Program-made: the position numbers and the translations under genes
Source: Octopus bimaculoides
Lineage: Eukaryota
Reading direction: 5' to 3'
Length of the DNA: 64,000 nucleotides
NCBI RefSeq assembly: GCF_001194135.2
Contig: NC_068984.1
Span: 105,149,639-105,213,638 of the forward strand
The notes under the pieces: model-generated
Told to the model about the DNA's origin: nothing
The model's database searches: none
Seen by the model: the letters and a program-made list of their open reading frames with translations, nothing else
Shown: piece after piece, positions 1 through 64,000 of the stretch
Numbering within the stretch: position 1 is the first letter of the stretch
Layout: each line of letters begins with the position of its first letter

Positions 1-778
1 ACTCCCTCATTTTGTAATATTAGAACTGCAACTCTTCAAAGTACAATACAGAATGACATGACCAAATGCAATAGTAAATTTCATGCAAATCATTATAAAG
101 AAGGTCGAAGTTCTGAACCAAACTGTCTATAAATGTTATTTTTATTGATTTTTGGATGGCCACCTCAACAAAAGTGCATTTTTTTTCTGCTTTCTATCCC
201 AGATGACTGCTAAATATATTCATGATATATTTACAAGATTTAAATAGAATGTTCCATTAATATTTCTCATACTGAATAATCAAGATGGTTGTGTAGTTAA
301 GAAATTTGCTTCATAATCATGCAGTTCCATGTTCAATCTCAATGCAAGTACTTCAGCCTGTAACTTGAAATTTGATTGATGGAAGCTGTACAAAGGAACA
401 GTGTGTGTGTGTGTGTGTGTGTGGTATGCTGACAAAATGTACTAGTGTTTTGTTCTTTATTGAGTTTTTCAAAGCAGTGATTAAACAATTTAATTGGTGA
501 GAGTAATATACTTTATTAAACAAAGAAATTAATAAATGGCAGGAAATAAACTAAGAAATGATTTGAATAATATCTGATATGGGAGGTTTGACATCATGCT
601 ATTTATATCAACATTGGATAAGAACTGGTTCATTTAAACAAAAATACTCTGCAGTATGTAATATTCAGTTGAATTGGCTCTTATGTTATTTCTTGCACTT
701 TGTATTTTATGAGAATGATAGAATAACTACCAAACAAAATAGTGGGATGAATATTAACAGCTAAAATGTTTGTTTGTC

Positions 779-782
<4 letters not shown>

Positions 783-848
<66 letters not shown>

Positions 849-852
849 TATG

Positions 853-891
<39 letters not shown>

Positions 892-945
892 GTATATATA
901 TGTATGTATGTATGTATATATATGTATGTATGTATGTGTGTGGGT
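783..945. repeat. Compound microsatellite (TG)n plus (TATG/TA)n
   Basis: Direct inspection; source of several spurious ORFs. Confidence 0.95.
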
Positions 946-1047
946 GTATGTGACTGTCTTTCCTTTGCCTTGACATTCATACAAACCATATTGTTGGTCT
1001 GCATTTCTCCACAGAAAACTTGTTCAGACTATTTTGTCATTCAATAA

Positions 1048-1203
1048 ACTTGGAGAATTATTACCTTGCTTGGAAAAAGGTGAGGGTTAGTGACAGGAAG
1101 GACATCTGGCTGTTGAAAATTTTTCCTCAACATCCAGACATCTATCCCTGTCTATCGTATGCAAGCATGGAAAAGAAGACATTACAACAATGATGATGAT
1201 GAT
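1048..1203 (+). mobile_element. RTE 3'-tail fragment ending in (GAT)n
   Basis: GGAAGGACATCTGGCTG...GCATGGAAAAGAAGACATTACAACAATGATGATGATGAT. Related copies near 6225-6385, 26190-26420 (-), 44080-44175, 45140-45270, 53000-53170 and 54000-54125. Confidence 0.6.
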
Positions 1204-2013
1204 TTTAGAGGCTCTGCTAAACTTAATTTGGGGGTGTGAGTAGGGAAAAGCAAAAACCCCTACCTATTGTTTTCTCAATACCACTTGTTAAATAACAGAT
1301 TATATCTCATTCAGTTTATGGATGAATAATTGAGAGATGCCCTCTGCATTTGAATAATTAAATTTTTAAAACTATTTTCTGATGCTGATAAATTTACAGT
1401 CTTGTATATCTACTTATTGAGTCATTCATTACTATTTTGGCAATTATGATGAAGGTTATGCTTTGTTAATAAGTTCACAACAAGACCAAAACATGTCTAG
1501 TGTTGTCTATCATACTTGCTAGAAAAATGAAAATTACTTGTAAGTCATCTTTTTAATGCTCCATGCATTAACTATGTTACCACATCTTACAATTTGTAAC
1601 CTACATCTTTTCACATTTACGCATTTTGTTACCAACATGTTTTCAGCTTATACATTATATATATATAAATATCTAGGTTTTGATTATATTTTCCATACAG
1701 ATTTTCAAATGAGTTTTCACAGCACTTTGTATTCTTGATCTCTATTTCTATTAACTCTCATTTATTTTCCTTATTTTATTGCAAAAGCATTAACACTTAT
1801 TCTGGTTAACAACCAATTATGTAGCAGACTATAACTCACACAATCGTCAATTAATTTTCTTTAGCTATGACAATGAGGCAGTCTTTGTATGGCCACTTAA
1901 CCTGCTTTAAATAGCAGCTAAATTTCCCTCAAATCTTTTGTGACCACCTTAAACAGAAAGGGACATGTTGAATAATTTAGTCCTTGATTAAGATCTTGGG
2001 TCTGTATTATAAG

Positions 2014-2559
2014 TCATGGGAGGCAGGCTACTGAATTGGATGCTAGAATTGCAAGTGTTGGCACAGTTATGCACCAGATGAGAGATTGATGAAAAAAACA
2101 GCCAAGTTCACTACCTTCAATTCAATTTTTGTGCCTATCCTCATCTATGGTCATAAATGTTAGGTATTGACTGAAAGAGTACAATCTCAAATACAAGCAA
2201 CCAAAATGGAGTTCCTCCAAAGGGTCTCTGAAGTAACATTACTTAACAGGATGCAAAGCTTGGAGGTCAGAGAGTCTCTCCAGGATGCACCACTCAAGTA
2301 CTACAGATATGTGGTTAGAATGTCACAGGCAAGAATTACAAGACAGATTCTTTGAGCCATGCCAACCAGCAAGAGACCTAGTGGTTGACCAAGAATGAGA
2401 TGGTTGGATAATATTCATAGCCTCAGTTGGTCACACTTGAGAATCCAGCCAGAAAATCTAATAATAGTTGCTTCTGATAGGACCTGATGGAAGAGATGCC
2501 TGAGGACTCTACCCCCATGACCCTCCCAGGGATAGCGGGTGGAGAAGATGGATGGATGG
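2014..2559 (+). mobile_element. RTE-clade LINE 3' fragment (Expander/Rex3-like), degenerate
   Basis: Translation GRQATELDARIASVGTVMHQ...TERVQSQIQATKMEFLQRVSEVTLLNRMQSLEVRESLQ...VVRMSQARITRQIL*AMPTSKRPSG*PRMRWLDNI resembles the RTE ORF C-terminus. It ends in a (GATG)n/(TGGA)n tail at 2547-2559. Confidence 0.8.
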
Positions 2560-4199
2560 TTCACTGCACATAGGAAGAAAAGATTGTCTCAACTGTGATG
2601 CCTTTGATCAGAGATATGCTTGACTAAAGCTGATCTTGAATTAAACAACAACAATAACCTAAATTTAAAACAGCTAACTTGGACATGTATTTTAAAACTG
2701 TCTGCCCTTATGCCAACAACTTTTTGAGATTTGGTTTCCTAATGGTATTGTTATTCATTTGTCCTATTCTTAACTGAAAATAAAGTTTGTTTCTATAAGT
2801 TTCCATCATGCTTATGATTTTTTTAATAAGTGGCTTTTCTAGTTGGTAATGGTTCCAAATATTCCAGTTTGTTTATTTTACTGAGAGTTGTGTTTTAAAC
2901 CCTGGACAATATAAAAACTCCTATTGTTAGAGTTAGCTGAAGTGATGTTATCTGTGCAATGATCTGCACTGTAAATATTTATAGGAAAACAATATGAACT
3001 TTGAAAAGGCAAATTGTCTTGTATAATAAAATGTGTGTTTTATGTAATCTATCCACATGATAATTTATGTATAATATTTATAGTGTGTTTCTTTACTGCA
3101 ATTATGAAGAGATAATGTAGAAACAGGAAGATATCAAACAACAAATAGAGAGTGGGTGATAATGATAGAGGTAAAATGAAAGTGTGGAAAGATGAGGTGT
3201 TTATTATAATGCCCAGACTGACAAATGAAGAAAGAAGGAGTGAGAGAATTAAAATAGATTGAATTGGAGTAACAAGTTGGCTCTGTGTTGTTTTAAGCAG
3301 GATGAGAAATAAGTTCAATCATGAAATGCTAATAAATAATGGTGGAAAACTAGGAAATATTTATGGAATTCAAGAGTTCTATGACTATTGTTTGAAAAGA
3401 ACTTTTGAGTAATGATAAAATACATGGAAATCATTCATTGTTTTTTAAATGGCATCATGATATTTTTATAAATATAGTATCATTTTTAATTAAATTTTTA
3501 TAACTATCATTAAACTATCTTCAGTGAACCATCAAAAATCTTAGTATAAAATGAGCAGTCTTTTTGATGATGCAAGTGTCTGTGTTTTTATACTTTTGTG
3601 ACCCATCATTTTCAGTGAGTGATATGTACTGTCTCACCTCCAAATTATTGGTGTCAATCTTTTTGTCTGTGATTAAATTCCTTAGTCAGTGATACAAATC
3701 TGGTTGTAATATATGAGAGATCATAGAAGACTTTAGTAAGATGATATGCCTCATGAACTGAAGGTGTTAAATGTTACATAAATTTCAATCCTTTTTTTAA
3801 GGATAGGTGTAGAGGCTCAGGGAAGATAAGTTCAGTAGGAGAGGGGAATTAATTACCAAGAAGAGGGTATGTTGAAGTGGCCAAGCTGAACAATGATAAG
3901 ATATGCAAAAAATAAAAAAGGTCACACAAATTGGAAATAAACTACATATAGCGTTCCTTTGTACATATCTAGCTGTATAGAACATTTGTATAGATGATTC
4001 TAGATTAGGGTGTTATTCCAAAGAGTCAACTAAACCCCAAGCAATGTATAATTCAAGTAAATTAATGGGTCCTAGTGCTACAACAGTTATAGCACCTGCT
4101 TTAAGGTAAACTGGCAATGACATTATAAAGTGTGTTATGGGCATCTAAGCTTAGCAGAACCCAACCCTCTCCAGGTCTAACCACAGCCAATTTCTTTTG

Positions 4200-4360
4200 A
4201 ATAGAAAAAGAGTGGTGGGCAGAGGGAGATTGAATCTTCAACTGGTACTTCTATTGACCTCAAAGGTGTGAAAAACTGAAGTTGATAAAATTTGAACTCA
4301 GAACACAAAGGAGCAGAACAAATACCATGAGGTGTTTTATCTGCCACTCTAATGACTCTG
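4200..4360 (-). mobile_element. Short SINE family fragment, antisense
   Basis: CTGGTACTTCTATTGACCTCAAAGG...GTTGA...TTTGAACTCAGAAC is the reverse complement of the 39116/58270 family. Confidence 0.55.
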
Positions 4361-7300
4361 CCAGATCACCTGTCTATTTGTGTGTGTGTGTGTGTGTGAA
4401 AGTGAGTGTGAGAGAGAGAGAGGGGGGATGGATGACTGATAATTATTGACAGCTAGAATTCTTTACTGGCAGATAGAATACTGAAGTCAGTAAAATCAAT
4501 TATTTAGTAACAGTAATGTGTGTGACTAATTGATAGATCCAGTACTTATTTTTATAGTAAAGCTTTATTTTAAATTTTTTGGCATTGACAATTATTTGCA
4601 GAGAAATATTTTCAAATGTATCTTATTTTTTCTTGTTTTAAAAGTATATTTTGTGTTTTTAAATATTTACTTTTTAACATAGTTTAATTATTCAGAACTA
4701 GCTATCATTTTTATTTTTTAATTTAATTCTAAATTTGAAATGGGGTTTTTACTTACCTTAAAGACATAATTAAAGCTATTTTTATTTAAATCTAAGTATA
4801 TTGTAAAAAAAAAAATCATTTTTTGTTTTGATTACACTCCATACAATAATAGTTTTTTTGGTTATTTTGATATATTAATAACCTTGGTCGCCCACTTTCC
4901 AGACTCCACGTAACAGAATATTCTATTAATCAGAATGTTTCATATTCTTTTACTTGTTTGACTCATTGGACCATGTCCATGTTGAGGAAATGCCCTCAAG
5001 AGTTTTACTTAACAGCAGTATTCTGTCTGGCAATTAATTCATCATACTCAGAAAATGTGCTGAATACAAATACATGCTTTTGTTCAAAGAAAATACTAAA
5101 GAATATTCCTGTTATAATGTATTAGTTTTCATTCCACACTAGTTTAGACACAAACACAAACTTTCCATCTACCCAATTTCATTCACAAATTATTGGTCAT
5201 ATAAGGCTTTCTCAAAGCATTGTACTATGAAATCAAACCCAATGCCATGCAGTTGTGAAACTAACTTAACCATACAGCCATGCCAACAGTCATAGCAGAT
5301 ATTTTTTTATTAGAGTTTATAAGACTAAATATAGGATAAATTTTAGAATTTATCTATTTTAGAACTGTGAATTATTCATATATTTTAAAATATTATTTTT
5401 TCATTATCATTTTTTAAAAATAAAATAGCGATTGTTTTAAATCTAAAATGTACAATTCATTTAAAACTATACCTATTTGGGTTGTCAGCAACAAAATGAA
5501 TAAATAAGCTTATCATTTTAAGATAATTTTATTTAAATATTTTATATTTAGTATAAAATATGTTGCTTCTTATTGATGTGCAACAGAATGCAGTTTTTGA
5601 TTTTTCAAATTTTTGTTGAAATTGTAACCTAAATAATTGAAGGTATCATACAATTCTTTTAACAATGTAATAATAATCTTGAAGTGTAAGTTAGGATTGC
5701 ATAATGGTGAGAGTACTTGTTTATTGTTGCCCCTATTAAAAGTTGTGTCAAGTAAAAAAATATATATCTACAAATCTAAGTAGTTTAAAACTCACCATTG
5801 AGCATGTTATTATTAGCCACAAAAATTACTTCAAATTTTAGTTGAAAAATGAGAAAATGAGAACCATATATTGCAGTGCTTTTGTCTTCAAAATTAGAGA
5901 ATTTAGATATTTTTGCATAAGGTTCTTCCATTATCTTCTGCCAGTCTAAGTCTAGTTTAATTGTTACTTTAATTTTATGGCTAAGGAATTCTAAGGGTCA
6001 TATATCTAATTGGATCAAGATGGTTTAGGATTATTATTAGTTCCAGTTTGTCAGAAATCAAGTGGTTACAGAATTTATTGGCTTGAGTGTCACCTCATAA
6101 CTAGTTTTTAGTGGATGTGCTATTTGCTTGTATGCGTATATTTCCCTATATAATGTTTATATATGTGTGTGTATGTATGTACGTATACATATATATATTT
6201 ATGTCCTGCAATTCTTCAGCTCAATGTACAAATACCATTGGAATAATATAATTTCCTTGAAAATAATAAGGATTAACATCGGCAAGAGCATCTGGCCATA
6301 AGAATATTCTCTCAGGAAATTTTGACAAACCCATTGCTAGCATTGAAAAAACAAAACATAAGAACTAAATAAGATGATAAAGATTGTGATACGCTGTTAC
6401 ATTGAATTTTGCTTTATCATTTTGTAATATATTATTGGATATCAGTCTTTCATCATGTATCCACCACTCATCTATTTCTACATAATTTATCAAAGCTCTT
6501 CATTAGTATCTCTTCTAGATTTAGTCAAAGTTCTTATGAAATATTTATATTTCACTTCTTGATTGCTGTTCTAATAAATTCTTTTAATATTTCTCAATCT
6601 TTTCATAATGGTTGCTACACACACAAAAAAAAAACAGCAAAAGAACATAAAATATTTGTTTTCTTGGTTGATTGATCAATTTGTCTGTTAAGATATAATA
6701 TTCCAATTAGATGTTCTTAATAGATATATTGGTTTCCACAGTTCTTACTTGAAATGGTTTTGTTCTTTCTCAAAGAAAAACTAAATTTCAAAGATTAATT
6801 TTATTTCATCATTCAGTATTTATTGTCATTAAGAAATATACCCTTTTTTTAAGTTGATTTCACTTTGCTGCTAATCTACAAAGAAAATCTACAAGATTTT
6901 TTTTAATATTTTGCTTTTAAATATAATTTGCTTATGTTGCTATCTATTTCCTAGTAAAATGAGACATTCATAGATCGTTTTATTACCTTGTTTCTCTCAA
7001 TAATTATTAGAATTATTGTAATCAGAATATATTTTATGCAGGATTGTATGTTCGATCTTGTATGATTGTCAAATTTCTTGGATGAAATGTTGTTCTTTTT
7101 ATTTCAATGGTTTGTTTATAATTTTAAGTAACTACATTTAGGTGAGTTTCAAAAATATGACTAACTTGGATTGTGTCTACATCCTCAAAGTTCTCGTGGT
7201 TAAATATCCAGATTTAACAGAATATAACAGGAATATATTTCTCATAGGCAACAAATCCTTGCTTCTAAATCTGGAATCTGTAGTCATGCTGCATGAGATT

Positions 7301-10300
7301 TTTCAGATTCACTCTGCTTCTCACCCTTCCTGCCATTTCTCTCTTTCTCTGTATATATCTCTATCTCTCACTCTCACCTTTCACCTCTCTATCACCTATA
7401 ATAAGCAGAATGGTGCTTAGATTTTTTTTAAATTCTCATAAATAGTTTCTAATTAAAAAAAAACCCACTGGCCACTCTATTAATAATGAATATGCATTGT
7501 TTAGTAGATCCATCACATTAGAATTTATTTAACATAGAACAGTAATAGTAAAAGATAGCTTTTTTGATGTTATTTTATCATGTGGTGTTATGTGCATATA
7601 TCTGAAACTTTAAACCTTCAAGATAGCATCTTTGAAAGCCATTTATTTTATTGATCAATTTTGCTTCAACTTACATTTAGAATGGTCTTTTATCTATCTG
7701 TTTTTCTTGTTACTATGTCGGATTTATTTATATCTTTCTTTCTACCTTACTACTACCATTTCGTGTGTGTGTGTGTGTGTGTGTCTCCCCCTCTCCTTAA
7801 AGATCACATGCTAAACATCCAGTTGCTATTTGATAAATTGAGAAAATTTGCACCCATTTTCTTTGGTTTTGTTTGTTTAAGAAAAACATAAAATGTTTTG
7901 TGATAATGATGTTGGTTTCCTTAAAATACAAATGGTAGATCAATTTAGAAAATTGAAGATGACAACATGACAGGCAAACAATACTTAGTTTCCAAACTGA
8001 AACTTTTTTTTTTTTGTATGAAATTACTATTAAAATGATCTGTTGGTTAAAATTTTAGATTGGTACAAATAACATTTTTAAAGATTAATTATTCTAATAG
8101 ATTAACTTTAACTGCTCTGATTTACTGTTTCATTCTCAAGTTCTGTTCATTTATTTCAAAATTACTTGTAGTTTACTTTTACTGAAGTAACTGAATTGCA
8201 AACAGCATTGTTTCATATGTGTGTGTGTGTATTTTACAATACTGCTCTCAATGGTTTCATAACCACTCTGAATAGTTTTATAAACTCTTTACCTGCTATG
8301 CTTCTATTTAATGAATTTAATATTCATTTATGGTTTGACTTTTGTTGCTGCTTTTAAAATTTAGTATATTTATAAACCTTCAAATTTAAAGTAATAATTT
8401 CCATTATTTACAAAATAAAACAATCTTTTTATTCTTTTCATTACTGTTTAGCTTCTTCAAAAACTTTACTCTTTTTAGACACTAGCATATTTTAAGAAAT
8501 CTATTCTTTCTACAAGGTAGAATTTATTTTTTATGAGAAAAACAAATTTTAGTCTAAAATTTGTGTTTATTGAAATAAAAATAGATCATTGATTATCTGT
8601 TGGTAATATGTTCCAAAAGTTCCAACCAAATTTATTTTCACTTCAATTTCTTTGGCATACAGTGTTATAAAACTGAAGCAGTTACGTAAACCTAGCTACA
8701 GTTATGATAAAAGCTCTCAGTTTGAGGCCATCTAACAAGCTTTTTTTCTTGTCTTTTATTACATGCATTCATGAACAATAGCCTATTTGAACATTTGAGA
8801 TCAAAGTATGGTCCAGTGGGAAATTAATAATTCACTGCCTTATTGGCAGTAGGGATGTCAAAAAGTGCTTGTGTAGTGCAGAAAGTTCCTGTCCGATATG
8901 TAGGACCTTGGCGTTAGGCACAGAGCGGGCTTTTACAGATGTAAAAATATTATTTTCATATAGTGTATTTCATGCTACAGTCATAGTTCTGATGGGCAAC
9001 AGCTTTTGTGCATTTTACAAAATACTGTTATTGCAGTAACTTACCACCTGTTGGACAAGTTTTTTGGAACCATCTGTTTCTTCAGCTGCTCAAATCCTGA
9101 AAGTCTGTTTTGAACTGAAATGAGTTAGTCGAGTATGCTATATGAAATATTAATTCAAAATAGATAAACATACTCCATGATGTTTTTAGACTTGCACTTT
9201 AGAAACAGTGGCTCTTCCTTCTCTATGCAACTTAGCAATTTTGCATGGCACCCTAAGCCTCTGTGCAGCTGTTATAAAACGATATCTTCTATATCAGCTT
9301 ACTGGCTCTAGTAACATCCAGAATCTTAATATACTTTTCAAACCAGCTTACAATTTCTGAAGTATTGTTCAAGATTTCGTGGATTTCTTTTCTTTGATAA
9401 ATCTATTATCATCATGTTGACTTTCCAACTTATGTATTAGTTAAATTCATTTGTGATATTTCTAAATTGTTAAATCCAATATAGTTTTATAGATCTTATT
9501 AATTCACTAATTTCTTCTGTAATCATTATATTAGGTTTCCTCTTTCTTCCTTCATAATCTTTTGTCAGTGAACTTGTGCTACTTTTTTCTTTTGACATAT
9601 TTAAATTATTATTTTTCAAATGTTTTTCCTGTTTATAGATCTAATTAACTAATTTTGTGTTTTATTTTTGAAAACTCTAAGCATATTGAATATTTATTTT
9701 GAATGTCAATATAAATTTAGGTATTAGAAATTTGATTAATCAGAAATCTTAACAAATGAGCTTGTGGTGGAATTTTATCATCTGCTTTTTCTAGGAAAAC
9801 CTGAACTCCTTAATCTGCTTGTTGTTGTTGTTGTGTTGCTTCTCCCATGCATGAAATCCTGCTAAACTTACCCATTCTGTTGCATTTGCTTATACTGCAT
9901 AAGTAGTTTCCTCCTCTTCTTTTCCTTTATCAATTTGAAAGCCAATTTATTTTGTGTTGAAAGCCAATTACATAAATCTATTTAGAGCTTTGCTTAGAAG
10001 GTAATTTTTATCATAATCAACAGAAAAATTTTAAATTTAGAAATATATTAACTTCTTTTTACTAGTTGTGTGTAAGAAAGATACTGTTGTTGAGTTTCAT
10101 TCTTATGAAAAATATTTAAGTTTAGCCATAATTTCTTTCTTTTTTTTTTTCTTTTTTTTTTCAAAATTTTGTAAAATTAATGCCTTCAATTTTAACAGTA
10201 TTTCAAGGAACCTAGTTAATGATTTTTAATCCAAGTTGATGGTACTTAGTTAAATGATACTAACATGTTTAGCATGCTTGATTTTAACTTCTATTTGCTT

Positions 10301-11548
10301 TATTGTATGGTTACACTATTAAAATATTGAGAGAAAGTTTATTAAAAGTTCAATTTTTTTCTTATTATTTTGCCACATAAGACTAGAAATGAAATTAGAA
10401 TTTTTTTTAAATTGCATTAATTGTATTTTGTATTTATCTGATTGCTTATTTAAAATTGGAGCTGAATATGTTTAATCTTCCACTGAAATCTCATCTCTGC
10501 ATCAGAATCTTCAATTTAGCATTTATTTCCACTTTAACTAAAATTCTCTTATTATATATGTGATTTAATGAAACTTATAATTGTTTCTTTCTTTTTTTAT
10601 TTATTTCCTTAATATACTGTCATACATTCCTAATACTCTGCTTATTGTTATTATTGCGACAAATTTTTGTTTATTTTTTTTTTGTCTCCATCAAAGATTT
10701 ATGGTAAATTCTTGTGTATAAGGTACATTACGATGTATTCAATTACATTTCTAGAGATTTAGTTAGATTTTAATTTGAAATTTAAAAGGTATTTTAAGCA
10801 TCTAATATTTTTAGAAAATTGTTTTGTTTGATTTATTTTTTTGTTTCTTTGATATTAAATTTGTTAATCATTTTATGCATTGACTCTATCTGTTAAAAGC
10901 TTCAAGCTTCCAAAGATTTAGTACATGGTTGAATTTTTAATAAGTTTTCTCTCAATTCAATTAAAACTGAAGACATATTTGCTTCTTTTAACACTTGAAG
11001 AAGTCATCAGGAAAACTTGATCTGCCGTTTTTGTTTTTTTTTTAAGTTTCAAATAAAACTAATAATTTCCTCTAATGTATTTAGATGATTGTTATATGTA
11101 TGTGTGTATGGTGTGTACATAACTGTGTATGTGTGTGTAATGAGAGAGAGTGTGGTGTGAGTGTATGCATTCAATACAAGAAACTAATAAACTGCTTTGT
11201 CAATTTTAAGACACTGTCAGAACATAGGGATGGTGGCAGGTTCTACCCTTTCAAACAAATTTATTACTAGGTTGACTGGCCCTTTCACTGTTGGGTTTCC
11301 CCTTCTATAGATGTGGCACAATACTGAGGAAACAATATAAACTATGGATGTCTTTTCTTCTCCATCATCTTGACTATTTGTACTCACTGTATACAGATAG
11401 AAGATAATCATTTGAATAATCAATAGTGATACTCAGTTATGATTCAAGAGGCATCCGCTTGTAATAAGATATACACACTCTGCTTTACATTTTGGATACT
11501 TTTACTCCGTCTTTGTGTTAGCATAAGCATTCACCTACATATATATAT

Positions 11549-11830
11549 AGGCTTGGTTGTGTGCTTAAGAAGTTTGATTCACAACTACATTGTTTAAGGT
11601 TCTGTCCCACTGCATGACAGCTTGGGAATGTCTTCTGCTATAGCCTTGGACTGACCAGTACTTTGTGAGCAAATGTGATAAATGGAAACTATATGGAAGC
11701 CTCTGCGTGTGTCCATGTCTGTACAAGTGTGCATCTCTTAGTGTTTATCTCTCACTGCTTCACAACCATTGTTGGTTTTGTAATTAAATGATTTGTCAGA
11801 GAGATTGATAAATCTAAAGTGAGAATTAGG
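11549..11830 (+). mobile_element. Degenerate copy of the long SINE family
   Basis: GGCTTGGTTGTGTGCTTAAGAAGTTTG...TCTGTCCCACTGCATGACAGCTTGGGAATGTCTTCTGCTATAGCC...GGAAACT matches the 50166 and 51939 copies. Confidence 0.65.
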
Positions 11831-12399
11831 ATCTATTTGATTAAATCTTTCAAAGTGACACACAAATCATCCATGAGGAAGGCACTTCATGCTTGCTGGT
11901 GATAGCTGTTAAATATCCTTCTGAGAGTGGGGTATAGTATGAGACACTATGCTGATAAAAAGATGAGGATAACTAAGCTGGGAACTTTGTTATCATAGAT
12001 CTACTGGGTCAAGGCTGATCTCTGTCAAAACAATAACACAGTTAATCATGTATGGTCATGAGGTTAAGAACCTCACTTTGCAATCACATACTGCCTTTGG
12101 CAGGTGTCTTATAGCTTTAAATCAACCCAAGCTTTGTGAATGAAACTGAGTTGACAAAGACTGTAGAGAAATCTACCAGCTGGACACTAGCTGTAATTTG
12201 TAGATTCATTTTTATCACAGAGGTTGAGTATTCCTGACCATTACAAAAGTAGTGGCTGTGGAAAGCACAATTTACATAGTAGGTCAATGAGTATACATGT
12301 AGGTTGATTGTATGATTGGAACCTTCATCCATTGAAATCAACACAACCTTAATTTTATGTGTGTGGAGAGAGAGAGATTATACATGTCTTACATATATA

Positions 12400-12545
12400 C
12401 ATACATTCACACATACAAAGGGCTTCTTTCAGTTTTGTCTACAAAATCCTCTCACAGAGTTTTGGTCAGCTGGGAACTATAGTAGAAGGCAGTTGCACCA
12501 AGGTGCCATGTGGTTGGGAAACAAACTTAACCATGCAACCATGCC
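12400..12545 (-). mobile_element. Long SINE family 5' half, antisense
   Basis: Reverse complement of the SINE head (CTTTCAGTTTTGTCTACAAAATCC...CAAGGTGCCATGTGGTTGGGAAACAAACTT). Confidence 0.65.
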
Positions 12546-12999
12546 TGTATCTACACACACGTGCACTTTCTCTATATATATATTGAAAAAAACAAAGTTA
12601 TACATGATATGGAATCAAATTACAATTGTTTAGCTGATTCCATTTGCTGTTACTTAAAATATTATAAGTATTCAATCAAGCAGATGGCTGTGTTTATCTG
12701 TAAAACATGATTGTATCCAAGATCTCATTGTTTCATTGAATTTATAGAATCTAAAATTATTTTGCTGACTACCCTACTTTGTTTTGTTGGGTTGAGTCTG
12801 TACTTTTGATTAACTGTGAAATTGTCTTTGTGAGTTTTTTGAGTTTTTTTTTAACCCTTTGGAAAGTCTGAATAGGTTAAGGTGTCCTACTTAGTATGAA
12901 ATGTTTAAATGTATTGCTTGGGCTTTTGTTGTACATACTTGGGTTTGTTTTCACACACATATTCCAAAACTAGGCGAAGCCCCTAGTAACACATTTAAA

Positions 13000-14420
13000 T
13001 ATAGCTGATCGAGTTGAATGCCTCAAATCAGGCAGACATTATATAACACAGGACCAGAGGAGCAGTTTCATGACTAGTACAAAATATAAGCTTATTAACC
13101 TAAGAATAGACACAAGAATAAAACACACAAACTTATTGCAATGGAATTGTAGCAGCTCTACTAAGTGGTTAGGAATATCAAAGATAAATTCAATTGCAGA
13201 TTCATATGATTCAATATGACTAAGTTGTAGCCATGCCTTTCTAAAAGTTTTCTTCTGATGGCTCCAGAATTAGAAAAGCATGCATTGTAAGGAATTCAAG
13301 AAAATCGTTATTTTATATATAATTCTTTCTGGTTTAACATGGAAATGAGCTTTTCGATGTATTTATGTGTAGCTACAGTGAAGCAAAATATTAGGATTTG
13401 CTCAATTTATGCATTCTACATACACTACAAACCAGACCTAGGTTTACAGGTATAGAATTTCACAGAGACTATCTGAACAGGTATGGCATGGAGAGGGGAA
13501 GGAATTTGAATTAAAAAATTATGGTAGAGAACTGAAGATTATAAATTTCCCAGATGCAATATTAAACCTATACATCAGCAAATGCCACGCTAGCACAAAC
13601 CTACAATATATAGAATTCAGAGCATCCACCCAAGATCATACAGCACATCATGGGTATTATTTGCAGATTTATATCATCAAACCAAAAAATATTTAGAAAC
13701 ACTGCCTCACACTATAAATGAGTTCTAGTAGTGGTTTTAATACCAAGCTAAAATAGTCACTGACAATAAATAACACCAAATGCAAAAATAGAAAAATTAT
13801 CTGGTTTAATCCTCCAATAGTTCTAATGTATTCATAAATATAGTAAAACTCTTTCTTATCGTAATCAGTACACACTTCCCTGCTTCACACAGATATCAAA
13901 AGAAAATCTACAACAAAAAATTCTGCTAGGGCCCAGTTATAGATGTATGGAGAACATAGACTTACAAATTTCTTAACAATAAAAATCTATAAACAGCAGG
14001 TAGACAACTCAAAACTAATACAATTTCAGTGATACAATTAGGCATTCTATTGAATGAAAATGTGTGTCAAATGAAATAGAGTACAGACCAGGGTAGAATC
14101 AACTAAACATACAATAAAAACTTACATCAGGTTAACTGAAAATATCTTTAAAGCTAGATTCGTGCCACATACCCATTTGTTTAGTTCCAGATATAAGTAT
14201 AGTGTAAGATTACTTTTGAAATGTTTCTTGAAAGATAAAACAAACTTCACAATAAAATAGAGTATTGTTTCAAAGACATATACTAAGTGTAAGAGCTGGA
14301 GCCAACAATGTGCAACTGAAAAACTCAACATTTCGACCAGCTGGCTGTCTTGAACAGGAGAAAAGAAACCTTGTCATGTCTCTCTACAAAATATTCAAAC
14401 TATTATATTCCTTTACATCT
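13000..14420 (+). mobile_element. Penelope-like retroelement remnant (RT plus GIY-YIG endonuclease), with frameshifts and stops
   Basis: RT-like ELKIINFPDAILNL...NLQYI near 13530-13610, linker THFPASHRYQKKIYNK/SYRCMENI from 13870, and GIY-YIG-like KTYIRLTENIFKARF...LKDKTNFTIK*SI...CATEKLNI at 14115-14335. Confidence 0.75.
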
Positions 14421-15059
14421 TGAACATGTATCCCTTACATGTGACTCACTTGGTTTGTGTTAGCCAAAGAAATGGTTCTCAATGCTACCTTGAATAAAAG
14501 CACATTTTTCCCTACTGACCAATCAGTATTTCCATCTACTTAATCAAATATGAAATTTGAAGAAACTGCAAACATCATTAGCTGAATATTGTGTAGTTTG
14601 GTGTTGGACTCACAATCCAGTTCATGGGAATTTGGTCTACTTGAAACTAATAGAAAATTCCTGGAAATTTAGCCTGCTAAAAACAGCCAGCTATATCAAA
14701 TAATACTTTCCTACCTTACAAAAGGGAAGAATTCATTAAGTGATGTAGTCATAGTTTATATCTTGGATAAAAAAAAAACAGCTAGAAGGTCTATGGAAGA
14801 TCTGCTTGATCAAGCCTCAGCCCACCTACATGAATATATGTACCAACTAATGTGTGTTTGTGTGTGTACATATATACATGTATGTATAAATGTGTCTGTG
14901 TCTGCATGTGTGTATATATATGTATGTATGTTTATATGTCTGTGTGTAAATATATATATATATATGTGTGTATGTATGTATGCATATATATGCCATATAT
15001 GTTGTTGAACTCTCACATTGCTTCAACGAATGAGAGTTCAACAAGATACAAATGAAAAA

Positions 15060-15590
15060 AACAACCATTGCCCCAGGGCTGCCTGTGTGGAGGGTCAAAG
15101 CTGAAAACTTCTAATAGCATCTCTGTCTGTCCCCATTGCCTCTTTCCCTCTCACCAATGGACTTATCAAAGAAAGTGTGTTGCTATCGGTGCTAGTGTCT
15201 TGATTTGCTGAACAGCCTTGCACAATGAATATTGTAATGAGCATGGCTTGTGCAGAGTCAGTCCCACGTTCTCATTCTTTAAACTTATGTTGGTCTGGTG
15301 CCACAAACTCATTACTTAGCAGGATGCAGGATTTATGTGAAGTGACTTCTCTTAGATAAGCAGCTAGAGGCTGATGGGTCTCATCTGCCCTAAGTCCATT
15401 AGGGTGTCTTTGAATGACCTTCCAGAGGCAATTCCATGATATGTTAATTAACCCACAGTTGGGATTCCAGTAAGTGCTACTTCTCTTCTTTGCAATTGAT
15501 TCCAAATTCAATGTCCACACTTCACAAATGCCTTCTACTCTAGCATCAGGTTGACCAAAGTTTTCACTGCACTTTTACACAGACCTGCTA
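15060..15590 (-). mobile_element. Degenerate non-LTR retrotransposon RT fragment
   Basis: Minus-strand translation contains DLGQMRPISL*LLI*EKSL, resembling the RT motif D..N(W/Y)RPISL...K. Multiple stops. Confidence 0.35.
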
Positions 15591-16374
15591 TATGCATGTG
15601 TGTGTACATATGTATGTGTGCAACAGTATAATGAACATTGACAGAGAACTGTTGGTTTCCATGTAAAACACCAAAGTAGTTTGTCCCTTCCTTTTTCAAT
15701 CCTGCAAAACTCCACTGTATCTAAATTCCTGAGTAATAGTAAGATACCTTGGTACAAAAGAAATAAGGATCACTAAATATGTATGTGTGAACCTCTATCT
15801 CTCTAATATCTATGTATTGTGTGTACACATACACACACATTCTTGTATTCTTTCACTGGTTTCAATCCTTGAATGGTGGTAATACTGGAGCACCACCTTC
15901 AAGACTTTGTCAATCACATTTGTCCTAGCTCTTTCCCTGGTCCTTTTATCACTGTTATAAGGGATAAAAATTAAAATGTACTTGGCTTCAAGAGAGACGA
16001 CTTGAGTCAGAATTTAGGTTTCTTTTATTTTATTTTTATTTTTGCTTGATTCACTGATATACATGTTCACCCCACACTGTTACCTATACATGCATACATT
16101 CGCATACATGCATATATGCAGTAGGAAGGGCATCCGATTATAGAAACTGTGCCAAAATTGAGACATTGAAGCAAGAATACTGGATCCTGTCCATATGTTT
16201 ATATATATATATATATATGTATGCATATTGACAAAAGATGTTAATGTTAGCAAGAAAACTAATACAGCAATAATTTGAAACAGAAATGCATTGAAAGAGT
16301 GATTAGCTCTTTAAAAATTTGCACCAAACATTATTTACAAAATACACAAAATACAGTATAATGTAGATTCAAGC

Positions 16375-16687
16375 ACAAGCATTGCTGTTAGGTTTAGAGG
16401 CTTACTTCACATCCACTTGATTCTAGGTTCAATTATACTGCGCTTCACTTAGGGCAAGTGCCTTCTACTGTAACCTCAAGTTGACCTTTGATTGAATGTG
16501 ATAGCCCAAAATTCATGCAAAACCCATTGTACACGTGTCAGTGTAGACTGTTGTGTTCTGTTACGCTGATTTATTTCAAAATACAGAATTTAGCAACTCA
16601 ATATAGATTAATGAATACTGAAGAGAATTAGGTAGTGGAATTGATGTACCCCAACGTTGCTGTAGTTCAATGGCTGAAAACCATTAA

Positions 16688-16690
<3 letters not shown>
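16375..16690 (+). mobile_element. Degenerate copy of the long SINE family
   Basis: GGCAAGTGCCTTCTACTGTAACC core and the 3' segment GCTGTAGTTCAATGGCTGAAAACCATTAAAA. Confidence 0.55.

Positions 16691-16737
<47 letters not shown>
16691..16737. repeat. (TA)n microsatellite
   Basis: Direct inspection. Confidence 0.95.
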
Positions 16738-16741
<4 letters not shown>

Positions 16742-17682
16742 AGAATGTTATGTCTAAATTAGTGTGTGCCTGTGAATTACAAAATTAATTTTGAATGGGA
16801 CTTCCAAATTTCACCTGATAGCTTATTCAATATGTTGAATGTGCTGTCAGAGGAAATTTGAAGTTCCAGTCAAAATAATTTTATAATATATCTTACTCTA
16901 CTTTTAATACTGATTCATGGCACCTCCCGTCCTCTATTAGTAAATGTTCTGTTATTCTTCAAAAGTACTTTAAAATAATAACCCTTAAAATTAATACCTT
17001 GTGCTCCCACACATGCACACATATACATAAACACACATTTATTGATATATATTTATGATCTTATAAATACATTAGAAAAATTGCTAAAAATTCTCTTGAT
17101 AATATTGTTTCTGCTATTTTATTAGGGCATCAGCTTAAGTTTCAGTTGATTTTCTTGATGATTTCTTCATATATCAGCACTTCATACTATTTGCTTCGTA
17201 TCAGGGCACAACGTTTACAAAGAGCAATAAAATTACTGATAGCTTACAAGAAATTAGTATTTTCTTAATAAACACTGAAATGTGCATGTACTTGCTTGTA
17301 TGCATATTCTGAATTGAAATAATAATTGAATGCAATGATTCTTAAAATTGCAGTAAAATATAATCTATTGAAAGCCCTTCTTGTAATTTTGACAAATATT
17401 CCACCAGAAATATTTTGAACGTATTTTAGAGTTTTCCTCTATAATATTTGTACATGCGAAATTTCATATAAATTCTGTAACTATTTAGAATTAATGTAAA
17501 ATGGAGATCTTTCCAAATTGAAATAAATAAATATACAATATTTGGAGTCAAGTTAATACTAATTAGAAAATTTATGCAAGCTTGTCAACTGTTGTGCTCT
17601 GATTTTGTGTGGAAATCCAGGGCTGACTCCTATCTAGCACTAACCCTTATCTTTTTTGTCTTGTCCCTCTTTCTGTTTACAG

Positions 17683-18056
17683 TTCAACCTGCTGTTTTGC
17701 TGGACTGGGTTCTAGTTTTGTATGGGACTGATAGACATCCCCAGCAAGTTCCCACCACTACTAGCACCAGCACGACTGCCGCACCAACTAGTAGTACCAC
17801 CACAGCTCCTCCTTCTAACTATCCTCGTTCGGTTGCTGACAAAGCCAATCCTCGTGTTCCAGCGACTCCTAACTTTCCAGAATATAATCATAATATATTT
17901 AGGACGAACCTAAAGTCACCATATGCACGTCGTAAACCTCCACTGCACAGGCACCACATGTGTATTTTTGAAACTCTTGCAAAACGGAACAACATATCGT
18001 CCATGCAGTATAGGCGAGCAGTAGGTAACTCTACCTCTGATGATGACAAGTCATAA
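17683..18056 (+). CDS. Proprotein convertase (subtilisin/kexin, furin/PC1-like) exon A: end of P domain plus Ser/Thr/Pro-rich C-terminal tail; probably an alternative last exon
   Basis: CTAAC branch motif at 17640-17644, long pyrimidine tract and TACAG acceptor (AG 17681-17682). Phase-1 translation (V)QPAVLLDWVLVLYGTDRHPQQVPTTTSTSTTAAPTSSTTTAPPS...YRRAVGNSTSDDDKS* with TAA at 18054-18056. DWVLVLYGT matches the P-domain terminal strand (cf. PC5 KEWSLVLYGT, furin KFTLVLYGT). The region is GC- and CpG-richer than its flanks. The specific paralogue cannot be assigned. Confidence 0.85.
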
Positions 18057-18704
18057 TTAATCACACATGTGGTTTATGGGACCATAAACAGCAATTGTTT
18101 AATATTTATCCAGTTAATGTGTACTGTTTGTCAAATGAGATAAAAATTTTTATTGTTGGAAATAGAAAAGAAAGAAATGAACGGAGGTTCTTATTGGTTA
18201 TAATTGCTGTCAGGGAAAAAAAAACTGTTTAGTAGTTGAGTAAATATTCTTTTTTTAATTGTTGACTTCCTGCCCATTAAACACAAAGACACATGCACTT
18301 ACACGCACACACACACACACACACTCTCTCTCTCTCTCTCTCTCTCTCTCTAAATAATTCTGAGCTAACCCCCATCTTTTTTTTTCACTCATTTAGAACA
18401 AAAATATGTTTTTGTTTATAACAATTTAAGTGCTTTACATTTTAACACATTCAAATAATGTTTTCTTTTTTTATTTGTATTTTTAAGAACCTTTTTATTT
18501 TGTCTAAGTTGAAAATTTATACATTTTTAATAAAATTCCGATGGAAATAACAAGCAGCTTTCTGCTGTTTCAGTGTACTTTTCTATTTACTTGTGTGTCA
18601 ACATGCACACACAGCACGCATACACATGCACACACACGNNNNNNNNNNNNNNNNNNNNNNNNNNNNNNNNNNNNNNNNNNNNNNNNNNNNNNNNNNNNNN
18701 NNNN

Positions 18705-18759
<55 letters not shown>

Positions 18760-20836
18760 GCAATTACACATTTTTGTGACACACCTCATTTTCTTCCCCT
18801 GTAATGCTGACTGACAATTATTTCTAAAATTTATTTTTAATAATTCATTTTACTCTAACAGTTCCTTTCTGTCAGCTCTTTTGGGCTTAATGTATTTGAA
18901 TGCTTTAGCCAAAGTAAAGAATTCCCTTCTTTTCTTTCTACCAACAGAATTACTCATCTTTTTATAAGAACGCATGTTTGAATTCTTGTATTACATACAA
19001 GAAAATAATTTTTGGAAGATGATGTGAATATATTGTTATTTTCTAACTATGGTAATAAGGTTTCATTACCAGAACTTTATAACAAATTTTATCTCCTTAT
19101 AACCTGGGAAGAGTTCAGCAAGTATTTCATAACAATCTGATACGCCTTTGCTTGTTATTTTTTTTGTTGAAGTCTTGCAAATTAAGAAGGATTGTACCAT
19201 ATTTTTATGTTATACTTGTATTTATCACTGACTAAATATAATGTCAAGTCTGTGAATATTGACAGTGTGATGTGCTATAAGCCACTTTGAGTTTTAGACT
19301 ACAGTTGGTTGTATTTTTTGAAGTGTTTCAAGCTGTGAATTTAGACAAAACATCAATCAACTACATTTCTTTCCAATTTACAGTGGCACTTCAATTTTCT
19401 CAACTCTTAGTACATTGCCAGCAAAAATATTGATGGAAATGAAATTCTGTTAGGTCTTGCTATTGCAAGAGAACTCAGTTATGTTCAGTGTGCTTTTTTT
19501 TTTTTGTAAAATTATTGAAAAAAAGTATGAAAGTGATATTAATCATCTTTTTGTTTGTAGGTCAAGTAGAAATTTCCATGACAGTGTTTCTGGTAAAGGC
19601 ATTGACACTAGTTGTTGAGCTAGGACAAACTCAATCAAATTGCTCCAAACATATTCAAAGGTGCTCTATATAGAATTTGTAGATCATACTCAAATGATCA
19701 TTCCATGTTATTTACTTTTATAACCAAAAAGTATTCATGGTGGAAAAGACAAAAAAAAAATAACAAAAAAAAAAGAAAGAAAAAGATAACTGCCTTAAGA
19801 ATGACTGTTGTTCTCTCCAGTGATGAATGTGGCTTCTTTATGCAAATGAATTACATACAATGGTTCATAGCGATCTTCTTTGTTTTGACTTCATTTTACC
19901 CTTTGCCTGTACATCAAACTGTGTATACATGTGTGTATGTTTGTAAGTGAATAAACATGGCTATTTACAAACATCCAAAATACTATTTTTAACCCATTTA
20001 GTGTTGTAGAAAAAATAGTTTGTTTCTACACTTTATGCATTGTTCTAAAATTGGTGACAGTTTCTTTTTTTAACAATTAATTGCTCCTTATTTGTGCATT
20101 GTATTTGTTTTTAAAGTTTGGATTAGAAAAGCATTTATAGTATGAGTAAACTGTTTTAATAGAAGTCTTTTTTTCTTTTTTATGATGAATCCCATTTCTT
20201 TCTATTTCAATAGGTATATTTTCAATAATTTTAAACCACTTAGTATTTAAGCTACATCACAATGAAAGTTCAGTTTTTTGTCCAGTTGCCATCATTAATT
20301 TTGTTTTAGATGTAGATGTTGACTAAAGACAGTTGTGTGAGTTAACATATACTAGGATTGAGGTGAACTCTATCAATTTAAATAGTTCTTCATTCATTTT
20401 ATTGATAAAGGTTAGGCCAGTGATCTTCATTAGTTTATGAGTTCTCTGGTAATGTAATCTGTTACCAATGGATCATAGGCACTAAGGAAAACATTGACTT
20501 TATGAAATCATATCTAGTGATGCATACTACTGGAAGTAACTGAACTCAGCACTGTCAGCGCTTGACACATTCCTAGATTTTACTGTAGCAATACTCTGTA
20601 CTCCTGTGTTGTACTTATTCACAGATAGATATTAGAAGTGTCATGGCTTTGAAGATATTTTAGTGCTCAGGAAACCACCAGACTTTCAGATGGTAAAATG
20701 GCACACTATCTACTTAATCATTTGTAACTCTCATTACTGTTTGTGTGTGTGCATGTATGTAGTATCTATAAACTATTATATAGAGTTTTTACCATCTACT
20801 TTCAAGAATTTTCACTAATTTGGATATGTTAATAAA
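18057..20836 (+). other. Putative 3' UTR of exon A with candidate poly(A) signals
   Basis: T-rich, transposon-poor sequence after the stop codon. AATAAA at 18529-18534, 19950-19955 and 20831-20836, the last followed by a T-rich tract. The true 3' end is unknown. Confidence 0.35.
18639..18704. other. Assembly gap
   Basis: Run of N inside a (CA)n tract. Confidence 1.
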
Positions 20837-21456
20837 GCAGATTTTCGTTTTTTAAAGATTTGAATTATATACTACTTTCCATTCATAATATTAATTATGA
20901 TTATTGGATATAATTTTAAGAATTAAGTTTCAATTAAAATTGCATCTTTCATCAAACTTAAACAGGATTACATCAAACATTTTAAAGACATTAGTCACTT
21001 TAATTCCCAAACTATTTTCAGAGTTATTTGCTACAAATAGCTAACCTGTTAAATTGTAAGAAATATATTAAATCTGATCTATTTTGAATAATTTAATGCC
21101 ATCAAAGTAATTCATTTTACTGAGTTCTGTGATAATAGTTGTGGATGTTGTTCAAAATGTTTCACTAAGTTGAAGTTTGTTTTTTATATATATATATTTA
21201 TGATATCTACTCAGGGTTTCTTTTTTTTTTTTTAGATTAATTTTCATTTTTTTTTTTTTTGCATTTTGTTGTTTACTTTGTAAAATTTCATAAATTTAGG
21301 ATATTTAGTTTCATAATCCATTACATAATGCTTCAAAATAAGATATTTTATCAATGTCCACAGTTAATGGTTTCATTCTTGAATAATTAGCTTTCTTTAC
21401 AAGAGACTTCTTTTGTTAATCAATACTTAAATGTATTGTGTTTTTAAAATGTTGGT

Positions 21457-21707
21457 NNNNNNNNNNNNNNNNNNNNNNNNNNNNNNNNNNNNNNNNNNNN
21501 NNNNNNNNNNNNNNNNNNNNNNNNNNNNNNNNNNNNNNNNNNNNNNNNNNNNNNNNNNNNNNNNNNNNNNNNNNNNNNNNNNNNNNNNNNNNNNNNNNNN
21601 NNNNNNNNNNNNNNNNNNNNNNNNNNNNNNNNNNNNNNNNNNNNNNNNNNNNNNNNNNNNNNNNNNNNNNNNNNNNNNNNNNNNNNNNNNNNNNNNNNNN
21701 NNNNNNN
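21457..21707. other. Assembly gap
   Basis: Run of N abutting the long palindrome. Confidence 1.
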
Positions 21708-21935
21708 GGTTAAAGTATATATTTAAATTATGTCAGAAAAATGTTAGAAAAATGTTAGAAAATCTTTTTGGTATATAAACATTGTATTTTGAGAAATAAC
21801 CGGTTTCGTGTTGTCTTTTCAAATTTAGACAACACGAAACCGGTTATTTCTCAAAATACAATGTTTATATACCAAAAAGATTTTCTAACATTTTTCTAAC
21901 ATTTTTCTGACATAATTTAAATATATACTTTAACC
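21708..21935. repeat. Perfect long inverted repeat (109-bp arms, 10-nt loop)
   Basis: 21708-21816 is the exact reverse complement of 21827-21935; loop TTTCAAATTT at 21817-21826. The left arm begins at the edge of an N-gap. Confidence 0.95.
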
Positions 21936-23369
21936 ATGTAACACAAGCCTTCTGTAGTTTTTTCACTCTTATTATCTTCTATATATATATATATAAAACA
22001 CTAAATATTTGTTTTAGTTAACTTGTGTTGTCTATTTTTATACATATCATTTTTGAATATTCAAATTTTAAAAATATGTCAGGGAAGAATTCTAAAAGGA
22101 ATCTGGTAATAGTCGGTAAATGAAATATATGTCTAAATTTTCAGAACTGAGTATATTGGATTAGTTCAAAACATCATTTATAACATATTCTCTCTTTCTC
22201 TCTCACACACATATATACACACACCAGGTTCATTTTAATTATAGAGTTAAATATACTTCATAATATATTTGATAAATTTTGAAACCTAAATTGTAAGCAA
22301 ATTTTCCTTAATATAACAACAGTTATTACTACTACTAATAATAATGTAGAAAATTATTTAAATATCTAGAATTTCATTTTCCTAAAGGGAATTTTTGTAA
22401 GAAGTGCTTAAGGAAGAAATGCTGTTAAATAGATCCAAAATGAAATTGTGTTATATTTATTGTAAATTTTTGCAATTCAGGTGATAATTTCACTATTTAC
22501 TTAGTTTTCTTGACTGAAGTGTTCCATAATAATCATACTTGTAATGTGTAATAGGTTTGTCTTTTCATACATTACCATAAAGAGTCGGGAACAAACCATT
22601 TATTTTGTTACTTTTTCAAATGATCATGTTTTGTGGGCCTAATTTCTATAACCGATATTTTGTTTCAAGTGAATTATGTCTCCTGTTGTTAACTATCTCT
22701 CCTCTTGTTAATTCTCTAGATGCCCTGTGGTTATTTTTTTTAATGTGATCATCTGTTTACTTCATTTTAATTGTTAGATTGTTTCTTTGTTTTCATCATC
22801 TGCATTAGAATTAGTGTTTGTAAGAAGAAAGAAGAGAATAAGTTTATAAATGTAGTTATGTGTGGTCATATTATAAGGATGAAATGTGATATGGCTAAAC
22901 TTGAAGTAAATCTGATTTTTAGTATATAGTATTTGATACAGATTTGGTAATGGATTCTTCTTTTTGGGCCTGATTTTGTCTTTGGTTTATTTTTCATTGC
23001 CATTTTGTCTTTATGTGCCACATTCTTAAAAATTATGAAGTCACAAAGCATAGAATGCCTGAAGAGATTGAAGGACATGCGAATGAGAATGTGCAGAGAG
23101 AAAAAAATACAAGGAGAAATAACAACAAGTAAAAAAATGAATAATACTAATTGGTAAACTAAATATGGGATAGATTGTCCAAATTCTAAATAAGTATGAA
23201 ACCTTGTGGTAAGAATATTCTTGATTTCATGTTTGCAGTTTCCTATGAATTAATAAAAAAAAATGCCTATTTTATAGATTAAAATTCAAATTCAAATATA
23301 CTGGATTCTGCATGTGCAACATTAAATTTGTGTTCTGTTTTGTTTGAGAGTGTGTGCATGTGACTATAC

Positions 23370-23528
23370 ATTGCATGTATGTATGCACACATGCAATATG
23401 TATGAAATGTATGCATGTACGTGGGGCATATATGTGTGTGTGTATGTATGTAGGTATATGTGTGTGTATGTATATGTGTATGTGTATGTATATATGTATG
23501 TATATGTGTGTGTGTGTGTGTGTGCGTG

Positions 23529-23562
<34 letters not shown>

Positions 23563-23600
23563 CATACACACATATATATATATGCATGTTTGTGTATATA
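23370..23600. repeat. Compound (TG)/(TA)/(TATG) microsatellite
   Basis: Direct inspection. Confidence 0.9.
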
Positions 23601-23629
23601 TGCCAATTTACCTTATATTGCAATTTACA

Positions 23630-24480
23630 CAGCTGTCTTTGTTTTTCTGTTGCCTTCTTCTGTTCATTTGTGCTGTACATTGCTTCAAACTGGAACAGGC
23701 CTTCTTCATAAAGACACACCAGTCTTTTCCCTCCTACACAGAAGATTCTAGATCTGACAGGGATATCAAAACTCCTGTGATTGCCTTTGATACAGTCCTT
23801 GTATCACAGTTGAGCATTCTTTTCGTTTGTTTTTCCATCAAATGCTCCCTGACATTTGCTGGTATGCCATGCAAAAGCTGTCTATCTGATTGATGTTGCC
23901 CATCCTGCATAACATATTAAGATCTTGATGCTGAGAAGGTCTACTCCATCTAAAGCTTCTAACCCTTTCGATCTAGTTGTGTTTCCTGTTCCATATCCTG
24001 ATCCTACAGCTGCATAGAAGTCTTGTAAGAATGTCTGCTTTGCCTATATTGATTTTTGTAGAAGACTGGGTGTTTGGCAGTTTCTCATTCAAGAGTATTA
24101 GCAACCCATTGAGGGATTGCAGTAATTATTTCCTTGTCAAGAGAAACAGTTGATGGTTCAGCTCAGTGTCATTCACAACAAATATCAAGAGAACCATTGA
24201 TGAATCTGGTGTTGACCAATGTGGGTCAGTGACATGGCAAGCTTCGAAGAATTTTTCAGCAGTCATTTGGAGATGTAATTCTCTTGTAACCACAGTCTTC
24301 AGCAAATGATGCATCTTAGACCAGTTTCTTAAGTGCCCATCCTGAAACCATTGACAGAGGTTGAATAAAGAGTCACCAGTTACTACCTTGTTTGTTCTTC
24401 AGTCAAGGTCACACAGATTCATGTAGAGCACCTGGTTAAAATAGAACTAAACACTGACACAGCTATTTTAGAAACCACAT
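23630..24480 (-). mobile_element. RTE-clade (BovB-like) LINE 3' fragment, degenerate
   Basis: Minus-strand fragments SDRQLLHG, YKDCIKGNHRSFDIP and LYEEGLFQFEAMYSTNEQKKATEKQRQL resemble the RTE-BovB C-terminus (RQLLYGEL...RYKD.LK..LK.FDI...FE..R). Confidence 0.6.
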
Positions 24481-25539
24481 AAGTGATAGTTTTTTAAGGT
24501 TATCTCTCCTTTTTTTTCTTTTTGGTGAGTTGAGACATGTAGGACTACATTATCTAATGATGTGACAAGTCCTTGATAAGACAGAGTTTCATTTCAGGGA
24601 AAGTAGGCTGCTATTTCTAGCTGGTCAAGTGGCCAGATAGAGACTCATTTACACAAGTGGTTAAATGGTATAGTGGTGAGACTGGAACAAACTAAAGCAT
24701 TATAGATAGTACCAATGATCCTAACAAATCTGGATTGACTAAGCTTTATAGCAACGTTATGTTCCAAGTTAATACAGTCTTGACTATATCATGTTAATGA
24801 TGGTCTTATTGAAATCTAAGCATTTCCTAGTACAATTTTCTTGAGTTTGTCTCGCCATTTAAACTTTTACACCCTAACCAAAAACCATACTAAATGTGTA
24901 ACAATATGTTTTGGGGATGAGAAAGATTCATGCAAGAGTAATGTTTGGATTTTGAAAAAAGGAAAGAAAAATAATGAGAACACTTATTGCCGAACATTCT
25001 GAATGAATATTTTGAGAAATCAGCATTTGTATCTTGTTCCTGTCTCTGCCATTACAAGAACATGACAGTCTTAATGTCTAATTCCACCTTGCTCTAAACT
25101 AGGTATTCCATATAATGTAATTCATTGCAATAAACAGTGGAAGCACTATCAGATTGGTAAATGTTTCTTTGATTTGCAATGTCATATTTAGACTCTACTC
25201 TAGGAAAAGTTAAGATAGAAGAGCAAGAAGGTATATATCTCTTTTCTGCCTAAATGCTATTGAAAACCAGCGATACACATCAGATTATTCTTTGTGAATG
25301 CTGTTTAGATTACTGTATAGTGTATTAGATCTCTCTCCTTGGAGAACTACATGAAGATAATTATGTAAAAACCTCTTTGCCAGCAGCAGTTAGCTAGGTC
25401 TTCTCTTTTGCATTCCAATGTGTCCTTTTTACTTCACAAGTATTAAGTATTACTGAACCAGCTTTGTTATGCTTGGTTTCCTTCTATCATACTGCCAGAC
25501 AATCCACCTGATACATTAATCAGATCATATGTCAATGAG

Positions 25540-26180
25540 GGTTTCAGAGTCATTCACTGTGCTCACCATTGCTAGAACCATTAGCCGTGCAAAACAAAGT
25601 ATAATGCATGAAAGATGGGAGCCACTCTTGAATATACTGAAAATGGCAAGGTGAGTCACTCAGTAACATTATGATTTGCAAATAGATGCATTTTTGTGGT
25701 CTTACACCTTTTGGGGTTTTACAAGAAATATGTTCGATAAATGTTTTTATTTTAGCATTGTATTATTGGTTGGCTCTGCAGGAATGGTCTGTGCTCATGA
25801 CCTTCACACACTCCTGAGACTGGTGAGATTAAATCCATTAGTATTCCACTTAAACAGTTGCAAGCTAAAGGCCACAGGAAAAAAACCTGTGCAAAAAGCA
25901 AACTTAAGAAGTTTCAGTGTTCCAGGAAAGAAAGTACTTGATGCAATAATTATTACAGGACTTTGGAGTGGATGCAGTATGGAGGACAAAATGAGGGGAG
26001 ACAAGTTGGAATTGCTTGAATGGTTATAACATGAAAACCAACCAGTTCTAAGAAACAGAAGTCATTAGTGTACCAGGGAAAAAAACAGAGAAGACACAGT
26101 ATGGTCAAGTGTATTTGTGAGCAATCAATCAGGTTGGGTTTTGTTTGGATAAAACTGAAATTTACAGGCATATACCATAC
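25540..26180 (+). mobile_element. Possible piggyBac transposase C-terminal remnant
   Basis: Fragments TKYNA*KMGA (cf. DYN..MGGVD), KKYVR*MFLF (cf. KWYKKLFF) and TEKTQYGQVYL*AINQVGFCLDK (cf. the Cys-rich tail KET.Y.C..C...GLCL..CF) occur in the expected order. Heavily decayed; no TIRs identified. Confidence 0.4.
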
Positions 26181-26479
26181 ATGACATATATTAATCATCA
26201 TTTTAATGTCCAGTTTTCTATACTTGCATGGGTTGGACAGACTTTATTGAGGCAGATTTTCTATGGCTGGATGCCTTTCTTGTTGCCAACCCTCACCAGT
26301 TTCCAAGCAAGGTAATATTTTCCCATAGCCAGATATGTTTTTTGCAGAATATTGGAAATGTATGACACTGTGTCACAGTGACACCCATTTACAACTATCA
26401 CATAATGTCAAGGCTAAGAGACACCAACATACACGCTCATATGTACATGCACACACACACACACACACACACATTTAGA

Positions 26480-26635
26480 GAGAGCTTCTTTCAATTTCCA
26501 TCTACAAAATCCACTCACAAGGCTTTGTTGGTCAGGAGCTATAATAGAAGACGCTTAAGGTGTTATATCGTAAGATTGAGCCCAAAGCCATGTGGTTGGG
26601 AAGCATACTTCTTAATCACACAATCACACCTTCAT
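26480..26635 (-). mobile_element. Long SINE family 5' half, antisense
   Basis: CTTCTTTCAATTTCCATCTACAAAATCCACTCACAAGGCTTTG...CATGTGGTTGGGAAGCATACTTCTT is the reverse complement of the SINE head. Confidence 0.7.
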
Positions 26636-26638
26636 TTA

Positions 26639-26688
<50 letters not shown>

Positions 26689-27139
26689 CAGCCAGTGCTC
26701 CAGCATGGCCACAGTCAAATGACTGAAACGAGTAAAATAATAAAAGAATATATATGGTATATACGGAGGTAATGCTAAATAGTTAGTAGTGATCTTTCTA
26801 TGTATAAGACAAACTGAAATACAAACACATCTTTGATGGTATTAAACAGCAAACCTTTTATGAAATTATTCTCTCAGTAGGTTGAGTAATGTTAAAAAAA
26901 AGTTTCAGTATGCAATTGTAATACTGATCAAGTGCTAATAGCCTAAAATTTGCCATACATAATCAAATAATCCACAATACTTGTAACAGAAAATTATGGA
27001 ACACTTTTATAACTTTGTGTAATGAAACAAAGAAATGTGTGTGTGTCAGATTGTCTTCAATTAACATCTGCTCTACATATTGATATAAGCTGGATTGGAT
27101 CTGACAAATCACAAGGCTGCATGAAGCTCCAATGTATAT

Positions 27140-28440
27140 TTTAGCATGATTTCTGTGGCTGGATGCACTTCCTAATAGCAACCACTTTACAGTGTGTACT
27201 AGGTGTTTTTCTTCATGTTACCATCATTAGTGAGCTTATCTCAGCGTGCAAGACTGATGGGTCTAGAGGAGCCCCTATAACTGAAGGATAATAGGAGAGT
27301 GTATGATGATTTTAGGCAAAGTGATGAAAGATAAGACATAAGGAGAGGAACAGTTAGTTGTGAGAGGGCGATAGCAGAGAGAGTAATAGAGTATAATGAA
27401 TATACAGAGTAATAGAGTTGGGGAGGGTGTGTGGAAGAAGCAAGAGAAAGAAAGAAATGACTCAGTAGTTAGTGATAAATGGAGGAAAAGAGTTGTAGGG
27501 GTAGACTGTAAAGTGAAGGGGATCCAGGGCTATTCCACATATAGACAAGTGTGGGCAGTTGATGTGAGGGGAATGAAACATGAAAAATGAGTGTGGTGAG
27601 GATCCAGAGAAAGTTATTGATTAAAAGAGAAGGTGAGGGGGTTGAAAGGTAGGCCAAAGGAAGATAAGAGAATATTGAGGTAGCAGAGAGGTTGTGGCAG
27701 AGGACAATGAAAGAAAGAGGAGAGATAGAGAGAGGGTGTGATAGATGGCAATGAGTAAGTGAGCATCCCAGGTGGTGAGGTAAGAGATATGAATGATAGG
27801 GTAATGCTTGAAGTGAGTCAGGAGATAGATTGAAGAACAGATAGTTATGAGGATGGACCAATTCAGTCACTCGTACACATGATGGGGATGGTATGTGAAA
27901 CAGCCATACATAGTCTATGCACTTCAAAGATAGTAGAGAGATAAGAGATGAAGAGGTTTGAGTGATAGACAAGATGAGGTGTGCATCAAATATAAACTTC
28001 ACAGAATACAAATGTGTATATATTACACACACACAAACACTTGCATACAGAGATCACAGCCTCTGTAATTATCATCTTTTCAATGCACTAGTCATATCTC
28101 CTGCAGTCACATCACCAATCAATACACTCCTTTGTCATTTCCTCTGTGAGGTAGCATCTTCAAGTCAGCCTTCAACACTTCATCTCACTTTTCCCTTGGT
28201 CTCCCACTTCTTCAGGTTCCACTAACTTGAAGTGTTCAGCACTTTTGTATGCAGCAGTCATCCTCTATATGCATCACATGCACATACTGATGCAACTAAT
28301 GCAGCCTTCTCTCTTACACACTACATCTGATCCTCTTATATCCAGCTTTTCTCTCAGTTCATTCGTACTCTGTCTTTCATACTCACTAACATTAGATATC
28401 CATTGGAGAATGCTTGCTTCTTCACTTTCTCTCTGACTAA
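27140..28440 (-). mobile_element. 5'-truncated RTE LINE: ORF end, CT-rich 3' region and conserved tail
   Basis: Minus-strand SILQWISNVSEYERQSTNELREKLDIRG...LTEEMT at 28100-28440, then a strand-asymmetric purine block (27240-27990 on +), then the tail motif GGCTGGATGC.CTTCC..A..CAACC at 27140-27240. Confidence 0.65.
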
Positions 28441-28507
28441 ATAAATACACACACATGTACCTGTATGTCTATGAATGCATATAATGTGTGTGTGTGTGTG
28501 TGTACAT

Positions 28508-28542
<35 letters not shown>

Positions 28543-28639
28543 TATGCATATGTGTATATGCATTTATATATGAGTGGGTGAGTGTATGCATAGTTTGTTG
28601 ATATCCAATGGGTCCAAGGACTGCATTGTATTCAAAGAT

Positions 28640-29400
28640 CTGCTTTGGCATGGTTTCTATGACTGGATGCCCTTCCTAATACCCACCATTTTACATAGTG
28701 TAGTGGGTGCTTTTCTTGTGGCACTGGCACTAGTGATGTTGCTGTGTAACTCACAAGATAAAAATCCCATTCAACTGAATGTTGATGCAGAAGTGGGAGG
28801 CAGATTTATGTTAGGTGATGAAAGATTAAAGTATAAATGTGGGATTGGAACAGGTTTCTTGGTGTGTGGATGGGAGTAGATAGTGTGGAGTTAAAATGAG
28901 AGATGAAGAAGGTAGTAAAAAGGTATTAGGGTGGGCCCTAGGGTTAGAAGAGGAAGAAGTGGAAGTATGGATGGGTAGGAGTTGCATGAGTGTATGGAGA
29001 GAGTGGGAATGAGTTTAAGATGGAGACTGGATGTGAATATGCAAAATACTAAACAAAGATCAAATTGGTGGGAGAAGTCAATGAGAAATATAAGTTATAT
29101 GGAAGGTAGAGAAGAGTAGATAATGATTAGAGATATGGGTGAATGGTGGTGGGTGTGATCAATGATACATATGAATTTGGAGGGAAGATCAGGGAAAGTA
29201 GGGGCTGTCTAGAGATTGGGTATGTCAAGTGAAGAGCAGCAAAAGCAAAGTAATAATACAGTAGACAAATGATGGATGAGGGAAAACAAGATGGTATGTG
29301 GTGGGTAGGTTGAAAGAGTCTAAATGGAGGGACAGATTTAGTGTGTGAGAGAGAGAGAGATATGTGCAAGTCAGTAGGAAGTGTGAGAGGTGTTGAAGTT
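28640..29400 (-). mobile_element. RTE 3' tail plus purine-rich block (same family as 27140-28440)
   Basis: GGCATGGTTTCTATGACTGGATGCCCTTCCTAATACCCACC tail motif at 28640-28690, followed on + by a GA-rich block. Confidence 0.5.
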
Positions 29401-29599
29401 ATCACAGTGATTCTCTACTTTTCTATGAGGACAGGCATATATAGTAAAGAAGTTTGCTTATCAACACACACACACAATAATATATATGTATGTATATATG
29501 CTCATGTTTCTACCCATGGTGCCACACAATAGGACTGAACCTAGAACCATATGGGTGGGAAGCAAACTTTTTACCACAGCGCTATGCTTCTGTGTGTGT

Positions 29600-29658
29600 G
29601 CATCTATATATATATATATATAATATGATATAGATGAATATGTTTGTATGTGCATAAA

Positions 29659-29704
<46 letters not shown>

Positions 29705-30006
29705 AATATAAATAATATATATATATGCATATATACATACGTATGTGTACATACTTACATATATACATGTGCATATATGGGCACCAGACATCACAGAACG
29801 TGAGCAGCAAAAAATACGAATATATGGAAAACAAAATACGAATACATGGAATATGAATTGTTTTTTGTGAACAGCGAAGGAAATGGATAGAAAACAAGAT
29901 GTGCAACATAAAGAACGACCCTTCATCAGTTGTCTGCTGTTTTTCTTATCTGTATTTCGAGCATTTCATGAATGTATGTGTATATACATATTTATGTTTG
30001 TGCATG

Positions 30007-30046
<40 letters not shown>

Positions 30047-30182
30047 GTATACATGCATATTTATGTGTGTATCATCACAGTTTAACATACAGCTTCTGTA
30101 CTGGCATGGTTTCTATGGCTGGATGCCCTTCTTAATGCCAACCTCTTTACAGTATACACATATGTATACATGCATGCATATA

Positions 30183-30232
<50 letters not shown>

Positions 30233-30245
30233 GATATATATATAA
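29600..30245. repeat. Microsatellite-rich block with several (TA)n and (TG)n runs
   Basis: Direct inspection; interrupted by short unique and RTE-tail pieces. Confidence 0.85.
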
Positions 30246-30260
30246 TATAGACAGATATGT

Positions 30261-31410
30261 ATGTATAATGGAATCAGATGTAGTTTACAAGAATGGAGAC
30301 CTTGTGATTATGGACATACAATACAAATAACAGTACTAATGGAAGAGAAAGTCTGTGGAAGTGGAAGACTTCGAAAGACATGGGTTGAAATGGTGAAAAC
30401 TGATCTTAAGATACTGATGTTCATGAGGGAGTTGTTCAGTGGCTGCAACACTGTATGCAGGAGCACTCTCTCTCTCAAGCTGGGCTGGAAGAGTGTTAAC
30501 AAGAGGTGCATTGATAGCTGGGTTACTTTTGCTGTTCCTCCCCTGTTTCCTTTTCACTATCTTCTCTTCTCTCCTCTCCTCTAAATCTCTGCCTGTGATA
30601 TTTTCACTACATTGTTATCTCACACTCCTCACCACCTGAGACACTTCCTCTGCTGTGACATCCTGATCTTCCCCACTTCTTCTGTGGTACTGATACTTTC
30701 AGCCACTCCCTTTCTGCTCTTGCTGTACTCACTCACTGCTCTTCCACTCTCCTCCTCATTTTCTATGAGCATCTTCTTTGCACAACACTTACAATTCTCC
30801 ACATGTTATCTTTCCATATTTGGCCCACCCCTATGATCTGCACATTATTTGCTTCTTTGGTGACTCCCTTCAGATCCTTGTTACATCCCTTTATCTCTTT
30901 CTTTCATGTCCCTTTTTGCTAACAGCATTCCTTTCATACTCACCTTTGTAATGTAGGTTGACTGGAAACCCTTACACAACAAAACTTATTACTCTGTCCT
31001 TCTTTCTCATTAACCACTAACACATATCCCTTCCCATATATCCTTTCTCTCCCAGTATCCTTTCTCTCCCAATAGTATCAGCTTTGTAATACTCCCCACT
31101 ATCACCCTCTCACAACTATCAATATGTTCCTGTTTTCATATTTTACTTTCTCATCCTTGAATCATCGTGTCTTCTCGCTACTATTCTCCTTTAGATAGAG
31201 GACCCTTAGTCTTACATGTTCAAATGAGACCTTGCTACTGCTAGTACCATAGCAACAAACCACCCTGTAATAACCATACTCTGTAAGGTAGTTGACATTA
31301 GGAAGGACATACATAGACACTAAGGCAAAGCAGACAATGGAGAGTCCTCTGACTACTAGGATCATGTCCAACAGTTCAACCCAAGCCACATGGTAACATG
31401 TGAAAGATGA
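30261..31410 (+). mobile_element. 5'-truncated RTE LINE: ORF end, CT-rich 3' region and tail
   Basis: MEEKVCGSGRLRKTWVEMVKTDLKIL matches the RTE motif G...RGRPRKTW.E.VK.DL. It is followed by a CT-rich block (30520-31160) and a tail ending near 31410. Confidence 0.65.
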
Positions 31411-31724
31411 TATATGTATGTATATATGTATATATATATCACACATACATTTATATAAAGTGTGAGAGATACATTGCTGCCTTCTCTCTCCATTATATAC
31501 AGGAGGGATTAGCTGGAAAGTGTTGACAAGGTATCAGGGTATCCTCTTAAAGTACATAAAGTTGAGTATACAAGACAATAGAGACAAAGTACCTTCAGCA
31601 GTGGGGATGCAAACTTACAAGGGTGTAAATGAGATAGAGGTCAGGTTGGATATAATAAGTGATGAACAAAGGTGGTAGGAGCCCATTTATGGTAACTATG
31701 ACGGGCTGTTCAGAATTATGAATA

Positions 31725-31873
31725 GTATATGTATATATGATATATACATATATGTATATCTATGTGTATCATATACATACATATATATATAATATATATA
31801 TATATTATATATCTATATGTGTATCATATATATATATAATATATATATATTATGTATGTATAATATGTGTATA

Positions 31874-31913
<40 letters not shown>

Positions 31914-32259
31914 NNNNNNNNNNNNNNNNNNNNNNNNNNNNNNNNNNNNNNNNNNNNNNNNNNNNNNNNNNNNNNNNNNNNNNNNNNNNNNNNNNNNNNN
32001 NNNNNNNNNNNNNATATATATATATATATATACACATATATATGTATATATATGTATATATATCTATGTGTATGTATATGTATATATACGTGTATATATA
32101 TACATGTATATATATATGTATATATACATACGTATATATGTACATGTGTATATATATGTACATGTGTATATATATATATATACATGTATATATATATGTG
32201 TATATATTTATTCGTATATATACCTGTCCTCGTCTGTTGTTGTTTTTTCGTATATTCTC

Positions 32260-32305
<46 letters not shown>
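31725..32305. repeat. Compound (TA)/(CA)/(TG) microsatellite spanning an N-gap
   Basis: Direct inspection; gap at 31914-32013. Confidence 0.9.
31914..32013. other. Assembly gap
   Basis: Run of N within a microsatellite. Confidence 1.
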
Positions 32306-32306
<1 letters not shown>

Positions 32307-32307
32307 C

Positions 32308-32630
32308 TGCTGAGACCCCCTTTGGTCATGACTTACCATGGGATTGCACCTGTAAAGTTACCCTCCTAGGGTAAGTTTGTTTATGGAATACCAGCAGTCG
32401 CCCATGCATACCAGTCTCCCCCTCCACGCCACCGATGTTATCCGAGTGGAAGGGCCGATACAGCATGGCACCTGTGACGTCGCAACTCATTTCTACAGCT
32501 AAGTGAACTAACGCAACGTGAAATAATGTGTCTTACTCAAGAACTCAACACACAACCCGGTCTGGGATTCAAACTCACAACCTGATGATCGTAAGCTTGA
32601 TACTCTAACCATTGAGCCATGCTCCTTCAC
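32308..32630 (-). mobile_element. tRNA-derived SINE with CORE-like segment, CpG-rich young copy
   Basis: Minus strand reads GTGAAGGAGCATGGCTCAATGGTTAGAG (A box)...GAGTTTGAATCCC (B box)...GAGTTCTTGAGTAAGACAC (CORE-like). Many CpGs are retained. Confidence 0.8.
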
Positions 32631-32637
32631 ATACTTG

Positions 32638-32725
<88 letters not shown>

Positions 32726-32796
32726 AATATATATATACATATATACACGTGTATATATATATATATATATACACATATATGCATGTATATATATGC

Positions 32797-32851
<55 letters not shown>

Positions 32852-32855
32852 TATA
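32631..32855. repeat. Long (TA)n microsatellite with variants
   Basis: Pure TA run of about 80 bp from 32642, plus degenerate flanks. Confidence 0.95.
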
Positions 32856-33049
32856 TTTAATTGTTGAAGAAATTGAGGTATTGTTTGTGTACCAGTAATT
32901 TCCAAATGTCCAAAATAATTTGGATGCTGATGAACCAGTTTCACTGATTGCTGCAAATATTTTAAAAGGATAGTAAATGGTAAGAAATCTGGAAACTCAT
33001 TTCTTGAACTATGACTCTAATATGGAATACAGTTTGTATATTAAAGTGA

Positions 33050-34060
33050 AACAATCTGTTGTTAAGCAACATGTGTATGGGTGGGGAACATGAATGCAAA
33101 TACTAGAAAAGAATGAAATTAGCATGCTAGTTTGGATGTTCTGTATCCGGTTGCACATACACCAAAGTGCAAATGTATTGAGAGAAAGACTGGGCATGAG
33201 AGGCATCAAATGTAATGTGTAAGAGAAAGGACTGCATTGGTCTAGTCATGTCTTGCATACATATGAGGCCTGTTGCATAAAGAAGTGACATTTGCTAAAA
33301 GTGGATGAGCTCTGTGGAAGGTAGATACCCAGAAAGTTGCAGGACAAATTAGTGAAGACTGACCTTGGGTTGTTGAGCCTCATAGAAAAGATGACAAATG
33401 ACTGAGATGATTTGCAATTTTCTTTGTTAAATTTTCAATTTTCTTTGATCCACCTTTGGGAAAAATGAGGTCTTTAAAGTCTACCATTTTGTCTATTCTC
33501 CTGCATTCAAACTGTCCCCATAACACATCTTCTTAACACCCATCCCTCCATCACTCTTCTGATTACAGTGCTTTTTCAGCTGCTGTAATTATAACAGAGT
33601 AGAGATGCACATATATCATTTCCTATACTTTTGTGCTACCAGTTTCTCCTCTTCTTGGAACCAGCTTCCCCATATGGCACACCTTGCATTTTCAGTATCA
33701 TCCTTTACAACTATTGAACATCATCCCATGTCAGCCATCAACCCATTCACCCACCGTTGTTTGCCATTATCTCTCTATTCACTCCTACACAACTCTGATC
33801 TCTGCCCTTGTCACTGGGCACTCCTCCCTCTCTTCCTCTACACTTCACATCCTCTTACTATTTCTCATTTATATGGTTTTAGTACAATGATGCTCTCCAC
33901 TCGTCTTTTTTTTAACTTCTTCCTCCTTCCTGATCCACTCCTATTCCTTTCATCTTCATGAGTCTTAATGTTTCTGATATTAGTCCTCCATCACAGGAAA
34001 AGAATGTAAAAGAGAAATATTTGTGTCTGGAAATGGACATAAGGGAGAAATAGTGTGTTA
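33050..34060 (+). mobile_element. 5'-truncated RTE LINE: ORF end plus CT-rich 3' region
   Basis: EKRLGMRGIKCNV*EKGLHWSSHVLH...CGR*IPRKLQDKLVKTDLGLLSLIEKMTND at 33180-33410, followed by a CT-rich block at 33480-33980. Confidence 0.6.
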
Positions 34061-35199
34061 GTGTGTGTATGGATGTATGCAAGTGCAGAAATATGGTAAT
34101 ATTATTTAGTCAGGCAGTGGAAAGACGTTGATGTGTGTGTGATTGTTAAGTGGGTAGTATGAAACTGTGTTTGCATGTATGTGGGAATAATTGTGTTGAA
34201 GAAGTACACAAGATGGCAAGAGCAAGGTAGGAAGTGTTGTTTATGTGTAGGAGTGCATAAACAAAAACAATTAAAGGTGTAAAAGTAGTTTTTTTTGGCA
34301 TTCAACTATGAAACATTGAGGGAAGATTTATGCTAAAATTCGGAAAAGAGAGAAAAATGTTTTAGAATGTTGAATTGTGAAATGAGAACTAAAGTCTGAA
34401 AAATTGTTGGGAAGTTCAAATATTTGGTAAAATCTCTGTGGAATTGATGAGGAGTCTTGAAGATGATAAAAAGTGTCTGGGAACAGAGTACAATCGATGA
34501 AAATGATGCATGAAGGGAAAGAGCAAAACATTGTTACAAATATGCTGCAGGGAAGAAAGAAAATAGTTAACAGAAATGAGAGGGAAGAACAAATGTTTTT
34601 TTTTATTCTTTTTTAAGAAAAGGGCAGATGAAAAAGGAAGCAGCAGAAGAAGTGGGTGGGTATGTGGGTGTGTTAGTAGGTTAAAGAGTGAGTAATGTTT
34701 GAGTAGAAGTGACAGATGAGATAAGGAAAGAGAAAAAGATAATTCAAAAGTGCAAATCAATACAAGAAATGCTAAAGTATAGAAAAATGTATGTGAAAGT
34801 ATGTGTGTGTGTGCATGCACGCATGCATGTGTTTGTGTGTGCGTGCACACGTGTGAGTCTGTGTATCATTGTGTATATGTGTGTACCTATATGCATGGAT
34901 AAGTGAAGGATGTGAATGGTCAAAGAGTGCCAGTGAGTTTGTTTGTCTTATGTAGGGTATGTGAATCAAAGAAAAGAGGGTAAGTACTTAGAGGTGTGTA
35001 GATGCATGTATAAGTAAAGGATGTAAATGTATAGAGGCAGGTGGCTGGAGGGAAGTACAAGTTTGCATATGTGAAAGCTGTTAGTTGATGTATGTAGGGA
35101 GAGTGTGGTAATTGAGGGAGAATAAAAAATTAGTAACAGAGGGATTGGTTGGATGCATGTACAGATAGAGGTGGGGGTGTGTGTATTTCTAGAACTGGC

Positions 35200-35540
35200 A
35201 GGGGTGTGCAGGCTACAAAAAGCAAAGGAATGAAATTAGACCAAAGGATGGGTAAGTTTTGAGAAAGAAGATGAGTTTTTGTTCCCTCTGGAAGTCAGGA
35301 GCAGGAAATCCAGTGTTACAGGCCAAACTGAAGACAAAATGAGGTGTGGATGGAGTGATCAGCAAAGCAGAAATATCAAGAAACAGGAAGCCCATTGCCA
35401 AGTCAAATGCCTGAGGTACTCTGCAAAGCTGTCAGACAATCAGTAGCCAGTTAATCTAAATTCATTTCTGTAACTTTTGTACTGCACTACAAAGCAAGCA
35501 ACTAATGCATGATTACTTCCCTTCACACATCCATAAGTAA
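35200..35540 (-). mobile_element. Possible RTE endonuclease-region remnant
   Basis: Minus-strand fragments LGNGLPVS*YFC and ACNTGF resemble the AP-endonuclease segment NG..LL.FC...L.I.NT.F. Weak match. Confidence 0.3.
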
Positions 35541-35769
35541 AAACTACATTGATGGTATCAACATCTCATACTTTCTGCAATCTCAGTTACAATGGTGGAG
35601 TATCTTTTGTGACTTGAATTGTGGATGAATAAATGCTAATTTCTGGCTGCAGAAATTTAGCAAATTCTTTGAAAGGAATTGTTTATCCCTCTTCCTGTTA
35701 GTAACGTGTGTGTACATAAATATATGTAAATACACATACACATAAATCAGAATACTAGAATTTCTGGTG

Positions 35770-37190
35770 AGTGTTCTCTCAGTAACACAACTCTTGTAAG
35801 ACCACTGTCCAGCATGACCCTCAAACTTCCTCACCTTCCAAACTGCAGCTTGTCCTTTTGATCCCTGCCAAGAGTATCTCTGCCAATTTTGCTGAACCTT
35901 TTTGTCCTCCTCTTCTTAACAATGGTAACTCTGTAAGTAGTACCTCAATGGACAGATCCTCCACCTTTGCTGCCCACTTTGCATCCAGTTCTACACAATT
36001 TACCCTGAGTTAATTCTCCCATCAAACCCTCCATCTTTCACTCCAATAGATTCCCCACCTATTGGAGTGAAAGATACCAAGCTACTTAAAACAAACAAGA
36101 CCACCAATTCAGGCAATGTCATCTTCATTACACTTAAAGAATTCACCCCCAGAATTTGCTCCTATACTCACCAAATTTTTTAAATTTATATATAGTGACC
36201 TATATATAAATTTGAATTTACACCTCAGTGCATCCCCATTCCAAAGAAAAGTGACCCCTTCTAACACAGCTAACTATCTTTCTATTTCTTTCAACTCTGA
36301 CATCACCAAGGTAATGGAGACAGCCATTAGGAATGACATTGTCCATTGCCTTAAATATCTCTCTCCCCTGTGACCCTAATATGGTTTCCACTGGTGACCT
36401 TCTCTCATACGTCACCAGTCTGTTGTTGCTTTAGAGAAGTTCAGTGAAAGCAATGTTGTTGCTCTTGACGTCAGTAAAGCTGTTGATCATGTCTGACATC
36501 CATATCTCCTACCAAAACTTCTCACCTATGACCTCTACCCATCTTTCATCTCTTGGGACAGTAGTTTTCTATCTCATTGTGGTATGTGTTAACAGAGCTC
36601 TACCTACCCAACTCTCAGTTAACTTTGGTGTTTAGCAAAGTTCAGTTCTCCCCCTCACTCTCTTCCTTTTGTATATCAATGTCACATTCAACAACACCCA
36701 TTTTTATGCATATGACACAACCCTTCACTTTCCCCTAATTTTCCCAACCATTCATTCTCTATACACAACATATGCCAACCCTGCATTGTTTCTATAAACA
36801 GAGTCCATGAGAGCATCTCTCAGTGGAGCCATGCCAACCTTGTCTCTTTTAACTGCAAAAACACTCGATCACTAATCATATCAAGAAATCCTCACCACAT
36901 CATTCTCTCACCAAATATAAGTGATAGTCAGCTGGACCCCTCATAGTCACTCCAAATGCTGGGCCTATTACCAAAGATCTCTCCTGACTCAAGCATTTCC
37001 TTAGCATATCTAGGACTGCATCCGAAAGAATGTCTCTTCTCTTTTGAGCCAGAAGATACTTCAGCTCCCTACAGTAGCTAACACTTTACAAGGCCCACAA
37101 TGGAGCATTGCTCACACATCTGGGCTGATGCTGCTGTTACATTGACACTATCAGTCTCACCAGTCTTGGAGGGCATGTAAGGGTCATAAG
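35770..37190 (+). mobile_element. CR1/Jockey-group LINE reverse-transcriptase remnant
   Basis: PILTKFF...PSNTANYLSISFNSDITKVMETAIRNDIVHCL, TGDLLSYVT, NVVALDVSKAVDHV*HPYLLPKLLTY, a mutated YADD (FYAYDTTL) and HIWAD appear in canonical RT order, with stops and frameshifts. Confidence 0.8.
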
Positions 37191-37705
37191 CTTTGTCTTT
37201 CCCTCCTGACTCGGCAAATTAAAAAATACAAAGAAACTAGTGGTGATCTGTATTAGCAAAATTTTTTATTGGTAAAAGGTAATTTTGTAAGTTTTAATGT
37301 CAGTTGGAGAAGCATAATGGTGTTTTGAACCAAGCCATGTGAGACAGACAGACAGACAGTGTTTTCTTTGTTCTTAGCACATTAGAGTGTGGAAATAGTA
37401 AAGATTTCATTTCCACTAACACATGAAAGAGAAAGTGAAGTTGGAGGTGAAGAAAGAATAATATGAAGGAAAGGGGAGGGTTATTGGTCTTTGTAACTTT
37501 TGTAGCATGTGTCAGGTGAAGGTCAAACAATGTTTTTTTTATTTTAATATACACATTCATGTCTACACACACATATGAATATTTAAATTTAACTCAGTAG
37601 CTCTCATATTTTCATGCATACTAAAAACTGAAACTGTTAGCTCACATGTTGTTTATACACACACATATCAATTTATTTGTTTGCATGTATGAGTGTGTAT
37701 GTGTT

Positions 37706-37764
<59 letters not shown>

Positions 37765-37765
<1 letters not shown>

Positions 37766-37890
37766 GCAGCATTGATGAATGGTCAAGAAGTTTACTTTGC
37801 AGTCAGTGTCTTGGGTTTAACCCAACCCTTGTGGGTGAAACTGGATAGGTGGAAATTGTGTAGAAACTCATTGCTTGTATTGTTCTTGTA
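37765..37890 (+). mobile_element. Long SINE family fragment
   Basis: Degenerate head (GGTCAAGAAGTTTACTTTGCAGTCAGTGTCTTGGGTTTAACCC) and GGATAGGTGGAAATTG segment. Confidence 0.45.
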
Positions 37891-38406
37891 AAAGCCAACA
37901 TTATCACAAACCTCATCACATGGAGTCTGCTTTAGGACTATAACAAAGGTATGCACAACACACACAGAGTCTCACACACATTGAGGTTTGATCTTTTAGC
38001 TCAAATTAAAGTATGTTACACTTAATAAATCAGCTTCATAATTATAGTGTCAGTGTTATCAATTAAAGATATTTATATCATATTTGTATTTCCTGTAAAA
38101 TTTCTGTTTGCTGGGGTTCTGATGGGGCAAGATACTTTTCAAACACATGTGCTTCCGGTAACTATCAGAGCTTTTACAAGGACAATAAATATAATATTAA
38201 TAAAGAAATATTCTAACAAGAAAGCATATCTTCTTTTACTTATATTCAAGTATATCATAATTAACAAAACAATTGAAACAATTTTCACCTTGTAGTAGTT
38301 CCAAAGTTTTTAACATTCTCAACAGCGTACTCCATTTTATCATTCAAACCATAATATAGGCTTCCTATCTATTCTATAAATGTATTTTTAATTTTTAAAA
38401 CTGAAC

Positions 38407-38407
<1 letters not shown>

Positions 38408-38445
<38 letters not shown>
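38408..38445. repeat. (TTA)n trinucleotide microsatellite
   Basis: Direct inspection. Confidence 0.95.
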
Positions 38446-38447
<2 letters not shown>

Positions 38448-39115
38448 ATGAAATTCACATTTTTATCTTATAAATGCGTATGTTTATTTTTTGAAATTTC
38501 ATTATAAAGTCTCTTGACAATGTCATATTTTTTTTTACATATTATTGTCAATGACCTTTATGTCTGTCCTTCCATTATTGGATTGCAAGGTTGGTGGTAG
38601 GCAGCAAAGGTATCCAAAAATCAAGTTATCAAAACGTTCCAATAATGTGCAATAAAATAGTGTGTGTGTGAGTGTATTATATATAGAATAGATCATGTGC
38701 TCAGACTCTAAAGATTGCTTGGAGACACAAGGCATGTTATAAAAACCTGCCTAGACACACGTTTCCAATGCAAGAAACTTTTAGTAGCTCATATCTTTAT
38801 ACTGTGTACATTAAATATCTATCTATATATACATACACACCATCAATTTCATCTAATTTCTTTGTGTCTAAGCTAAATATTCTCATTAGATAAATTCCAA
38901 CATTAGATTGCTACTTCTGTTTATGGCTGGCAGGGTGAAGTAGTTATTGGCTTCAAACAAAAACAAAAAAATTTTTTTAAATATTCTTAGATAAAAATAT
39001 ATTTTGATTGAGTTTGTACTTTCTGTCCAAATGTTTACATTGCAATAATGTCAGGAAAAGTTCTGACAACCAAGAATGTAACCAGTATGATTTGTTTATT
39101 ATTATCATTATTATT

Positions 39116-39330
39116 CAGAATCATTAGGGCATTGGATAAAATGCTCGGTGGCATTTCTTTCAGCACTTTACATTCTAAGTTCAAATCCCACCAAGGTCAA
39201 CTTTGCCTTTCATCCTTTTGGGGGTCGATAAAATAAAGTACCAGTCAAGTATTGGGATCAATGTAATTGACCAGCCCCAACCCTACTAAAATTGCTGGCC
39301 TTGTGCCAAAATCTGTAATTGTAATTATTA
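39116..39330 (+). mobile_element. Short tRNA-derived SINE family
   Basis: B-box AGTTCAAATCCC, then GGTCAACTTTGCCTTTCATCC...GGGGTCGATAAAATAAAGTACCAG and ATTGCTGGCCTTGTGCCAAAA. Collinear with 58270-58490. Confidence 0.8.
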
Positions 39331-40230
39331 GTTTAAAAGTTATGGATTTTCATTTGAGTCTTCCTTCAAGTTTAGTTGACTTTTTGATGATACAAAAACT
39401 TCAATATTTGTATGCAGTGATATCTAATTTAGTGAATTTTTTATATACTGAATTTAACAAAAACAAGTAACTGGTGCTTATTTAAAATATTCTTGAAATG
39501 CAATACCACTTTCACATAACTGAAATTTCAGCAACATTCAAAGATCATTTATTGATCAAGACAAATAAGTTATTGAAACTTTAAATCATTTGTTTAGTTT
39601 AAGGCAGTTCAAAAGATTTTTTAACATTTCAACCCAACAATGATAGAAATATCACTTAAAATTATTGTAATTGGAATAACTCACATTATATTAATCAACT
39701 CCATTCTTTAACTTAATTTTTGGAGTATTTGAAATCAAACATGTAGTTTGATGATCATTCTCTTTACATTGTAATTGTACAAGTATCAGTGATTGTATTT
39801 CTAATGACAGTCTTCTAACATCTTATGAAACATTAATTATACAACTATTATTCATGTCACCAGTCATAGATTTTATTTTGAAAACAAATTACTGTTGTTG
39901 CAATGTTTATTTCTTCAGAATTAAATTTTGGTCTTAGAATTTTTATTATATTATACAAACTATGTTTGATCATTTTATTCTTCAGGTATAAACTAATTTT
40001 GTACTTCAACTTGACTGTATATCAATTATACTGAATTTAGAAATTATCATCAGTTGTTGAAACTATTATTATGTAGTTATCTCATCTGATTTTCCTTCCA
40101 AAATAAAAATGAAAAAAAAATCTGATAGAACTGATTTTATTGAAAGTGCCTCACCATGGGTTGGATTTAAATGGTCTACCTCTTCAAAATAGTTAATCTT
40201 TTTTTTATATGTAATATATATATATAAATA

Positions 40231-40240
40231 NNNNNNNNNN
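40231..40240. other. Assembly gap
   Basis: Run of N within (TA)n. Confidence 1.
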
Positions 40241-43200
40241 ATATATATATATATTGTTGGCTTTGTTAAACATTGAAGACCAAAGAATCTTAAACTATTA
40301 TTAATATAGTAAAGTTTGAAATCAATTTAATGTGAAATGTGATGCTAATCTTTGCATATTGCCAAGTGTTCAATAAAAAGAAGAAAAAAAAGCTGCTATT
40401 CTTTCTCTATCAATTAGGGTTGGTTTGGCTCTTGTAGTGTTAACATGAGCTTTTACACATGATTTCTAAACTAACCATTTTGTTTGTATTGTTAACTTGG
40501 TGAAAATAACAGCAGGATGTATTTAAATTTTGGACCAAAATAGGTTTTAAAATTGCTTATTCCTGTTTGTACATATATATGATGTCATGAACAAGGCAAT
40601 AAAAAAATAGATTACTGTACAAATTTCTACAGTCCTTGTATGTTCTGAAACTATTTTTGTCAAACTGCTGTTACCTAGTTTACAAATATTCATAGAATTT
40701 GTGATTATTACTGCCAGCTGTATTTTACAATTTTCAAATCTATAAAACTGAAAATTCTCTTAGGAATTTTATATGTTTTTAATGTTTGTTGATTAGTCCA
40801 TCTAAACAATACCAATACGGATATCAAAAACAAAAAACAATTAAAAAAACAGTTGTTAATTTGTTAATGTTGGTGAGGATCTAATTATAATTAACCATTT
40901 AGTTTATGATGGTTCTGATCCTCTTACCACTGAAACTGATGAAAATATTTACATAAAGTGAACTGCTTTTTTGAGGTTGAAAGAAGAGAAGAAAATCTGA
41001 ACAATATTGACTCTTGAGTGCACATACTTTTTTTTTTTTTTTTGATAAGTATGTGTACTCTTTCTCTTTCTCTCTCCCTCCCTCTATCTCAAAGGTAGCA
41101 ATGTTACTATGGATAGTATGTTTTAGTTCAATCTGTGTTGTATACAATTGTTCATAATTGAATCATTGTACGCCTGCTTCCCATTGTGCCTTGTATGGGC
41201 CATCTGAAGTATGCTCAAGGAAAATAAACAAGGTGTCATCTTTCTCTTTACTTCTCATTTATTTTTCATGCTTGCATAATCTTTAACTTCTTTTTAAAAA
41301 TGATCCACTATTTTTTTCTTTGTCAATGTTTGTTGTTTCTCTTTACTTTCCCTTTATTCTTTGTATGCCTAATGATATTGAGCTGTAATATCTTAGCTTC
41401 AATACGTATTGGAATTTTAATGTTTTAACAAATTTTATGCTGAAACATTAAGATCCTTATAATTTTGGGTTTGTTGAAAAATGATAACACTCGGAGTGCC
41501 TTCAATAAACTATAAAATAATGGTAATTTGCTCTTTAAATTAATTAGTCAACTTCTGTAATAAATCATCTGAGTAATTTCATGTATTTCCTTCTGTAACA
41601 AAATATAAATGGGAGATAAAGCAATGTTTCATTGTTTTTATATATCTAATTAGTAAATAAGTACTGGGTTGATTAGTTGAAGTGGAATTCTTCAAGGTGG
41701 TCCCGCAGCATGGCCACAGTTTAATGACTGAAACAAGTAAAAGATAAAAGATAATAGTATAATTATCATAATAATACATACTAATTATAAGTAAGACATA
41801 ATTATCCACCATGCTATCCCAGAAATTTAAGATAAGCTGTTTATTAAATAATTTAGTATGTCTGCATATTAAGATATTTTGTACTTATATAGATAGTTAT
41901 CTATTGGATAAACAAAAAATGTTGTTTAGTTAACAAAATTATAAGTAGTCAAATAAATTTCATTGTGCATTAAGAAAGATGGTTGTTATTATTTGTGTTT
42001 CTGTTCCTGAGTATGATGAAAATCTATTTAAATAATTATACAACTGTAACCAACTTCTTCAATTTTGAAAGAAGAACTTCAGTGGTACAGTTTGAATTTA
42101 ATTGTTCATTGTTAATTTTCAATTATGCTTCTTTTTGCTTGATTAGATATGACAGAGTTACTGTTGAGCCAAGTATAATAATCTGCAGTGATTCTACATG
42201 TCATTAATTTACTGCATCTCACTGATCCTTGATTGAATAGTGCAAAGACTTGTAATTACCTTAGCTTAAGAATAAAACTGTTACAAAATTAAGTTTCCTT
42301 TCATTTATGTTTATCACTAGAATTAATGATGTTAATAAGGATCATTGTGTATTGATTGATTGATTGATTGATTGGTTATAAATATATAAAATGAAATAAA
42401 TGCAAGTTTCAAAGATAGATTAAAGTCATTGCCCAGCACAAGATTCAAATTTGCAAAGCAAAATTTGCTAGGAATGGCATCAGTTTATTATTGATAAAAT
42501 TACCATTAGTACCTTTTCTACCCGGGAGGACAATTAAAATACGTAACATTAAGTTTGCTGACCAGAGACACAACAAAGTACCTACTGTGTGAGATATGAA
42601 CAAATACTGCCCTGTGACTTCGTTGTCAAATACATTATTGAATTTGTCTTTACAAAGATTTCTCTGGGAAGTATAACTTACCATATGAAAGAACATTTTC
42701 AATTAATGAAAGAGCATTTTCATTGAATGTAAAACTTAAGTAGAAGAAATAAGCATCAACTTTTAATACAGATTGATATTAATTATTGTAGGTTTTGGCA
42801 TCCATTTAACTTTCTAATAAGATCAGTTTGATAGTATAAATTGAAGTAACAACAGAATTGAAAATGCATAAAAGGTTGGCACATATTTAACAACCAAACT
42901 ATATTTAGTTGTGTTAACAGATAAGATACAGATAAAGTTTTACTTAGTTAAGATTCATAAACTTAATAGGAGTTATTCATTTACGTATCTATTTTATGTC
43001 TATACCCATTTTATGTTATTAAACAACCATAATAACTTTAGATATGGTTTTAGTGTCATTTTCACTTAAATATGGTTCCTATGACAATTTCAGAGACTGA
43101 ACGGTTAAGAGCGAAATATTTTACCAAAGCCAGCACACAACTTTGTACAGAATTTGATTTATGTGCCCTTTGGTAAATAGATAATAATTTGGCCACTGTT

Positions 43201-46069
43201 AACTCATTGGCTTGTAGTTTTCATATAGCTCATTAAGTTTGTAGTAAATTTAAATTGCTTATGTTTATTTCTTTCTTCATTTACTGTGTTTGTATGTTAT
43301 ATAGTTTGATTAGTTTTCTCCCTGAACATCTATTTCTTTAGAAGAGCTTTGAGAGCATAGATCTTAAAAATGCACCTGTAAAAGCCATGCCTTGGTTTAA
43401 ATTTTGTGGATTAAACCAGGTGTCTAGCAAAAACAAAAATTGATCTGATTCTTGTTGAATTGTATGGACTCCAGTTCTCTATGGAGAAAAATAACCAACT
43501 ACTATACCTTGACAGACTGATGTTGGGCACCAGGATTATGTGTGTGTTGAAAATCAATAGCTGCCAGACTTTCACCTAAATTATGAGTTTTATCATCCCT
43601 ATTGTGTTTGTATATGAAGTTATTGGATGCTTGCAACATTCAGTAAAAGTCATCTGCATTCAATATGATAGCTTATAAACTAGAATTCTGATACCTAAAT
43701 AATCTATTCCTGGAGAATTGACGTCTTCTGTATGATAGTTTCATTTAGTTTTATAGAAAGACAAAATGTAAATAATTTGTAAACAATATATAGGAACAGT
43801 ATTAAGAAGTGACATTACACTCCACAAATCCTGTACCGGTTGAAAGTTGTTCCAGAAGATAGACAAATTTAAAAAATTACATTTTCAAAAGGTCTTTCAA
43901 AAAGGTAAATAAGATGGCATAAAGATCAGAACCTCACAAAATTTTGATCACTGAAGAATTAATTAAATAATAAATGGCAGAGAATAAATTGTGTGAAAAT
44001 GAAAATCTCATGCTCCATATGTCACATACACAATTTAATTGAAACTGGGGTTTAGAAAATTTGGTAGGCACACACACATGGTATCCAGCAGTAGAAACCA
44101 AACCAAAACTGAGACAGTAGAGTAAGATGTGCTCTACCAGCATGCAAAGCAGATTTAAAATGATGATGATGATGAGATATATATATATCATTAAGAAGCT
44201 AATCAACATTCTCAGCATATATTTGAATAAAATTCATTTTACTCAATTTGACACACTTCTGTCCTTTGTGAGAGCAGCATAGACAAAACATTGAAATACT
44301 AAGTAACTTTGCTATGGTTTTTGTGTGTGTACATGTGGAAATAAAGGATTTAAAAATGATCAACGAATTAAGCAGTGGAGATATAAAGTATAGAAAGACA
44401 GCTGATGTAAAGATAAGAGTGTGCATAATTTTTTCTGCTTGAATATTTTACTCTTTTTTTAAAAAATATGGATACTTATTCAACTTGATCTGGACCCAAA
44501 AGATTTGTCCTGAGTTTAGGAAACTTAACTGAAGTAACCATTTCCTAATATAACTGATGAAGAAGAATTCCAGTAGGAAGGAAATTGTCTCCAAATCAAA
44601 TGTATCATTCATAAAAACATTTCTAAAAGATAAACTCAGGTCAAAAACATGGGAATCTGTTCCCAATCTTCAATTATGGCTTTAATTGCTTATATATTCT
44701 ACTTATTTAGAACTTTTAACAGTTTAAACGTTGATTTATTAGTTAAATGCCACATACAAGAATATTAATTTTCAGCCAACTTTCAACAAGCTTTCCGAAG
44801 GAGGTTAACAAAATCATTACCAAGCAAACTCATTACCAAAGTTTTACATATGTTTTTCATTTAAATGATGATTTTCTTCCAATTCTTTAGATTTTTATTT
44901 TATACTAGTTATATCGTATCTTTATCTCTCTTTCCAGCTCCACACCATTTATTCCCACCTACTCTGTTATAATTTGGAGTAGGCATGTATCTTCTCTACA
45001 ACAACAGTCTTGTGCCTATCCTTCCTGTTTTTAATCTCTCGACCTCAGGCATAAAGCCTTCTCCTTCTCTATTCATTTAGTCTTACAAGCTACATGGCAA
45101 CCTCACTAATGCTGATGCCATGAAAAAAGTACTCTCTATAAAGAGGCTGGTATTAGGAAGGGCATCTAGCTGCAGAAACCATGCCAAAACTGAGACATTG
45201 CAGTAAGATGTCTTACTTTGACTCATTGGATACTGTTGAACTGTTCTCAGATGTAAAATGAAGATGGTGACTAGTTACATTGCATAAAGTGTGCCTTTCT
45301 CTAGAGTAAACATGTCTTTATAAATACTATTATAAAGTAACAATAGTACAAGTTTCACAATCATTTTCTTGAAAACACAAACATTCAAAGCACATTTTTT
45401 TATAGCCATCCAAGTATGGTGCAATGCTTTCTTGATTTTTCCTTGAATAACATTTACATAGGACTAATTTTATTCTCTTACCAATAAGTGTAGTACATAG
45501 TTATTAACATTTGCATACATGAAAATATAGTTGTACCTATCAAATACCTTAAAATTAAATGGATATATTTTTCAGTTTAACATATATGTTAACCTAATTT
45601 TAAAATTAAGGTTTTTCAGAGGGAGGAATATTTATTTCTAGTAGTGTATCAGGTATCAGAAACATCTTGATATTGATAGAGTGAGCTATTGTAGTTTTAC
45701 ATTCCTGTCTTAGAATATGAAATGTAAGATTTCTAGGCAAGAACCACAATACTATTTGTATTTATAATGTAAGCAAAGTGAACTGGTTACAACCAAGAAT
45801 TTAAATGAAGCAAACTTTCATCACAGTTAACTTACCTCTGCACTACAGTGTTTATCTATAAAATTAAACTTGGATCTAATGGAAGCTTGATGCTTGTTCT
45901 CTGTAATTTGACAATGAGGATTCAGTCATTCAATCAACTGAATTAGCTCCTCCTAAATTAATAAATGACTGAGTATTCTACATACACCTTTAACATAATT
46001 TTCAGGCAGAATCAACATGACACCATGTATTGTTGTACTGGTGTACTTTTAAATTACTGATACAATCCA

Positions 46070-46240
46070 TTCAACAGGTGGCTTTACAGTTTCCATCAAC
46101 CCAATTTTGTTCACAAGGTATAAGTCAACCCAATCCTATAAAAAAATGACATTTTCCCAAGATACTACTATATAATGGAATCAAGCCTGTGACCACATTT
46201 GTGAAGTAAAACTTTTAACCATTCATCCACACTCCAACTA
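46070..46240 (-). mobile_element. Long SINE family fragment, antisense
   Basis: CAGTTTCCATCAACCCAATTTTGTTCACAAGG...AAACTTTTAACCATTCATCCAC, reverse of the SINE head. Confidence 0.5.
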
Positions 46241-48008
46241 TGAGAGCTTAGTATTGGAATGTAATAAACAGCCATACAGTGTCTTTGTTGCTTAAAACAG
46301 TAAGTTTTGCCTTCCCATGGCACTTTTTACAACTATGTGGACAGGATTGACATTGCCCAGAGTACAGCATAACAGCCATTACAGGATAGGATTCAGATAA
46401 CCCTTTGGCATCTAGACGACTGTTCTAATAGCTTGGTTTGTATCATAACTTTATAGTTGCTATGCCTTAGCATGAAGGTAAGAATATCCTTTAAAAAAAG
46501 GCCTTGAATCATTTGTTTCTGCAGCTGGCTGTAGTTACATAACATACTTGAAGATAAAAAATATATATTCAGTGTATTCTCCAGGGCTTTCTTATTAACT
46601 AGAGACTTGACACGGAACATTAGTTTGTAAATGAAGCATTTGTTAAACTGCTAAGGCATATAAGGTTCAAATAAATTCTTTATTTAATTTTGCCCAAATT
46701 ACCCACCAGTCAAATTATTTTTAATATTAATAGTTTTAAAGTTTTAACATAAGTTTAAAATTTAGTCAAGTAATTCCTCAAAACTTAATCAAGTAATAAG
46801 TGGAAATTCTTATATCCTACTTAACCTGGATATATTGTTAGAGTGCCATGTTACTGCATTATTCACCTTGAGAGATTCTCTCATATAGGCATAAAGTGCT
46901 TAGAGGTACAAACATATTGTTAGCAGACAATAATGTGGCGGAACATGTTAGCAGATATGGGTGGTGGAACTGCTAGATCACGTGAATTCAGCATATCTGC
47001 TTTTCTTCAGTTGCTGGCATCCACTCACTACATGCCAGCCAAAAAGAAAGGAATATTTTTAATATATTGAAAAACAAGAGAAATAACTTGTTTATAAAAG
47101 CCACATGCCTTCTACACTTGCAAAATTTCTAATTAAATCAATTTTAAATGTTTGCTCTTTCTGCAAAAGGAACTTAAATACTGCTGTGTTTAAATATGTT
47201 GGATCTATCAGCATTATTTGTTACATTTCATACAGATTGTTGCATTTTCAAGTATAGTATAACAAATCATATCTTATTTTCATTTATAAAGAATTAGAAG
47301 TAAAGATTAAAAATTACAGCTCTTATACCTATTTGCGTTTTTAGCCTTCTAGTTCAGTATGTTTATTTTTAAAGACAGTTTTGTTTTAAGTTACTTCAGC
47401 AAGAGTCAAGGTATCCTTTACCAACAATGAAATAGTTAAATAAAATTGATAGCAATATACTTTGAAATAATTAAATATAAGTTATGTACCTTTCTTAAGA
47501 ATACATCTTAATATTCTTCAGCTAGCCAGCTTATGACTTCCTAACTCTTACTTAGACCAATGGTTTTTAACCTCCTTTTCTTTTTTTTTTTTTTTTTTTT
47601 TTTTTGTAGAGCTCCTTTTTTAAGTTGTTATGCCTAACACCTACCTAAATGGCAAGTCAGGTATCATGACAAATCTAATTTAACATGGGGGTCAATTTAT
47701 AAATTTTACTCAAAAAATGGATTGTTGAGAATCTCTGCCTTAGACCAATACTTCATATTCCCATAAATGTTAGCTATAATTTTTCCTAATTAGCATACTA
47801 ATTAAATACATCAAAGCTGTTTAATTGTTGTCTGTCTTTGATTTATAAACAGAAATATGATTGTCTTACTAATTATGTTTTCACAAATTGTTACAAACTG
47901 AACTTCTAAGAGCATAAATGTAATTCTCTGGTTCTCGCATGATCTTTATAATTCTATCCACTATAAATTATTTGTATTTAACTGTAAACTTTTCTTACTC
48001 TTTTACAG

Positions 48009-48226
48009 CAGAATTACGAGAATGGGTTTTGGTCATTCTTGGCACAAAGGAACATCCTCGACATCGCAATATTACTCCAGAAACATCACGCATGAATCAG
48101 CAATTTCAGTCTGTATATACTTGTGCTGGTGAATCTCCTAGCAGTAGGGTCTGCATAGGTTTGTGGATATTCACTTATATTATAGTTTGTACTAGATTTT
48201 CCACATTTTACATTCCACTTCTCTGA
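48009..48226 (+). CDS. Proprotein convertase exon B: second copy of the P-domain terminal strand plus a short tail with a hydrophobic C-terminus; probably an alternative last exon
   Basis: Pyrimidine tract and TTTTACAG acceptor (AG 48007-48008). Phase-1 translation (A)ELREWVLVILGTKEHPRHRNITPETSRMNQQFQSVYTCAGESPSSRVCIGLWIFTYIIVCTRFSTFYIPLL* with TGA at 48224-48226. It aligns with PACE4 GKLKEWSLILYGTAEHP. The 3' end is uncertain because phase-1 donor-like sites exist at 48129 (G|GTGAAT) and 48159 (AG|GTTTGT). Confidence 0.8.
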
Positions 48227-48870
48227 TTGACACTGATGAGTAAAAGACAACAGTTAATGATTTTTTTTTTGTTTTGTTTTTTTTTACCTTGTACACAAGT
48301 GAAATTTTGCTCTAATTGCTATATCCAAGTCCTTTTTCTTAAAAGAATAGGAAATTCCATTTTAAAGTATTTCCAGGATATTGTTATGTGCAATATTCAC
48401 CTTAAGATTTTCGAAGTGGTAAATTTGCTGACACCATTGATATAATGGTAGAGAAAATCTTTTCCTTTTTTTTTTTTTAGGTAGGGGGGATTCTTGTTTT
48501 TCGGGGCTTTTTTTTCTCCACAAAACTTGTTAGCTGTCATTGTATATTGTATATATTCCAAAGCATTGGCTTAAAAGAAGAACAGAAAACATATCAATTG
48601 AAAAAAAACAACAAAGTAAGTCTTGTGATACATGTATATTCTTGCATATATATTTATTTTGAGGCAGGAAGATTCTATATTGGATACTGTTAAGAACTTG
48701 TGAATACTGAATGCCAATATAATGGTCTTTCCATTTAACTACTTGGACAGCAAACAGGTCAATAAACAAAGAAATTGGTGATATTGCGAAAACAAAAACC
48801 TGTTTCGTGTAACATTACACAAATGTTTTAAAAATTGACAATTTAGTTAACATTTTATAATTTTAATAAA
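48227..48870 (+). other. Putative 3' UTR of exon B with candidate poly(A) signals
   Basis: T-rich unique sequence after the TGA; AATAAA at 48761-48766 and 48865-48870. Confidence 0.35.
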
Positions 48871-50114
48871 TTTCTTTTAAAGTTCATCGAATTTTTTTCT
48901 ATTTAAATTCCCACACACACACACACCTCCAAATACAATTACAAATTTAAAGAAACTGAATTACCTCATCAAAATTACTGGAAAACAAAGCAGTCTAATT
49001 CTTTTAACAATAGTAATGATCGCAATAAGGATTTCTTCCTTAGGCACAAGGCCAAATTTATGGGGGACAATTGAATTTACCTAACAGTGTTACTTGGTGC
49101 TGCTTTTATCAAAATTCACATATATGAAAAGTAAATTCACTCCCTTACTAAGACTTGCAGTTACAATGATGAGGTAGTGAATTAAATATCAAACAAATTA
49201 ATCTTTTTTTGATATTATTATTATTATTTTCATTTGCATTTGTGCCAGTTCCATTATCCTAAGAAAATAGCAACAACACACATTAACAGTTTTTTTGACT
49301 TGGTACAAAGTCAGTTTCTGTTTGTGACAGGGCATATCAATTCAATTTACATTCAACATTATTACTTGAAGTTATTTACCCAATCTGGATGCATGAAGTG
49401 CAAGGTTGGCCTCCAGTGGAATTTGAGTTTTAAACTGTGATGGCCAAAACTGGATAATGTAAATCAAGTGAACTGGCCATCTACTCAATGACTTGTTATA
49501 ATAATGATTTTAAGGTGTTGTTATGAATATTTGTAGCTGAAGAACACCTCCCCTTCCATCAGCCTCTGTAAATCAATCAAAAGTGACAAGTCTTTAAAGA
49601 TAACCACTTCATAGAAGTAATGAGCTGAATTGTCAGTTAGTTCAACCACCTACTCTGAAGATATGAAATAGAATGTATAAAGTAACAACCTGAATTGTCA
49701 GTTAGTACAGCCACCTAGAAAGTGAAAGGCAGAAGAAGGAAGAGAAAAAGAACAGGCAACTGACTTGTCACTTGATCTGATAACAATAGCTGCCAAATCT
49801 CATAAATTGCACCCTGCCTATTGTTCTAAAGGTTATACTGAACAATATTGTTCCTGATATAGAGATGACAGGGTTGTCATGACTGAATCACCTTTCATCA
49901 TAGTTGTCTTTGATTATGACTGATCTGGGAATACACAACAAGAACAAAATTTGAGTCAATAAAGTTAAGCTTCTGTACAGGTCTGACAAGATATGGCAGC
50001 CAAATTTTCCTTAAATCATACCTTACCATCTTAAATAGGAAAGGATGCATTGGAAAATGTAGTCCTATATATCAGATAAGTTAATCAATATATCTATTAC
50101 ATTATATATATTCA

Positions 50115-50165
<51 letters not shown>

Positions 50166-50170
<5 letters not shown>

Positions 50171-50524
50171 GTAAGAAGCTTGCTTCCCAACCACATGGTT
50201 CCAGGTTAAGTCCTACTGCATGGCACCTTGGGCAAGTGCTTCTACTATAGCCTCGGGCTGACCAAAGCTTTGTGAATGGATTTGGTAGACGGAAACTGAA
50301 AGAAGCCCATTCTATATATATATATGTGTGTGTGTGTGTTTGTCCCCCCACCATCGCTTGGCAACTGATGTTGGTGTGTTTACATCCCCATAACTTAGCA
50401 GTTTGGCAAAAGGTGCCGATAGAATAAGTACTAGGCTTACAAAGAATAAGTCCAGGGGAGGCAATCTGTCCGACTAAAGGCGGTGCTCCAGCATGGCCAC
50501 AGTCAAATGACAAACAAGTAAAAG
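50166..50524 (+). mobile_element. tRNA-derived octopus-type SINE (long family), near-complete young copy
   Basis: GTGGTAAGAAGCTTGCTTCCCAACCACATGGTTCCAGGTTAAGTCC head with A/B-box-like motifs, GGCACCTTGGGCAAGTG core, internal (TA)(TG) run, and the 3' end GGCGGTGCTCCAGCATGGCCACAGTCAAATGAC. Nearly collinear with 51939-52335. Confidence 0.85.
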
Positions 50525-50576
50525 TGTATATATATATATATGCACAAATGTACATACATACATACATGCATGCATG

Positions 50577-50608
<32 letters not shown>

Positions 50609-50664
50609 TTATATCATATATATTACATTATATATATTTTATACTATACATATATATTATATAG

Positions 50665-50696
<32 letters not shown>

Positions 50697-51446
50697 CATC
50701 CATCAGTCATTCAGATTATGGAGAGATCCTGTGGGAGAGGAAGAACAACTTCTGAAGAAGTGACTGTGAAGTCCAGCCCTCAGCCTACTACATACATACA
50801 TATATATATAAAGGTGTATTTTTATTAAAATAACTTGTAGAAAACTACTTACAGGGCAATGATTCTCCTAGTAATAATAATTCATTTAAAGCATAGTTAT
50901 TAAAAGCATGTGTATTCCTAATAATAAACACTACACACCTAAATATAATCCTACCAGTACGAATTTTTGCAGTTGACATTTAAATGTCACTATTACTGCA
51001 AATTGAGCAATTAAACTTTTAATAAATATTCATGTGATATTTTGTGACAGCTACAAGAACTTTTAGCTTGTCAATGATTCAATCAGTGGACTTGGTCTTA
51101 ACTCTGTTAAAAACTGTATGGCTCCAAACATAATTCTCCCATCAAATATCAATGGAAGTATATTGAGGAGCTACAGTTACAATTTAAGCCAGACTCTCAA
51201 TACAAATGCTATCTTCAGAAATAGTATCTTTTACATATTTTATAAATGATTTCCATCATTTTATCATGAATAGAGATTACTGAAGCATTTTAAAATGCCA
51301 AGATCTTTTACAGCCCTACTTCTAAAATTAAAACACATTAAGATTCCATGACTAGTGATGTAAACTGCATATTTGTTATATGTATCTATCTATAGATGTG
51401 TGTATAATATATACAAATGTACATATATATATTGACATACAAATAT

Positions 51447-51507
<61 letters not shown>

Positions 51508-51938
51508 TACACATATTGACAGTGACTTCAAAGTTTTGCTCTTAATTGGCCTATCTGACTGTTGAATCTGACAGCCTGATTACACCAACCGTTGGCAAAA
51601 CTACAAAGTTACTGTCAAAAGCAAATTATCAAAAATATCTATGTTTGTTGTGAGTCCCTTAATTAATGATCACACCAGTTTTTATGGTTGTGAAAACATC
51701 CTTCAGATATACGTACACTTTAAGGACTCCATGCAAATGTGTAGTCTATTTTTATTTAAATGAAAAGTTGAATATGACTTTCAAGTTTTGTGACAGAGAC
51801 TCCTCAAAGAGTGGAGTAACAAACCTGGAAGATACAATGTGTTAGATGCAACGTGTGTATGGGGATTGGGTATTATATGGCTGATATATATGTTTACATG
51901 TATACATATATATCTGTGTGTGTATTTGTATATGTATA

Positions 51939-52335
51939 GGCACAGGAGTGACTGTGGTAAGAAGCTTGCTTCCCAACCACATCGTTCTGGGTTCAGTCCC
52001 ACTGCATGGCACCTTGGGCAAGTGTCACCTTCTATAACCACAGGCTGACCAAAACCTTGTGAGTGGAATTGGTAGACGGAAACTGAAAGAAGCCCGTCAT
52101 ATATGTGCATGTGTGTATGTGTGTATTTGTGTGTCTGTGTTTGTCCCTCCACCATTACTTGACAACTGATGTTACTGTGTTTATGTTCCCGTAACTTAGC
52201 AGGTTGGCAAAAGAGACTGATACAATAAGTACTAGGCTTACAAAAAAAATAAACCCTGGGGTCAATTTGTTTGACTAAAGGCAGTGCTCCAGCATGACTG
52301 CAGTCAAATGACTAAAACAAGTAAAAGAATAAAAG
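51939..52335 (+). mobile_element. tRNA-derived octopus-type SINE (long family), full-length copy
   Basis: Collinear with 50166-50524; B-box-like GGTTCAGTCCC; ends GTAAAAGAATAAAAG. Confidence 0.85.
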
Positions 52336-52453
52336 TATATATTTGCAAATGTGCATATATATAAATAAATGTGTGTTTGTTTACATATATGTGTGTATGT
52401 GCATATGTGTATATTTACATGTGTGTGTTTATAAATATGTATATCTGTGTATG

Positions 52454-52497
<44 letters not shown>

Positions 52498-52999
52498 TTT
52501 ATGTATGTTTATAAATGTATATATCTGTGCGTATGTGTGAATTTGCATGTATAGATGTATGTATCCATATATATCTATATGTACATATATTTATATCATA
52601 TTTCATGGCCACTTATGCTGGATGGGTTGTTACAGTTCAAGGTGCTTCTCATTGGGAGATTCTGTTCCAAAGGGCTATATACTCAAACAAATTATTTGGT
52701 TTGTCTTCTACCACTGGATGTTCTTCCTTATACCAAATACTATGCAGAGTAGGTGTGTAGCAGGTCGCCTTGTACACAATAAATGTAAATTTAGAAAGGA
52801 AACTATGATGGTAGAAAGACCAGAAATATGCATTTTAGAGGTGGAAAATGGGGGTGTAAATATAGGTATAGTGAGTACTCTGTAAATTAAAGGGTGTACA
52901 AATGACCAATGACATCAGAATGGGTAGAGGATGGTTGTAATGTTTAACTGTTATTACAAATGTTGACATTTTTTGCCAGTTTCCCATGTAACCATTGCC

Positions 53000-53170
53000 A
53001 CCCAGTTTCTTGTTTGGATAGACTGTGGGGTTATTACCTCACTTAGTAACAGGTGAGGGTTGGTATTAAGAAGGGCATCCAGCCATAGAAATTTATTCCC
53101 TAACATAGTTTCATCTGGCCCATACAAGCATAGAAAACTAGATGTCAACATCAATGATGATGATGATTCA
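53000..53170 (+). mobile_element. RTE 3'-tail fragment ending in (GAT)n
   Basis: GGGTTGGTATTAAGAAGGGCATCCAGCCATAG...CAAGCATAGAAAACTAGATGTCAACATCAATGATGATGATGAT. Confidence 0.65.
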
Positions 53171-53336
53171 TGTACATGTGGGTGTTTGTGTGTGTATATA
53201 TATATATATATATCATATATACACACATGCGCACATGTGTTAATAATGAAGAAATAAGAATGAATGCTCAACACTGCACTGATGGATAAATATTATTTAT
53301 TTGTGGGTTAACCAGACTAACACTACCCACAAATAA

Positions 53337-53367
<31 letters not shown>

Positions 53368-54793
53368 AAAGAACAACAGAAAACAAAATCAGTGATATTT
53401 CAAAATATTCATTCCTCTTATAGCTGTTTTAATAACACATATGTTGCATCATAATAATAGTCATATAATTATATGATTATAATGTAACTATATAGAACAT
53501 AAGAATCGCATTATCAAGAATTTTTAAAACATAATTTACAAACTTCAAAGCATCTCTTAAAATAGGTTAGAGAATCAAGAACAGAAGTGCAAAAGAAACT
53601 CAGAATAGAGGGGGGGGGTGGAAGCAGGAAGAAATAAAATATAAGAGGTAAAAAAATAAAATAGAATAAAAATAATAAAGCAATAGTAATAATGCCAGAA
53701 AATGAGGAAATAATCAGTAGGAAAGTAGCCTCTGAAATTGGTCTCTAAATGAATAAGGACTATAAATTATTGCAGCCTTCACAATAGTGCCTGACTCTAT
53801 TACTTAAGCTGCATGAATGTCAGTGGGTTTAACTGTATTAAATGTTAAACTTTAAACTGTGCTGAAGTTTAATGTTTATAATAGTTAAACATCCATGTTA
53901 TTTTCTATTTATTTTTTCTAATCTTATTTCATTTCACGGGAGAAAAAGTAATCAGTTCTGTCTGTAAAGGGGCTGGGATTAACAAAGGCATTGAGATATA
54001 GAAACAATGTCAAAACAGAGATATTGGAGCATAACATGTTCTTCCGATTTGCCAAATCCTGGTCAGGCTGTCCAACCAATGCCAGCATGAAATGGTGTAA
54101 AATGATGCTGATGATCATGGTGATATGTATGTGTGTGTTTGTGTGTGTATGCATGTATGTGTATCTGTAAATGTTTTTATATATACACACACACACATTT
54201 GTATCTATGTGTGTGTGTATATATATAAATATGTATGTTTTCCTATATGTTTATGTGTAAGCACATATGCAGTCATGTTCCCTTTTACATACACACACAC
54301 CAACACAAAGTCACACATGTACACACAAATATATATAAAATAGGGATTATGTATATGTAAGTTGTTTTTAATGTATTAATCAATGAGAATAGTGGAGTAA
54401 TTCTTTACTATGCATATTTTTTTTTAAATGGTTGCTTGTATTTTCAAAACATTCCACATTATCTGTTAACAAGAGATTAAAAAAAATGAATCTATGAATT
54501 AGAAAACAAAAAAAAAACCTCAACTGGAAAGAAATTCTTTCAGTTATTATTTTTTTTTTCTGTAATAAAATATATATATTTGTTGCCTTATATATTTTTT
54601 GTAGTTATAAAATATATGTTTGTACTAGCTTCAACTTTGCAAATACATTTAGAAAAGAGAATATTTGAAAATAATTTGCAAGTTTATAATGTACTTGCAA
54701 AAAAAGATTTTTTGATACCAAACTCCGTTTTTATCTTTTTCTTTCTCCCTTTATTTCATATGCTGTATATTTCAAATATCCATCCAAATTTAC

Positions 54794-55138
54794 NNNNNNN
54801 NNNNNNNNNNNNNNNNNNNNNNNNNNNNNNNNNNNNNNNNNNNNNNNNNNNNNNNNNNNNNNNNNNNNNNNNNNNNNNNNNNNNNNNNNNNNNNNNNNNN
54901 NNNNNNNNNNNNNNNNNNNNNNNNNNNNNNNNNNNNNNNNNNNNNNNNNNNNNNNNNNNNNNNNNNNNNNNNNNNNNNNNNNNNNNNNNNNNNNNNNNNN
55001 NNNNNNNNNNNNNNNNNNNNNNNNNNNNNNNNNNNNNNNNNNNNNNNNNNNNNNNNNNNNNNNNNNNNNNNNNNNNNNNNNNNNNNNNNNNNNNNNNNNN
55101 NNNNNNNNNNNNNNNNNNNNNNNNNNNNNNNNNNNNNN
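54794..55138. other. Assembly gap
   Basis: Run of N. Confidence 1.
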
Positions 55139-55184
<46 letters not shown>

Positions 55185-58100
55185 GTTATATATAGTAGAA
55201 TGATGTATAAGAGCCAGTAGCCCTTTATTTCTAATAAGGCATTTCTTGTAGACAAAATTTTTCTAACTAGCAACCATTGGTTATCCAAGAAAAAAAAAAG
55301 AATTTAAAAAGTGCTTTTTATTTCATATTTTATTATAATTTGTTATCTAATTTTTTTTTTCTGTTATTTCTTAAAGAAACCAAGTAATTTGTATATAATA
55401 TTTTCAATATATTGAATTTGTCAGAAAATATATTTACAAGTGAAGATAATTATTTTAGTGCTCTTTCTTTTTCTTCCATTCACATACTCACCTTACAAAA
55501 ATTATTTTGATTGTTGTTAGTAAAACACTAAATTCAAAGGAAATATAACAGCATGATGCCATAAGTCTAATTGTAATTGGTTAAAAAAATTGGTTTCAAT
55601 CATTGGAACTTGACCATGCTTGAGCATCACTTAATAATCTATTACATCACCCCTGGTTCTCTTTTATTGACCTTGGAAGTATAAAGGGCAAATTGGAACT
55701 GGGTGGGATTTGCACCCAAATGTAAAGAGATGTAACCAAACAGTAATAGTTATTTTGTCTGATATATACTAACTTTACATATTTACTGCATAAACAGGTC
55801 CTAGTTAAGATTTCACTGAACACCTAACATTTAGACACTTCATATATATATAATTTATTGATGACTGAACTTGGCAAAATAATTTAATTTACAAAAAGGA
55901 ATTGACAGGGACAAAACGTTGTTGAAAGAAATATGGATTTAAGTTTTCCTGTATTCTATTTTAAACCATTGGAGTAAGTTCAGAACTAAATATAAGATTT
56001 TCTTTTCTTTTCTACAAAGATAATAAAATTAAGGTTATTGAACATATGTTATAAATATTGAAAAATTCTGAAAAATAAAACCAATACAATGGAAGGGCAA
56101 TTAATGTTATTAACTGTAGAAAGATTGTGAAAAATAAGGGTAGTTACATTCATTAAGAGAAACAGTTGATTGATATGATATAAGATTATCATGTATACAT
56201 GTATACAGGACTATTTAAATCTGGATAAAGTACTGAGTCCAAAGGAATTGGGATAAAGTACTGAGTCCAAAGAAATAGTCATGCAAGGCAGGGTTTAAAA
56301 ATTTAGGATATAGAGTAAACCATTTATATAAATACAGTATCTGCTATTTCTTCAAAAGTTTCAAAATCAGTAGGTTCATGTCTTTTGATTTCTCATCAAG
56401 AACTTAGGAAATCTACAAGCCTGTGTTCTTTGCACACAATTCTCTTTGAGAAATTTTCTCTGAGACACCATATTACAGCTTGTACCATTCAACATTTGTG
56501 CATTTATCGGTATTGTCATTTAAAGCTCTTTCAAATGCATCTATTGAATTATTAATTATATTGATTTTTAATACAGTTTATAGTTTAAAATCTGTTTGTT
56601 TTTTTTTTGTATTTTTTTTTTTCAAACAAATCCCATATTTCAGTAAAGTTCTGTCAACATTTCCAAACATTTGCATGTTGCATTTATCATTGCAGTGTAT
56701 TTGTTTAACTTTCTATGAGATTTCAGTGTTTGTTAGTAGTTATTTTAATGCTGGTATTAATCTTGTATCAATCGATTTTTATAAACCTCAGATGCAATAA
56801 CTTCAGAATAAAATTATTGCATTTTGTAAGTATTGAAACTTTTTCCAAATAATTGAAAGAGTTTCAAATAGGGTTAGGTCAATAAAATATTCTCATATTA
56901 AGTGTGCAAATCAATAGGTTAGTGTTTTCTTCATTAATTGAATAAAATATCTGAGTACATTTTTTTTAAAACTAATTTTTTGGTGAACTTCTTATTTTTA
57001 AATATATATTGTACTGTCTACAGATATTACATATTATAAAAAATGCCATAGTCTACCAACAATGTAAAAGGATAATTTAATACAAAGAAACTTTGCTAAT
57101 ATTTCTTCACTTGTAATTTCAAAACTACTTTGGATATTAACAAATATTTCAATTTTAATTTTACTACGTAAGTATTTAAGTTTTCAATAAATAACCTTTT
57201 AAAATAAAATGTATTTTAGTCTTGTATCTGTGTGATAGTTAGTCTAAGTATATTACTATCTTGTCATTGAAAATATTTTTTTTTAGGCAATTAAGAAACT
57301 TTTTATCAATTACACCAAAACCACATTTTTTTTTTTTTGCTTCATTAATTACCAAGTTATATTCATTTAGACTATTTCCTACATATTCTTTTGAGTATTG
57401 ACTGCTAATGGTTGAAGAAGTGTTATTCTTATGAAGTTTTGGAGGACCTGAAATCCCAACAAGGACATTGCTGTAGGTAGGACTACCTCACACTATTTCA
57501 GTCACCTTCAGTAACCAATGCTGTTACTCTACATGCATTAACATTAACTTCCTCTGTGTGTGTCTTAGCTAAACTTAAAATCCTCTAGAGCTTGCACTCT
57601 ACATTTTTCATCAATAACATTCTTTTATACTTTATCTATTATGGACATATTCATCAGAAATAAATGTCAAAGGATTTGGTACTAAAGGTAAAAGGTATCT
57701 CCTAACTTCAAGACTCATTGTGTTTAAGATGACATTTCACAATAAACTTAGATATAACACTAGTACATATGTAGATGGTAATAACAAGCCTATATTGATG
57801 TTGTAGACTATTTCTATTGATTTTTTTTTTATTGCTAAAAAAAATAAAAATTTCATTTTCAGTTATATCATAGTTGGGCTATATCTTAGAAAATTTCATT
57901 AAATAAACTTCACGCAGATGACATCCACCCCTAGCAGTTTTATTTGACCTTTCATTTGATAATCAATTAATGTATTAATTATACAAATAATTGGTCACTC
58001 TTAACTTTTACTTTTAAATGTCTCTCATCTTTAAAGATTTACTCCATTAACTAATAATTTAAAATGTATTTCTAATTCATTAAATACATTTGTTTGATGT

Positions 58101-58269
58101 AAAACAACTTTGAATCCTTAATAACCCTGTTTTGTAAGAAATTGCTAGTTATTAATTTTTTGCACAAATCACATATTCAGTGCAAGTTAATTTATCATCT
58201 CTTTTAATTAGAATTATGGAATTGACAATGCATATAACTTTAGTTATCAATATTATTAAAAGATTTTAA

Positions 58270-58490
58270 GGTGCTGAGTTGAATTGTTAACACATCGGAC
58301 AAAATGCTTAGTGGCATTTCTTCTGACTCTTTACATTCTGAGTTCAAATCCTGACATGGTCAACTTTGCTTTTCATCCTTTCAGAGTTGATAAAATAAAA
58401 TACCTGTCAAGCATGGGGGTCAGTGTACTTGATTTTCCCTTTCCCTCAAAATTGCTGGCCTTGTGCCAAAATTAGAAAGAATTATTACTA
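58270..58490 (+). mobile_element. Short tRNA-derived SINE family
   Basis: GAGTTCAAATCC B-box, GGTCAACTTTGCTTTTCATCC and ATTGCTGGCCTTGTGCCAAAA; same family as 39116-39330. Confidence 0.8.
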
Positions 58491-58789
58491 TATTTTCTTC
58501 AGAAATATTCAACTACATGTCAAAGACATCATCCCTTATTGCTTGCTTCCCCTGTGTCAGATTTATTCTCTGATTTCTATACACACACTTAAGTGACATG
58601 CATAAATACTATCATGTATGAACATATATATTTGTATGTGTATGTATACACATATATGCACATGTGTGTGTGTATAATATAAATAATTGTTCTTCAACTT
58701 TTTTTGTAAAAAAAGGGAATGGTTTATTATGATTAATCTAATGGAAGAAGTAATACCTGTGAGTGGGAAGATTAATAATTTTGTTATTT

Positions 58790-59000
58790 TCACATCTCTC
58801 AATTTCTATCAATATTCTTGATTAAAGTCCTCATCAAAAGAAGACAAAACCATGTGACTGTTTTAATAATACAACTTGGTAATATGTGCATGTGCAGTAT
58901 AATTCTTAGCTTAATTTGTCCAATAATCCATCCATCCAATGAATTTGGCAGTATTATTTCATGTTGCTTCTGTTGTCTTAAGCCCACTGTATCAAAGCTG
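58790..59000 (-). mobile_element. Possible hAT transposase remnant
   Basis: Minus-strand MDYWTN*AKNYTAHAHI...NSHMVLSSFDEDFNQEY**KLRDV resembles the first catalytic-Asp region of hAT transposases (TD.WTS...Y...TAH.I...L.S.VL...F.E.H...I..KL..V). Confidence 0.4.
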
Positions 59001-59199
59001 CTGTTGTACCTTATTATTTATCTTTCTCCTTTTTTTTTTTTTTCGCTAAACTTATTTTACTGTGATGTTTCACTTCAATTATTGTTAATTGCTTGCATTG
59101 TAAAATTAATTGATCCTTTAAAAGTAAAACATTGTGGGTTATTTTGATAATTATACTTGTAGGATTAAATAAGAAATAGATGTTTATTAATGACATCAA

Positions 59200-59760
59200 A
59201 TATTTCTGTACAACTAGTATCTTTATCACTCATTTCTACTCTTTGCTTACCCACACCATGTGCTAACCTGTACACTACCTTCAGGTTTGTTCAGTCCCTC
59301 TCCCACACTGAATTAGCTATTTTCTTCTGCAGAGTATATTCAATTTTTCATTCTCCATGGGTTATTTTTTAATGGTATATCCTGAAATTGATTTTTTTTC
59401 ATCTCCCTAAGCAAGAGAACAACTCCAACTTCTCTAATATCCTGAAAGGTTGTGAGAACTATTTTCAACTGAATCTTCATGTCTTCCTTTTCATTCTCAG
59501 TAATCCAAGTAGCTTTTGCAGAGTTTTGCATAAAACCCTCTCGTTTTTTTCTTACCTTTTCATAAACAAATATATTTCTTTCATTTCAAATTCCAGTCAG
59601 TTATATTGTAACTCCACTATCTTCTGTTAGTCATCACCATTTTCCTTTCAACACATGTTGAGTTGGGCTTTCTTTTCAATCAGCAACACTCTCACTTGAT
59701 TTAGAAGAAGGTTATTCAAACCAAACTTCTCTTTCAATCAGTTGCATCACTATTTCTCAC
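59200..59760 (-). mobile_element. Possible Tigger/pogo (Tc1-mariner) transposase N-terminal remnant
   Basis: Minus-strand RVLLIEKKAQLNMC*KENGDD*QKIV (psq-type HTH-like) followed by EVGVVLLLREMKKNQFQDIPL (CENP-B HTH-like, cf. E.E.ALL.W..Q.R..NIPL). Confidence 0.4.
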
Positions 59761-61309
59761 CAACATTTTCATGTCCTTTGCTTCTAAATCTATTAAGTTT
59801 TTTGGGTTTGTTTTTTTTGCTTCATTCCTGTGTTGTGTCCTCACTTTATATCTTTCCTTTAATGTCCTATTGAATTAGTTGATTACTTCTTTTGCAATAT
59901 TTTATTATTGTTATTATTATACATGTCTCTGCTACATCTTATCACCATTAGCTCATCCATCCAAGGTTGTGTACCAACAATATTTACAATCATTCTTTGT
60001 CACATCCCACAACAACACTGCTTTTATGTCTTATGTTCCTTAATTTTTTTTTTTTGCTTTTTACTAATGTTTTCAGCTCTTCAAAATCAATATGAATCTT
60101 ATAAATACTTGCACAACAAACTCAAATATGCCACTTCAGGCAAGGTGTACATCTCTCTCTCCTTGAAAAAAAAAGTTTATACAATGTGTAAAAATTATTT
60201 TTTGTGTTGATAATAATTATGAAATTATTACGAAATTTGTTTTTTGCATTGTTTTTAATTGTTAAAAATTACTTATTGTTGATGTGCAATATGAAAACTG
60301 TATTAGCTGGATGTGAGAGTCTTCTTCAAGCAGTGGTTGTAAACAATCCAATCTACTAAAAGCTAGCTAACAGCAACATTTTGAAAAAGTGTTTTGAAAA
60401 ATATGCCTATTGTTTCAGTTCATGTTCTCTTTTATTTAAATTATTCTTTGATTATATATTTAATGAATTGAATATTTTTCTATATAAACAGGAATTTGTA
60501 TATATCAGCAGGCTTTATTACATAAACATTTTCTCAGCAATTGATATATATACTCTAACATTTTAAGTCATTTACATGTCATAAATGAAGTAGATTATTT
60601 CACCTTCATCATCTTTCTTATAACTGTCATTTAAAAGGCTCTGGTTGTTGAGTAGAATGAATTTAGATACATGTCTATGTACTTAATTATTTATGGTTAA
60701 AGTAGCTATAAAACCTTAAGCTCAAGTTGTATATCCTGGTATGTTTAATGTAGAGAAAACTGGCCATATTGGTAGAGTATTGACTTCATATTCTGTAATT
60801 GATATTGTCCTGTCTGTGATCAACACATTTAATTCTTACCTGCAAAATAGTTATCATGAGTTGATAAAATATTTCCCGTTGTAAGTAGCAGGATTGCTTT
60901 GTTTTATTAGGTTACTAGTTTGAGTTCTAATTCTGTACACCATCTAAAAGCAATGAAGAAAACAATTCTAATATTCTCTTTTTAAGTAATCCTTAAAGAT
61001 TGAGTCTTTGGGGAGTCTCTTATTGTTGCAGTGAATCATAGGACTCAGCAAACATGTAGCAGATGATGAGATAAAATTTGTATTTATCATTGCCATCATA
61101 AGGTAATTTGTTCTGCAAATTTTAAATGTTTGCATTATTGTTGGTGTGTTGATTTTCACAGCTGGTACCCATCTTAGCTCACAATGAAGTGGTATTGATA
61201 TACTGTTAGGTTTACCAAGGCAACAAGAGCCTGGTGCCTTTACATTTTGTAAGTTTGAATGTGTCAGTTTCCTCTCTTGTCATCTTGTAAATTTTGTCAT
61301 TTATCTACA

Positions 61310-63360
61310 ATCATTATCATCATATGTAGTTCTATGTTTGCATGGGTTGGGTGGTTCTTTCCTGTACATCACTTTCCTATTTGTCAGTCTTTTGAATCTC
61401 CTTAATGAAGTTTAGCAACTTGAGATTAGCTTTTACCTCCTCCCATATCTTCCTATTTTACAGGTTTCTTCCTTTAATTGCCTGGTCCTTGTGTATCCAC
61501 CTGTCATCTGCATCATATGTCCATACTAGTGCAGTCATCTCTCTTACACACTGCAGCTGATTCTTCTTACAGTTTTCTCTCCCAAACTATTTGTGCTCCA
61601 TTGTTTATTCACAATAACATTACACATCCAATAGAACATGTTTGCCCTTTCTTAGCATTCATTCAAATTTCAAGTTTTACTACCATGTAACATCACACTT
61701 TGTACACAACTATCATACAATCTCTCTATATTCCTGGCCTGAGTGATAACTCCCTAGACATTTTTCACCCTGTTCTGTTCTGAGTACTATCCATTAAGAA
61801 CATTCTCCTCCACAGACCATAGGATATGACACTTGTCTGATTATGTGAGTTATGAGAAAACACTCTCCTTCACCAAATACTTTCAACATCTCTGTGATTA
61901 TCCCTGGTGATCCTGCTGCTCTTTTTGTCTCGATATCTTTAACTATACTTTCAGCTTTATAGTGATGAACTTCAATAGTTCTGAGTGGTCTAGTGGTCTA
62001 TTTAAATAAAAAACCTTTTTTCCAATCACCCTTTTTATTTAGTAAGTTCTTATAGCTACATTTCCAAAACTCTTTCTTTTAAGCATCAGTAAGGGCAAGC
62101 ACATTATTGTCATTCTGAACACTCTTTTCCACAACAACTTTAGGATCTGTACTGATACACTGTTTTTCAGTCCACAATACCTCACACCTCTGATCCTCTC
62201 ACGTTTCCTAAAGTTAGTGTAGTACATAATTACATAATTTTCATCACGCAACTCCAATAAGATCTTTGATGTCTCTTCAATCCCTTGTCCTGCATTCATA
62301 GCCTCCATATACACCAAACTGTCCATCATAATGTGACAACATGTCCATTTAAGTCACCAGCTGTGATAACAAGGTCATTGCTATTCTTTATCAAAGTTGC
62401 GTGCAAAATGATGTTTTCTGAAATGGTGCATTGACTTATCTGTCAATTCTGGTTGTGATCATACACATAAAAATGTTGCTTATGACTCTTGTTATTCTGT
62501 CATATATTCTAACCTCAATTACTTTATCCAGTTCTTTGACAATATATCTATTTCATCCATCTCCCCCAGCACTGTTACTCTTCTACAAGAATTTATACCT
62601 ACTGCTCCTTTTCTTTGAAAAGTTGCTGAGGCTTCTCTCTCTACTCTTTGTACATGGCAAACATATTCTCACCTCCGCTCTAGCATTTCTACAATTTCTC
62701 TGAACCTACCTTTCACTACACCAATGTTGAGTGTGACAGCTCTGAATTTTTGCACCTGACAGAAAGAGGAGAGTTTCTGGTGTTGGGTGCCAGCTTGATG
62801 TCTATCTTGTTTGTTTGTTTTTCTTTTTTTTTATCTGAAATGAAGAGAATTGATGCAATTATTTGTTGATGATGATTAAGGTTTTCACACAAGGCCAGAT
62901 ATTTCCACCTGACCATCCAAATATGTGCTGCACTAATATGGTAAGTGTCAGTCTTTTAGATGCAGTTGAGGTTTTTCTTTGTAATTGTAACTATAGAAAC
63001 TTTGGTATGTTTTTATTATTATTTTTCTTTTAATCAGCCTATCCTCCATCACTTTACAATATGGACTGAGAACACTAGAGAGGCAGTCTTTTAGGACTGA
63101 AGTGTAACCTCTACACTGTTTCATTGTTACTGTTCTTCTTGACAGGTGGCCTTCATTGTGACTTGCAAAGTCCACATCTCGTTAGTGCAGTTAGGGTAGT
63201 ACCTTTTTCATAATCTGATGGAGTTAGTTTGCATTACACTCACTACGACTGTGAAGCCATATCTTCTGTGTTGCATGGAGGGGATCCCAAAGTTTATATA
63301 GCACCCCTCACACTCTGAAGGTGTCTATCTCAGGGCATGAGATTCATCTGAGGTTGGTAG
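61310..63360 (-). mobile_element. Internally deleted, degenerate RTE LINE (endonuclease to tail)
   Basis: Minus-strand WTLQVTMKAT (endonuclease start), ILLELRDENYVIMYYTNFRK, KRAAGSPGIITEMLK (RT start), and a (GAT)n-type tail near 61310-61350. Confidence 0.65.
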
Positions 63361-64000
63361 TAATGAGATTGATGCAGTGGTACTAGGTCAAAGAGATGTT
63401 GGCACTGGGTGAGGTGGGGTGAAAATGTTTAGTTTAGATTTTAATATATGAAAAAAAAATAACAGATAAGCATATTACAAAAGATAACTTTTAAGATTAA
63501 TGATAAACTACCATTGACCCAAATGTATCCAAGTGTAAAACACTGAAAATCGCAGATATTTGTCAAAACTACCAAAATTCTTTAAAGTTCTGTACATTTT
63601 TTAAAAGGTATTGCTAAAATATCCAATTTTAAACAGGTATCAATTTTTTCTTAAAACTTTCCATCAAATTAATTATTATTCTAAGCTGTATTTCATATTA
63701 ATTCATTATTAAAGTAACGAAACCTAATCTTATTCACCTGCATCTTTTCTCTTTCTCTCTCTCTCTCGTAGTATATACATAATTGTATCGATAATATGTA
63801 TAATAATAACGACCTCATTGATAAATAGTTGCTTAATTTTTTTCTTCTACACATTTAGAGGTAAGTAAACATTTCATTAATTTCAGGTTTAGAGACATTT
63901 TCTCGTTTGTGTTCAAAGTTATCTTTCCTGTAACTCCTCAGTAGCCTCCCTTCAATGAATTATTTCTAAAATTCTATTTTGCCTTTAACAGGAGAGAACA

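Follow-up and report, generated by a model that had tools for sequence, protein, structure and literature searches.

Two alternative exons that each complete the P domain of a furin-type convertase in octopus

Two exons for the end of one domain

The window analysed here (the whole 64,000-nucleotide stretch of Octopus bimaculoides DNA) contains two plus-strand exons, A and B, that begin in phase 1 behind good acceptors at 17683 and 48009, as the initial annotation had proposed from the sequence and its translation. Each encodes a version of the last beta-strand of a furin-type P domain, DWVLVLYGTDRHP in exon A and EWVLVILGTKEHP in exon B. In either exon the first two bases finish a codon split by the intron. 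The features of the two regions are as follows.

17660..17682, plus strand: exon A acceptor (polypyrimidine tract and AG), sequence cttgtccctctttctgtttacag; RNA contigs of seven runs begin exactly at 17683
17683..18056, plus strand: exon A, coding part of an alternative last exon, with a phase-1 start (translation and RNA contigs)
17706..17729, plus strand: exon A copy of the last P-domain beta-strand, WVLVLYGT (Pfam P_proprotein; structure alignment of the relative L001)
17955..18011, plus strand: conserved A-tail motif HMCIFETLAKRNNISSMQY, kept in 12 other A-type exons from other species
18057..18638, plus strand: 3' UTR of isoform A, from contig coverage; certain to 18330, and in run X1 continuing to the gap at 18639
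47990..48008, plus strand: exon B acceptor (polypyrimidine tract and AG), sequence ttttcttactcttttacag; contigs begin exactly at 48009 in eight runs
48009..48158, plus strand: exon B, an internal exon of 150 nt, phase 1 at both ends (RNA contigs)
48023..48046, plus strand: exon B copy of the last P-domain beta-strand, WVLVILGT (Pfam P_proprotein; structure alignment of the relative L001)
48159..48164, plus strand: optional 5' splice site, ATAG/GTTTGT (loose ends of RNA contigs after 48158)
48159..48226, plus strand: read-through extension of exon B (isoform B-short), from contigs crossing 48158 in X5, X7, X9, X12 and X25
48227..49700, plus strand: 3' UTR of isoform B-short; the contig of X5 stops at 48788 and that of X9 extends to at least 49700

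The P-domain profile of a kexin/furin-type convertase (family S8B) is completed by either exon. A cephalopod-like P exon, taken alone, matched only positions 1-71 of the 86 in Pfam P_proprotein (PF01483), and appending exon A or exon B to it extended the match to 1-85 of 86 (90.3 and 90.5 bits, respectively). The P exon shares 59-60% identity with human furin, and in L001 the A-type and B-type closing exons both align to furin ..ENTSEA/NNYGTLTKFTLVLYGT (chain positions 451-467 in 1p8j and 4omc), the A-type without gaps to FTLVLYGT, and the B-type to the same last strand with a loop three residues shorter. The proposal that both exons encode this strand is thus borne out by profile and structure alike. 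Why should it be encoded twice? An old intron interrupts the P domain ahead of the final strand, so that alternative 3' exons must bring the strand with them. A six-frame translation of the window contains the motif W[VS]L[VL]..GT..HP twice, against no occurrence in 200 shuffles, and the core common to A and B is identical at 9/14 amino acids and 25/42 nucleotides, which indicates an old divergence rather than a duplicate created in assembly.

At the splice boundary 17682/17683 the window reads ...tttctgtttacag/TT, and exon A, translated as (x)QPAVLLDWVLVLYGTDRHPQQVPTTTST...HMCIFETLAKRNNISSMQYRRAVGNSTSDDDKS, closes the P domain and then adds a tail of 107 residues before a TAA stop (18054-18056). 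The tail carries a conserved motif, HMCIFETLAKRNNMS (13 sequences including octopus); the stretch HMCIFETLAKRNNISSMQY contains a dibasic site and an N-x-S sequon, and tails with HMCIFETLAK were met in the mollusc-like cluster alone. In octopus and seven relatives the A tail matched no Pfam family at E values up to 10, the PC1/3-type tail profile Proho_convert included. An unbranched RNA contig runs from 17683 to 18324 or 18330 in X1, X5, X9, X12, X13, X25 and X26, and the 3' UTR has poly(A) signals at 18276 (ATTAAA) and 18529 (AATAAA); owing to a high-copy repeat (18301-18352) and the gap, we give the 3' end of isoform A as 18330 or beyond.

Exon B begins at 48008/48009 (...cttttacag/CA), with an RNA depth of 0 upstream of 48009. 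Its translation, (x)ELREWVLVILGTKEHPRHRNITPE..., completes the P domain and begins the linker that leads to a Cys-rich region (..YTCAGESPSSRVCI); on read-through it ends at a TGA stop (48224-48226).

One upstream donor, three forms of mRNA

In 11 runs there are RNA contigs that enter the window exactly at 17683 or 48009, and all of them carry the same 30-nt upstream loose end, TGCTAGAAATTGAGAATGGAGCAAGTGCAT, reading ..LEIENGASA plus T (before 17683 in X1, X5, X9, X12, X13, X25 and X26; before 48009 in X1, X2, X3, X5, X7, X9, X12 and X25). This 30-mer is absent from the window. It is identical at 26 of 30 nucleotides, all differences being synonymous, to the 3' end of the penultimate P-domain exon of L005 (..GTWMLEIENGASA/gtaagt); these are short-read de Bruijn contigs, and the octopus upstream exon is seen over these 30 nt only. 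From the common 30 letters it follows that one upstream donor serves both acceptors, which was the central expectation of the initial annotation, and no A-to-B junction was seen in the 11 runs. A common upstream exon is therefore joined to alternative 3' exons within one gene. The linkage of the tails to a complete catalytic domain is drawn from relatives, as the contigs are not full-length cDNAs.

The two exons had also been described as diverging and running each to a stop. This holds for exon A and for exon B on read-through, but exon B is also used as an internal exon: the donor at 48158/48159 is used in X1, X2, X3, X5 and X12 (contigs up to 3995 nt). A 180-nt contig in X5 and X12 consists of the 30 common upstream nucleotides and 48009-48158, and longer exon B contigs in X1, X2 and X3 depart from the genome at 48158. 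Behind the used donor, contigs of all five runs continue as AATGTCGTGTGGGGTTCTATAAGTTGGGTA, a 30-mer absent from the window that reads ..VCI-E-CRVGFYKLG, so that the first 10 residues of the next exon (ECRVGFYKLG) are seen here.

Contigs that read through 48158 coincide with zero depth in the intron upstream of exon B. Their protein product ends in GLWIFTYIIVCTRFSTFYIPLL, a hydrophobic tail of 22 residues (mean Kyte-Doolittle hydropathy 1.44), which from its composition is a candidate membrane anchor or GPI signal. Poly(A) signals for this form lie at 48761, 48865 and 49181, with the next, at 49958, beyond 48227..49700; an AATAAA stands 22 nt upstream of the X5 contig end.

Exon B being an internal 150-nt exon with optional read-through, the gene makes at least three C-termini (A, B-short and B-long), so the idea of swappable C-termini of one gene stands in respect of alternative use, with three tails instead of the two first envisaged. 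Their proportions are very different between samples, as far as can be judged from contig k-mer depth, a poor gauge of expression: 37 for A and 23 for B in X1, with B all spliced on; 21 and 333 in X5 (read-through 221, spliced 24); 41 and 214 in X12 (read-through 44, spliced 137); and, with B as read-through only, 8.8 and 13.7 in X9 and 7.7 and 39 in X25.

Conservation of the arrangement

The order P exon, A-type exon, B-type exon, in the same phase, recurs in at least five other diverged invertebrate lineages (L001/L002, L004, L014, L011, L012 and L009/L010), so that the word 'ancient' in the initial annotation holds good. In other species A and B follow one P exon, in this order and within 10 kb. 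The donor after ..VCI occupies the same position in L001, L002 and L004, and by translation in L014, and the linker before the W has seven residues in A and four in B in octopus, L001 and L009. Not every relative has the arrangement: in L008 the stretch from the A-type exon to the Cys-rich exons yielded no B-type exon. The nematode and moth matches are PC2-type and have no intron at the P-domain split site.

Among related proteins, P0135 runs from a B-type strand through Cys-rich repeats to a membrane span and then a cytosolic tail (its match to Furin-like_2, at 20.5 bits, is below the Pfam cut-off), and P0137, whose gene shares the exon layout, contains S8_pro-domain, Peptidase_S8 and P_proprotein. 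The two strands follow one another in P0137, an example of how the A/B layout is mishandled by gene predictors.

A scheme for the gene, and its competitors

The window very probably contains the 3' part of a single plus-strand furin-type convertase gene, in which one donor gives access to three tails. Exons for the prodomain, the catalytic domain and most of the P domain would lie upstream of the window, and the penultimate P-domain exon would end in ...W(M)LEIENGASA, in phase 1 and about 15 residues short of the end of the fold. Splicing to 17683 adds the strand DWVLVLYGT, a Thr/Ser/Pro-rich stretch, the HMCIFETLAKRNNISSMQY motif, a stop and polyadenylation, to give a product lacking a membrane span. 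Splicing to 48009 adds exon B's own version of the strand, EWVLVILGT, with two possible fates. If the 48158 donor is ignored, translation would stop at 48226 and polyadenylation would occur from about 48788, yielding a short enzyme with the 22-residue hydrophobic end; if it is used, the protein would continue through ...VCI-ECRVGFYKLG... into a furin-type Cys-rich region and, by homology, to a transmembrane helix and cytosolic tail. All three proteins presumably fold and are active. The A tail has no hydrophobic segment, B-short has its hydrophobic end and B-long, by homology, a membrane span; such tails may send the isoforms to different compartments.

How the gene came to have two strand segments is a separate matter. 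Duplication is suggested by the resemblance of the sequences, but this resemblance is largely dictated by the fold, which leaves a common origin by local duplication unproven. With the same mechanism, exon A could instead once have been the last exon of an adjacent paralogue, captured when the exons in between were lost after a tandem gene duplication, or it could be of independent origin, the similarity of A and B then reflecting only the needs of the fold. Such an origin fits the absence of any common sequence outside the strand W-x-L-x-x-x-G-T-x-x-(H/N)-P and the differing linkers before the W (seven residues against four). Tandem convertase genes do exist, and all sampled convertase genes have an intron near the P-domain split point, which makes their last exons interchangeable modules. 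On the other hand, the GT-x-x-HP extension past the strand, which A and B share in several lineages, is a hint of common ancestry, and no paralogue with an A-type tail as its sole tail was seen among the sequences met, unsystematically, in this work. On balance we regard capture or independent origin as rather unlikely, though a serious competitor of duplication.

It is improbable that isoform A or the read-through of exon B is noise of splicing and polyadenylation with no function of its own. Read-through of weak donors is a common by-product, T-rich introns frequently translate into hydrophobic residues, and the evidence for the isoforms is at the RNA level. Against this, at least 13 sequences retain the A-tail motif, and exon A exceeds exon B in depth in X1. 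In X5, X7, X9 and X25 most or all of B is read-through, a form that has canonical poly(A) signals. Hydrophobic read-through ends of 13-26 residues (mean hydropathy 0.85-2.35) were present in all seven lineages examined, and the full-length arthropod-like proteins P0140 and P0145 end likewise.

There is still less to be said for two tandem convertase genes, the catalytic exons of exon B's gene lying between 18 and 48 kb or in gaps, a reading that is already largely refuted and which we consider very improbable. Such tandem genes occur elsewhere (in L013, two copies of a last-strand/Cys-rich exon are separated by 10.8 kb that include a pro-domain exon), and the octopus A-to-B interval has four assembly gaps (18639, 21457-21707, 31914 and 40231). 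However, three of these (18639, 31914 and 40231) are inside CA/TA microsatellites; the fourth, which adjoins a high-copy repeat, was unbridged by contigs of four runs, so that the A-to-B spacing of 30.3 kb is an estimate. As neither exon is interrupted by a gap, the frame across the gaps is immaterial. A motif search of the whole window found no catalytic, prodomain or further P-domain motif. In tblastn searches human furin had no match in the window (P exons of control loci were matched at E values of 1e-26 to 1e-28), and the close relatives P0135, P0136 and P0137 matched exons A and B only. The initial annotation was therefore right that no convertase exons lie between A and B, and a window with no other convertase exon does not hold two tandem genes. 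The upstream 30-mer common to A and B transcripts, itself from outside the window, and the single P exon before A and B in other species argue in the same direction.

The suggestion that A or B is a pseudo-exon, a defunct duplicate or a product of faulty assembly has nothing in its favour beyond the gaps and is rejected, with virtually no chance of being right, on the RNA junctions: both exons are transcribed and spliced at the exact predicted acceptors in many runs, their DNA identity is only 60%, and both are open-framed and kept in distant relatives. Thus, of the findings that the initial annotation had named as contrary to it (intervening catalytic exons, junctions to one exon only, a copy both untranscribed and unconserved), all were looked for and none was encountered.

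Comparison with known systems

The single gene with three tails that we favour has a close counterpart in Drosophila Fur1 (Dfur1), which reportedly gives rise to Dfurin1, Dfurin1-CRR and Dfurin1-X by alternative splicing and polyadenylation; their tails are said to be a short form with a hydrophobic anchor, a Cys-rich form with a membrane span and a third, unique tail. Like Dfur1, the octopus gene would be one furin-like gene with one catalytic core (to judge from relatives) and three C-termini. The arthropod-like P0140 and P0145 end in ...AELLKWELVLYGT followed by about 45 residues and, after these, a hydrophobic C-terminus, which is the layout of octopus B-short, and their strand starts with 'AEL.xW', as in exon B. 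The blisterase gene of Caenorhabditis elegans, bli-4, is another convertase gene known for alternative C-termini, to which that of octopus can be likened, and PACE4E has a hydrophobic cluster at its C-terminus. The Dfur1 papers (Roebroek et al., 1993; De Bie et al., 1995) are cited in PMC2121096 and PMC3014772. According to PMC2121096, mammalian PC5-A goes to the regulated pathway and PC5-B is membrane-bound, so that C-terminal variants of one gene are sorted apart. In contrast to the octopus gene, the PC5 isoforms split inside or after the Cys-rich region, well past a complete P domain, and no structural element therefore needs to be encoded twice.

The octopus exons also recall the mutually exclusive exons of ion channels and tropomyosin, in which two related exons of the same phase are used alternatively to provide the same structural element. 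The same phase and exclusive use would suit a classical pair of this kind, but exon A is terminal and has its own poly(A) site whereas B is internal, their coding lengths are unequal (374 nt and 150 nt) and their homology covers only about 14 codons, so we do not class them as one.

Significance

As alternative C-termini of convertases are already well known, the gene is best seen as a clear and conserved example of a known way of diversifying furin-type enzymes, to which a structural strand encoded twice adds a neat detail. We put forward, tentatively and as something less than probable, the broader idea that the twice-encoded strand is an old and widely conserved design of invertebrate furin genes, in which the phase-1 intron of the P domain acts as the hub of a three-way switch of tails: a soluble form with the conserved and hitherto undescribed HMCIFETLAK(R/K)xN(M/I)S module, one anchored by a hydrophobic or GPI-like end and a Cys-rich transmembrane form. 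On this view the doubled strand would be no peculiarity of octopus. The two versions of the strand may also tune the enzyme itself (its stability, or its dependence on calcium or pH), beyond giving it an address.

Two closing exons in the window

The initial annotation had recognized two exons with acceptors, a shared phase and a common strand motif, and the coordinates and reading proved to be exactly as claimed:

17682/17683, plus strand: acceptor of exon A, preceded by ...tttctgtttacag
17683-18056, plus strand: exon A, with TAA at 18054-18056; two split-codon bases, then QPAVLLDWVLVLYGTDRHPQQVPTTTSTSTT...HMCIFETLAKRNNISSMQYRRAVGNSTSDDDKS
48008/48009, plus strand: acceptor of exon B, ...cttttacag, in the same phase as exon A; the exon reads ELREWVLVILGTKEHPRHRNITPETSRMNQQFQSVYTCAGESPSSRVCI...
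48158/48159, plus strand: 5' splice site of exon B, ATAG/GTTTGT

In six-frame translation, the pattern W[VS]L[VL]..GT..HP has two matches in the window, and none in 200 shuffles. The homologous core of exons A and B is identical at only 9 of 14 residues and 25 of 42 nucleotides, so the copies are old, and an assembly duplicate is ruled out as their source. The acceptor of exon B is a tandem CAG-CAG (48006-48011), the first AG of which is used by all contigs in eight runs; use of the second would place AA directly behind the upstream T, giving a TAA stop. Rfam and tRNA scans of the window gave no matches.

A single upstream donor

The RNA evidence consists of contigs from public RNA runs of the same organism (coded X1, X5 and so on). 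Contigs begin exactly at 17683 in X1, X5, X9, X12, X13, X25 and X26, and exactly at 48009 in X1, X2, X3, X5, X7, X9, X12 and X25, and every contig entering either site carries the same 30 unmatched upstream letters, TGCTAGAAATTGAGAATGGAGCAAGTGCAT. This 30-mer, which is absent from the window, translates as ..LEIENGASA plus the T of a split codon (completed as TTT, Phe, with exon A and as TCA, Ser, with exon B). It agrees at 26 of 30 positions, all mismatches being synonymous, with the 3' end of a P-domain exon on a related genomic contig, L005; that exon ends ..FAKGTWMLEIENGASA/gtaagt. A single donor, that of the penultimate P-domain exon (here, the P exon), is therefore joined to both 17683 and 48009. 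The RNA evidence is decisive on this point, and answers with a yes the question, raised in the initial annotation, of whether one upstream phase-1 exon is spliced to both. The same junction-level evidence rejects a second gene or pseudogene as the identity of the downstream '...W.L.L.GT' exon. On L005, which holds the nearest relative of the upstream exon, neither an A nor a B exon occurs within 10 kb, as would be compatible with large introns.

That no other convertase exons would lie between A and B was also borne out, by motif search and tblastn. None of the near-invariant catalytic and P-domain motifs occurs in any of the six frames of the window. The best tblastn match of human furin to the window had E = 0.45, the same query (the P-domain part of which agrees with PDB alignments) matching the P exons of control loci at E 1e-26 to 1e-28, and three much closer relatives (proteins P0135, P0136 and P0137) matched exons A and B only. 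A small exon could in principle still be hidden in the 251-N gap at 21457.

Closing the P-domain fold

Alone, the L005 P exon covers positions 1-71 of the 86 of Pfam P_proprotein. Joined to octopus exon A it covers 1-85 (90.3 bits), and joined to octopus exon B again 1-85 (90.5 bits), so the profile reaches 85 of 86 with either copy, in keeping with the earlier proposal that the domain could be finished by either. For structure alignment, the upstream P exon of another related contig, L001, was combined with L001's own A-type or B-type closing exon. Both composites align to furin ..GEWVLEIENTSEA/NNYGTLTKFTLVLYGT (1p8j/4omc, chain positions up to 467), the A version ungapped and the B version with a loop three residues shorter. 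In this alignment the exon junction sits between the last two P-domain strands, and thus within the folded domain, where the switch point had been placed. Kexin-type convertases require the P domain for folding and activity; with the intron lying before the last strand, any alternative 3' exon at that intron must therefore carry the strand itself.

Three tails

The initial annotation had both exons running to a stop, which holds for exon A, but not as the sole fate of exon B, whose donor at 48158/48159 is used. Contigs of up to 3995 nt exit the genome at 48158 in X1, X2, X3, X5 and X12 and continue AATGTCGTGTGGGGTTCTATAAGTTGGGTA, a sequence absent from the window whose translation, ..VCI-E-CRVGFYKLG, looks like the beginning of a furin-type Cys-rich repeat. 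As neither flanking 30-mer is present there, the preceding exon must be over 17.7 kb away on the upstream side, and the following exon over 15.8 kb away on the downstream side unless it lies in the gap at 54794-55138. In X5, X7, X9, X12 and X25 the contigs run past the donor as far as the stop (48224-48226) and beyond it into the 3' UTR, encoding a protein, B-short, that ends with GLWIFTYIIVCTRFSTFYIPLL. AATAAA occurs in this 3' UTR region at 48761, 48865, 49181 and 49958, and the X5 read-through contig stops 22 nt past the first of these. RNA depth across the intron that precedes 48009 is zero in the read-through runs, so read-through is a genuine mRNA form, and pre-mRNA is ruled out as its source.

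The gene makes at least three C-termini: A, B-short and B-long (exon B spliced onward). Their depths differ strongly from sample to sample, contig k-mer depth being a crude measure of usage.

Use of the closing exons in RNA runs (contig k-mer depth)
X1: exon A 37; exon B 23, all spliced on
X5: exon A 21; exon B 333 (read-through 221, spliced 24)
X12: exon A 41; exon B 214 (read-through 44, spliced 137)
X9: exon A 8.8; exon B 13.7, read-through only
X25: exon A 7.7; exon B 39, read-through only

None of the contigs shows an exon A-exon B junction. The three forms result from two successive choices: an alternative last exon, A versus B, is selected at the phase-1 intron within the P domain, and at the donor of exon B the transcript is either spliced (long) or polyadenylated (short). 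Tail content predicts that isoform A is soluble in the lumen, its tail being a glycosylated stalk plus a conserved C-terminal module, that B-short is attached to the membrane via its hydrophobic end or a GPI anchor, and that B-long resembles furin as a type I membrane protein. We infer that each of the three is enzymatically active.

Assembly gaps and repeats

Neither exon is touched by any assembly gap, and the reading frames are therefore unaffected by gaps. Three gaps, at 18639, 31914 and 40231, sit within CA or TA microsatellites that run on at both sides. The 251-N gap (21457-21707) is bridged by no contig of four runs, and the 30.3 kb between A and B is therefore an estimate. Its right flank (21717-22000) is a high-copy repeat, with a depth of up to about 76,000 in X17, that is probably the cause of the assembly break. 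A fifth gap (54794-55138, 345 N), outside the A-B range, adjoins a TA/CA microsatellite, and could in principle contain the exon to which exon B is spliced.

In the 3' UTR of isoform A there is a short CA-rich high-copy sequence (18301-18352), at which RNA contig depth is 21,000-158,000 (versus 9-41 for exon A) and which hundreds of unrelated contigs cross; because of it, transcript contigs are broken and the true 3' end of isoform A is hidden. Two plus-strand ORF fragments, at 2164-2352 and 30261-30584, resemble by eye the C-terminal ends of LINE reverse transcriptases (..LQRVSEVTLLNRMQSLEVRESL.., ..GRLRKTWVEMVKTDLK..) and are probably decayed intronic retrotransposon copies. A short repeated element, at 50112-50609 and 51781-52155 (minus strand) and at 26378-26722 and 12316-12633 (plus strand), has ..CGWEA(S/Y)FL.. 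and ..CPRCHAVGLN.. common to its translations, and is likely to be an abundant SINE-like repeat of the octopus genome.

Conservation of the arrangement

Word-indexed homologue searches gave no matches for exon B; those with exon A and the P exon retrieved nothing but unnamed ORFs of exon size, so that annotations supplied no name for the paralogue. In relative loci fetched around the A-type ORFs, a P exon whose phase-1 end reads ..ENGA(H/S)S is followed by an A-type exon and then a B-type exon. The latter, in L001/L002, L004 and L014, reads (S)ELK(Q/E)WSLLMMGTS..P...TCSGITS.GVCI, then g/gtctgt (donor DNA read in L001, L002 and L004), and acceptor phase and donor position match those of octopus. 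The layout is present too in L011, L012 and L009/L010, whose P exons have about 60% identity to the others and mutually, roughly the distance of human furin. The arrangement is thus common to at least six well-diverged lineages, octopus included, as expected from the earlier view of the exons as an ancient duplication. The strand segments may have arisen by local exon duplication, or exon A may have been captured from a former neighbouring paralogue.

In L008, an A-type exon is followed by Cys-rich, transmembrane and cytosolic exons, and no B-type exon was found (10001-16738 searched) on the way from the A-type exon at 11463 to the Cys-rich exon at about 13140; a phase-1 GTAAAA donor directly past ..YGTDSHP (11499) could allow a single exon to serve both routes. 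L013, a different paralogue, has two near-identical last-strand/Cys-rich exons (at 183 and 11038, 10.8 kb apart) that flank a pro-domain exon, and, in contrast to the octopus locus, really is two tandem convertase genes.

Longer relatives from the representative library (P0135, P0137, P0140 and P0145) include both B architectures. In P0135, which has that of B-long, Cys-rich repeats, the span FFVWVIILCTSLILLFGVVFIVL and a cytosolic tail accompany the B-type strand. Two relatives that look arthropod-like, P0140 and P0145, are closer to B-short: after AELLKWELVLYGT they have about 45 residues and then a hydrophobic C-terminus. Read-through of the B-type exon gives a short hydrophobic end in every lineage examined. 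P0137, a full-length gene model of another species, has MRDWVLVLYGT (A-type) and IKDWRLTMYGT (B-type) in series at residues about 560-630, most likely a gene-prediction artefact caused by the alternative exons. It may instead mean that its species really does use part of exon A as a cassette.

In 12 further sequences from other species there are A-type exons that begin with a Thr/Ser-rich stretch and carry the motif H(M/L/V)C(I/V/T)(F/Y)ET(L/M)(A/S)K..N(M/I)S..(Q/H)(Y/F). Pfam matched no family in the A tails, the PC1/3 tail included, and this so far undescribed motif could be a new module for sorting or regulation. In the A-type tails of P0002-P0012, L006 and L007, conservation ends sharply past ..L(S/T)xGK in most species, with the frame open beyond, which could indicate either that the protein truly ends there or that there is an additional splice site. 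The octopus tail ends otherwise (..GNSTSDDDKS), and its RNA contig is unbranched.

Known systems and implications

Furin-family convertases set the place and time of activation of hormones, growth factors, receptors and matrix proteins, and their C-terminal tails determine the compartment in which they act. Alternative C-termini are already familiar in the family. Drosophila Fur1 reportedly gives rise to Dfurin1, Dfurin1-CRR and Dfurin1-X (cited in PMC3014772), and the octopus B-short/B-long pair appears to resemble Dfurin1/Dfurin1-CRR. PC5-A and PC5-B are described as being sorted to different compartments (PMC2121096), and bli-4 isoforms as differing in their 3' exons (PMC10538796). The literature searched yielded no statement of where Dfur1 or bli-4 forms diverge relative to the last P-domain strand. 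Instructive in octopus is a structural strand encoded twice, and the locus also has a conserved, undescribed A-tail motif.

The locus provides a junction-level RNA example of one invertebrate gene giving three differently tailed enzymes, and explains why each alternative exon needs to bring the last P-domain strand. For annotation, it means that a second '...W.L.L.GT' exon downstream of a convertase gene represents no pseudogene and no separate gene, and must not be strung together with the first one. To cephalopod neurobiology it offers a defined isoform set, whose strong differences between samples can be related to tissue-specific peptide processing.
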